DNA of 64,000 bases, from NCBI RefSeq assembly GCF_035594765.1, contig NC_085844.1, positions 204,864,107 through 204,928,106 on the forward strand, given 5' to 3'. The DNA is from Anolis carolinensis. Lineage: Eukaryota. The position numbers and the translations under genes were made by a program. Under the pieces are notes generated by a model, which worked only from the letters and a program-made list of their open reading frames with translations, was not told the origin of the DNA and searched no databases. Numbering within the stretch: position 1 is the stretch's first letter; each line of letters opens with the position of its first letter. Positions 1-64,000 of the stretch are shown here, in pieces.

Positions 1-793
1 CAGAGCTAACATTAGTACTCAGTTACAATGACACTTCAAATCACATGTTTTATCTACATATACTGCAAGCACATGCTGTTATTGATTTTTATAGTCACTG
101 ATTTTATCAAATATTCTTTTGATATTTTAGCAATGATATTGTGATATGACCTGATATAAAGGGAGTCCCATGAGAGGGATAATATGAGTTGCAATGGGTG
201 ACACCAACCCTAGTGATGCCACTGGATGTATAATTGGTTTTAAATTAATGGTCATATCCAGCTGATGGTGGCAGAAGTTGAGGCCCACATGTGGAGCATA
301 TACTGATGAGCATCAAGTGACGTGTATGCCATCTAATGGACCTACAGTTCCATTAACAGGCATGAGGCCTACTGGAAAGACCTAGTTCAGAACATGTATC
401 ATTGCAAGCCACAGGCATTTTAACATGGGTACCTGTATTGCAGTAACATGGCATCCAGTATAAGGAGAGCACAAAGTAAGTGGAATATAACTGTTTCAGG
501 GATTATTTACACTATACTGTGCCAAAAAGTGTTCTGTGCCTTTGGACAATACTCTAAAATCTACCACTTATATAGATGCAAAACAGTTATTCCTGGTGCT
601 GAGAATCCACTTTAGTTTTAACAACTTAGGCAGTGACTTGGACCAGCTGATGATCAGGTTCACCCATGTGAGAATCTGGCAAGCAGCAGAAATGTTGGGA
701 GTTGTTGTGCTTGCACTTCACAAGGAGGGACAAACTAGAAGCATCCACTAGAGTTATAAATCTGGTAATAATGTCATCTATTTGGTGTGAGCC

Positions 794-971
794 TACAGGC
801 AGTCCCCAAGTTACAAACATCTGACTTACATCTGACTCATAGTTAAGAACCAGGGTGAAATATCTACCCCTCGGAAGAGAAATCCACTCCTGAAAGAGTT
901 ATCGTAGGGGAAAGGTGTTTCCACTGAAGCCTACAAAATCTATTGTGTTCGTAACTTCATGACTGCCTGTA
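794..971. mobile_element. Tc1/mariner-Tigger-type MITE, internally deleted (TIR CAGGCAGTCCCCAAGTTAC, TA TSD)
   Basis: TA-CAGGCAGTC...GACTGCCTG-TA. Same family at 17925, 34177 and 49936. Confidence 0.8.
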
Positions 972-2041
972 TAGGAGTCCAGGATCCTGTCTATCTGACC
1001 AGTGAATTAATTTTACAGGAACAATAATGAACACTTATGATAAGGTTATCTGCTGTAACAAAACAAAACCAAAGCAAATTGTAATCATTGCACATGCTCG
1101 AACTGAAGTAACATCTACACTTGGTTTTCCTTATTATTAATGGGATACAAAAATCTAGATACGAACTAGCTCTGGGCACCTCCATAAAGGAGCCCTGTTA
1201 AAGTAGCCACTAGCATCTGCATATTTCTCCTCCTCAGATTTTTTTTTAAAAAAAATCCCACTGGGCCCTAAATTGAAGTGGGCAGGAGAAGCGAAAGGCG
1301 AGGGGGGGGGGCTGTAAGTCAGTGAAAAAATTTGAAGGCCATAATTCTCTTGTGGCTTTCCACTAGCATACTAGGAGTTGGTCTAGTATAATTACATTGC
1401 GTAAGCCAGTATGCAATGTAAGCCAGTACCCACTTATGCAAAATTTTGCCAGAGCTTCACAGTGGCAACTAGATGACACCCAAGTGGAGCTGCAGCACAT
1501 ATTCCAATACGGAGGCATACCAAGAGGGCTTACTGTACTGTCACGCAAATGGATGCTTTTGTCCTCCCATTACAGCATCTTGATTTCCCCATATATGCAT
1601 TGGTGGGACTTTGTGCTCTGCTAGGTTCAAACACATTCTTTGCCTCTGAAAGTTTTGTGAAAGTTTCAAGTCTATTACACCACTAACAGGAAATGGTGTA
1701 CAGTCTCACCAAGAAGGGGCTAGGTTCTGATGTTAGATCCCCAAAACTGCAAGCTTTAATATTCAACTCTCAACACTGAAACCATGTGTGTTTTGTCAAA
1801 TGAAACTCCATGATCTTTCAGCTGCACATTTTCAAAAAGCTTTTTTTCCAATGGAAATTCCCCGCTGATAACACTGATCCGTTAAGCAGGCAGACCGAAA
1901 ATGTACTATCCAAAAAATCCTTATAAAGTGAACTATCCAGCTGTTTCTTTGCAGTAAAGTAAAGGGATTTAATTTGGTAGGAGGGGCAGGGGACTGCAAG
2001 AGCAATGAACTTCCATAAATCTCCTTTTGTATTTGTCTTAG

Positions 2042-2167
<126 letters not shown>

Positions 2168-2629
2168 TGAACATGTTAAAGGAGCCTTTCTAAATCAGAC
2201 ATCAAAACGGTCTGGTCTAGCTATGGATGTAATATCTTAACTTATTACAACTTCATACAGAATTAAAAATGCACCAAAGATGTTCTCCTCTGTATAAAGT
2301 GACAATAACGTTTTGGTCTGTCTCAGAAAGTGTGTGTGTATTTACAAGACTAGTTTTTGCTCACAATGTTCAATATTGAAAACTAGCAACTGCTACCTTT
2401 TTGCATTATTAAAAAGTAGGCATGTTGGAAAAAACATCTCTGCCTTTGTGAGCATTAGCCTGCTTTTTGGTATTGGGTTTTTCAAAAACAGGAAAAAAAA
2501 TACTGAGGCATTTGGGGGGGGGGGGGAGCACTTAATGTCACAATCTCCAAATGGAGGCGGAAAGTCCTGCATGGATTGGAAACTCAACAGCATTATCACT
2601 GTCTTTTTTCATCTTTTTTCCTTTTATTC

Positions 2630-3040
2630 TTTTCTTTTCCTTTTTCCAATTTGATTTGGGACTCAACGTTGCTTAAACGTGTCAAAACAAGCATAGCTAA
2701 AAACTAACAACATATAAAAGTTACAAATGTAATTAAACTAGTAAAAAAACCTATTAAAAACATAAACCATTAAAATGAAACAGCATATATGAAAATCAAG
2801 CTCATTATACAAAGCCTATTCCATTAAGCAAAACGTCTTCTAAGGCTTAAAAAGCCCACTTTACCAGCCTGCAGAAAATAGCAGGGTAGGCACACTGAGA
2901 AGAGGTTTACAGAGTCTGGAGGCAGCCACCAAAATGCCCTCTTGTGTTCCTACCAGATATAGCTATAGAGGTAGTGGGATGGAGAGAACGGCCTCCTCAG
3001 AAGATCTGAAAACATTGTCAGGTTTACATGGCATGCTGTG
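2630..3040 (-). mobile_element. Old L2-like 3' fragment
   Basis: Degenerate similarity to the L2 at 57500-58065 (GCAGCCACCAAAATGCCCTCT...GGCCTCCTCAGAAGATCT). Confidence 0.5.
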
Positions 3041-3209
3041 GTATAGCATCTCTTAACTGTGAACAAAAACTTGACAAAAATCTTCACCTCCTCAAGCAGT
3101 GGAGGCCAATGGGCCTCACATCAGTAGGTCTGTGGATCTGCTGTGGTTTGTAGCACCTTGGAGAGATCCTTTGAGGCTCAAATTAAAACCCAGAATAGAT
3201 TTACCATCC

Positions 3210-3893
3210 AAGGGTGCATCCGGAGAGTCCCTTTAATGTGGGATTTCCCACCACAAAAAGGAGGCTGTCCAGATGACGTCTTTGGAAAACACGAATTAAT
3301 TTGCCACAAACCAGGAAAAATTTGCCACAAACCAGGAAAACCCTGGTTTGTGGCGAATTAATTTGTTAGTGGGTTTATTCCAGGAAGGCACAGGATAAAT
3401 CCACTACTTCTGCTGTCTGGACTGCTCCCTCAAAAGTTCCGGACTTTTGAAGGGGCAATTCAGACAGTAGTCTGAATCAACCTGGAAAACTGCAAGGGCA
3501 CCAACCAACCCCCAAAACCCCTCACAAAACCCTAAAAAATAAAAAAGAAACTCACCAGGAGCCATTTGGTTTCTCTTCCTATCTGATGGAACATACCAAT
3601 GATGCCCAAATAAAGAGGGGGGGGGCGAAAACACTCCTGGACACCCTATGTTTTGGGGCATCATTGGTATGTTCCCTCAGGTAGGAAGAGAAACCAAATG
3701 GCTCCCCGTGAGTTTTATTTTTATTTTTAAGAGGTCTTTTGGGAGAGTGACCACATGTCACCCCAGGATTTTATGTGGACAGCCAAAGGGGGAAGCCCAT
3801 TTTTTCCCCTGCCTGTGTGGATTTAAACCCCCTTTGGAGTGGGTTTCTTAAACCCGCTCTGAAGTGGGTTTAATGTATGTGTGGAACCGCCCC
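3210..3893. mobile_element. Fold-back/MITE-like element with nested inverted repeats
   Basis: IR 3543-3610 versus 3651-3720, a hairpin at 3293-3365 with a tandem 20-mer duplication, and further small palindromes at 3817-3872. Confidence 0.55.
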
Positions 3894-6800
3894 ATGACTC
3901 ATGGGAACCACCAGCCACTACTAAGGCCAGTGTTGTTTCCCACAGTGGCCAAGTAGACCAGAGATGTGAGAAAATAGCCATTTCCCACTGTTGCTCAACC
4001 ATAACATATGTTTAACAGCATTCCATCTCTAAACCTACAGCTTGCTCAAGTAGTCATCATGGAACCATGATGTGAGTGGTTCTGTGAGTGGCCTTCATGA
4101 ATTTGTCTTAGACAATTCTGAGAATGGCACCTTTATATATGTTTGGACTTCAACTCTCAAGATCCTACAGATAGCCTTGCCACTGGTCAGGTTGCCTGGG
4201 GACTATGGGAGTTTTGGTCCTATCATCTGATGAATGCCAGACTGGGAGAATGTTGGTTCAGACCTGCTTTTAAGCTGTCTAAACTGTAACAGGCACTCTA
4301 TCCCACTCTATTTGTTCTATGAGATATTTCTTTTTGCATGACTAAATCATTGCTTTTTCACTACCAGCTGGATGCTGAATTATTATGATAGCTCCAGGGT
4401 GGCAATTAAGGGAGTGCTTTATTCTCCATAACTATTTCACAGTCTTTGTCTCTGCGGGCAAGATCTTAAGTATGTTTATTCATGTGCCTTAGAAGGCGTG
4501 CTTAGAATTGCAGTCTTTTTCCAGTCAAAGCCCTCTCACTCACTGGACCTATTTGTGCACTTGCACTTTGCTACTCCAATGAAAAATAAAATAAGTATAT
4601 TTCTGACCCCTCAGGGACAAAAAGAGCCAGCCTATTCCTTTGTCAGTCATGGGCACTGTCCCTGCTATGGTCTTTCATTTTATTAGAAGGAACACTATTA
4701 AGAAAAATATTTCCCCCTAAAGATCCCTTCCACTTAGGGAAGCTTTTACTCCTTCCTTTTACTGAATTTAAGTTTTACGTGTATCTTTAAATTGCCTGCC
4801 AACTTATGACATTTTTAGAGTTAGGCAAGTAACACTCAGATGTGGTTTTACCTGTTAAAATCATAGCAAATATTCTTGTCATCGGTGAAAAAAGAATATA
4901 TCAACACTTTGGGACACTCCACTAAGAACATCCTTGCCTACTCTTCAACTACCCTGATTTGATGAGGGATTAATCCTCTGTTATCCCACTTTTTCATGAT
5001 GTCCTATTTCTTGCTAGTCCTCCCACTTTCCTTCTTTCTCCTCAACCTATTTCAGTTGCTGCAAACTGATCTCAAAGTGCAAAAGTGTTTTACATTTAGT
5101 TAACAAACAGTGGGGAGAGAAGAAGTGCCAGATTCCCCAAAAGACTCAGGCAAAGGCAAACTGCTGCAGAATCTCCTAGCTTGTCTATTCTTCTTCATTA
5201 ATAACTTTGCCATTTTAACCACATTCTGATGTCACTTGGCCACATATATCTGGGTTTTCATATGTGAAATGTTGAAAAAATCCTTGAGGATTTTTTTGCA
5301 AAAATAATGTTCGGCAGATAAAACAATTCATTTTATACAGAATACACTGCTTTCTGTGCAAAAAATGTTGTCTGCCCAACCAGTATTAAGATGATGTTAG
5401 CTGAAATTTGTATTATTATGGTCCATGGAAAGGGAATAAGACAGACTTAGAAACTTTTGAATATTGCCCAAGCATACCACTCAAGAAGGTGGGGGGGGGG
5501 GGGGGCAAAATGAGGGCACTGCTCCCAAATAGGAATTTTGCCCCCTCAAATTTAGTCACCAAATTTCTAGCATTCCAGAGTGAGACATTAAAATAGCTTA
5601 CATCTAGATATCCTATGTTTGTGTTCACATTCCCTTGGTAACCTTGCCTATGTCTTTTCTTTTGATGCCTAAACTCTATTTCTAAATGTCCGCTTAAACA
5701 TACTTCAATGCTAGAAATTTGGGACCTGAAGAAAAACAATATTTTGGTAAAGTGGAGAATTCTTACTGTCAAATTGCATTAATTCTTCAGTGCAGATGCA
5801 CCCTAAAACAACTTTCTATGCACAGCAGTACATTAAAGGGAACATGCAACACCATTGATTTAGTTGCAAACATTGTTGTACATTACCTTATCTCTGGAGT
5901 CGGAATGACATAACAATGTTATAGCAACATGTGGCAAATAAGAACATAGGACTACTTGAGCCTTAAATCACCATCTACAATTGTCCACAGTAATACTGCT
6001 GAGCAGACATAGCATTTCTGCAATGACGGGTGTCCTCTACAGTTATGTCTTTGCCTTATTTATTTAGTATTCTGCTATTCTCCCAACAATGGGCTCCAAG
6101 AGAGGATTATAACATGCTTAAAATCTAGAAACAGTTAGAAACATATTGTGAAAGATATTATGAGTCACAAGCTTCAGAAACTGGGAAAGCATGAGAGACA
6201 TGACAGTCTGTCACTGACCTTCCAAGTTCTGACATCTAAAATGATCAAATGAGCACTGCAGGGCCTAAGCCCAAAAATTCACAAGAGTAAGCAACTAAAT
6301 GCACAGATCACAGATCAATACATTTCCAACTAAGCTGCTTATCCCAAGAAGGAAAGTTCCTATCAATCTTTGTAACTTAAAAGCAACTATTAATTTTAAC
6401 CCAGGCAACTTTCAATAATACAAACATATAAAGTGAACCATATATACAAATTTATGAAGTGAACTGAAGATCAATATTTTGATATCTCTGCCATTTAAGT
6501 TTCCATTCGGCATTAAGTTTCCATTTAGTATTGATGCAAGAAATGTAGGAAAGGGGGGTTTAAATATTTTTATATTGGTGAACCTCAGTAAATTAAGTAG
6601 ATAATATGTTATTAAACATTATATCTTTTACATTGGCAGAAATAACATGGAGAGAATAGGGATTGGTTCCTCTGCCACAAAAAAGGATCTCAACATGTTC
6701 CAATAATAGCAAGAACATTCATGTGAAATGAAACCACCAGACCACAGAAGCCACATAAGTTAGCTAACACATTTTGGACCATTGAGATGCCACATGAAGA

Positions 6801-7862
6801 CTTCTTCCAAAAGTTGTCCTGGGATGAATATTTCTTCTTCCAGAATCCACTCTTCTTTTGATGTTCATTCTGGTGGCTAAACTTACAGATGTGTTTTAAT
6901 TTGTTGACAATAGTTAGTGTAGGAAACTTGTCTGCTCTCCCCTTTATTAGTTTAATGTTCATAATACAGTTAAGGATTCTGGAGGCAGCTGCTGTTCGCC
7001 TTATGTGTTGTAGGCAGGCACACACAGCTATCACAAGATTCAGGCTATAATCTCATTCTTTCCTTGCTCCATCTTTATTGTCATTCACCACAGACATGTT
7101 ACTGCAACCTGGTACTAAAAGTTTCCTCCTGATGTTGATGCTGGTTAAAAAAATATATCTCCCAACTAGATAAAGGACAAGAAGGAAAAGGGTGAGGAGA
7201 GTGGCCATAAAAGGATTGCAAAAAGGAGTGTTAACTAAAATGTGCTATATTCTGTTTTGTCAGGGAATTCGCAGAAACCCTTTTAACTATTGATGTAATA
7301 ACATTACATTTTCCTGAGTCATGAAGCATAGGAAATCTTTGGAAAAAAAATATTTTGATGAATAAAACTAGGATGGGGAACTACAGAAGGTCCTTCTGGG
7401 GCTTAATAAAGTCATACTTCTTAAGATATCTGATGGGTGTGGAAAGCTGCCTCATTCTTTTTCCAAATATACCAGGGACCAGAAACATGTTTATGCCCAT
7501 TGGCCATGATTGCTTCTTTTTCTTGGCAACTCCCCTTGGGCCAGCTATCAGTAGGTCACGGATTAGCTAACATCACTTTGGGTAGCACCCTAATCATGCC
7601 ACTTATTTTTGGTAATAAAAATAGATTTTATTTATTTCGGTTTGTTTATTTGGGATCGAGTTTTCCATCCTAAAAGACTGAGATGTTCTTTAAATTCAAA
7701 TATGCTGGTATGTAAGGCCATGCTTTTTGTCTTTGGCACTGATATTTATTTGGGCTCTCAGGTTGAAACAGGTACACCCCCCCCCCCACACACACACACA
7801 CACCAATTGCAATATAGATTCATCTGGTGTGAGGAAATTGTTGACTGATCAATCGGGAAAAC

Positions 7863-8045
7863 AGAATAATAGAACTAGAAGAGACCACAAGGGCCATCCA
7901 GCACAACCCCCTGCCATGCAGGAACAAACAACCAAAGCACCCCCAACAGCTGGCCATTTGGTCCCTGCTTAAAAACCTCCAGAGAAGAGTCCTCCAGCAG
8001 TGGCGGAGGAGGCAGCAGTTTCCATTGCCCAACATCTCTTACACA
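7863..8045 (-). mobile_element. CR1 LINE 3' end fragment
   Basis: Homologous to the CR1 ends at 49712-49937 and 56303-56476. Confidence 0.75.
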
Positions 8046-8309
8046 TATCTTGTTGTGTGCTGTTAGGGAGTAACCAGAACATTTTATAAAGAAACCAACC
8101 CTAAAAGCCCCCCAAAACCATAAAAAAATCAAACCCAGATTAAAATATGCAAACATCAAAGGCAGACCTAGTTCTGGAGATTGCACATATTATAATTCAA
8201 GTGGGTCTTATTTTTGAAATTAGGTAGAAATGCCATAACAAATTCTATTATGGTATAAAAAAGTTATCATCTATTAACTTGACTTAAAACAATTCTTTAC
8301 TCTCCTCAG

Positions 8310-8495
8310 GAAACCTAGATATGCTTATTCTGAATCATGTTGGCAGTTCCTACTTCAAATTTTTTGACAGTGATGTTGGGCATGTGCAAAAACTCCTGAA
8401 CATCAATTTTCTAAGCTATGTGAGCATGACAGTAGCAGCTCTTCCCATGTTGAAGAAAAGTGGAGGGAGCATTGTAGTAGTTTCATCTATGGCAG
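8310..8495 (+). CDS. HSD11B1: HSD11B1 internal coding exon (186 nt): (G)NLDMLILNH...VVVSSMAG
   Basis: Acceptor ctcctcag|GA, donor GCAG|gtgag, phase 1-1. SDR motifs LDMLILNH, INFLSY and the catalytic Ser segment VVVSSMAG. Confidence 0.96.
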
Positions 8496-11350
8496 GTGAG
8501 TATAAACTGCATGGAAGCAAGGAGTTGCATGTGTTGAATAATAAACCCATATATGATTGTACATGCAACAAGTTGCAGCTTCCAACTTTATGTAGACATA
8601 GATCCATTCTACCAAATGTACAGATTGTTGCATTTGATAATGAGATCACAACTTTAATGCTCTTAAGATGCAGCCCCCTGAAAAACAATCATAATCTTCA
8701 ATGCAGCTCAGATAAACATTCATGCTACTAAGCAACATCAAAGGTAACACATTTTTCAGAGCTGTGATTCTGAATCAAGGCCCTACAAAGTACAGACAAT
8801 ATACAATGTTTTATTTGTGTGTACACACAGAAAATCATAATCTTCAAAGCAGCTCTCAATAAATATTCATGCTACTTAGCAACATCAAGGTTAAGACCAA
8901 CCATGCAATAATGAGACCAGACATGGGAAGTTGGGTTAAATAAGTATGTCGATACTATTTAAATTGAACCTAAAAAGAATAAAAGAGGAGAGCACCCTGC
9001 TGTGGGTCAAGCTGAGGTGGTGTCTACTCCGAACTACTTCCTCATTCTTCCCTTGGGCAAAATGTATAAACTCTTGAGCACAATCCAATTAACCCAGATC
9101 ATTCATACCCAAGTTCCAGGACCTTACAAGTGAGAACATAACCCCTAGGTGAGCCTCAAGGGTAGACTCATTTCCAACCCATCTGGTCCCAGGTCTTATA
9201 ATTAAAGAGGTACAAAGAGGGGGGAGGGGAAATATTGGGCTTTAAATAGATTATCACCCACCCTTCCATATACTATGTTCAACCAACCTGCACAACATGC
9301 AAACTTCCATGCAGCTCGCCACATTAGCCCTCAAAGGAGTACCTTCCCTTGCAACACCTTTTGTCACTCTAGTCCAGGTCTATATTTTCAGAGCTGTAAT
9401 TCTGGTGTTATTTTTCTATATGGTATGCACAGTACATCTTTTGTGAGTTGTTTAGACATGTCAACACAATTATTCCATATCCTGTAGTATGTCTGGAATG
9501 ATTAACCCTGGTCACTTTCTGTGTTTGCGACATATTGCTATGTTTGCAGCCTAATTAGAAAAGTATCTTGTCTCAGAACAAGATACTATATTAGATGATT
9601 TTCCTACTGAAGATTACTAAGCTAAGGCCACTTCATAATATTGGGAGGAAGGGGGCAGATATTTTGCTCTTTGAAGTAAAAGCTAAGGTGGTGTGGCCAT
9701 ACCTCTGTTCCATAAACAGGCAGTGACTGTTTATGGGTAATTTTATTTCAACTTCTGTAATGTTGTGCCACATCTTTTTGGTGTGCGACAGGTTAAGAAG
9801 GCATACCTCTGTCATCTTAATGGGAACTGGGGATTATGATGCTCAGCATGAGGAGCTGCCCCTGATGCCCCCCAGCATTTGCACCTGTGCCAGTTACCTC
9901 ACTTTGTCTAATACAGAGGTATGATAGATCTGGGCTGCAATTTGTATCTGTTTCTTACACCCTCTGAGGGCAACGAAAAATGCAAAACAACAACACAGAA
10001 GAAGCAGAAAGCTTATGTCTTTAAAAAGAGAGAAACAGATTTGCAGGGTATACTTTGCCCAGCTCAGCCTAATGTTAGGATCAACCCTGGTGTGGGATTT
10101 ATCACAGTTGGGTTTAACAGTACCAGCTACAGCAAAAGTAGATTTCAAATTAACAGAATAGAATTAGATTAAGAAATGCCTCTTGAGCATCAAGGACTTT
10201 TCAGAATCAACAGCTTTCCCTTTTTAAGCATTCTTATCAGTACCATCTGAGATCTATGGCAGAACGCAACAAAGAGATGCTTACCAAACTATCAAGGGGA
10301 TTTAATCAGCTAAAGTGAAGGGAATTAATTTCTATGGCAAATCTCAGAATCTGAAGAGGTTTGAGGCTTATAGCCTGAAACAGATATGGGATAGTACTTC
10401 CATGGCTATGATGTGGAATCAAAAGGGCCCAATGGTAAAGAAACACATTTCATTTCCATTCAGATAATCTATGGCTTAGAACCATGTATAGAAATAAAAC
10501 TGGAATTTCCTTTTCATGGAACATTACACTGAGATTCCGTTTTACCTGGATGTTCTGGGTGCATACATATAAATTCCAATCTCTTCTAAAATTTCTAGTG
10601 TGAAGTATCTTGCCAGATCACAACTCAGAGGCCCTGCCTGTCCCTTTCAACTTTCTCAGTGTTCAGTACTGGCCCTGTCTTTTCCTTTTTCACTTGCTAT
10701 GAGGCAAACCCTTGAGTTCTATTTGCTACAGTAAATAGGAGAGGCTGTCTCAGAACATTTATAGAAAACCGTGTGTGTTAATTAAGAATTATGTTCCACC
10801 AAGTTAAATATGACTTATTTCCAATGAAATAAATATGTATAGAATTGGGCCACTAACAGACTGGCATAATTTCTGAGTTGTAACATGGGCACCCTCACTA
10901 GGCACACAAGACTAAGCTTCTAAAAATTGTGATTATGTACAAGTTTTATTGCATTTGGTGACAGCATCTACTCCTATGTCTATGGGCTGGTGAATCTGTT
11001 CTAATTCAAACTAAATCAGCTATTCAGGGTGATGAGTCTATGCAGTCAATATGGTTCAGGACCTTGGAAAGCTCATTTGAAATTCAAACAAAAATCTTGT
11101 TGAAATTGAATACAATAGCCGATAGTATTCATTCAAAATTCTACACAGTCTATAAGAATAGTGCTCTATCACTGCTAACACCCCCAAATCTCTTTCTTGC
11201 CAATTTTTCTCTCATTCATATGTACTAATATCAATTCATCTTGAAAAACTTAAAAGGTATGTAACATATGTTTTTTAACTTTATCACTCAAGTAGCATCT
11301 CATGTTCAGATTTTGAACACCCAAATTATATAAAAACAAGTTATAAATAA

Positions 11351-11767
<417 letters not shown>

Positions 11768-12086
11768 TAAAATAGCAGCTGAGAAGCAATACTGACTTAC
11801 ATTCTTCTGAAGCAGGGATTGCTTATAAATTATTCTGAGAGAGATGTGTGTTGATCCTGGTGAAACAAGATGTGGGAAATTTCTCCTGAAAAGATCATGT
11901 AAGCTTTTACAATGATGATGAAAGGTTATTTGTAACTCAAAAGCACCTGCCATGACCAGCAGACTATAAAGTAGCCTCCCAAATGAGATTGTTAACTTGG
12001 CATGGTGATCGGGGGCAGTGGGCTTTGCAGTCCAAACACATTTGGAAGACACCATGTTGAAGAAGTCTGTCACAGTTTATTTAAAA

Positions 12087-12936
12087 CTAGCTGTACCCGG
12101 CCACGCGTTGCTGTGGCCCAGTCTGGCTAAATGGGAAAGAAAGGATAGAGAAAGAGGTTTCAGATATATGTGATTTCACAATGCTTGTGGATATGCGATA
12201 TTTTTGGTTGATCCACTGTCTGTGCAGATTTAGAGATTGTGTGGTTTGCTGACTCTGAAACACACAACATATTATTGTCCATGTGAGTTGCAAGCAGGGG
12301 GCATGGCCCCTTGAAATGGGCAGGGCCTGATTGGATAAGGACTACTTTCCCTGGCAGAGGTATACAGTGAGAGAAAGGAAGACGAGGAAATTGAAAGAGA
12401 AAAAACCCAACAGCGTTACAAAATGGCAGCACTCGGGAGATAGAACAATAAGGCCCAGGGCAGTGTCCAATAAGAAGCCAGGATTCCTTAGAGCGGCAAG
12501 CATGCAGTCCAGTCAGCGGCGTCTCCCTCTCCTTAGCCCCCCCCCCCCTTCGCCTAACCCTGTGAAGCGTTGCTGAGCAGGAGGCTGCTGCCGGCTATGC
12601 TTTTTTTTTAACGTCTCTTGCTCGTGACATTTTTTTCCTTTTTTTAATGTAACCTAAGAAAGCCCTTCCTCTGTCATTTCTCCCTCCCTTCCTCTGTCAT
12701 GGAGGTGTGGCTTCTGCAGAGGGATCCCCCTTTCTGAGGAAGTGGTGAGGCCTTGCTGCATGTCTTCTGTAAATTTATCTGTCTCAGGTGTGTCATTTGT
12801 GTGGTGTGACTAGCTTAAAGCACTCGCTTGTTCATATGCTGCATTGTGTCAAAATTTCGTAACAATCGGTGAAGTGGTTTGGGAGATATGATGTCTGTCA
12901 TGAATGGACATTTATATTTTTATTTATATAGGTAGA
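12087..12936 (-). mobile_element. Non-autonomous Helitron in the last HSD11B1 intron
   Basis: On -, starts TC(TACCTATATAAATAAAA) and ends with the hairpin GGCCACAGCAACGCGTGGCC followed by CTAG-T. No TSD. Confidence 0.8.
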
Positions 12937-13388
12937 GAGAGCAACTCTGCACTGAACTGCATTCTGATTAACACAGGAAACATACAACCTGTTTCCCAGC
13001 ATGTTCCATACAGTTTTAAAAGATGTATTTCCAAGCCTGGTGACTTAATATCAAGCTTCTCTTCATTCAAACTGCAGAATCCTTGTAAGATCATTGAAAG
13101 GTCACTAAAAATGGACCAAAACACTTACCTCCAAATACATGACAATTCTTTAAACAATAATTTCTACTTATTTTGTGCACAAATTACAGGTTTCTGGTTA
13201 TCTATAATTATTACACCAAGCCAGGTCTCACCAATAGATATGTTTCTGGCATCAGCTATGATTATTACTGCTGTTTTGCTTCTCTTCTCCTGACATCAGG
13301 CCCATTGCAATCAAAGCAGGGAATAAAAAGGGGTGTTGGATCTGAATGGGTAAAGCCTGCACATGGTAGCTTATGTTCTTTGTACATA

Positions 13389-13710
13389 AAGGTAAATGTA
13401 AAGGTTTCCCCTGACGTTAAGTCCAGTCGTGACCAACTCTGGGGGTTGGTGCTCATCTCCATTTCTAAGTCAAAGAGCCGGCGTTGTCCATAGACACTTC
13501 CAAGGTCATGTGGTCGGCATGACTGCATGGAGCGTCGTTACCTTCCCACCGGAGCGGTACCTATTCATCTACTCACACTGGCATGTTTTCGAACTGCTAG
13601 GTTGGCAGGAGCTGGAGTTAACAGTGGCCGCTCACGCCGTTCCCGGGGTTTGAACCTGGGACCTTTCGGTCTCCAGCTCAGTGCTTTAACACGCTTCTCC
13701 ACTGGGGCTC
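13389..13710 (-). mobile_element. Sauria SINE, full length
   Basis: (ACCTTT)n-type tail and TSD CTTTGTACATA at 13378-13388 and 13711-13721. Confidence 0.9.
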
Positions 13711-14780
13711 CTTTGTACATACACACACTTTTATCCTATGTGAGACTAGAGGGGTTTTGTGGGATGCATTCTCTCAAGAAAGCTTCAGAGACTACCTCCT
13801 TCCAGATATCACAGCCAAATGTCCTGCAGAAATGTCAGTGATGAACACAGGAAACATCTTGCTCCAGACAGATTATTGATGGGCATAGAGCACTCAAGGA
13901 AAGCCCTGTTTCCTATCAGAATCGCTGCATTTTCAAACAGCCATTAAGTAGTACTAGTAGTAATGATGGGTACTCTTAAGGCAGTTCAAACAACGAACCA
14001 GGCCTGTATTGCTCTCCTCTACATTATCATTACAAATACACATCGAACAACTTATATAACTGTTTCTGCAAGCATGATATTAAAGAGTGAAACAGATTGG
14101 ATACTTGTGCAAGGTTTTTGCATGTGGCACATACTTTGGCTAGCACGGGGGGGGGGGGGGAATGAATCTGTGACCCACCAGATGTTTGACTACAAACGTC
14201 ATTAGCCCCAAGAAAAATGATCCCATGATAAAAGATTTTGGGGAGAGCAGTCCAAAAGATCTGAAGATTCCCAGATTCCTTACCTCAGTGGAAATGGGCC
14301 AAGACCACATTTGGAGCATGTTCACACCACACATATATAAGGTTGAGCAATGATGCTATATCAATTGTCATGGCAAAATTATCTGGATTCCTGGGGTTTG
14401 TAGTTTGGTGAGGCACTACAGTTCTCTAGCTCAGAATCCTAAGTCATCCTCCCTAAACTTCAAATCTTAAGATTTTATTTGATGTAACTATGATAATTTG
14501 AGTGGTGCAGAAGTACTATAATGACACCCCCTGTCCCCACAAATATTTAAGTGGCAGTACTTTGTAGAGACAAGTAATAAACTTCTGAAAATTACATCTA
14601 GGCTATTTAAGTTGGCAATTATGGTTTATTCATTACAACTGCATTTGTTTACCTAAGATTTAGTCTTACTGAACACACTGGGGTTTACTTCTGAGTAAGA
14701 AATCAGTACAAAAAAGCACTTAGCATTTGAATAACTAAGCAGGCAACACATACTAAATCAAGTTCTTTTTCTTTCCTTAG

Positions 14781-15001
14781 AAAGTGCAATGAAAGCCATT
14801 TCTGGCGTTTTTACATCTCCAGCAGCACCAAAGGAAGAATGTGCACTAGAAATTATTAAAGGTGGAGCCTTGCGTCAACGGGAGGTTTATTATGAATATA
14901 CATCTACAAAGATCCCTCTATTAATCAGAGAATGGGCTCCAGATCTTTTGGATTATCTCATCAGGAGGAGCTATAATATGGAAAAACTGAAAGAAGATTA
15001 A
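14781..15001 (+). CDS. HSD11B1: HSD11B1 last coding exon: (E)SAMKAISGVFTSPAAPKEECALEIIKGGALRQREVYY...KLKED*
   Basis: Acceptor ctttccttag|AA. PKEECALEIIKGGALRQxEVYY is characteristic of 11beta-HSD1. Stop TAA at 14999-15001. Confidence 0.96.
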
Positions 15002-16757
15002 CTGAAGTTTTATGGTTATTTTGCTTGTCCTTCCATTTCTCATGTTCTGTTATGTATACTTATAGCGTTGCACCTACATCCCTTTTCAGGCTTAGGCTAT
15101 TATTTAGCTTGAAGAGATGAAATTCTTCATTATGGTTCTCCTCAAAAGGACTAATTTCAGCAATTTTCTTCCCATTATGAGAAAGTCTTCAAAACCCATG
15201 CAGTTTTTGAATGCTATTTTCAATTTGGGGTCTACTCTATTGAAATGTTGCAGGTGTTTGTAGCCAAAAAAGCACTTTCTGTGCAGAAAATAACATGTTC
15301 TGCACAGAAGATAATATTTCATCATAGAAATGTTCATTCTTGCACAGATTTTTTTAAAAAAAAAATCACAATAAGTTACATCATTTTCTGTGCAAAAAAG
15401 AAGGTTTTTTTAGGAATTTGTTTATGTATGGAAATAATTTTTTTGGTATGCAAAAATACTATTTTGTTTACAAAACAGCCACAGGAATTTTTTTCACTAA
15501 TGTCCCAAACTGCAAAGATAGTCTCCAATTCAGAATTCCTCTTCTCAGAATTCTCAGACCCTAAAAAATACCTTCTTTATAATTTTTCTAATTTCCCCCC
15601 ATTCCTCCTAGCTAGTATGATGAAGGATTCTGTGAATGCTGGGATACTCTCGACCATTACATCCTAGATTTTCAGACTGCATACCTTAACTTTGAAATAA
15701 GGTATAAAACATGAATAGTAACTAATGAAGTGCCTTATGTTCACAAAATAGGTTTGGGCTGTTTTCAGACTCCTTCCATCAAAGGGTTCTGAGCAAGATG
15801 TTTTACAGCAGATCGAAGTATGAAAGAGAAAGTCAATGTGAAAAGAAGTTATAATGGAACAGTCCCTGCTAAGCCATTGTCTCTCTTCTTTATGCAGATA
15901 TTCATGAATAGGTACAAACCATAATTTCTCATTGATAGTAAATCAATGCAAGCAGCATGATGCAGTTACAAAGACAGAGAAAAATTAGAATATTAACATG
16001 AAAGTTTACCCACACTGAAGTTTTAAAATTTTCATTTTATATTTGTTTTTAAAAGGTTGTATCTTATGGTTTCTTTCCAGATTAAAATGTATAGTTGTCA
16101 TATTTAATATATTAGTGCTTAGCATGTAAACAACTACTGAACCATATAAGGTCAACAAGATCCATAATTGAAAATATTGTAGCTTTAAAAAACATTCAGG
16201 TTATATGATTTAGAAGATGATTTATGAGAAATTTCTTCCAAGTTAATTTCAGTTCCCACCACCTATAATAGGTGGAATGAGATCCTGAATTACTCTTCAC
16301 TGCCTCATATTACAATATTCAGAATGTTCCCTCGCCAAGAACATGGCATAATTGTTTCATGTTTAAATTTATAATTAAAGGTATAATATAGAATTGACTG
16401 CATAAGCAACATACTTGTATAAGCCTTTTCAAAAGATGTTTTTGTGCAAACAATGGCTCCCCCTCCTGGCAAATGAAATTCACAGGCTGTATATGCCAGT
16501 GAGCTGAAACTGGAGCCAGGCACCTTTCAAGCTACGCAGTCTTCTATTGAATTGCATCAGAATACCCTAATGTTTTTTAAAAAGTTGTATAATGTTCTTG
16601 TACAATCTCTTGGTGTTTCATGTCAAGATGAGATAGCAAGTTGGACAACATGAAAATCTGCCTTTTAATATCAGAAATTATTATGTGTTCTAATGGCCTG
16701 GGATATTTAAGCTTTCTTCTCTGACTATTGCAGTGACCTGGTATTACTGTATATAAT

Positions 16758-17542
16758 AATAATAATTATTTATTTATTTGACTAGTCATTTGACCATTTC
16801 AAAATACAACACAGATACATACGAGGCAAAAAGGAGGAGAGGGCAGTAGCTGACCTTCTGTTTACAGCCAGAGTCCTATTTTCCTGATTCTTCTTTCAGG
16901 AAATGTGCTCTTTTCTTGAAAGCTTTCAGAACAAAAAGGCTTACTCTGATTATGGTGGATCTTTCTTGTCCTTGCAAGAGGAATGTTAGTAGATCATTTA
17001 TGTTGGGGGACCTGAAATTGGATAGTAATGGATGTAAATATCTGTATTGGAGTTCAGTATATGCTGGGCAGTCAATCAAAAACTGTTTGATATTTTCCAC
17101 CATCCTTTCTCTCCAAATACAAAATCTCTCACTTCTTGGGATGTTGCTGTAGCAACCAGTTCGCATCATAATATCAATTTGTTCAAACCTAGCCCTGGTA
17201 TATATTCTTCTTAGGGGTAACGGAACTGGAATAGTCAGATAGTGTTCTAAATGCACATTCATTTTGTGAGAAGCTAAAAACTTTGTGGCAGAAGACCTAC
17301 CTATACTTGCTAAGTCCAATGGAGCATAGATCCCACGAGTGCGTTGCATGAGCACTTGTTTTGCCCTAGGTCCTAGATCATTCAGAAATTGTAAAGGAAG
17401 GCCAATTTTAGCCATCTCGTTGTTTAAGGCCACTACCCATGATGACTTGTGGGCACACTGGTCTTGATCCTCTAGACATAGGTGAGGAAGTCTACTGGAA
17501 TTCATCAGATTTACCTTTGACCAGTAATTGAATTGTCTCATT
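16758..17542 (-). mobile_element. 5'-truncated non-LTR retrotransposon 3' end (C-terminal CCHC-type region, RTEX-like)
   Basis: ORF 16876-17541 has TG.YSNIPRSERFC...VE.IK.FLIDCPAY, an AT-rich tail, and TSD TTACTGTATATAAT at 16744 and 17543. Confidence 0.78.
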
Positions 17543-17924
17543 TTACTGTATATAATTATTCTATGGACTTAGACATTTAATTCTAAGGTTTTTCTTGTCT
17601 CTCCAAGAAGTGCATGATTACTAGAAAATATGCCGTATTTTATTCTTGTTCCAGTGAATGGATGTCCTGTTCTCAGAACACCATGAAACAATACAGATCA
17701 TTTTAAAATGGCCGACATCTCCTTCGAATAGCTATAATGCTCTTTACAATGTGATAACAGTGTCCCTACAGCCACAAGACAGAGAGAATCTCCCCATCCT
17801 GGGGAAGCTATAGAGGGAGATCTGACTCTGAAACCTTCCTGTCTTCCACTTTGCTTGATTCATATTGGTAGGAACTGGAAAATATCAAAGATTCCAGCAT
17901 CATGTCATCAGGGCCCTTTCACAC

Positions 17925-18341
17925 TACAGAGAGTCCCCATGTTATGAACAACATAGGTTCTGTAGGTTTGCTCTTAAGCTGGGTTTGTATGTAAGTCAGA
18001 AAAGGTACAAGTGTAACTCCAGCCAAATATACATGTATAGCTTTGGATAGCATAGGGAAGGGTTAACACCCATGGCGTTTGTTTTGCTATCTGTGCTCCT
18101 GTTCAGAAGATTTCACCTCACTCTATATCCGTGATAATTGGATTTTGAAAAATTCGGCTTGTTTGGAAACAAGGATCCACTAATGCCTTTAGTGGAGACA
18201 CCTTTTTTCCCTGTGATAACTCTTTCAGGAGTGAATTTCCCTTCCTAGAGGAAGATTTATCTCATTTCCTGTTGTCTTCGCTTGGTTCTTAATTATGAGT
18301 AGTTTGTACATCAGATGTTTGTAACTCAGGGGCTGCCTGTA
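17925..18341. mobile_element. Tc1/mariner-Tigger-type MITE (same family as 794-971)
   Basis: Degenerate TIRs with TA flanks. Internal sequence shared with 34177-34593 and 49936-50283. Confidence 0.8.
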
Positions 18342-19585
18342 CACAATTATAGGACTACAGTTCCATCTTAACTACTATGACTACATCCTATGGAATACTG
18401 GGTTTTGTAGATGGTGAGGCACAAGAGCTCTCTGGCAGAGAATTCTAGATACACATTGCTAGGCTTCAAATCCTAACGTTCCACAGCAGTTAACTGTAGA
18501 ATTTTAGTGCTCGGACTGTGTAATCAACCCACAGTTACTGATTTATCTTTTGTGGTTTTGAATATTTGTGGAATTGAATGAGAACCTAGAGAGGCACAAT
18601 CTCAGGTTTAAAGGGGTGGCTTTTATTTGTAGTTTTTCCACTTTCACAGGAGTTCTGCATCCCAACCCCCCATGGAAGTGGAGGGAACTGTAGTGTTAAA
18701 AGAAACCTAAGATAAAGATTAGAATTGTTTCATGACCAAGCCTTACTTAATTATATTTGAACAGAAAATCAATATCCTTTATTTTGTTCACAACTTTAAG
18801 GCATTCTGCCTCTTATTATCTCTCCTTCAGTACTCAAGCTCTCATTTTGATGTTCTGCTGGTAGCAGGAAAATACCCATCATTTTTTTATCATGAGAACT
18901 GCTGGCTGTGCCACAGCTCTCATTCAGTCCTTTATATTTTGATTTATTCTAAATGGTATTCATGCTGAGTAAATGGGAAACAAACTATAAAGCTAGAATA
19001 CTTGTTTCTGTATTACAGCATATACTAGTTAGATTATCAGACTACCAGGCTTCAAACTTCCATACTCAGGAAACACATTATTGTGTCAATTATGACTAGA
19101 GGGAAATGAAGATATTACATTGATTAGAGCTTGTTTTTTTTTGTTTGTTTGTTTATTTTTTTGTTGCCAGGACAGGGGATCATGGTAGTTATACAAAGAG
19201 AGTTAGAGCCCTTCTACACAGACACTAAAATCAGTCCTGAAGCTGGCTAGAGGTTGGGGCGTCTACAAAACGTATAGTCCCCCCAGTGTGAGTTACATCA
19301 CAAATCTTGCCAGAAAACAATGTGTTAAAAAACTCATGGGATATCCTGGATCAAGCCATAAAATCCGGTAAAGTTTATCTGTGTAAACAATGCATGGCAC
19401 GAAGCAAACGACAAACATGGAGCACTTCCCAAACATATTCATTATTAAGCATTTATATTTTTTTACACACACACACACACACACAGAAGAAAAGCGGAAA
19501 AGTCATGTAAAAGAAAAGAAAAAAGAAAATATATAAAGAGGTGAGGTGGGAATAATGGAGTTGTTGTTAGTAATTTAAACCTTTA

Positions 19586-19821
19586 AAAGGTAAAGGTTTC
19601 CCCTTGACATTAAGTCTAGTCGTGTCCGACTCTAGGGTGTGGTGCTCATCTCCATTTCTAAGCCAAAGAGCTACCTTTATCCATAGACACCTCCATGGTC
19701 ATGTGGCCGGCATGACTGCATGGAACACTGTTACCTCACCTCTCCAGATTTGAACCATCAACCTTTTAGTCAGTAATTTCAGCAGCTCAGCAGTTTAATC
19801 TGCTGTGCCACTGGGGGCTCC
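19586..19821 (-). mobile_element. Sauria SINE, internally deleted
   Basis: Homologous to 13389-13710. TSD AATTTAAA(C/T)CTTTA. Confidence 0.85.
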
Positions 19822-21029
19822 AATTTAAATCTTTACCAATATCTGATATGTCATAGAGGAGGGGTGAGAAGTTGAGGGGGCAAGAAACTAGGCATTGTAC
19901 AGAATTGTAATTATTACATCTATTTTTCATTTATATGACACTTACAAATGTTACTTAGAGTATTAAAAGTTCCACATGCCCTCTATAACAAAGAGAGCAC
20001 TTATACAGGGATCGGATTGTGGTCACTGTCCCTGCTTCCATCCAGTTTGTGGAGTGCCTGTGTAGGCACTCCAAAGTGAACTCTTCTATTTACATTCTGA
20101 TTCAGATTACATGGCTATGTAGAAGCAGCTCCAGAAAATGCTAAGTGAACACTCTCAAAATCGGAAGAGCTATTTGTTCTGATTACAACTAGCATAATCT
20201 CTCAGGCAGCATTCCAGTGACTGAAAATGTAACGATTTCAAGTGCTGTCCTAATATGGCCAGGTCTTAGTGTGTTAGAAAGAGGGGCATACAAAATTGAG
20301 GGATTTGTTCTCCAGGACTACAAATCCACACAAGTCTGGAAATGCACTAAGATATGGTCAGGAACACACACACACACACATATATGCCATCATGGCTCAG
20401 TCAAAACAAACACTAATTCAGCTTGGTGTCATATTGGAGACATCTTGTGTCTCCACCAGATAATATTCTTCCATCAGAACATCTGCTTCAGTTTTGATTC
20501 TTTAGAATGAGAAGAGACCCACGTTTTCCAGTACTAATTTTCTCTCCATTTTTAATTATTTTTTGCAATGCGTTCCTGCCTCAGGGTGAAAAGAGGCCAG
20601 TTGTAACCTACACATGTAGGGTTCCAAGAACCAGTTAAGTATAATTATTTATTATCCTTCCAATAACAAAGATTCACCCTGGTTGCATTATATTTGTAAG
20701 CTAATTAATGCAGGATTACATCATGTTTCATGCAGTCAAACTAGATTTTATTTTAGTTACTTTAATAGTTACAGGAGCATAGGTTCAATACATGGAGGAG
20801 GAAGAATATCACATTGTTCCAGTGCTAACTCACGCTATGCCATATGCAGCTGCCTTATGCTCAGCTCTTGGTGTTGACTTAGCAATGAGAGGATGGGAGG
20901 AAGGTAGCTTTTGTACCAGAAGGCCAGCAGCACATAACATTCAGATTTTCCGCCAAAAGTTATCCAAAAGAAAAAAATAAGCAACTTTAGGAAAATGGGA
21001 AAGTAGAGGTTACTCTTTAAAAAGGTTTA

Positions 21030-21322
21030 TCACGTAACATACGATTTTCCTCTGTCCCAGAAGTGCAACGATAAATAATTAGATACACAGTTTTAGACAT
21101 AACATTCCAAGCTCTGATTCTGTTTACTCCAACTACCCTATCTTCTATTAAATTGCATTAGAATTGTCTAATGTTTTAAAGAACTTGTATACTGTTCCTG
21201 TATACTCTTAAAATAGGTCTTTCACATAGCACAATATTTTCCCTGGTCCCAGAAGTGCAATGATAAATAATTAGATATACAGACATAACATTCCAAGCTC
21301 TGGTAGATTCTGTTTACTCAAA
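21030..21322 (+). repeat. Local direct duplication (~100 bp conserved, ~190 bp period)
   Basis: GTCCCAGAAGTGCAA.GATAAATAATTAGATA.ACAG...ACATAACATTCCAAGCTCTG at 21054 and 21246. Confidence 0.85.
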
Positions 21323-21756
21323 GCTGTTCAGTATTCATTACTAGGTCTTTATATTCATTAGATTCTCTTTTACTTTTATTATGGTTTCCTTCATCCCTGG
21401 AAACAGTTATTGGGTAGCACAGTGGGACTTGCTGGGATGAATTTAGCTAATGAGCCTTGTTCAAATTAATATGACCATCCTAATCATTCCTTATATAATT
21501 TTTCCCAATTAAGTCAATAAGTTATATAAGAAAGGCAGCATGCTGTAGCGGTTTGAATGTTGACCTAGGTGACAAAGAGAGTTTGAATTCTTATTCCTCC
21601 ATGGAAATCCAATTGGTGAGCTTGAAAAGTCACATCCTCTCAGCCACAGAGGAAGAAATAAAGAAAACTCCATGATAGGGTCACCATTAGTCAGAAATTA
21701 TTTGAAGGAAAAAATAAGTTATGCAAAGCATGAGAATGGGTTTGTTTAGGATGGGA

Positions 21757-22270
21757 GAAGAGCAATGACCAACCTCGATGAAACAGTGAAAAGCAGAGAC
21801 ATCACAGTGGCAACGAAGGTCCACATAGTTAAAACAATGGTATTCCCCATAGTAACCTATGGATGTGGGAGCTGGACAATATGGAAGGCTGAGCGAAGGA
21901 AGATAGACGCTTTTGAACTTTGGTGCTGGAGGAAAATCCTGAGAGTGCCTTGGACCACAAGAAGATCCAACCAGTCCAGGAAATAATGCCCGGCAGCTCA
22001 CTGGAGGGAAGGATATTAGAGACAAAGATGAAGTATTTTGGCCACATCATGAGAAGACAGGAAAGCTTGGAAAAGATCATGATGCTAGGGAAAATGGAAG
22101 GAAAAAGGAAGAGAGGCTGACCAAGGGCAAGATGGATGGATGGGATCCTTGAAGAGACTGGCTTGACCCTGAAGAAACTTGGGGCGGCAATAGCTGACAG
22201 GGAGCTCTGCTGTGGACTGGTCCATGAGGTCACGAAGAGTTGGAGACAACTGAGTGAATGAACACACACA
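21757..22270 (+). mobile_element. BovB/RTE LINE 3' fragment (frameshifted)
   Basis: MTNLD..KSRDIT..TKVHIVK.MVFP.V.YGC.SWT..KAERRKIDAFELWCWR..LRVPWT.RRSNQS is the RTE-BovB RT C-terminus. Confidence 0.92.
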
Positions 22271-22639
22271 CAGGATGCGTATAAGTTCATTCTTTGCCTC
22301 CTTAAGGCACACTATAAAACATCAGGCCAAGGATAGATGGGAAAGCAGCCTGATGGGAAGGCAGCCTACAGATTATTGTTAAAATATTATCTTTGAATAT
22401 AAATAATTGATACCCCCTTAGTTTGGAATTCCATTAACAGAATGTTAGGCATAGGGTGACTTTCATATCTTCTAGGCCTTTTGGAGGGATTTAATGATGG
22501 TGGTCCTTTTAGAGACTGAGTGCCCAAACTGGGGGGGGGGGGGGGGCAAGTGGGCATACAAGAAATATCTAGTTTATTGAAAACATTAAACTGGGCAACG
22601 TGATGAGATCATATATTGTTGAGCTTCTCTGTTGAGCTG

Positions 22640-22792
22640 GCACTCTGAATCTACACTGCCCTATATTCCAGGATCTGATCCCAGATTATCTGCTTGGAAT
22701 TGGATTATATGAGTCTACACTGTGGGTTAATCTAGAATAATCAGATAATCTTTGATACGATTCTGGGATATTGGACAGTGTAGATCCAGCCT
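22640..22792. mobile_element. Harbinger-like palindromic MITE (relatives at ~37026-37180, ~40565-40716, ~49529-49711)
   Basis: ATCTACACTG...CAGTGTAGAT termini with self-complementary bodies. Confidence 0.6.
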
Positions 22793-23137
22793 GAGCCACA
22801 GTCTATTTATGCCTCAAGTGGCAGAGATGGAAGGAGTCCAGTCACAGAAATAGTAATAAACACACCTGCTCTTCCAGGGGAAATGCAGCACAGGTCATTC
22901 ACCTAATTCCTGTACATGGGAACCATAAATTCACAGAGCCTCCATTTGATTAGAGCTCAGCTTCTGTTTACTTCCTTAACTATGTGCCTAATTGGTTTCT
23001 TTTCAAAGAAAACATTCAAACTTTAGGGTACATATACACCGTACACCGAATGCAGTTTGTCAGCGCTTTAGCTGCCATGGCTCAATGCTATGGAATCATG
23101 GGAGTTCTATTTTGCTTAGGGACCAGAAAAGGCTAGA

Positions 23138-23138
23138 A

Positions 23139-23190
<52 letters not shown>
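23138..23190. repeat. (TAT)n microsatellite (retroposon tail-derived)
   Basis: Read directly. Confidence 0.95.
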
Positions 23191-23274
23191 GATACTTTAT
23201 TTGTATTCCGCCCTATCTCCCCAAGGGGACTAAAGACTTGGTAAAACTACACCTTCTATGATTCCATAGAATTG

Positions 23275-23484
23275 AGCCATGACAGTTAAAGTGGTGTCAA
23301 AATGTATCAAAATTCAGTGTAGTTGCAGCATTAAAGGACACATCAGTCAGCAAGTTGAGCAAGGCATTTTATTTTCCCTCTCAAACAAGAAAAGAGCAAT
23401 AGGAAACATTGAAAAAGAACTAAATCCAGTGCCGCCTAGTGACTAAACTGCATAATGATAAACAAGAAGTTTAAATATGCAGTA
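23275..23484 (+). repeat. Inverted duplicate of 50282-50495
   Basis: AAATCCAGTGCCGCCTAGTGACTAAACTGCA...AAACAAGAAGTTTAAATATGCAGTA is matched in reverse complement at 50282-50345. Confidence 0.9.
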
Positions 23485-23781
23485 CATGTTGAATATCCCT
23501 TATCTGAAATGCTTGGAAGTAGAAGCTTTTGAGATTTTGAAATTCCTCTATTTGCACATATGTATATAATTAGAAATGGAGATGGGACCCAAATCTAAAC
23601 ATGAAACTCATTTATGTTTCATAGACACACTGATAATGTTTTAAATAATTTTGTGCATGAAACTAATTTTGTTAACACTAAACCATCAGAAAACAAAGAT
23701 GTCACTATCTCAGACAATCATGTGGGCAGGTTTGGATTCTGAAGTATTTCAGAATGCTGGATAAAGGATGCTTAATTTGCA
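23483..23781. mobile_element. Old Tigger-like MITE
   Basis: TA-CATGTTGAATATCCCTTATC...GATAAAGGATGCTTAATTTG degenerate TIRs. Confidence 0.65.
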
Positions 23782-23978
23782 TATATGTCTGTGTACTGGA
23801 CTCAGCTGTAACCTGGTGCATAGGCAAGTAATTAATTACAGATACTGCATATGTTCTTCACTGCAGAAGAACATGCGGGTCAAGAATAGGTCTCCACAGC
23901 CACCTACGCATCCACCGCCAAGACACTACACCTGGAGGACCATCATCCTTGAGCTCCGAGGGATCACCTAAGTAAGTA

Positions 23979-24302
23979 AGTAAGAGTCTCACTTATCCAA
24001 GCCTCGCTTATCCAAGCTTCTGGATTATCCATGCCATTTTTGTGTCAATGTTTTCAATATGTTGTGATATTTTGGTGCTAAATTCGTAAATACAGTAATT
24101 ACAACATAACATTACTGTGTATTGAACTACTTTTTCTGTCGAATTTGTTGTATAACATGATGTTTTGGTGCTTAATTTGTAAAATCATAACCTAATTTGA
24201 TGTTTAATAGGCTTTTCCTTAATCCCTCCTTATTATCCAAGATACTCGCTTATCCAAGCTTCTGCCGACCCGTTTAGCTTGGATAAGTGAGACTCTACTG
24301 TA
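23979..24302. mobile_element. Mariner-type MITE (TIR CAGTAGAGTCTCACTTATCCAA)
   Basis: TIRs at both ends with a TA flank. Same family at 25943, 42909 and 52875. Confidence 0.88.
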
Positions 24303-24339
24303 TAATAAATACCTTATTATAACGAGTTTCTGTAACACA

Positions 24340-24453
24340 ATCAGGCTGAAATGTTGCAGCCCAGAGGATTTCTTGTTCTTTAGTGAAAGGGGGAAAATAG
24401 CCCATAGCAGCAAAGTGAATCTGTCCAAATGAAGATGACAGTTACAGCATGTT
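24340..24453 (+). repeat. Inverted duplicate of 49010-49133
   Basis: CAGGCTGAAATGTTGCAGC...AGCAGCAAAGTGAATCTGTCCAAATGAAGATGACAGTTACAGCATGTT matches the reverse complement of 49010-49133. Confidence 0.88.
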
Positions 24454-25823
24454 CAGGTCAAGGGTTGTTGTCGTGCACATGCAAATGCTGACACAATCAT
24501 GAAATAATTTGCAATGAAGACCAAGCACTTCCAACTGTGAATTATTAAACAAAAAGTTAACAAAAGTCTTCCTGTCTCCTTTTGGTTAGGGAGACATAGG
24601 GGAAAAAAACTAGTGTGAAATATGAAACTATTTTTGAATGATTAAGCTGTGAGCAGAGTTCTGATCCAACTCAGGCTCCAGTTTTGAGCATATATTGAAA
24701 ATCAATTATCCCTTAATTCTAAAAAGATATCCCTATTCTGCCTTCTTTAAAAGAAGCAAGCTCCTTATCCATGGACTCAGTATCCATGGTTTCACCTACC
24801 TGAGCTCCAAATCTTCTCTAGGTCCTCCAGTCTCATTCTATGTTATATATCAGGCCCAAGTGTAACCCAAATATAGGGCTTGCTATTCTCTGTGGTTTCA
24901 GGTATCAGAGATATTGGAACATATTCTCAGTTGATCAAGAGGATGCACTGTACTTTTAAGATAACTGGATATAAATAAGCAGTGATAGGATGATGCTCTA
25001 GGTTCTGTAATATCCTACTGCTGATCAGTTAGGGATGATTTTAGCAAATCATTCAATTGTCTAATTTTGGGTCACATGACTGCTGCCTTACTTGGGCAGC
25101 AATATATCTTTCCTTGGGAACCCTGAAAGAAGAATGCACTTATTGACTAGATGAAGTTGTACCTCCTTAAAACTCCCGTAATGCTCTCGCAGTGAATATA
25201 ACAATATCAGGATAGGGTCTAGGTATTCATTTCAGCACATGTGGACTAAAATTGCACAGCCTTTATTCCATTCCTTCTCTGATTCTGGAGACCAAGAATC
25301 ATGGAGAGTGGACCCAGAATTGGTAAATGCATATGCTGATATCTAATCCTAAATGAATTGGAACACTAAGGTTTCACACTTGAATGACATTTTAAAGTGG
25401 CTGTTTTATTTAAATTGTATGTTAGATTTATACTTAATAGACCTAGGGTAGAAGAAAACTTAGTGCCTTTATTCCTATATTTTGTTATCTAATTTCTCAC
25501 TTGTCTGAGCTATTATTTTATTTAAACCTGGTTTTTTTCAAAAAAGTAGTAATGTTATAAAAATCAGCAAAGTGAAAATCAGCAAAGTGCAGGCAAATAA
25601 CATTTATTGTATACTCTAATAGACACAGCTTTATACCAAGAACACATTTAAAGCTGGTGTATGGAAACTTCTCATATAGGTACATATTACATGATTATGG
25701 CTCTTACATCAGAGCACATCGAAAGCTGGTGTGTATGTTCAGACCCGGCTTGTGAAGAATGATCCATAGGATACCAATTACCACATCCCAGTTGGCTAGA
25801 GGTCCTCTACCAATTTAGCTGAC

Positions 25824-25897
25824 CTGTTTTTTTGGGGGTTTTTTTTGTAGTTCATCTTGCTGAATTTTAATTTCCTTAGACAGATTGTTCATCACAT
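25824..25897 (-). CDS. TRAF3IP3-like duplicated exon, copy 2 (74 nt): DVMNNLSKEIKIQQDELQKKPPKKQ, phase-shifted by an A8C5A7 expansion
   Basis: Paralogous to 26847-26906 with intact splice sites, but 14 nt longer so it ends in phase 0. Confidence 0.45.
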
Positions 25898-25942
25898 CTG
25901 TAAACGGAACAAAGCAAAGCCGATCATAAGGACACTTGCATG

Positions 25943-26731
25943 TACAGTAGAGTCTCACTTATCCAACGTAAACGGGCCGGCTGAATGTTGGATAAGCAAA
26001 TATGTTGGATAATAAGGAGGGATTAAGGAAAAGCCTATTAAACATCAAATTAGGTTATGACAAAGTGACTGATATAAAAGATATGGACAAGTTAACCTTC
26101 TTATTAAAGAAGAAGGATGGCAGAAAAACAAAAGAGACGGACTGGTCCTGTTTGGAGGATTATTTAAAGAAATAAAGAGACTGTAAACAAGTGAAGGCAA
26201 AAACGACAGAAGAGTAGGAAGAGAGAAGCATTAAGACAGGAAGTCGCCACACACCCCCTATTCTCCCCTCTAACTGACCCGTACCTATCATACCTTAGAT
26301 TCACCCAAACTCCCTTCTCCCTTCCCTTCCCCTTCCTTCCTCCCCATTAGTCCTATCTACATACCCCTCCCTTATCAAAGTCAAAACCTTCTCTTTCCTT
26401 CCCTCACTTTCCACCTCCCCTTCCTCCCTCCTTTCCCTTTGTTTCTCCTTTCCCCCCATCCCCAATGTGTTTTGTTTTGTCAAAATTAATAAAAACTATT
26501 TTAAAAAAAAACAAAAAAAAACATCAAATTAGGTTATGATTTCACAAATTAAGCACCAAAACATCATGTTATACAACAAATTTGACAGAAAAAGTAGTTC
26601 AATACGCAGTAATGCTATGTAGTAATTACTGTATTTATGAATTTAGTACCAAAATATCACGACTACAAAAATGCGTTGGATAATCCAGAACCTTGGATAA
26701 GTGAGTGTTGGATAAGTGAGACTCTACTGTA
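25943..26731. mobile_element. Mariner-type MITE with a nested L1-type insertion
   Basis: TA-CAGTAGAGTCTCACTTATCCAA...TTGGATAAGTGAGACTCTACTG-TA. Confidence 0.9.
26061..26519 (+). mobile_element. 5'-truncated L1-type 3' end with poly(A) and a 20-bp TSD
   Basis: TSD AACATCAAATTAGGTTATGA at 26041-26060 and 26520-26539. AATAAA plus A-tail and a pyrimidine-rich 3'UTR. Confidence 0.85.
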
Positions 26732-26846
26732 CTAGTTATTCTTCCTTTCTTATTTTCTGTTTCTATCTGTACTATTTTCAGTGATCCATAGGACACCAAT
26801 TATAACATCCCGGTTGGCTAAAAATCCTGCCAGCAGTCTAACTGAC

Positions 26847-26906
26847 CTGTCTTTTACAGTTCATTTTGTTGAATTCTAATTTCCTTGGATTGATTGTGCA
26901 TCACAT
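26847..26906 (-). CDS. TRAF3IP3: TRAF3IP3-like duplicated exon, copy 1 (60 nt): DVMHNQSKEIRIQQNEL* (TAA at 26856-26854)
   Basis: ccatttacag|AT...ACAG|gtcagt. NQS aligns with recalled GLLQNQSLQLQEQ. In-frame stop 7 nt before the donor. Confidence 0.65.
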
Positions 26907-27868
26907 CTGTAAATGGAACAAAACAAAGTTGATTGTAACTCAGAACACTTGATTATTATTTTCTGTCTCTATGTGTACTACTGCCCAATTCAAACAATTA
27001 TGGGAAAGAATTCTCATTCACCTAACATTTGCTAAATTGGGCTGAAAGAAGTCTATCCTTGTGGCAGTTACCCACATTTCAAGTTTGCTGAAAACAACAA
27101 CATGCTCAGTTGGTCTATTTGTGATCTCTGTTAAAGCAACTTGAGCACATTTAGTAGTAGATCAGATGCAACTCTACATCATTCTGCCAGAAGACCTTCT
27201 CACACCTGGCTTGGAAGTATAGCTTCAAGGACAAAAATAGAAGGCTATGACTAATGGATGTGAATAGATTCATTTATTATTCTGGTCATAATTTATTATT
27301 ATAATAATTTATTATTCAGTGGGACTAAAGAGAAGATGTTTAGATTCTTTCCCTTTATTAATGCAAGACAACAAACAATGTTTGGGGGTCATTTGCTTCC
27401 TATGCATGTATAAAAACCATGGACTAACATGGTACCATATGTTGTTTTTCTTTTCCACATAACACTGCATTCCTGCAGTTTTTTCTTATATCATACAAAT
27501 GTCATTGAAATGTACAATATAGTAAATATTATTCATAATGTGCCATTTTCCTACATGGATACAAACATCTTACACTCATGATTCTTTGAGTTCAGACACC
27601 ACACTTTTTACATGGCACAAAAAAACTAACCATAATTAGAAAACAACTGCCATGTTCAGGTGTAAAGTTACTGACTTATCCCTTTCTCTGTGAAAGTAAC
27701 AGAGGACAATGATTTTAAAGACAGGAGCTTGTAGTAATGATCTCTATACTCCTAAATATTTAAAGACATATGAACCAAATGAAATGTTAAAATTAAGGCA
27801 TTATACAACAGATAAACTGTGTCTGTGGGCCTGCACGGTCATCATTAACCATCCTCTTGAATACTTAC

Positions 27869-27919
27869 CATGCAAATATTTAATTGTTGCACTCTCTTTT
27901 TCTTGAGTTTGCAGTCTGT
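27869..27919 (-). CDS. TRAF3IP3: TRAF3IP3-like exon (51 nt): NRLQTQEKESATIKYLH
   Basis: aattccag|AC...CATG|gtaagt, phase 1-1, open frame. Weak similarity to DQLKRSEAEKLTL. Confidence 0.72.
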
Positions 27920-28258
27920 CTGGAATTAATGATTAACTTTTCAGAAATAATACATAATTATGCAAGGCTTTTCTTATAATAGCATCTGCACTAGTTCGAA
28001 AAAGAATGACACCTAGCTCTAACCTACAGAAGTCAAAGGAAAATTCTCCCTACTGGTTTATGCAAATCCTTTCCTTTTCTGAATCCATCTGAGTCAGGGT
28101 TGTGATGTCATACTGCATTAATTATACAGTGTACATACAACCTTAATTGCTACAGAGAAAATTCTGAAGCTATGTTGCAAATAGGTGGTCAGTACCTCCT
28201 CTCTGCCTAAACCTTAGAAGTGTTGTGACCCAGCTTCCCACTTCTACAAATGTCTTAC

Positions 28259-28394
28259 TTTCCACTGCACTGAGATTCTCCACTGAAAGCCTGTTGTCTT
28301 CTTTGACATTATCAGGTTTAGCGGAGAGACTTGTGCATTCACTCTCCAAGTCCTGCAGGTTTTGGTGCAACTGAGAGTTCTGAGTCTCTGGCTG
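28259..28394 (-). CDS. TRAF3IP3: TRAF3IP3-like exon (136 nt): QPETQNSQLHQNLQDLESECTSLSAKPDNVKEDNRLSVENLSAVE
   Basis: NAGNAG acceptor ctctttgcag|cag, donor GAAA|gtaag, phase 0-1. Aligns positionally with the GADSRDLQMNQALRFLENE segment. Confidence 0.82.
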
Positions 28395-29810
28395 CTGCAA
28401 AGAGAACAACCAGAAGAGCAAAGGGCTGGTTAGCAAAATAAATGATGAGTCTGTATGGTTCCTCCATATAAATAAATATTGATCTACACACATACATTTG
28501 AAAAGAGTAAGCCATTTAGTCCCTTAATTTTTTTAAAGGGCTAATTCAATGCGTTAAAAGAGAAAAAAAATGCCAGCTACCATAATGAACATTTGTGCTG
28601 ATCCTTTAAGTGTGCCTCTCAGTGCTTCATCATACTTTTTGCTGATTTGCTTCCAAACACTATCTTAATTTTTAAAAAGGTTTAAAAGTGGCACATTTCA
28701 ATTAGTAGTTGTCTTGCTTATGATGTGGGCATGTCCAGCTCTTTAGGACATATGGAGAAAAGGGGAAAAAAGGGTGGAAACATTCCAACCATAGGGAGAG
28801 GGGAATAATACACGCCTGCTTTGATCACCACAATTCACACAATGATAAAAAGAAATCTCACATTTCATTTAGGAAGAAGTCACTCCAGAATACTATGGAA
28901 AAAGAAGTGAAGCAACACAAAACTTTTGATTGGTAGAAAAGCATCCGATTTCAAAAAGTATGTACAGGAATACCATATTTATTCCTCTTAACATCTTTGC
29001 TCTATCTGGACCAGCCCACAGAATGACATTTTCAGAGATGAAAGCTGGACTTAATATGGTTCCAGAAGATAATAGGCTTTCTAGTCTGCATTAAGCATTT
29101 GTATAGAATCACTTTAAAAATGCTCTGCAAGGGGAAAATTGGCATTTGTTTTTTAAAAACAAAATCCATGTGGGGTTTAAAGTCAGTGTCTATGCTTCTG
29201 GGTCAGAATAGGTGAACAACTTAACCCATTGTTAGACCATATTGCTCAGGATGAGGATTATTAACATGAGAGACCAGGGATGGAAAACAGTAGTAGGTGT
29301 GAGTGCTATTTTTCCTCAAATTCCTCTCCAAATTCTGAAAATGGAATCTTCCCTAGAAATTGACAGAAAGGTGATGTCTGATTTATTTTGGAGTCCCAAA
29401 TTTGCATGTGTGGGATCCTCTAAAATAATCTGTTGTGGCCCTTGTAACACAATTGTCAGGTTTTTGGCCAAAACACTGGAGGGGAGGTGCTGGGGACCAA
29501 AGACAATCTGGTAGGCCATATGTAGCCTAAAGGCCATGTAATTTCTACGGTGGTTTAAGCTTATTCATCTTGATGTTCGACAGTGCACCCAATTTAAATT
29601 CTGTTTTTGAGTATTCAAGGCTATAAATCCTAGCTGCTATGGATATTCTACATAACTCCTGGATAACTCCTGGAATGCTGGTTGGGTCTCTGGTGTTTGG
29701 CACAAAACAAAAAAATGCCAAGGGACCTTCAACCTAGAACAGCCTTTTAGTTGCTTGCATGAAAAAAAAAATCTAGAACACAATCCTATACAGAGATATA
29801 AGGAATTTAC

Positions 29811-29948
29811 CTGAAGTTTGTTTTCCAAGATGTAAAGCTTGTTTTCTTGTTCGGCATGCTTGCCAGGCTGCTGGCTCCAGTCTTGTTTTAATATGTTGCA
29901 CTGTTCTTTCCAGAGGGTACACTCTTCCTGTACAATAGCTAAGTTTCT
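29811..29948 (-). CDS. TRAF3IP3: TRAF3IP3-like exon (138 nt): RNLAIVQEECTLWKEQCNILKQDWSQQPGKHAEQENKLYILENKLQ
   Basis: cctactag|AGA...CAG|gtaaa. Compare RSLALAEQKCEEWRSQYEALKEDW...SKLQ. Confidence 0.92.
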
Positions 29949-31612
29949 CTAGTAGGTGATATGAGAGTCAGGTATAAACTTGTGAGAATCAGGGCATACG
30001 CAAGTTACTCTCTGGATGATTACTTCCAGAAGCCCCTAGGCAGTATGGCCATTAGACTTCTCCAAATATTGTTAGGCATATGTTAGCCATAATTAACAAA
30101 TATGCTTTGTGGAAAGTCAAGTAGCCCTTTCCTATACCACACACATTCGTTCTGGTGTCTGTTTGCCTTTACTTAACTATTTAACTCAACTTCTTAGACC
30201 GTTGCTAAGATTCATGCCTATGGCCTGAAGAGTTCTGTTTGGGCAAGGAGCTGCAGATACTTGCTGTTTTTAAACTGCCAAGAACACAATGAAGTAGGCT
30301 CTGAAGCCATTGGTGGTCATTAATTGTATGATTTTCATTTCTTTGTGACATATGTTTCTCATAGACAAAGAGCTGTGCAAAACTCAAAAAGTTCAAACAC
30401 CATTACAACAACTCTTCCTTCGCTAGAAGTATTCTCTAATATTCTGTGTCCCCTATTTATTAGCTTTTTATATGGTGCCATCCAGTGGAGAGAAAAAAAG
30501 ACTGTAGGGTCAAGAAAATATATCCAATGTATTTCTGGATTTATTTCTCATCCCTTTCAACACCATACTGAGAATTGTTTTGAATAGCAACTAGCATAGT
30601 AAAGCAGTAATTTTTCCAAATTTGGGGGCAAAGGAGCTATTCATTCATTGTCAACAAACTAGTTTGGTTTGCATGTATAATAATATTTTGCTGTGGGAAG
30701 ACAGCATCTTGTTTCCTTTTTATTAAGTAATATTTATCATTGGACTGTCTAAGAACATTGAAATCAGTAATTCATGAATATATAATGAAATAACATCGCA
30801 CAACATTATTAAACAGTAACAACAGCAATGATAATAGTAATATATAATTCAGAACAATTAGAAGCTTTTTAGTGCTCAAGACATGAAATAAATATTCTTC
30901 AAAGGAAAATATCAAGAAAATGCAGGCTTTGCAGCATGCCAGATTAATATAGGTCATTTACAACCTAGGATTCTATTTCAGAACTTTACAATGCTGTACA
31001 TTGATTCAAAGGGTTAATGGATAAATATATTCATTCATGCATTCTACTGCATGAACATTGCATGGTGTTTTCCTGACAGCTCTCCTTTCCTTCATGAAAT
31101 CAGATCTGGGGCTTAGAAAGGATGGCAAAGATGTGCTCTGAACCAGAGACTCCTGGATTTGTAGCTTAGCCACTCAACCACCTTTCTGCAACGGTGGCAT
31201 TTTTCCCCTATACATATTATTCCCTCCACTGGATATGCTCCTGTTTTTCAGCATGGATATATTTCTGTCTATGACATGAAAAACAAATGCTGAGAAGGGA
31301 GAAAGAACATTTTCAGTTGACAGAATGGAAATCTGTGAGCATTAGAAATGAAATGTTACTACCAGCAGCAAACCCCAAACCTCCATCTACTGCGCAACAG
31401 GAGATGATGCCTCAAACAGAAAGAAACACAGTGATCTGCTTAAGAAGATATTGATCAATCCTGCTCTGAAAACATACTTTGCTCTTGCTGCTTTCAAGTT
31501 TCACCTTCCTGGTTCACTTCATATGTAACAAGATACCTGCATGTCAGATGGAGAATGGGACGAAAATTCTGCCCAGTAGCCTAGAGGCACTCTGCTGAAA
31601 TTTCATACCTAC

Positions 31613-31753
31613 CTGGACATTCTCAAGTTGTCTTTCTAATTGCAGTTTCTCTTGAAGCAACTTCTGAAGAGACTCTTTCATTTTCTGCTGATAGTTCTGC
31701 TTTTGATCTTCTAGATCCAGAATAACTCTTTGTAAGTTCCGTTCTGAGTACTT
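31613..31753 (-). CDS. TRAF3IP3: TRAF3IP3-like exon (141 nt): KYSERNLQRVILDLEDQKQNYQQKMKESLQKLLQEKLQLERQLENVQ
   Basis: ttttctctag|AAG...CAG|gtagg. Compare KYSPWGMKKVLLEMEDQKNSYEQKAKESLQKVLEEK. Confidence 0.93.
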
Positions 31754-33048
31754 CTAGAGAAAACAACAGAAAACTAGAGAATGATTCCTAGTGTTAATGT
31801 ATTGGGTTGATACACTAAGGTGAGCAATTTTAACAATATTGTATTGTTTTATATATAATCTCATTCTTTTCTTTTTTTTCTCCTTCATCATTGTCATCAT
31901 CATACATGCTCTCAGCACTGCTGGCCATTCCATCCTACATTTGGCTCTAGCCTTTTTGGAGATCGTGAGGGACTTTTCAAAACCAGTAGTGACTGTACGC
32001 ATGAACTTCTACTAGGTCATCTCCTCATACCAATAAGCATGAAACGAGGTTTTTAGGTTTCATTTTTGGGTATATGTGTAGCAAGACTAGTGGGAAAAGA
32101 CAGGGATCCCTCCGACCAGAGTATAGGTTCTTCACATTTTGTCTTTTTTGGGATTAGGCTTACTGAAATTGATAAGACATCAGTAATGAACAATTTAACT
32201 ACCAAAGACCTCACTGGAATTCAGTCATGGTTTAATAATTTGAATTCAACTCATTAAAAGCAAGAATAGCCCTAATTTATCAAGATAGGAATCCTATCCT
32301 GGATAATTTTTGTACTGAACAACTTAGTAAAATCATTTAGGGAGATTGATCCAATTATTCCCATTAACACAAGATTAAAACTGGAGCATAGCAGCAACAT
32401 TTTAAATCCTTATGGCTTAGGAGCATTTTTTCTTGTAATACAGGCCACAAAATCCAGCCATAATTATTTTTAACATAATTATTTTCAAAAATTCTGCTCT
32501 TATTATCTTTAAAGAAAAGCAGTGATGACATTCCTTTTGATTTCAAACAAAACATTAGTATGCTGCTTTCTCATGCACTTTCAAGACAGTCAAATGTGGT
32601 GATGTTTCAGCAATGATCATATTCATTGGCACACAGACCACAAATACTACAGTATTTTTATTTACAGCTCTAACTGCATTCAAGAAGCCATCCTGAGTCC
32701 CTTCAGGGAGAGAGGGCGGGTTAAAAATAAAGTTTTTACTTTTTCCAAAAAAAATCCTTTTAGATTTGAAATCCCGCATCAAACATTTTGGAAATGCCTA
32801 GCATTACTCTTAAGGAGTCAATGGACAACTAGAAAGAGCTAGGGATTTTACTAGAAGCATAAAAGGGTCAGCTTTGTACTCAGAGTCTGAGGTTCATCAC
32901 CCTTAAACCAGAGGATGCCCGTGTTATTATATACCTTATCTATAACAAGACTCTGTCAGAATGCAGAAGTTCGCTATGTCTGACATACATGCCCAAGCTA
33001 TCTCTGCTTTGAGAAACAGGTCTTTTCCTTTTTATCTGATGATGTTAC

Positions 33049-33120
33049 CTGAGAGCAAATCAGAAGCTGATTTGTCAAATTATCCACTCTGTCTTTGAGT
33101 TTGTCTTCGTTTAAGTAATC
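33049..33120 (-). CDS. TRAF3IP3: TRAF3IP3-like exon (72 nt): DYLNEDKLKDRVDNLTNQLLICSQ
   Basis: ttcttgtcag|GAT...CAG|gtaac. Compare GQLNEDKLKGKLRSLENQLYTCTQ. Confidence 0.92.
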
Positions 33121-34176
33121 CTGACAAGAAAAGAAAGTTGTAAATTTTGTATCACATTCTAAACATTGGTCAAGAAATGAATATATACAAATGTGTCCAT
33201 ATGTTGGAGTAGACAAAGTCAAGCCTGTGGGCCACATATGGCTCATAGCTATTTTTGTGGCTTTCTTTGTCCCTAACAAAAGGTATTGCCCACATATCCC
33301 AGCCAGACCACTATTTACTGCATCCTTATACACACATACATCAAACGTTGTGGAATCTCAGAATAAACATAAAAAGCTACTTTGAAAGCATTGTAACCAA
33401 GAAAAGGAAATGAAAATAGAAAAAGAAAATAGAATATTTTGATTAAAATGGTCCCCAAACTCCTTAGATAGCATTCGGGGGTGGGGGGTGCACCATGTTT
33501 TCGCTGTTCAGAGCCACTCCAAAAGAAGACTCTCTTAGCCTTAAAACAGTTGGAAAGGGGCATGGATGTGGCCAAACCGCTTCCAAATCCCCTATGAATG
33601 TGAAGGGGTCATTTTGAGCAATAAAGATAGATGTTGTACATCTTTATTTATTGCCCCAAATACATAACTTGCCTACTGCCATTCTATATTGTATTTCCAA
33701 AAGATAACCAATAATAGGTTAGAGTCCAATATTGAGTTAAAATATTGTTTGCTCTTTGATTAATGGCTACTAGTGCTACCAGTCAAAAGCTATTGCGCAG
33801 CTATTCTGTCTTTCTTTTCATAGTAGACATTATGTAATAAGAAAAAAGAAAGATAGGAGAAGAGATGGGAAAATACAGGGAGGTTACAAATGAAATATGG
33901 CATTACCTGAACAAGACAGGGTAACTACACAATAAAAGTCTAGCTTGGTTTATTTAAGGTGGGTTGATGATCTGTATTAAAGCAAAGGCCTGATACCATG
34001 GACAAATCTTGCCTTCTGTATGTGTAAAAATGCAACTTTGATTCTCATTTTATTGAAAAAGGAACTGACTAATTTCCTATTTTATAGCACAGGATTTTCA
34101 ACAGGCATTGCCTGAAACACTGAATGCAGATAACAGCTTGTGGGTTTTTTTCCTAGATGCTGTTGTACTTAAAAAG

Positions 34177-34593
34177 TACATGAAGTACCTGGATTACGAA
34201 CAAGATGTGTTCTGCAGGTCTGTTCTTAAGTTGAATTTGTATGCAGATTGGAATGCGTAATTTTTTAAAGTGTAACTCCAGCCAAATATTGGTTTAGTTT
34301 TGGATAGTATAGGGAAGGGTTAACACCCCTGTGGTGTTTGCTTTGCGTCCCTTTTAAGCGGATTTCACCTCACTTTCTGTCCTGGTGATAATTGGATTTT
34401 AAAAACTTTGGCTTGTTTTGAAAAGAATGATTGGAGATAAAGCTTCAGTGGAGGCACCTTTCTCCCATGGTAACTCTCCCAGGAGTGAATTTCCCTTCCT
34501 AAGGGTAGGTTTCTTCTGATTTCCTGTTGTCTCCCCTCCATTTGTTAGGAGTCGTATGTAAGCTGGATGTTTGTAACTTGGGGACTGCCTGTA
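34177..34593. mobile_element. Tc1/mariner-Tigger-type MITE (same family)
   Basis: Ends GTAACTTGGGGACTGCCTGTA. Shared internal GGGAAGGGTTAACACCCCTGTGGTGTTTG. Confidence 0.8.
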
Positions 34594-36114
34594 TTAAAAA
34601 AAACACCTGAGTTTGGAACAAGCTTTTGCTTTTCAACAGATTCATTTTTTTCTCATATTTCAAAAATTCAAGTGTCAATGTTTCTGAGCTGCAATCTGTT
34701 TTGAAATCCCAACAGCAAACTAACTGTTGTTCTGATGGAAAGTCAAAAATTGACTGTGGTGGAAATTATCTATCAGAACAGAAATGCTCAGAAACAAAAA
34801 GCCTGCACCCACCTGTTGCTAAGCTGAGGTTTGACTGCTGCTTCCTGCCTGCAAGACTGTCAGCCTATTTTTCCTTGATCCGGTGAAGTGTGACAGAAGT
34901 GTTACACAGAGGAAGTCTCAAAAACCACAATGCACCATACAAGACATTTCTGTTCTGACAGATCTCTTGCTTATCTTATTTTTCAATCCTTTGGCAAACT
35001 ACATTGAACTACATTTTTTTCTCAGCAAGATGTGTTTTCTTCAATGTTATAGTTTCAAGACTCCATGAAGCTTACACACTGTGTCTGTCTGTGTGCCATC
35101 AAGTCACTTGTTGACATATGGTCACCACATGGCTCTCTTAGGGTTTTATTGGGCAAGGGGAAGCTTTGCTGATTCCTTCAACTTTATGAGGTCTTTATTG
35201 TAGAAAAACATCGTCTCCCTTTTGTATTTTCCCACAAACCTTCCCTTATTTTCCCACTGATTCTTCAATTTTTGTTCTTTTCATTCAAAAAAAATCTGAG
35301 GGGTAATCTGAAGAACCCTATGTTTCTATATAAGCTGACTGAGTTTTGAAATTTTCAAAGGTGGCCACCACACTCCTAGATGCAATAGAAGAAAACATTC
35401 TTGTTGCTTGATTCAATCTTCCCCAGAACGCCCCTTCTATACAGAGGCTAGACTAGATGCTTATTGGCAGCAGATTGAAGATTTTAATTTCTTTGTTTTG
35501 ATAGATCCTTGGGAATTCTCTGGGTAAGGATTTTTGATAACTGTGTTGTATTGTTTTAAAAATGTGTAAGCTGTCTTGAATTCCAGGAATGGGAAAAGGA
35601 AATGATAAGAATTAGTTGATAGCACAAGAAGACTGATTGGAAAAGCCACTTTGATTGAGAGACCATACATTCTGGAGTTCAGTGGATTTAACACACCATC
35701 CAGTTATGAACTTCTTCTGTCCTATAGTGGGATATGATTGGATAGTAGAATATTTGGTCTCTGTTTTTAGTATGATATCAATGAAAACATGACTCTTAGA
35801 AAACAGATAAAGACCTAGCAAGGAGATAAAATATATGGATGGCACCTGCTAATACCTATAGCTTAGCACCTATAATATTTTTTGAGGCAACAACGTATCG
35901 CTCACAATCTGAGTATCAAGAAACATTGTAACAAAACTGAAGAAGAAAACGTATACTTATGTATATATATGCCTTTCTGTCAAAGAAAAACATGATTTTT
36001 TCTAACAATAAATGACTTCTGATGAAGTACTAACAGTGCTTTTGAGCACCTCTAAGAAGATACCAATAATTATGTATATAACATTATTAATATCATTAAG
36101 GCTTTTTTAAATAC

Positions 36115-36210
36115 CTTCCAAGATTTTTCTGCTACTTGATATAAGTTGGATAGAAGCCCCTGTAAATTCACCATTTTCCGTTTCAGCAGTAGCTCTCGAT
36201 ATAGTGCCTC
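36115..36210 (-). CDS. TRAF3IP3: TRAF3IP3-like exon (96 nt): EALYRELLLKRKMVNLQGLLSNLYQVAEKSWK
   Basis: catttctag|GAG...AAG|gtatt. Strong match to recalled EALQRELVLKQKMVILQDLLSTLIQASDSSWK (SLMAP/T3JAM-type coiled coil). Confidence 0.93.
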
Positions 36211-36529
36211 CTAGAAATGAAATAAATAAATTAGACAGTACAATGTGGACAAAAAATACCCCACTCCTAAGCAACTTCAGATTTTATCCCTCAACGTTTC
36301 TGCTGGGAAATGATAACAATGTAGGAGCCATCGTGGACCTCCAAGGGGCAAGACTTCCAAAACTGGGTTGCTGTTGGCCAAAGCCATTGTTATAAATTTG
36401 AACATTGCTTTGCTTGCATGGAAAATTAAAGCAACAATCCTGTAGTTATTGTAAGCCCTGGTATAGGAATGTGTATTGAACCAGTTTTGTTTTCCATATT
36501 TATTGACAGATTTTATATAGAACCACACT

Positions 36530-37400
36530 AAATTCTGACTCTGTAGCTTCGGAGCAGCAATATTGGTATGCCATCTTTTCCTGGTAATTTATTTGTCCAA
36601 TGTGCTCTGAGAATAGTTTCCACTTCACTTTCTATAATAATAAGTTCATCATCAGTAGGTTCTTCCTTGAATGAATTTGTGATGAACAAATTATTGGCCT
36701 TGCAAAATTCCATTAGTAACTATCCTGCCTCATTTCTTGGCCCAAGGCCAAATTTTCATACAATCTTTGATTCTATTCATTTTCTTAATTTTCCATTCAA
36801 ATGATCCATGATTAACAACTCCTGTTTAATGTGTGACCAATTTCCTACTGGATTGTAGCATTTAATCTTTGATCCCCCCCCTTTTTTACCTCTGTAATTG
36901 TAGCATAAACATCGATTGTGCCTATATTAATAGGTTTTCTCTGAAGTCTTTGATTAGACTTTGAATATCCTTTGAGTGCTTTTGCTACATTTCTCCCCAC
37001 TATTTATGCCATCCTATTTCTTCTTAGGCCCCATCTACACTGCTATGATAATGCAGATTGAACTGAAATATGAAGCAGTGTAGACACAGAATCTAGTCCA
37101 ATGCAGTTCAGTCTGAATTCTATGAGTCTACCGATCATATCCAGTTCAAACTGCATTATATGGCAGTTTAGAGGGGCCTTAAGATTTTCATTTCCTGAGT
37201 AAAACACTATGTAGTTATCAGTCTTAAAATGTCCCATTACTGTCCATTTTAGCCCCCTCATGCCAAGCATTGCAATATTTATACATCGCAGCTTGTTCTG
37301 TTATGTCTAGCTTTCCCAGATTCATGCATCTTATTTTCCATGTTCATAGAATAAGTCCTGCACAGCTTCAGATTTTCCTACCATCTCTGCACATGTCAAG
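36530..37400 (-). mobile_element. Old RTE LINE fragments (endonuclease region) interrupted by a Harbinger-like MITE (~37026-37180)
   Basis: Translated pieces LKWT.MGHF....Y.VFYSGNE, EFCKANNLFITN and ESEV...L.....NK.PG.DGIP. Confidence 0.75.
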
Positions 37401-38084
37401 CAATGAATGTCCTTTTGAACTGAATCCAGTTGCATTGACAGTCACAGTGGTGCTCATAGTTGTCTTATGCTGTGCCTTCCAAGCTTCGAGTTTCATTTTC
37501 TGGCACTGTCTCTTCTTTCCACCATTGGTGGATGGGCCCATGGGATTTCATCCCCCATATTCAATACCACTAGGAATCTAATAGTGGGAAATGACTGGTA
37601 AGTAGTGGTAGTCTTTACTTTGTTGAAAAATATACAAAACCACATGGTGGTCTTTAGGAAGTTTACTCAACTTCATCAAATGTTATTAAACTATGACCTT
37701 GATCAATGTTTTCCTTAATGTCCTAAGGGCAAACGTAATTTTTGTGTACCGAAAATCTGAGGAATTGAAAATTTTATACTCCAGCTCTGTATTTAATGTC
37801 TTAGGCACAGACCTATCTGGAGGTAAGAAAACAACCAATTCAGTAAATTCTTTTCTGAGGAAAGAGGAAAAACTGTGGTATTGTTTATTTATTTATATTG
37901 TACACAACACCAGAAAAATAAATAAGAATCTTGCACAAATAAACAAGTTTTACTGGCATCTGAGAATGCAGAGACAGAAGACTCCCCATCAGGAAGAAGT
38001 TGCAAAGCAGGGACTATCACCAATAAATCTCTGTCATGTCTAAATCTTCATAAATTACGACAAGTTAGTTTAAGAATTACTCAC

Positions 38085-38114
38085 CTCAATGTAGATAGAA
38101 AGCTGAGTCACTTC
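38085..38114 (-). CDS. TRAF3IP3: TRAF3IP3-like micro-exon (30 nt): EVTQLSIYIE
   Basis: tttatttcag|GAA...GAG|gtgag, phase 0-0. Compare EIIQLSDYLK. Confidence 0.87.
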
Positions 38115-38898
38115 CTGAAATAAAAAAAACATTTATTTATTATTCTATATGTGTTTAACATGGAAATGTCAAATCTGAAAAGGAAATGGAACCGGTCATT
38201 AATAGTATGCTAGACTCTGAGAATTCTGTTGGCCAAATAAATGAGCCAGTGTTTTGAGTGCTGCCGAAGGCGTGTCTCCTACCCCAGTCAAAAGTCACAT
38301 GCTTAAAATTCATTTGCAGTAAGAAAAAGGCCAGAAGCTGTAGCAGAAGACCATGGGAGTACTGCAAGAGAAGGGAAGTGATATGATGTCTGGACTGACA
38401 ATAAAATCCTAAGGAAGTGGTGAAGCAATCAAACAATAAGATTGTATTAAATCATATTGCGTTTAAATTATTATTATAGTTTTTATTGCTAGGAAGAAGT
38501 GCTTGTTAGTTTTTCTGCCCAAGGCCCCCAAAAACCTTGACCACCCTCAACACTCTACACAATGAGTTGGAAGGGAATCCAGGACTCACTGGTTACTTTA
38601 CCAAATGTAGTAAAATTGTCCTTGGAAATACCCAAAAAAAACCAGGATGCTGAATGATTAAACAAAAGTGAAACATTTACCAGTATTTAAAGTGATAGTT
38701 TTGCAATCTTATATAGACAGTATGAAGGAAAAGTCGGGGAATCGGGCCGGCTTACACGGGGACCAAGCCTGACAGTATACAATAAAATACAACCACAAAA
38801 ATACATGCCAATTACAACAAATTAATACATGAGAACTATACTTGTTTTTAATGTCTTAAGGAAACTGGATTCCCATCACAATTTCAAGTTCTGCTTAC

Positions 38899-38923
38899 CT
38901 TATCAACAACTGTTTTTTCACAG
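38899..38923 (-). CDS. TRAF3IP3: TRAF3IP3-like micro-exon (25 nt): DCEKTVVDK
   Basis: ctttttcag|C...AAG|gtaag, phase 2-0. Compare YGVAVLDK. Confidence 0.85.
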
Positions 38924-39689
38924 CTGAAAAAGAAAAAGCACAGAACTTTATTTTCAGGCACTGGAATAATAGGACAGGGGTCCAGGTAATTATTGAGCAT
39001 TTCAATGCAAAACAAACAGAAAGCAACCTACTGAAGAATTTACCAAAGATGAAATCTAGAAAGAAAGCTCATTGTCACTAAGTTCTCCCAAGTAGCACCA
39101 CCAATGGAAAAACAAACTGTACTTTTACGTAGCATCCAAGTAGTAGTATATTCATGTCACATATATTCATGTGTACAAGTGTGAATGTTTGCCATCAGTT
39201 TCACTGAACTCATCCATGCTGCTGATTTGTATATGTCATGAAATGGGTTTCTTCACACTCATCACAACACAACTTCAATGAACAGAAACCCACTCATTTA
39301 CAAAAAGCGTTGTACCTGGAATCACTGTGTCTGAACTACGTTCAGAATTGTTGGAGTCTTAACTGGGAGGTTCATGAGATTTCTTTAATGTTCCCAAGAC
39401 AAACTGCCATGGGAATTTCTTTAAGATGCTTAAAAACATCTTTTTCACATCATTAGACCATATTTCTATAGGAAGATGTGGCTTGTGAAAGTAAAGTATC
39501 TAACAGAGAACTTCTAGAAACTGACCCTGGCAGTATTAATGAAAGACCCCAAACATCCTCCAGATTAAATTATAACTTTTGATACAAGTGGGAGGAAATA
39601 TTTTGTCATTTATATTTAAAATTTCCAATACTCAATATTCTACATGAAACATAAGAAGTACAAAAACACACAGTAAAATACTTGCTTAC

Positions 39690-39747
39690 TCTGTCTGTTG
39701 GCTTGAGTTTTTCTTTACTGCACTGGATTCCACAGTGGTTTGTGTTC
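39690..39747 (-). CDS. TRAF3IP3: TRAF3IP3-like exon (58 nt): GTQTTVESSAVKKNSSQQT
   Basis: catatag|GA...GA|gtaag, phase 1-2. Matches recalled RGTQTKAEGPTIKNDASQQTN. Confidence 0.87.
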
Positions 39748-40173
39748 CTATATGAACATAACATTCAATTCAAATACTTCAAACAACGGAGATTTAAATA
39801 TTATTAGAGATTTTTGATAAGACTGTTTTTTTCTTGTGAAAGCAATTAAAGATGGCAGAAACAAATGCAGGTTTTTCTAAAAAATTAAAAGCCCCACTTC
39901 TATTGTTTTATTATTTCAATATGCATTTGATTTGTGAAAACAATATTCAAAGAATTTTGTCATATGTGGATAGGTAAAACCATATGTACTAATTCCATGA
40001 GTTTAGGGGTTGTACGGTATTAATATTTTAAAGTTTTCAACAGGAGAACAATTGTACTTAAATGTTTTAGCATCCTTGGAAAAATGTTCAAGTTATACAC
40101 ATAAATGTAGGAAATGCACAATCAAGTCACTGATTGGCTAGATGGAAATGTGATTTTAAACTTTTCTGCTTAC

Positions 40174-40306
40174 CTCTAGAGTTTCTAGAAACTTCCACAG
40201 CGAGCTTGTTTTCAGAAGAGTCCAATTTGCTATCTACAAAAATATCACTGAGGTCGCACTGAATAGCCTTGTGATGAAGTTGGGTGATCTGATTACTCCA
40301 AGACTC
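40174..40306 (-). CDS. TRAF3IP3: TRAF3IP3-like exon (133 nt): ESWSNQITQLHHKAIQCDLSDIFVDSKLDSSENKLAVEVSRNSR
   Basis: ttgtttcag|GAG...AGAG|gtaag, phase 0-1 compatible with both neighbours. CDLSD resembles human CRDLSD. Confidence 0.8.
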
Positions 40307-40734
40307 CTGAAACAAAATTGTAATTTATTCTTTTGAATCTGTTTCTCCTCTTCAAGATGTTGGCCTTAACCCTGAGAAAATAAGTAATGGCTCACTTCTA
40401 CTGAATTCAAGTAAACTGGGATTACAAATCTACTTTCTGAATTGTTCCAGTATCAAACTGTCTTCCTTAAAAGTAGCTTGCCTTATTTACTGTCTTATTA
40501 TTATGCCAAAATAGCACTATTTTGGTACAGTATTTTAAAAAGAAAACAAAGCAAACTCTAACCAAAGCACCATCAACACTGACATTATAATGCAGACTGA
40601 ACTAGATTATATGGCACTGTAGACTCACATAATCCAGTTCAATCTGAATTATATGAGTCTACACTGACCATATTATGCAGTTCAACCTGCATTATATGGT
40701 AGTTTAGATAAAGCCTGAAGCTCCCCCTCTAAGG

Positions 40735-40869
40735 CAGTGGTTCTCAATCTGTGGGTCCCCAGGTGTTTTGGCCTACAACTCCCAGACATCACGGCCAGTT
40801 TACCAGCTGTTAGGATTTCTAGGAATTGGAGGCCAAAACATCTGGGGACCCACAGGCTGAATACAACTA
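40735..40869. mobile_element. Short hAT MITE with an 8-bp TSD CTCTAAGG
   Basis: TIR CAGTGGTTCTCAA with a palindromic body. TSD at 40727-40734 and 40870-40877. Confidence 0.85.
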
Positions 40870-41084
40870 CTCTAAGGAAACTGTGTCTGAAGTCAATTTG
40901 AAAGGATGTTCAATTATTTATTTGGTGGTAATAAATGAGGCCATTGAATTCACAGGTTTTGATTTCAAATTAACATGTTTTGAACTGGGCTTTAATTGAT
41001 GTTCCTACTATATTACCTGGTCAGTAGACAAAGAAATAACTAATGTCACGGTAGATTTCTTCCATGGAAATCTTTAGTTCTTAC

Positions 41085-41366
41085 CTCAGTAATCAAAGAC
41101 GTTTTTGTGTCAGAAAGTGGAGGCACTTCTGTCATTCCAAGCTCTTCAATTCTTACATTCCTCCTTCTGAGAAATTCTTTTTGTCGTGGGTTTTGGAGTT
41201 GCATATTGGTCCCTTTCCTTTGGTGTTTATCCTTAAGATGGGATGAGGTCCAGCTTTTCCTTTTAAGCTGGACTTCATGCCTCTCCTGCAGGCGCTCATA
41301 TTTTTCTTCATAACTCTCAGGATGAGGGCGGCGATGGATATGCGACTGACAAAATCTAGAAAGCAT
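41085..41366 (-). CDS. TRAF3IP3: TRAF3IP3-like first coding exon (exon 41425-41085, ATG at 41366): MLSRFCQSHIHRRPHPESYEEKYERLQERHE...QKEFLRRRNVRIEE...SLITE
   Basis: Acceptor ttgatttccacag, donor GAG|gtaag. Resembles the recalled T3JAM N-terminus (ESYEAKCERRQE; QQFFRRRNLELEE). TRAF3IP3 is the known neighbour of HSD11B1. Confidence 0.85.
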
Positions 41367-42222
41367 GTTCACTGCATAAGTCCCAACGGTGCACAACTTA
41401 GTATATATATCAGAGAGATTTTTTTCTGTGGAAATCAAAAGAAAACAAGTCAGCACTATATAGGGTGTACAATTTTGTGCATCACTGTATATTTCTTTAT
41501 CGCTGTGTGTCACTACACAATATTATAAAATCAAACATTCTGTTGTGGACAAATATTCTGAGTTCCTACCATAGGAAAACCGTCCTCATTTCAAGTTATA
41601 CTTTCAGTTTTCAAGCCCAACACACTTATTCTAGGAGCTACAAATTTAGTACTGTTATGTTATTTAGCCTTCAATAACATTTCCCAAGAAAATATAGAAA
41701 ATAACTAGTGTAATGTTAGTTTGGAAAAGAATTATTCATCCAATCAAATGTTTGGAATATTGTTTTTAAAAAAGCCTTGCTTATGATGGAAAATACATGT
41801 AATACCCTAAGCATTAAAATTAGTTGCTGTCTTGAATCCCACTCTTGAGAAAAAAGTGAGAATTAAAGTGAGCCAATCAGTCGAATAAATGAAATTAATA
41901 CTGCTGAACTACAAAGGTATCCAATGTGGTGCCCATTTTAGCTTCATTTTTAGACTAGAACCATTACTGTAACATCCCCAGAACCACTGCTAATTGTGGC
42001 TATGGCTATTTTAGAAAGTGGGGTATCTTCCCTCAACTCCTGTTTTACATTTGCATCTTCTGCTTATGTGCATTATTTGGGAATCATCAAATGAGCAGTT
42101 AAAGAAAATTCTTTACTATTCTTTACTATTCCTGGAAACAAAAAAATCACATATTTCTGAAGGCAAAGTTCATTGTAACAATGGACAGTTGTAGCACTTC
42201 ATTTTAATTAATGTCTGCTTAC

Positions 42223-42355
42223 CTCCTCCAGTGGCTTTCTTTTTCACATTCTACACTCTGTCCAAATTCTACTGTATTCCAGATGCTGTGTTATATCCCT
42301 TAATGATAAAACTTTAAATGCATTTACATTCACTTTGAAGGTGTAAAAGCTGAAC
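42223..42355 (-). other. Putative 5'-UTR exon of the TRAF3IP3-like gene
   Basis: gtagtttttcag| acceptor and GAG|gtaagc donor, 0.8 kb upstream of the ATG exon. Also present in the inverted copy near 52002-52140. Confidence 0.5.
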
Positions 42356-42908
42356 CTGAAAAACTACTGCTCAAAGCCAGAGATTAATTTTGCTTCTACT
42401 TACTTGTTCTTCTGTGTTTATCTGACTATAATCCAAAAAACCTAAGTGGGTAGTACTATAATTCTGTCAGAAGAATGGGGGCCTTTGTCAAAGCATTACC
42501 TCGCTACTCTGTGGTATATGAAGTATGATTTATTAATTTTTACTTTTCCTAATTAAAACTTTGATGAGTCATGTGTTGCAATTTTGCTTGCCACAGGGAG
42601 TCCAAAGGGTTTAGGTTCTTTTCTTTTCTACTAGACATTGTAAGGAGAGAAAAGTGAACATACTTTCAAGAACCTTCACCCACATATTATTCTTGCTTCT
42701 CCATGGCTACTGACTGTGAGACACTCTGTGCCTTGAGCCAGTGGGTTAATCCCTGTAAGAAGGTTCATGTGAGCAAGCCAGGCACTCTGGAAAGAAGGTT
42801 GAAATGAAACTGGCAAATTTTGGAGTTAGATGGTTTGCTGGGTGGACACAGCACTAGTTTTGAATGATCTGAAAAGGTTTCTGGCATGCTTCTATGATTA
42901 ATTAAAGG

Positions 42909-43901
42909 TACACTAGAGTCTCACTTATCCAACATAAATGGGCCGGCAGAATGTTGGATAAGCGAATATGTTGGATAATAATGAGGGATTAAGAAAAAGT
43001 CTATTAAACATCGAATTAGGTTATGATTTTACAAATTAAGCACCAAAACATCATGTTATACAACAAATTTGACAGAAAAAGTAGTTCAATACGCAGTAAT
43101 GCTATGTAGTAATTACTGTCTTTATTTTGGGGCTAGCGTGGTCTTTGAACTGAAGGCACCCAGTAGATAGACAATCGATATTCATTGAAAAGACTGCTGC
43201 AAACCCACTTACAGAAGTGTTAGAATGCTATGCATAGTATATAGGGGTTCTTACCTTAGGCATTGATATTTTCAGGGCAGCAAGGTGGGGATTCTTGTGC
43301 TTCTGTTTTCTTTCACTGGACTTCTCTGTACATCGTTAATTTTCATATTCAATTAAGGCACCCGTACACACATTCAGAATATAGTTTCGAGCAAGGTGGG
43401 AACAAGACTTATTGAAATAGCTATGAAAAGCTTTTAAAACATTGTGCTCCCATTTATGTTTAAGTAACATTTCTTCTGTTATCTACAGCAACATGATCTC
43501 TTATTCCAGCAATGCTTTGTTGTTGAGTTTCCTGACCTTTATTTTAGATCATTACTATAACTCTATAGTGCTCTTTTCTTATTGAAAGACATATTCCACT
43601 TTCAGTTGGTATGTGTGTTGTTATTGCGTGCAGTTCCTCCATATGTGCTTGTTGCAGTGCTACAGCGAATTTGATTTATAAGGTGAAAATTATAGTCAGT
43701 CTTTGGGTAATGATGTGCCTTTTGTTAGGGGAGATGGTATGGAATCCACTATTGTTATAGAAAGGATCACTGTTGAATTTACTGTATTTACGAATTTAGC
43801 ACCAAAATATCATGATGTATTGAAAACATTGACTACAAAAATGCATTGGATAATCCAGAACGTTGGATAAGTGAGTGTTGGATAAGTGAGACTCTACTGT
43901 A
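42909..43901. mobile_element. Mariner-type MITE containing a ~660 bp unrelated insert (43120-43778)
   Basis: Both TIRs present. The family consensus is interrupted at TTACTGT, which occurs on both sides of the insert. Confidence 0.85.
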
Positions 43902-44037
43902 TATGTTTCTGTAATTTAAAACCCTTTTTTGGTTTGGGATGAAGGCATGGTTCGCCAGCTACATTCATGCTGTGGATATGAAAACATGGACAGTCACACC
44001 CCATTAAATGAAATGGAGGCGCTTTTACTAGCATTTT

Positions 44038-44356
44038 GGTGGCACAGTGCATTAAAGCGCTGAGCTGCTGAACTTGCGGACCAAAAGGTTCCAGGTTCAA
44101 ATCCCGTGAGCACAATGAGCGCCCGCTGTTAGCCCCAGCTCCTGCCAACCCAGCAGTTCGAAAACATGCAAATGTGAGTAGATCAATAGGTACCGCTCCA
44201 GCAGGAAGGTAACAGCGCTCCATGTAGTCATGCCGGCCACATGACCTTGGAGGTGTCTATGGACAATGACAGTTCTTCGGCTTAGAAATAGAGATGAGCA
44301 CCAGCCCCCAGAGTCGGTCACGACTGGACTTAATGTCAGGGGAAACCTTTACCTTT
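44038..44356 (+). mobile_element. Sauria SINE
   Basis: Reverse-complement homologue of 13389-13710 with an ACCTTTACCTTT tail. Imperfect TSD TACTA(G/A)CATTT. Confidence 0.88.
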
Positions 44357-46185
44357 ACTAACATTTACTAATATGGAGTGTGGCGATCCAGTTGTTGGAT
44401 ATTGAGGATCTGGATCTCATGGATCTGAAAGCGTCCACTGTAACATAAGGATTGTCTGCTCCTGGTATTAAACCCACCTCAAATGTTCACCTATTTAGAA
44501 TCTACTTAGAATATGACCGTCACCAAATGTAAGGTGAGTGACAGGACATTCTTAAGCCTTTATCCTCTACACGCATCCATTTCTGTGAATTCCAACAAAT
44601 ATTTAAAAACTAGATTTGCTGGGTTGTTTCTATGGGAATATGATTAATGTTCGAGCTTATACAATAGCATGCTAGAAGACAGTAATGAAGAGTGAAATCA
44701 GTCAAACTCATGTGAGGTTACAAAATAGATATGGTAACAGTGTGGAGGGCCACATCAGTCTTATGGTTACAACCTTCAAAGTGCTGTTTGAAATTGGAAA
44801 ACTGTACAGATGTAACTCCTTTGCCCTAGCACTGAAAGCCTCACAGACCACATAAAATGATGTGATGGGCTGGATCCAGCTTGTGGGCTTTGCGTTTGAC
44901 ACATGGGATCTAATGGGAGTTAGGCATATGGTACTCAAGATGTTTTTCTTTTTCTCTCTTTTTTTAACAATTAGAATGTTCTGACACAGCTGGATCCTAG
45001 CACTATACAATCACTGCTCAGCTGCAATTGATTTTTCATAGTATTGCAACTATTGTGATATATAGCTAGGTATATGAGAATGTTGCTATATCTAGGCTAT
45101 ATACCGGTACTACTATATTCTGGAGCAATAGTTGGGCCATGATGGTATAGCTAACATGAGTGGGGACATATCAGTCTCAGCACACATTCACAATAATCTT
45201 CATAGTGGGTTCCACTTTTAAGGGCACCAATAAACCTAGTATCTTAATGCCATGATGCTATAATATCAGTTCCAACCCACCATTTTAAATGCTGTCAAAC
45301 TCGAGGAGAATTCGAAGTTTGACAACAATGACAACAATATTAATTCAGCAATAAATCAATAACCCAAGCTGATATTTGTAGGTCCCCAAGTATGCCTTTT
45401 GCATTACAGCAAGCCCTCCAATAGTTCATTGGGGAAAAAAACTGGCCAAGAACCACCAGAAGGTAGTTAAAAGAGTCAAAGCTATTAAGCAGGAAAAACA
45501 GACAAGCTAGAAGGGGAGGCTACAGGCAAAATTAAAAACTGGCTACACCACCTTTTTCCCTGAAACAAATTAACTGAGTGCAAACTACCTTTGCTTCAGT
45601 TTGCATCAACTGAGGTAAAGTGAGGATGAAGAAGGAAAGTGGAAGGTGAGTGAAACTGGGACCTTTAAAAAGCACCTGAAAAAGATAACAGCTATTACAT
45701 GGCCCCTCTGTATCCACAGACTGAACAATCTATATTTGAAAATATTCCAGTAAGAACAATTCCAAGGTGCAAACCCTGATCTGCCATTTTAAATAAAGGA
45801 CATCATTATACTAAGCCACTGTATATGGCTTGAGCATCCATAGATTTTGGTATCCATGGTGGGACCTGTAACCAAACCCCAGTAATACCATGGGCCCACT
45901 GTGGTCAAGGTAGTCCCTACTAAATGAAGCTAGTTGGAGGATATGCTACAGAGCAGTGCTGTTAGTGTCTGAAAATTATAGTCCTAAAGTTACTTTTACA
46001 AACTTTGTATGCTTTTACAAACCTTGTGTAGACATTTGTAACAGATGTCTCATTGGTTCTTTTTATACATGAAAACAAATATCAGATACATATCCTAAAG
46101 CAACAGGTGATTTGTCATGAAGTTAATGAAAAGGGCAGCAAAACCTTTCACTGAATTAGTGGAATGTCCTCCATGAACTCACTCA

Positions 46186-46196
<11 letters not shown>

Positions 46197-46243
<47 letters not shown>
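46197..46243. repeat. (TA)n microsatellite
   Basis: Read directly. Confidence 0.95.
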
Positions 46244-46244
<1 letters not shown>

Positions 46245-48906
46245 CACACACCTCTCTCTCGTCTAAGTGCTTGGACTGGCAAGAAACAATTGATGGTACT
46301 TATGAAATGCAATAATTCAAAGTAAAGCAAATACCCATGTTTTCTGTTGAACACCCCCACATGTTCATCATTTGCCACAAAAGAAAATACAAACGCTATT
46401 GCTGACATCTTGGCATTAATGTGAATTTTCCTCCAAGAATTACTTAATTGTGTAAAACCTTATATCCCTTATATTTACACAACACTCAACACCATATTGC
46501 AACAGAACTGCAAGATATAATGAAAGCAAATCAATAACATAAATATGACATTGCATTAAATGTCCAAACAGTATGGTCTTTGATGTACAGTGCAGTCAAT
46601 GAGATGTAAGTCTATTGGAATCAGAAGTTTTAGTTGCTGCGAAGAGGTACTAATTCAGATGACTGAAAAGGTCATCACTACTAAATTCCTTCTGCCAGAC
46701 CTTCCTAATGCTTCTGCTAGCTTCCTTGCATGGTGCCTATTTTTGAAAATTTTTAAAAAAAAAAAACCATTCATGGGGACATCATATTCTTTGCCCTTAT
46801 TACTGAAACTCATGTACTCAAGTGTTTCTCACAGAGGTCCACAGAGTAATTTATAATGGGTTTTTAACTAGACATAAACAGCTTTGCAACCAATCTGGAT
46901 TTCCATTTTAATGTATTTACTATAAAAACCCATTTTTAAAAGCTAACTACATTTTGTCTAGTTTTAATATATGCAGTGGACAAATATATTGAGATTCTAC
47001 AGAACTTCCCTCTCCCAACTATGGACTGAGTCCTATTTCTGCATTTTAATTTAGTGACCCTGCAATGCTGCCCTTAGACTCTTAAGCGAAATAAATTGCA
47101 GTTTAGACTGCTTTCTAAACTCATTCCAACAAGCTCAGAATAATTGCTTCCTTTCTTTACTCTAGATTAAAACTCACAGCTCAGGATGCTGAAGTTCTAC
47201 CAAATGAAACCACCATCCTCTGACTTTTCAAGGCCAAGAGAGAACCCTTTATAGCAAAAAAGGCAATGGCTGACTCTGTGGTGTTGAGATGGACTGTACC
47301 ATTTCAGATTAGAGGTGAATGTCCTCTTATGCTTTTAGGAATAACAACCCTCTGATTTCCTGTAAATCAGAAGTGGAACTACAAGCAATGGACTGGGTCC
47401 TTCTCTCTGATGAAGTAGTTTGTTCATAGAGTTGCAGAAAAAGGATTAATGGAGTAGGCTCATTAAAAATGCAACCCCATGGCACAGCCTGAAATGGTAC
47501 ATCCCACTCTACCACTTTAGGATGATTCCACTTTATTCTAAAACAGGTTGTGTGGAAAGATTGGTTCTCCAAAACTGTTGAATTGAACTGCAATTCCAAA
47601 TATTTCTCATTGTTGGCTATGGTGAGAAGAGATCAGCACATTGCTTACTTCTGTTCTACTGCATTCATAGCTCAGACCAGGCATGGGCAAACTTCGTCCC
47701 TCCAGGTGTTTTGGACTTCAACTCCCACAATTCCTAATGGCCAGGCTCTTAGGAAATGGCCCAGACCAAAGTGAAATGTTACCCAGTAAGAGGTAATTTC
47801 AACTTGCAGTAAGAGGTGGAAATTTCCTGCAATTCCTGTATAAAAGTAGGAGTAGAAAACCATTTAGATTTCCTCTACCAGTGTCCCATCTTGAATTACC
47901 AACCTCTAAGATGTTTTGTAATATATATCTGGAGTTGTATTGTAATTGAATATTTGTTTTTATTGTATGCAGACCATCCCACTATACAACATATATGAAT
48001 AAGCAACTTCCTACCTGGTACCTTTTTGTTTTTTGCTTTTGTGTTTTAAGGGAAGCCCTGTGTGCAATTGCTTCCTCCCATGCATTTTAATATATGTGCC
48101 AGATGGAGCTAAACCACCTTGGAACCCATCTTTTTCCTCCTCCAGTTATGGCAAGTAACCCCATTACTGTGTGTTATGAAAAACTGTCAGTATTGATTAA
48201 CTGAACAAATCACGTGTATTTGGATGTTACAAAACAAACAATTACAATTACTACCCTGACTATGTAGATGTATATCTCAGTCATATTACCCACTCCACAG
48301 TTTTGTTTCAGTTCTTGTTTAGAGGCTATTGGTTTTTTCCTTAATGTTGAAAAAACTATATTTTTATAATATAAAAACAACCAATGTTTAATACTCAGTA
48401 GTGATTATGCAGAGGTGGTTGTAATCTCTTCTCTCACTACCCTTGGCATCCGAATTACTTGCTTACTAATAACATAAAATAAACCCATAAGCACTTTTTT
48501 CACAGACAACTATCTGCTAAGCCCCAGCTCTATACCTTTCAGAGTTTCTGTATTAAGCAGCTACTTGAAATATCTGAAACTCATTTCGAGCAAGAAAAAT
48601 GAGAAATATTTGCTCAATTTATTGAGCACATTTGGGCAAAATGATGGGGCCTTATTATTATATTATGGGGCTTCCTTCTCTCTTGGGCCAATATATTTGT
48701 CTCGGATAAATGCAAATGCCATTAATCTTTCGGCACTGTTGTGCTGCCCAATTTAAGCAGTAGGAATATTGCGCGTTCATCTTCCAGCATCACGTCAACA
48801 GTGCTGGGAAGTGGCTTGGAGAAAAGGTTACTTTTTAAGGCTGTATTTGCTTTCTATAGACGGAGAATTAAAATGGAAGCTTGCTACTAACAATTGGAGT
48901 TCTTAC

Positions 48907-49420
48907 CTTGCCTTGCCGTTTCCGTGGCAGGTCTGGATGAGCTCTGAGAAGCTCAGCTCTGCTGTTGCTGAAGCACAAATTAAAAGATGCCTGTTTAGTT
49001 ATCAAGTACTAACATGCTATAACTGTCATCTTCATTCGGACGGATTCACTTTGCTGCTCTGGGTTATTCCCCCCCCCCCCCCCGCCCTCACTAAAGAACA
49101 GGAAATGCTCTGAGCTGCAACACTTCAGCCTGGTTAGTTCCTCTCTTCCCCCTTTCATTCTGTCATATTCTGATATGACAAGGGAGTGACAGGAAACCCA
49201 GAACTTTGTAAGCAGGTTCATGTTGTGGTCAGTCAAACCCGCTGTTGTTGGGTGGTCGACATGTCCATTGATATCACGGAGACTCCAGAAATATCTCTTT
49301 GCACACTTCACGTTATCAGCACTGGCACCTTGAACCTCACTGTCACGCTGTGAAAATGTGGTTGGCACTCTGGGACCAAATTTAAGTGTGATACTCATGG
49401 GAAGAAGAACTTTCTGCCTG
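48907..49420 (-). promoter_or_regulatory. Candidate promoter/first non-coding exon of the TRAF3IP3-like gene
   Basis: Strong donor AAG|gtaaga at 48907/48906, locally raised CpG, ETS-like (ACAGGAAAT/ACAGGAAAC) and RUNX-like (TGTGGT) motifs. Function is inferred only. Confidence 0.35.
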
Positions 49421-49711
49421 AGTAGAAAATAACTTGTATTCGTTTTTTAATATTGTAGCATGCATGCATGTGAATAGCCGTAACTTTGCCAACTTTGAAG
49501 TTCGGTGTCTTTAATGTGAGTGACATCTAAGGTGCACCTACACTATCAAATTAATGCAGTTTGACTTCATTTTGACTTCCGGGGCTCAGTGCTATGGAAT
49601 CTTGGGATCTGTAGTTTGGCATGGAAAGCTAAAGCTACAACTCTCACAAATCCACAACACCGGGCCATAGCAATTAAAAATGTGTCAAACTGCATTAATT
49701 TGACAGTGTAG

Positions 49712-49937
49712 AAAGGAAATTCCACCTGAACATTTGGAAGAACCTCCTGACCATGAGTGCTGTTCAACAGTGGAACTCTCTGCCTTGTAGTGTGGTGGAA
49801 GCTCCTTCCTTGGAGGCTTTTTAACAGAGGCTAGATTGCCATCTGTCGGGGATACTTTGATTGTGCTTTCCCTGGATGGCAGGGGGCTGGACTATATGGC
49901 TCATATGGTCTCTTCCAACGCTATGATTCTTTGATTC
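49712..49937 (+). mobile_element. CR1 LINE 3' end fragment
   Basis: GGAGGCTTTTTAACAGAGGCTAGA...GGTCTCTTCCAAC.CTATGATTCT tail. Confidence 0.85.
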
Positions 49938-50283
49938 AGGTACATTTTTTAAAGTATAACCAGCCAAACATATATATGAGTTTCACTTTGGATAACATAG
50001 GGAAGGGTTAGCACCCCTGTGGTGTTTGCGGTCTGTATCCCTGTTCAAAAGATTTCACCTTACTTTCTGTCCCTGTGATAATTGGAGTTTGAAAAAATCA
50101 ACTTGTTGTGGAAACAAGGATCGGTGACAAAGCTCCAGTTGAGATACCTTTGCACCATGATAACTCTTGGGAGTGAATTTCTCTTCCTAGGGGTAGATTT
50201 CTCTCACTTCCTGTTGTCTCACCCCTGTTCTTAACTATGAGTCATTGGTAAGTGGGATGTTTGTAACTAGGGAACTGCCTATA
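49936..50283. mobile_element. Tc1/mariner-Tigger-type MITE, left end missing
   Basis: Same internal sequence and right TIR (GTAACTAGGGAACTGCCTATA). Confidence 0.78.
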
Positions 50284-52140
50284 CTGCATATTTAAACTTC
50301 TTGTTTATCGTTGTGCAGTTTAGTCACTAGGTGGCACTGGATTTAGTTATTTCTCAGCCGAGTCTGATGTTTCTTGTTGCTGTTTACTTGTTTAAGAGAA
50401 AATAAAATGCCTTGCCCAACTTACTGACTGACGTGTCCTTTAATACTGCATCTACACTGTAGAATATAATTTAACACCACTTTAACTGCCATGGCTAGGT
50501 GGCAGCATCAAAATGCGAGTTTAAAAGTGTGGCAAACGATACCAGAACCTGTCTGCAAGTCCACACACAGACCTGACAGTCCCGGAAAATGGTCCCCCAC
50601 TGTCCTCACTCCTTCCTTTGAAGTGAATCAAGATGGAGAGGGGGATGGAGGACATCTGGCAGAAGTTTTTTTTAAAAAAATCTCCAAGAGGTGCTGGACC
50701 TCATATGGGTACATGAGAAGATCCCAATGTACACACAAGCGGATTTCTTATCTCTCTCTTCACCCAACTGTTAATTCAAGCTCTGATTAATATGTGTATT
50801 ATAAGGAACAAAGGAATGGCTGCAAAGAGTTCTAATTGCTTTGCAATTGTGCTTCCCTTTAGTCACCTGTGTGTCCATGGCTCCATTTTTCACAGCCCAA
50901 TCAGCTGTTTTGAATTTAAACCAGATGGACAGTGTACAGTTACTTTCTGGGAATCAATAGTATTTTGGAGAGTCTCTGAACTCTTTCTCTAGAGCCTCCA
51001 TTTTTACAATTCAAATCCTTGATTTAAGGGTTAACCTGGGGGTCTGGGACGCAGGCCAGCCAGGGCTTGCTATTCTTGAAGAGTGAATCCACAATTGGCT
51101 GCAGCAGAAGAAAACCAGTCCTCCAACTTTCCTGAAGCCAAGGAAGTGGACAGAAAAACAAAACAACTCAAATAATGTTTGGTATTGCCCTAAGGATATC
51201 TGATGGTATTGTACTTTTTTTCTACTTTCCGTTTCACCAACCCCTTGTTCTCTCAGCCTTGGGATAAGGAATAAAATATTTAGCTTCGTCTGACCCAAAT
51301 CTCAACACTTTATGTTTCTGCATGTGAAGAGCCCAAGACATCTTTACAGCATTTCTGGTAGGAGTTGCAGCTCCCCTGAGCCATATGACCAGTAGCAACA
51401 CTATTGGGTGAGTTTGCCAGGTAGACTTCTCTTTTTCCAATTATGTTGATTGGAGAAAGATAAAAACCTCCCTTGGACCTTGGAGATAATGAGCTATGAG
51501 ATGAGCTAATGTAGAAAGTATCAATTGTAATTGAAACTGAGCACACAGAAGGTGTAAGATAATAAGGTGTGAGATATGAGGTAAAATCACCTTAGCACTT
51601 TTTGACCAATTATGCTAAACACTGACTTCAGAGGATGTCTTTGCACTGCTTTACCTATAAAGTATATGTACTTGGCTGTGCCATCTTTTTGGCACCCATA
51701 GTTATGTGTTTTCTGTTTTTATAATTTTTTACTTGTTTTCCAAAATAAAATTCTTCTCTCTTGAAATTAATAATGCCTGGTTGTTGACTGCTGTGTTTTA
51801 AAACCCCACCTTTAAGAGATCAGGATGGCAATATATCATATACCACAAAGTAGGGATGTAATGTTTTGTCAAAGGCACCCATTCTTCTGACAGAATTATA
51901 GTACTACCCACTTAGGCTTTTTGGATTATAGTCAGATAAAAACAGAAAAACAAATAAGTAAAAGCAAAATTAATCTCTTGCCCTGAGCAGTAGTTTATCA
52001 GGTTCAGTTTTTACACCTACCGGTACTTCAAAGTGAATGTAAATGCATTCAAAGGTTTATCATTAAGGGATATAATACAGCATCCAGAATAGAGTAGCAG
52101 TTGGACAAAGAGGGGAACATGGAAGAGAAAGTCACTGGAG

Positions 52141-52143
52141 TAC

Positions 52144-52193
<50 letters not shown>

Positions 52194-52440
52194 TTTAAAA
52201 ACTTTATTTTTATTCCACCCTACCTCCCCAAAGGGACTCAGGGTAGCTTCCAATTATAAAAGGCATACATTCAATGCCTGAACATAACAAGCAATAAACA
52301 CATAATTACAAAAGTTGACAACTCAACATATATAAGCAAAGTGTCCGTTTCCCAAAGCCAGCAAGTTTCCTTTGGGGCAAAGACTGGTCAGTGCTCAAGC
52401 TGTCTACTGAGCTAGTGGGCAAATGGCATGAATATGATGA
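52141..52440 (-). mobile_element. LINE 3'-tail insertion with a (TAA)n microsatellite
   Basis: Absent from the paralogue near 42220. Shares CCCCAAAGGGACTCAGGGTAGCTT with LINE tails at 57550 and 62540. Confidence 0.7.
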
Positions 52441-52874
52441 TAAGCACAGATCAGTTAAAATAGTGGCACAACTATCCATTGTTAAAATGAACTTTGCCTT
52501 CAGGAATGTGTGAATCGGTTGCTTCCAGGAATAGCAAAGATTTTTTAAACTGTTCTTTTCATAATTCCCAAATAATGCACATAAGTAGAAAATGCAAATG
52601 TAAAACAGGAGTTGGGGGAAGATAGCCCGCTGTCTAAAATACCCAAAATTATCAGTGGTCCTGAGGATGGTACAGCAATTGTTCTACTCTAAAAATGAAG
52701 CTAAAATAGACACTACATTATAATACCTTTGTAGTTCAGCAGTATATTAATTTTATTTATTCAACAGATTGATTGGCTCAGTTTACTTTTTCTCAAGAGT
52801 GGGACTCAAGACAGCAGCTAATTTTATTGCACAGGTCGTTAAAAATAATTACAAGAGTTACATGTAATTTCACT

Positions 52875-53219
52875 TACAGTAGAGTCTCACTTATCCAACA
52901 TAAACGGGCCGCAGAACGTTGGATAAGTGAATATGTTGGATAATAAAGAGGAATTAAGGAAAAGCCTATTAAACATCAAATTACATTATGATTTTACAAA
53001 TTAAGCACCAAAACTTGTTTTACAACAAATTTGACAGAAAAACCAGTTCAATACGTGGTAACGCTATGTAGTAATTACTGTATTTACGAATGTAGCACCA
53101 AAACATCGCAATGTATTGAAAACATTGACTACAAAAACATTGACTACTAAAAGGCAGACTGTGTTGGATAATCCAGAACGTTGGATAAGCGAATGTTGGA
53201 TAAGTGAGACTCTACTGTA
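52875..53219. mobile_element. Mariner-type MITE, complete
   Basis: Perfect TIRs and TA TSD. Absent from the paralogous minus-strand segment. Confidence 0.9.
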
Positions 53220-53221
53220 TT

Positions 53222-53517
53222 CAGAGCCGGCCCTAGGTATTTTTCAAGTGTAGGCAAACAGAATTTTGCACACACCCCCCCCCCCAAAAAAAACTATCAC
53301 TGAAAAATAAAAGCATTGGATAAGTGAAAATGTTGGATAATAAGGAGAGATTAAGGAAAAGCCCATTAAACATCAAATTACATTAAGATTTTACAAATTA
53401 AGCACCAAAACATCATGTTTTACAATAAATCAACAGAAAAAGCAGTCTCGACTGTGCCCCCGTATGTTTGGCGCCCGAAGCGACCACTTAATTCGCCTCA
53501 TTGTTGGATCGGCTCTG
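53222..53517. mobile_element. Non-autonomous hAT element with an 8-bp TSD, carrying a mariner-MITE fragment
   Basis: TSD ACTGTATT at 53214-53221 and 53518-53525. TIR CAGAGCCG...CGGCTCTG. Confidence 0.88.
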
Positions 53518-53675
53518 ACTGTATTTTCCATCATTAACAAGGCACTGAAAAAATAATTGAAACATTTAATTGGAGGAATGATTCTTCTCTAAGCTAACAT
53601 TACACCAGGAATTTTCTATATTTTCTTGGGAAATATTACTGAAGGCCAAATATCAGAATAATACTAAAGTTGTAG

Positions 53676-54152
53676 TGAAGGGACCATAAGCCAGAAAATA
53701 GTAGACTTTTGCATATATAGCTTTGCCTCAGCTTATATCATATTAGCTTCATATAGACAAAGTAAGCTCTTTGTATGAGCCAAAGTAACAAAGGACCAGT
53801 GCCTCTCCCTTTCTCTTAGGCTGGTACCTTCTCCAGAAAGTTCCAAGGCCAAATGCTAGCTTGAGACCAACAAGTGAGATCATAGACACCACTTGTGCCA
53901 AAGAGGTGTGGAGGTGAAGAAGACCCTCAGTAATTGGTCAAGTTTAGATAAGCCGACATATATGTCCTTTGTTTGCGACGCCACGCTTCGCGGCAGCCAT
54001 TTGCAAGTACAAACTTTTTGGGGTGTGTACGGCTGTCCCACCTTCTCATAGCTATGTGAAAATAAACTTTGCTTTTGTATTCTCACAAGACTGGGTTTTC
54101 TGTCTCATTGCCTCCTGTGCCAGAACTCCTTTTTGAGATAAATTGTCTTACA
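53676..54152 (+). mobile_element. Solo LTR (477 bp, TG...CA, 4-bp TSD GTAG)
   Basis: GTAG|TGAAGGG...CTTACA|GTAG, with AATAAA at ~54061. The empty site is visible in the paralogous segment near 41635-41645. Confidence 0.85.
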
Positions 54153-54391
54153 GTAGCTTCTAGAATAAACTTGCGAATGTTGTGATTGGTTTGGAAACTG
54201 AAAGTACTACATGGTAGAAAGTCTGGTAGGAACTCAGAATATTTGTCCACAAGAGAATATTTGATATTATAATATTGCATCCTCAAAGTGATGCTATTTG
54301 CACACTGTCATGGAGAAATACTTTCTTCACAGCGATTCACAAAATGTTATACCCAATATAATACTGATTTGTTTACGTTTAATTTCCACAG

Positions 54392-54697
54392 GAAAATATA
54401 TCTCTGGTATATTTAGAAGTTGTGCCCTGTGGACTTCTGCAGTGAGCAGCATAATTTTTAGATTTTGCAAATCGCATGGTCAGCACTGCCCTCATAATGA
54501 GTTACGATGACAAATATGAGCCCCTGCAGGAGAGGCATAAAATCCATCTTAAAAGGAAAAGCTGGGCCAAGTCCCTTCTTAAGGATAAGCACCAAAACAA
54601 AGGAGCCAATAAGCATCTCCAAAACCCACAACAAAAGGAATTTCTCAGAAGGAGGAATGTAAGAATCAAACAGCGTTGTTATCTCTTTGTCTACTGA
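54392..54697 (+). pseudogene. Decayed plus-strand copy of the TRAF3IP3-like first coding exon
   Basis: Encodes SYDDKYEPLQERHKIHLKRKSW...QKEFLRRRNVRI, paralogous to 41085-41366. The start ATG appears as ATA, and a deletion of roughly 95 nt removes the exon end and donor. Confidence 0.85.
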
Positions 54698-54897
54698 TCA
54701 GGTAATATAGTAGGATCATCAATTAAAGCCCCACTCAAAACATGTTAATTTAGAAATCAAAACCAGTGTATTCAATGGCCTAATTTATTACTGCCTTTAT
54801 ATGGTCTATGTTTTAGACACGACTTCAGTCTTTATAAACCACTTGAAATCTGTAGCAATATGGCAAAAATAGACCTGTTAGCCTATTTGCCACATTG

Positions 54898-56637
54898 TTG
54901 AAGGGGCATGGTTGTAAAAGATGTAAAAATACTCCTCTTAATCCAAAGTCAAAAGCAGGAGGCCCCTTTTCTGTGAAGAGGGTGAGGAAAAACATCACAA
55001 AAGTTGGATCTTCAAACTGCAAAAGAACTATTTATTGCGTGGCCATAGCAATGTGACAAATACATGCATACATGCAATCAAAGGATTTGTCCGAATTTCC
55101 AAAATGGTTGCAAGGGTTTTATTACCTCCACAGAAATTAGCAAGCATATCCTTATTGGCTTACAAAGATCATTTACCCCATTTGTCTAATGTTGTCTACG
55201 TCACAAGCATCTTAACCATCATGCAATCCCATTGGGTTTCTATGCTGTAACAACATGTAATTCTTTAGACAATGGTGCTTTCATGTTACTGACCCTGACT
55301 TGTTGCAAGTATATGCTCGAAATCGTATGGGAACCGGTTCTGACTTGATGTATTGTTATTATTTGAAAATAACTTCTTTTCTCTGGAACAACTCTTTTCC
55401 CAAACATCAGCATTTTCTCCCAAGTGCAGGCCTTCCTCAAACATAGGCCTTTTGCAACTTAGGTCAATCAAAACATATGGAACTTATAGTCATTACAAGT
55501 ATCTTTGAAAATTCTTTTTAAACCCACGTCTCCCTCACTGTAAAGCAGTGGGAAATTAATTGTCTGACATCCAGGGGTAGAGCTAGACTATAATTTTCCC
55601 TAGCAGTTGGTCAGACCATGGTGTGATGGAGCGTGCCTTGGTTTGCTTATGTGAGACAGCCACACACCCCGATCCGCCTCTTTGAATCTTTTTGGAAGAG
55701 GGAGAAAGCAGCAGTATTAGCTGTTGCCTCAGATTTAATGATTGGAAAGGAGACTGGGGCATTTCTCTGTTTACTTGCTAATATTTTTTATTTACTTACT
55801 TATTTGTGTTTTCCCTTTAGTGAGAGGGACGTGGGTTTAGAAAAAGAATTTTCAAAGACACTTGTAATGACTATAAGTCCCATATGTTTTTATTGACCTA
55901 AGTTGCAAAAGGCCTATGTTTAAGGAAGACCTGCGCTTGAGAGAAAATGCTGATGTTTGGGGAAAGAGTTGTTCCAGAGAAAAGAAGTTACTTTCAAATG
56001 ATAACAATACATCAAGTCACAACCAGTTCCCATACGATTTCGAGCTTATACTTGCAACAAGGAATAGATAAGGAGGTACTGAGATCAGGATCAATAACAT
56101 AAAAGCCCGATTGTCTAAAGAATCACATGTTGTTACAGCATAGAAAACCAATGGAATTGCATGACGGTTAAGATGCTTGTGACATAGCCAACATTAGACA
56201 AATGGGGTAAATTATCTTTGTAAGCCAATGCTTGCTAATTTCTGTGTTGATAAAAACCCTTGCAACCATTTTGAAAATTCGGACAAATCCTTTGATTGCA
56301 TGTAGAATCATAGAATCATAGAATAGTAGAGTTGGAAGAGACCTCATGGGCCATCTAGTCCAACCCTCAGCTAAGAAGCAGGAAATCGCATTCAAAGCAC
56401 CCCCGACAGATGGCCATCCAGCCTCTGCTTAAAAGCTTCCAAAGAAGGAGCCTCCACCACAGTCCGGGGGAGAGAGTATGCATTTATTTGTCACATTGTT
56501 ATGGCCACGCAATAAATAGTTCTTTTGCAGTTTGAAGATCCAACTTTCGTGGTGTCTTTCCTCGCCCTCTCCACAGAAAAGGGGCCTCCTGCTTTTGACT
56601 GGATTAAGAGGAGTATCTTTACATCTTTGCCCCTTCA
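54898..56637. repeat. Large inverted repeat (arms ~54898-55540 and ~55819-56637, spacer ~280 bp)
   Basis: For example AACATAGGCCTTTTGCAACTTAGGTCAAT (55440) versus ATTGACCTAAGTTGCAAAAGGCCTATGTT (55892). The arms align throughout except for a CR1 insert in the right arm. Confidence 0.95.
56303..56476 (-). mobile_element. CR1 LINE 3' end inserted in the right arm of the palindrome
   Basis: (CATAGAAT)n tail on +, absent from the left arm. Confidence 0.9.
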
Positions 56638-57011
56638 TTAGTACCTTTAGTAGCTTCCCTTCTTCTTTCATTTCACCTGTAATTAATTTGAGTTCTTTGT
56701 TATTTACCTTTGGTGGGCTAGTACAACAAACTGGGACTCCTTTTCAGTTCCTTTCAGGGTCGTTTGGGCTTCATATCTAGGCTCCAGCTGAGCCTGAGCT
56801 GTAGGCCGCCATTTGGCTGCTTTTGTCTGGCAGGAGATTGGGCCTCATTGTCCAGGCCTGTTAAGCTTCCCTGGTCATGAGGTGTTTAGGCAGCTCTGAT
56901 ACCTGCTGCAAGAGGTCTAATTGGTGGGCATCCAATCATTATATCACTAGTAGGCCCATGCCATGTGCTCAGCCACCATTTTATTTAGTCATTCATTCAT
57001 TCATTTATTTA

Positions 57012-57125
57012 AAACTGGAAAGAGAAGGTATAGGTAAAAACAAGGACTGGGATCAAACCGCAAAATATATGACAGCAGCAATCCAAGCAACTGTAGCTTT
57101 TGGATGGAAAGAGCAAAAGAACTGT
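57012..57125 (+). mobile_element. Short L1 ORF2 C-terminal fragment
   Basis: KYMTAAIQATVAFGW is nearly identical to KYMTAAIQATIARGW of the L1 ORF at 59402-59800. Confidence 0.7.
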
Positions 57126-57499
57126 GACATTTTAAAATGTATTTTATTTGGTTATGCAGGTATAATTTGCTCTCCTTTTATTGATATAATCTTGTAGCAT
57201 ATAATCTGATAAATATTCATACAGTTTTTTAATTTTCCATTTCACCCTCTGTTGTCCTACTTAAAAAGCTGTTTTGAAAATGTCCCAGTCTCTTTCACCT
57301 TCACCCCCTACTTCTGCCATGACCTTTGTTTACTTCAAATGCTGCCAACAGAGCTGAAAAAATACTTTGCGCCCAATGAACACAGCAGAAGAGGAGAGGA
57401 AGGAACAAAATTTTGCTCTTCTCCATAATATTAGACAAAAGCAGAATTGTTGCAGCTTCCCTTATCTAGTACATTTGCCACCTTTCCATTTTGATATTA

Positions 57500-58065
57500 C
57501 TTATTTATTTGTTTGTTTGTTTGTTTATTTTTTTTATTTATATACCGCTCTTCTCCCCAGGGGGACCCAGAGCGGTCTTACACAATGGCAGAATTAGATG
57601 CCACATATAATACAAAATGTAAAACACAAAAGTCGATATCCAAATCCAATTAAAATAATAAAACCCTTGTGACTGTTACAACAGGGGCAGTAGAACTGAG
57701 CCAAAAGTCAGAGCCAGTCCGTGTTCAACTTCATATTAATACTAAGAATCCATCAGGTCATATCAACCCATATCCTAGGATGGGCCAAAAGCTTGGTCCC
57801 ACATCCAGGTCTTCAGCTGCTTCCTAAAAGATATGAGTGAGGGGGCTTCCCAAATCTCCCTTGGCAAGGAGTTCCACAACCGCAGAGCCACCACCGAAAA
57901 AGCTATGTCTCTCGTCCCCGCCAACCACACCTGTGATGGCTGCGGGAACAAGAGTAGGGCCTCACTCGAAGATCTTAATCTGCGGGACGGCTTGTAGGGG
58001 GAGATACGTTTGGAGAGGTAAGTTGGACCAGAGCCATTTAGGGTTTTGTAGGCCAAAGTCAGCAC
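57500..58065 (-). mobile_element. L2 LINE 3' fragment
   Basis: YKTLNGSGPTYL...P.R.LRSS...AFSV.A..LWNSLP...FRKQLKT is the typical L2 C-terminus. (TAAA)n-type tail. Confidence 0.88.
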
Positions 58066-59092
58066 TTCAACAGGTGTTGATTTTACATCAACAGACATCA
58101 CTTTGACAGGCGTTGATATTACTTCGACAGGCATCTCTTCGTTTTCATTTCTGAAATGTTAAAAGAAACACACTGTATAAATGTTGTATGAAAATACAAA
58201 AAGAAAGAAAGGAGAAGATAATAATACTTACAATTTTTGTGTACAGTATTTCTGGTAAGCCCAGTCTAGCAACAGCCAACAAAGGATGAATAAAAATGCT
58301 GTAAGGAAAAAGGGGAGAGAAGTTATTTTTATAAGAACCAACCAAAGAGTTTATTTATTTTATTAGGTAGTAAATAGCCCTTTTATCAATTAAAATAAAT
58401 ATAGGTGGTTATTACCAAATTTCCTTCACATACAGTGGGACTATGTGATTTATCCCAGCACTAAACACCTTAAGATAAAAATACTCCAAGTATTTATATT
58501 AATTATTCCAAAACAACAGGTCTTTTTAAAGAACCTATAATATCAATGCTTGGAGCTGCCCCCATTCAGTGAACCAACAAAGCCAAAAAACAAACACACA
58601 CACACACACACACACACTCTCCTGTGTTATTTGTCTTTTCAGCTATCAGTGTCAAACTTTTGAAAATTCAAGCTTCTCCCAGTACCTATCATTGGGAATG
58701 TGGGAAGCCTACCAATCCAATATTTGTAAAATGCATGTCAGGAATTACAATTAATAGATCAGACTAAAGTTACTCTCAAAGTGTAAACAATCTAGAAAGG
58801 CACATCAAAAAGAAATATGAAGCCCACAGGCATTGTAATCTCATGACAAAGCAAAATATTCATCTGAAAAGTAATAAATGACTTTGCATGGCTTGACCTA
58901 TTTACATTTTCTCAAATTAAGTAAAATTGGAAACATAAAATCAAGTAAAGGATTAAAAACAGAAGTTTAAAGAGTAATCAGCAATAAAGTTCCTTGCCCT
59001 AATGAACTAAAGTTATAAAATTTTCTAGAAAATAATAGAGAATTACTTTTAAACACTAGAAAATAATGTCTCTAGAATGGAGAATCACTCTT

Positions 59093-61633
59093 TTTTAAAA
59101 TTTTAAATTTATTTGATACATCCCAACAATTAACAATTTTTTGCCATACATGACTTATTTCAGTGTACATTATTCCAAAAGTGACTATTCCTTAAATGAC
59201 ATTTTAAACGATCCTCGGAAATGTATCACTCACCACCGCCGCTCTCCCCCCCATTCCCCCTACCCCCTAGAACAGCAATATAAAATATTAATAAATGCAT
59301 CATTTTAACCGTGTGAAACGCCTGGTTCAAGGTGGTGTATCTTTCATCTCCGTCTATTTTGTCAATAAGCACGGATCATTTCCTGAACCAGTCTTGTTCT
59401 TTTAGGTTATTTGTATACTTTTTTCCCTTTGATTGATGAAGTCATTAATTATATATTCTGATATATAAGCCCACCAAGTTTCTATGTCCCATTTTGTATC
59501 ATCCCTCCATCCTCGGGCTATCGTGGCTTGTATTGCGGCTGTCATATATTTTAGTATCTCTGTCCAATTATTGTTATCTTCCTTTACCTTTATCGTGAGA
59601 GACATGTATCTGGCTTTGTCCCATATTAATTCTTTCCCTGTTATTTCTTCCATTACTTTTCTTATTTTACTATAAAAGTTCTGAATTTTTCTACAGTCCC
59701 ACCACATGTGGGAGTATGAACCTATTCCCCCACATTTGTGCCAACACTTGTTTGAGGTATTTCCCGTTATGTGTGCTAATTGGAGGGGCGTCTGTACCAT
59801 TTAGAGATTATTTTCCTTTGAGTTTCTTTGATTCTTATATGTTTAATTTATTAATATTATAAATCCAAGACCCGATTAGTTTCTCAGTGAAGTTTTTTTT
59901 CCTGTTTCCAGTTCTCTATAAGAGTTGTTTTTGTATTATAAGTTAAGGTGGTTAGTTCGTCATACAATAGCCCAGTCATTCCTTTCTATTTTCCTTTTAA
60001 TTATTCTATCCGGTGAGGTTTCAGCTGTTTCTCTTCTTTTCATGGCCTGAGCTTTACTGGACAGACCTAACTATGCTATCCAGTTCTCTTGACCACATTT
60101 ATCTTTTATTTTATCCCACTTTAATATTTCTCCATTGGGATCCATGAGGTCCCCAATCCTTTTGATACCATTTTCTTTCAGTGCCCTAATTAGATTCCTG
60201 AATGTTCTATACTTATTTTCCAATGTTTATAATGGGAAAGGGTCAATTTTATTTATTTTTAATTTAGTTTGCTATTTTTTCCAGATTAACAACATTGTTA
60301 AACAAGGGCAGCTTTTAAGTTCTTTAGGTCTTTTCCATCTATTCTCTCTCCCATTGATGTTTCTTTTTGCCAACTATTTGCTTCCTTTTCTAGTTGCACC
60401 CATTTTTGACCCTTCCAATTCGAATTCTAGTAACCTAGCTAACTGACTTGCCTCAGAGTATATTCCCAACGAGGGAGTCCCCCATCCACCCATTTTTTGT
60501 TTACTATAATATAAGAAGTTAGCAATTCTGTTTTTGAGATATTCACCGGGAGGATCTGGAACAAGAATAAGAACTTGGGCAAGATCTTCATCTTGTAAAT
60601 TTTTAGCCTTGTGGATATATCTCGAAATTTCTTTCCCCATGTGATGATTTGTTTGCTTATATTTTTCCATAGATTATTGTAGTTCATTGGTATGATATTA
60701 TTGATTTTTTTTTTTTTTGGTATATCTACCCGCAGGTATTTCATCTTCCTTTTTCCCCAATTTTACTCCCATAATGTTTTGAACCTTCTTAAGTTCTTTC
60801 CATGTTAGATTTTTATGTAATATCTCTGATTTCCCTAAATTAATTGTGAGGCCTGAAGTTTTATCAAATTCCTTGACTGTTTAGACTATTGATTGTAGTG
60901 ACTCCTTCACCTCCCCTAACATTATCATAACATCATCAGCGTATAGATTGATCTTAATGACTTCCTTGCCCACTTTATAACCTTTAATAACCGGGTTGTT
61001 CCTTACTGAGTTTGCTAAGGGTTCGATGGTCAGTGAAAATAGGGCTGGAGAAAGGGGGCATCCCTGTTTAGTTCCCCTATTAATATTTATTTTTCTAGCT
61101 TGTGCCCCATTTACTGAGATGGTAGCTTTGTTTTCACTATATAGTTATTTTATTACCTTACACACTTTCCCCCATATTGCATTCCTCACAGAATCTATTC
61201 AAATATTTGTGATCTAATGAGTCGAATGCTTAGCAAAAGTCCAATTTTAATATGAGTACTTTAGATTTTTTTCTGTGGCATGGTTCAAAATGTTCAAAAT
61301 ATTCCTTATAGAGTCCGCTAATTTCCTATCACTTGAGCCAGATGGCTTTACAACAAACTTTTAAAAATATTTAAAGACGAAATTACTCCCAACCTATTTA
61401 CACTCTTTAATGAAATTATGGAGAAACAAAAAGTACCAAATTCTTGTAAATTCTCTGAAATTATCACAATCTTAAAGCCAAATAAGGATGAAACTGATTG
61501 TAACTCATATAGACCAATATCCCTATGCAATGTGGATTGCAAAATATTCACTAAAATATTAGTAAATAAACTGAAGGATATAATTCCAGATATAATTCAC
61601 GAAGATAAATGCGGATTTGTAAAAAAAAAGAAA
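59093..61633 (-). mobile_element. Degenerate L1 ORF2/3' end with a 5' inversion (61335-61633 in opposite orientation)
   Basis: RT motifs GTKQGCPLSP and YADD plus CWHKC...H on -. PDGF...SYRPISLCNVD.KI...GFVK on +. TSD AGAATG(G/T)AGAATCACTCTT at 59074-59092 and 61634-61652. Confidence 0.9.
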
Positions 61634-64000
61634 AGAATGTAGAATCACTCTTAAACGCTGTAGTTGAAGCAAAACAATTGAGTCTATTAAAGATACTTTG
61701 AAGTGAGAAGAGGAATTTATTCATCAGATTTTGCTACATAGCCAACATACTAACATTTAGATCTTAATAATTTGAAAATGAATATTTTAATAATTCCATA
61801 AATTATTCCAGATTGAACAAGGTTTATTAAAAATAGGAAATGATGACAAAGCTAATTTACTTTAAGTGCCACAGTATTCTTTGTTGCTTTTGCAACACAT
61901 ACAAACATAGGAGAAAATGTACAAGAAATAGTATTAAAAGGGATACCTTCGGTTCTTACAACTGTTGATGCCTACTGCTAGAGGCAATGTCTACACACTT
62001 TAAACAAATGTTCACAACATGGTATCATATGCATCTTCCAACATCTTAAGCATTCGCTCAACAAGCGTCCTAATTTGATCTCCCTTGCTCCTTCCCCACT
62101 GCAGCCAGAAATGAAAAAATGTGCAGCCAGGATCATTGGTGAATATAGTGGAGAAAATAATTTTCCATTGTTTTTGCCCAGAAATCTTTGTACAGATTAT
62201 GTTTTTCTGCATGGAAAGCATAATTTGTTTCAGGGAAATAATTGGATCTTTCTTTCCAACTTCTAAGACAGAACTGTTGGCATCTGAGTATTTATGCACG
62301 TTTTCATCTGATTCTTATAGGAGCAGATTTGGGAATGGGGTTCAGCACACTGGATATCTCCTTTGAAATTAGACAAAGTCACCAGCTATGCACTGCATGC
62401 ATTATACACGTACAGTCTCCACCCCAACATAATGTTTTATTTTCATAAGCTTTGTTTAACACAAGTCAGTAAATGTTTATGCAATTCTGCTTTATTTATT
62501 TATTTATTTATTTATTTGCGACATTTATATACCGCCCTTTTCACCTCAAAGGGGACTCAGGGTGGTTTACAAGTATATATACATACAATATATTATATTA
62601 TACAACTATATTGCAATATTATTAGTAATATTGCATGTAATATAAATATACAATTATAATAGTGAATTATAATTATTATTACATTGTATTACATCATAAT
62701 ATTATTAATATTACATGTATATACAATGTATTATAATATTAGTATAGTATAATATTATTATATATCATTATATCATTAAATTGATACAGGAGACATGGTG
62801 GAAAGATGTCTTCCCGGCCCCGCCTTCTTCATTCTGCTCCAGATATAAAACTAGCATAGCATGTTATTGCGGATAGGGGCCTCTAGCTGATGTAAAGAGA
62901 CAAGATGGAACTGTCTTCATGGCTCCCTCTTAGCTCTGGCACCCGAGCGTCAGTTGGAGATGGTGGGAGGGGCCTCAGCTGATGTAAAAAGACAAGATGG
63001 AACTGTCCTCATTTTACTAAAAAGAAACAACCTATTTCTGAGGAAAAAATTAAGGAGCCAGGAAATATAAGTTCTCCTACAGCATCTATTTACAAATCTT
63101 ATACATACTCAGAGAACAGGTTGGCAAATAAAGTGCCCACTGTTTCCCACCAATGTAGCGTATAAAAGATGTCCCTACTAATGTATAGCCAGCATTACAC
63201 GAAACAACAACACTTATCTTCAGGCTCATAATATCTTTTCTTTCCCTCAATGATCAACCATTATGGATAATTAGTAGAGATATTTCTGATGATGCCCTAG
63301 CTGAAAATGAAAATAAATAATTATTAACAAAACAAAGCTAAAAAACGCCTTAAAAAAGCAACTTGTTTGAAAATAGGATGTCCTTCACCAAAGGTAACCC
63401 ATGTTATGAAAAGAATTCATGTAATGTGATCCAGACTTTTGTATTCAAATTTAAGGTCTATCCTAGATCTTCCTGGGTGAAACATCATTAACAGATTTTA
63501 ATCTAAAAACATAGGAGAGGATTCCTTAATAAGGTAATAACTTTATGCAGTGAAATTCACTTATACAGTCATCCCAGAACTTCATACTACCATTAAGTAC
63601 CTGTTTTTCTCTGTGTTTTCTCTCAGAATGGCAATTAGAAATGATGCAATATTACTTCTTGTTACTATTTTGAAGGGGATTGAAGAAAATAATATTTGGG
63701 ATTATTGTGGAGAGTGTGGCCTGCATGGGGATCAGGTGGTGGAATTGGCCTTTTCTCCCCTGTCCCATCCCTGCCATAAGTGATAGAATGGTGGCCATAT
63801 GAAAGGAGCTGCAACCATCCAAAGGAACCCAAAACCAGGCAGTGTGCCCTTTGGGGCTCTGGAGCATCCCCCCCCCCCAACCTAGACCAAAGGATGTTGA
63901 TACATAAGAACTGAATATATACCTACACAAACAAGGTTTCACAGGAGGATCCCACACATTCTAGCCTTGGCATTCTGTAGACATCTCCATTGTGTCATCA

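What the first reader, a model, noticed from the sequence alone, without database searches (positions are those of the whole stretch)
23275..54794. TRAF3IP3-like gene flipped inside the remains of its own plus-strand copy
Seen: an 11-exon in-frame TRAF3IP3-like gene on -, convergent with HSD11B1. Three non-TE segments have inverted partners: 23275-23484 with 50282-50495, 24340-24453 with 49010-49133, and 51836-54794 with 40925-42523. Read on +, the remnants fall in the gene's own 5'-to-3' order (upstream flank, candidate exon 1, UTR exon plus ATG exon). Known (recalled): human TRAF3IP3 follows HSD11B1 on the same strand. Inference: an inverted duplicate landed within the 5' region of the ancestrally oriented copy, and that copy then decayed.
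Basis: partly seen in the sequence, partly recalled or inferred. Interest (0 to 1): 0.85.

Follow-up and report, generated by a model that had tools for sequence, protein, structure and literature searches.

The report
Anole TRAF3IP3 flipped and truncated
In anole lizards the immune adaptor gene TRAF3IP3 was turned around by an old inverted duplication that left broken copies of its front end on both sides and cut off the exons for its membrane anchor, so anoles seem able to make only a tail-less form of the protein.

Summary
The window is Anolis carolinensis chromosome sequence. All three inverted pairs are real (BLAST E 1e-28 to 1e-104, 78-91% identity). The minus-strand gene is the annotated TRAF3IP3: 404 aa, 11 coding exons, each 100% identical.

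Outgroups settle the polarity. In a turtle, Phrynosoma and Sceloporus, TRAF3IP3 lies tail to tail with C1orf74. In A. carolinensis and A. sagrei its tail faces HSD11B1, while C1orf74 is unchanged.

The duplicated flank is larger than reported: X+A, window 19067-24453, has an inverted partner upstream of the flipped gene. Trees and distances place the duplications before the carolinensis/sagrei split.

The left junction (24453/24454) lies in the intron after coding exon 11, so the last three exons (second coiled coil and membrane anchor) were left behind. One of them survives as a wreck beside C1orf74 in A. sagrei. A. carolinensis instead keeps, outside the window, a decayed plus-strand copy of the ATG exon to coding exon 5 beside C1orf74.

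However, 51831-54880 is probably an extra copy rather than the body of the ancestral gene, and its absence from A. sagrei is unexplained. This is a known kind of rearrangement and a new, well-resolved vertebrate case.

The scan had already noted the truncated protein (s1-559199).

The parts
14789..15001 (+). Last coding exon of HSD11B1. This is context: the left neighbour, whose tail now faces the tail of TRAF3IP3.
   Evidence: E 6e-17 to residues ~218-282 of solved 11-beta-HSD1 chains. Further HSD11B1-like exons lie in the ORFs at 8321-8731 and 11447-11770.
19067..22883 (+). X: intergenic block upstream of the ancestral TRAF3IP3, plus copy. Its inverted partner X' lies outside the window (L005 18960-19831) and, in A. 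sagrei, directly upstream of the flipped gene.
   Evidence: Searches show collinear inverted matches to L006 13022-16220 and L005 18960-19831. In the tree, carX' groups with sagX' at 100% bootstrap, against carX with sagX.
23237..24453 (+). A later SINE-like insertion lies at 23983-24302.
   Evidence: Searches show the pairs with 50496-50282 and 49135-49011. One search shows collinearity with the A. sagrei upstream region, from L006 16585 to L002 1441. K2P for A versus A' is 0.124.
24450..24457 (.). J1: left junction between relic A and the 3' end of the inverted block. TGTT could belong to either side.
   Evidence: A/A' homology ends at ...AGCATGTT; homology between A. carolinensis and A. sagrei on the gene side ends at the same base (L002 28253); the position maps about 1.3 kb into the Phrynosoma intron after the exon for aa 388-409.
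24454..50674 (-). Inverted block holding the working TRAF3IP3 gene: 3' flank, 11 coding exons, intron 1, candidate exon 1 and 5' flank.
   Evidence: collinear with A. sagrei L002 throughout (30 blocks, 18.4 kb, K2P 0.113); collinear with the Phrynosoma upstream region and intron 1.
26857..41366 (-). Coding region of TRAF3IP3 (404 aa). Exons: 41366-41085, 40309-40151, 39748-39689, 38117-38085, 36210-36115, 33129-33049, 31753-31613, 29948-29811, 28400-28254, 27950-27870, 26907-26857 (stop). There is no second coiled coil and no membrane anchor.
   Evidence: exon-by-exon tblastn with P0024, 100% where unambiguous. Pfam PF27557 CC1_STRIPAK; all annotated isoforms are 404 aa or shorter.
25848..25898 (-). 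Tandem duplicate of the terminal coding exon. The repeat unit is 25760-25941 against 26782-26951. It is also present in A. sagrei.
40924..42526 (-). B': the part of the working gene that is copied elsewhere. It covers the upstream exon region, the ATG exon and the start of the next intron.
   Evidence: K2P for B versus B' is 0.152 over 1374 nt.
49011..50674 (-). A': 5' flank and candidate exon 1 of the working gene, the partner of A.
   Evidence: orthologous to A. sagrei L006 16405-17079 and L002 518-1983.
51831..54880 (+). B: plus-oriented dead copy of B'. It has ATG changed to ATA, a 1-nt frameshift and a 100-nt deletion that removes the end of the ATG exon and its donor. It also has SINE-like insertions at about 52850-53520 and an unmatched stretch at 53675-54181.
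   Evidence: It keeps an ~85-nt intron piece (54795-54880) that A. sagrei has and the A. carolinensis gene has lost. In the tree it branches before the carolinensis/sagrei split.
54917..56628 (.). Palindromic transposon-like element directly after B. The rest of the window, to 64000, is transposon-rich and has no counterpart in A. sagrei.
   Evidence: arms 55069-55539 and 56304-55819 (87%), with outer arms 54917-55071 and 56628-56476; only repeat-type matches to A. sagrei.

Best explanation
**Ancestral order.** Before A. carolinensis and A. sagrei diverged, the locus had the order still seen in Phrynosoma, Sceloporus and a turtle:

HSD11B1 (+) - X - A (flank and exon 1) - intron 1 - B (ATG exon region) - C (coding exons 2-11) - D (last three exons: second coiled coil and membrane anchor) - C1orf74 (-)

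**The event.** One complex break-and-rejoin or template-switch event produced:

X A | C' B' I' A' X' | B C ... D

This is an inverted copy of the gene from its upstream flank to the intron after coding exon 11, set into intron 1 of the original gene. It has the same topology as an inversion of intron 1 flanked by large inverted duplications, as in the staggered-break model.

**What survived.**
- The inverted copy kept a promoter region and 11 coding exons, and it survived.
- The original copy had its exon 1 separated from the rest by the insert, and it decayed.
- A. carolinensis keeps relic A at 23237-24453. It also keeps a stop-ridden plus-strand copy of the ATG exon to coding exon 5 beside C1orf74, outside the window.
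- A. sagrei keeps only the wreck of the first orphaned D exon beside C1orf74.

Because the inverted copy stops short of D, anole TRAF3IP3 ends after coding exon 11 and has no membrane anchor.

**Shown:** the polarity, the shared left junction, the age relative to the species split, the orphan exon and the decayed copies.

**Inferred:** that all of this was a single event, the mechanism, and that the segment 51831-54880 is a further copy made at about the same time.
For: **Identity.** The window is A. carolinensis CM069370.1. The gene is P0024.

**Polarity.**
- Mauremys has TRAF3IP3 (+), C1orf74 (-) and IRF6 (-) in that order.
- Phrynosoma has C1orf74 1.4 kb past the TRAF3IP3 stop, convergent.
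- Sceloporus has the two genes convergent and 670 nt apart.
- In both anoles TRAF3IP3 and C1orf74 are on the same strand, and the tail of TRAF3IP3 faces the HSD11B1 side.

**Inverted duplicates.**
- A/A', B/B' and X/X' are documented.
- In the X tree the copies group by copy rather than by species, at 100% bootstrap.
- In the B tree the two working genes group at 99%. Placing B as sister to the A. carolinensis gene is rejected (AU 0.005).
- Paralogue K2P distances are 0.12-0.19, against 0.108-0.121 for orthologues.

**Break inside the gene.**
- Anole homology to the Phrynosoma and Sceloporus intron stops about 1.3 kb after the exon for aa 388-409.
- It stops at the same base in both anoles.
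- The next exon (aa 408-458) with its flanks survives at A. sagrei L006 10961-11356. It matches Sceloporus at 70% over 413 nt (E 1e-57), carries a stop and a frameshift, and starts 154 nt from the C1orf74 stop, in the ancestral orientation.

**Decayed plus copy in A. carolinensis.** DNA homology to window 36122-41685, introns included, lies at L005 11563-17072. In-frame stops sit in both recognisable exons.

**No anchor found.**
- No membrane-anchor exon was found anywhere in the window, L005, or the contiguous A. sagrei interval L002+L006.
- All annotated anole isoforms are 418 aa or shorter.
Against: - The segment 51831-54880 does not fit a single clean event. It lies between A' and X', which are contiguous in A. 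sagrei, yet it is as old as the other duplicates.
- A. sagrei has no copy of A beyond the shared junction.
- A. sagrei has a 190-nt intron piece inverted next to the orphan exon. This implies at least three breaks in that one intron.
- The decayed copy looks somewhat older than the other pairs in one alignment (0.30 against 0.18). In BLAST-block distances it does not (0.172).
- The order in which B and the decayed copy arose is unresolved.
- No read or long-molecule evidence for contiguity across the junctions was obtained.
- Genome-wide copy number of the paired segments was not measured.
- About 5.2 kb between the window end and L005 was not seen.
Confidence: 0.7

Rival explanations
1. A plain inversion of the gene, with breaks upstream of X and in the intron after coding exon 11, duplicated only the left breakpoint region (X+A). 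The plus-oriented copies (51831-54880 and the decayed copy beside C1orf74) arose afterwards as separate inverted duplications of the flipped gene's 5' half.
For: The A. sagrei layout (X | C' B' I' A' X' | small inverted intron piece | orphan exon | C1orf74) needs no plus copy of B-C at all. One-sided breakpoint duplications are common in the staggered-break model (PMC1885836).
Against: Both plus copies diverged from the working gene before the species split (K2P 0.15-0.20 against 0.11). A. sagrei must therefore have lost them under this model too, which adds events. The decayed copy also sits exactly where the original gene body is expected, between X' and C1orf74.
Confidence: 0.2
2. One reading: 51831-54794 is the surviving front part of the ancestral plus-strand gene, directly following the inserted inverted copy.
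For: The orientation and order (A, then the inverted block, then B) match the gene's own 5'-to-3' order. B is about as old as the other duplicates.
Against: B lies between A' and X'. These two are contiguous in A. sagrei and collinear with the contiguous plus-strand X-A of A. carolinensis. A second plus-oriented copy, which reaches on to coding exon 5, lies beyond X' next to C1orf74. Nothing gene-like follows B up to 64000.
Confidence: 0.08
3. The paired segments are dispersed repeats or an assembly artefact, and there was no duplication event.
For: The first ~70 nt of pair 1 resemble a short repeated element. Transposon copies lie inside and beside the segments.
Against: Pair 3 contains a coding exon. 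Each segment has only its expected partners in about 190 kb of anole sequence examined. The partners are collinear with the orthologous A. sagrei locus. The copies differ by 12-20%, so they cannot be collapsed haplotypes. Twenty runs from eight studies hold 79-89% of the sampled words of 22900-28800.
Confidence: 0.02

Closest known systems
Drosophila inversions flanked by inverted duplications of unique sequence (staggered-break model; Ranz et al. 2007, PMC1885836)
   Same: An orientation change relative to outgroups, with ancestrally single-copy sequence from the breakpoint regions present as diverged inverted duplicates at the two ends. One copy of each duplicated gene piece decays. A gene can be left coding for only one of its isoforms.
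   Different: The duplicated stretches here are far larger (at least 5 kb and about 17 kb, against at most ~1.9 kb in that study). The single-copy inverted middle is only part of one intron. At least three breaks fall in one intron. There is an extra third copy of the ATG-exon region. The host is a lizard.
Human complex structural variants with paired duplications around an inversion (dupINVdup, DUP-TRP/INV-DUP), attributed to replication template switching. Recalled from my own knowledge, not checked here.
   Same: Alternating orientation of copied segments, short microhomology at a junction (TGTT at J1), and three copies of one segment.
   Different: In the typical triplication the inverted copy is the middle one. 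Here the order is inverted, direct, direct. Those are recent variants in patients, whereas this is an old rearrangement fixed between species.
Short annotated TRAF3IP3 isoforms of other squamates and the mouse mutant lacking the transmembrane domain
   Same: Sceloporus X2 (418 aa), Python X2 (404 aa) and Elgaria X2 (414 aa) also end near the same exon. The anole protein corresponds to such a tail-less product. In mice the mutant lacking the anchor is cytosolic and fails to rescue thymocyte development (PMC4516800).
   Different: In those species the short form coexists with a full-length anchored form (for example 532 aa in Sceloporus). In anoles the exons for the anchored form are gone or wrecked.

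Membership tests
TRAF3IP3 (T3JAM) orthologue | Sequence identity to annotated TRAF3IP3 and the CC1_STRIPAK coiled-coil domain | tested here: met
   Exon-by-exon tblastn gives 100% to P0024. PF27557 is on record for the product. The protein is 57-66% identical to other lizard orthologues.
TRAF3IP3 (T3JAM) orthologue | Position between HSD11B1 and C1orf74/IRF6 | tested here: met
   HSD11B1 lies in the window. C1orf74 lies 15 kb past the window end on the same record. The turtle shows TRAF3IP3-C1orf74-IRF6.
TRAF3IP3 (T3JAM) orthologue | C-terminal second coiled coil and transmembrane tail anchor | tested here: not met
   The protein ends after coding exon 11. No match to the last three exons of Sceloporus, Phrynosoma, Podarcis, Zootoca or Pogona was found in the window, L005, L002 or L006, apart from one wrecked exon in A. 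sagrei. All annotated isoforms are 418 aa or shorter.
Inversion with breakpoint inverted duplications (staggered-break type) | Orientation reversed relative to outgroups while the flanking genes are unchanged | tested here: met
   (outgroups) against (anoles).
Inversion with breakpoint inverted duplications (staggered-break type) | Inverted duplicates of ancestrally unique sequence at both ends, in the order L-S1-S2'-M'-S1'-S2-R | tested here: inconclusive
   S1 = X+A and S1' = A'+X' are found in both species or as a composite of the two. S2' is the gene body, and S2 is the decayed copy beside C1orf74 in A. carolinensis only. The extra copy at 51831-54880 and the small inverted intron piece in A. 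sagrei do not fit the simple scheme.
Inversion with breakpoint inverted duplications (staggered-break type) | Duplicated segments are not dispersed repeats | tested here: inconclusive
   Only the expected partners occur in about 190 kb of anole sequence. Genome-wide copy number was not measured. Read depth could not be obtained.
Inversion by ectopic recombination between inverted transposon copies | The same repeat family in inverted orientation exactly at the two breakpoints | tested here: not met
   The SINE-like copy at 23983-24302 lies inside A and is absent from A', so it was inserted later. J1 joins unique exon-1 sequence to unique intron sequence with 4 nt of overlap.

The most novel reading that the evidence does not exclude
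Anoles are natural carriers of a TRAF3IP3 that cannot be membrane-anchored. The rearrangement removed the tail-anchor exons from the only working copy in the common ancestor of A. carolinensis and A. sagrei. The Golgi and lysosome-anchored functions known from mice have therefore been lost, rewired or taken over by another protein in this lizard clade.
Probability: 0.6. Interest if true: 0.6.

Novelty: new member of a known kind. Interest (0 to 1): 0.5.

Why it matters
This gives a base-level reconstruction, in a vertebrate, of how one local inverted duplication can flip a gene, kill the parent copy and fix a truncated product. The relics are split between two living species, so each species preserves a different part of the record.

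The lost part is the transmembrane anchor. In mice that anchor is needed for Golgi localisation, MEK recruitment and thymocyte development (PMC4516800). Anoles therefore offer a natural test of what the soluble form can do on its own.

The shared junction at 24453/24454 is also a simple presence/absence marker for dating the event within Dactyloidae.

Tried and rejected
- **Rfam scan of the window:** no family reached threshold.
- **Read laying:** No contiguity or depth test was possible.
- **Sceloporus and Podarcis TRAF3IP3 look-ups by exact protein:** not on record. Sceloporus was reached through C1orf74 instead.
- **Search for the last three TRAF3IP3 exons in the window:** nothing. The idea that they lie on the plus strand after 54.8 kb is rejected for the window.
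- **My first reading of a splice donor at 41156:** wrong. The exon runs to 41085.
- **A shared deletion in B and the decayed copy as a sign that they are sister copies:** rejected. The two deletions have different ends.
- **B copied from the A. carolinensis gene after speciation:** rejected by the AU test.
- **Transposon-mediated ectopic recombination:** not supported.
- **Spliced protein model:** not built.
- **Human sequence:** none was fetched or compared.
- **Literature search for TRAF3IP3 plus Anolis:** one unrelated paper.

Full report
**Identity of the window.** Translated searches with lizard TRAF3IP3 proteins found through a library search show that the minus-strand exons between 41366 and 26857 match Anolis carolinensis TRAF3IP3 isoform X1 (P0024, 404 aa) at 100%. 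The exact-protein look-up places the gene on CM069370.1 of GCA_035594765.1. Locus L001 is identical to window 51366-16854 in reverse, so window position w equals record position 204864106 + w. The plus-strand exon at 14789-15001 is the last exon of HSD11B1. Every comparison was exon by exon or used database proteins.

**The observation.** Self-BLAST confirms the three inverted pairs at the stated places, with E values from 7e-28 to 1e-104. Probes from each segment find only the segment and its partner in the window. The start of pair 1 overlaps a short repeated element. Pair 3 includes the ATG exon. The plus-strand copy has ATA in place of ATG, a 1-nt frameshift, and a 100-nt deletion that removes the exon's last 56 nt and its donor.

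**Polarity.**
- In Mauremys the order is TRAF3IP3 (+), C1orf74 (-), IRF6 (-).
- In Phrynosoma, C1orf74 lies 1.4 kb past the TRAF3IP3 stop on the other strand.
- In Sceloporus the two genes are convergent and 670 nt apart.
- In A. carolinensis, C1orf74 is on the minus strand 15 kb beyond the window end.
- In A. sagrei the two loci overlap into one contig.

In both anoles TRAF3IP3 and C1orf74 are on the same strand, and the tail of TRAF3IP3 points to the HSD11B1 side. TRAF3IP3 alone is therefore flipped, in the anole lineage. The strand of HSD11B1 in the outgroups was not examined.

**The duplicated flank is larger than reported.** The A. sagrei region upstream of the flipped gene (L006 13022 to L002 1441) is collinear, in inverted orientation, with window 19067-24453. 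That stretch covers block X plus relic A. A. carolinensis has its own X' outside the window (L005 18960-19831). In a tree of the X copies, carX' groups with sagX' at 100% bootstrap, against carX with sagX. The inverted duplication therefore predates the species split.

**One break lies inside the gene.** Mapped on the Phrynosoma and Sceloporus genes, anole homology runs through the exon for aa 388-409 (the anole terminal exon) and about 1.3 kb into the following intron. It stops at window 24453/24454, which equals L002 28253, the same base in both anoles. In A. carolinensis the other side of this junction is the end of relic A, and TGTT could belong to either side.

The next ancestral exon (aa 408-458) survives in A. 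sagrei at L006 10961-11356. It matches Sceloporus at 70% over 413 nt (E 1e-57), is in the ancestral orientation, starts 154 nt from the C1orf74 stop, and carries a stop and a frameshift. A 190-nt piece of the same intron lies inverted beside it and is not a repeat. About 1.7 kb of the intron and the last two exons are gone.

The anole gene therefore lacks the second coiled coil and the anchor. No trace of these exons occurs in the window, L005, L002 or L006. All annotated isoforms from two assembly generations are 418 aa or shorter.

**A third copy outside the window.** Beside C1orf74 in A. carolinensis, on the ancestral strand, lies a decayed copy with DNA homology to window 36122-41685. It includes intron pieces, so it is not a retrocopy. 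Both recognisable exons carry stops (L005 14626-14431 and 11651-11562). It lies between X' and C1orf74, which is where the body of the original gene is expected.

**Ages.** Distances over BLAST blocks:

| Comparison | K2P |
|---|---|
| Orthologous carolinensis-sagrei | 0.108-0.121 |
| A versus A' | 0.124 |
| X versus X' (within each species) | 0.149 and 0.183 |
| B versus B' (carolinensis) | 0.152 |
| B versus B' (sagrei) | 0.178 |
| Decayed copy versus gene | 0.172 and 0.195 |

In the tree of the ATG-exon region the two working genes group at 99%. Both plus copies branch earlier, and making B the sister of the A. carolinensis gene is rejected (AU 0.005). All the duplicates are thus of similar age and somewhat older than the species split.

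**Model.** The simplest account is one complex event that gave X A | C' B' I' A' X' | B C ... D. Each lineage then lost different parts of the disrupted parent copy. This has the topology of an inversion with inverted duplications at both breakpoints (PMC1885836), but with very long duplicated stretches and extra breaks.

**What does not fit.**
- The copy at 51831-54880 lies in a ~19.5 kb, transposon-rich block that splits A' from X' in A. carolinensis only, yet it is as old as the rest.
- A. sagrei has no relic A beyond the shared junction.
- The order in which B and the decayed copy arose is unresolved.
- A plus-oriented copy of window 18394-18981 sits between X' and the decayed copy.

These points are listed in the notebook. 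They keep a multi-step rival alive.

**Function.** Exonic divergence between the two anoles (p = 0.076) is only modestly below intronic divergence (about 0.10). The central coiled-coil exons are the best conserved. The frames are open in both species. In mice the transmembrane domain is required for membrane and Golgi localisation and for function in thymocytes (PMC4516800). Other squamates have annotated short isoforms ending near the same exon. The anole product therefore resembles a normal minor isoform that has become the only one.

**Limits.**
I worked beside those places afterwards.
- K-mer presence of 22900-28800 in 20 runs from 8 studies is the only support independent of the assembly.
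- About 5.2 kb between the window end and L005 was not seen.
- Exon 1 and the upstream exon remain unverified for lack of RNA evidence.

Noticed in passing
window 25760-25941 and 26782-26951; A. sagrei L002 26484-26655 and 26672-26836: The terminal coding exon and its flanks are tandemly duplicated in both anoles. In A. carolinensis the used copy (26907-26857) has a stop after ...NEL, while the downstream copy (25898-25848) reads on. In A. sagrei the second copy carries the stop.
   Followed up: partly
window 40923/40924: The working A. carolinensis gene has lost an ~85-nt intron piece. That piece is still present in A. sagrei (L002 10565-10650), in the plus copy B (54795-54880) and in the decayed copy (L005 13911-14037).
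   Followed up: partly
L005 14474/14475 (equivalent to window 41088-41150): The decayed copy has a 63-nt deletion lying exactly between two GTAAGAA motifs of the ATG exon, one internal and one at the true donor. This is a slip between 7-nt direct repeats. The 100-nt deletion in B overlaps it but has different ends.
   Followed up: yes
window 40728-40874, with many copies in A. sagrei L002 (10310-10441, 10711-10848, 21459-21605, 23204-23334, 27586-27693): A ~140-nt palindromic, MITE-like element is scattered through the introns of the gene in both anoles and matches itself in both orientations.
   Followed up: no
window 54917-56628: A large palindromic element with nested inverted arms (87-94% identity) lies directly after B. 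Pieces of it recur at 49775-49937 and 7863-7999 and in A. sagrei and Sceloporus.
   Followed up: no
window 16876-17541 (-) and 59402-60744 (-): Long ORFs (221 aa; 132, 98 and 101 aa) lie in transposon-rich stretches. They look like retroelement remnants and were not analysed.
   Followed up: no
window 23139-23190 and 52144-52193: (TAT)17 and (ATA)17 microsatellites give a near-perfect inverted match that has nothing to do with the duplication.
   Followed up: yes
A. sagrei L002 30683-32208 and 35091-36595: Block X on the HSD11B1 side is itself partly duplicated in tandem in A. sagrei. There are two copies of the stretch equivalent to window ~20000-21600, and the equivalent of 16527-18523 lies between them.
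   Followed up: no
window 23527-23782; Phrynosoma L003 4645-4921: A ~250-nt piece in the middle of relic A, and in the A. sagrei upstream region, matches Phrynosoma intron 1 in the opposite orientation. It is either a conserved repeat or a further small rearrangement.
   Followed up: no
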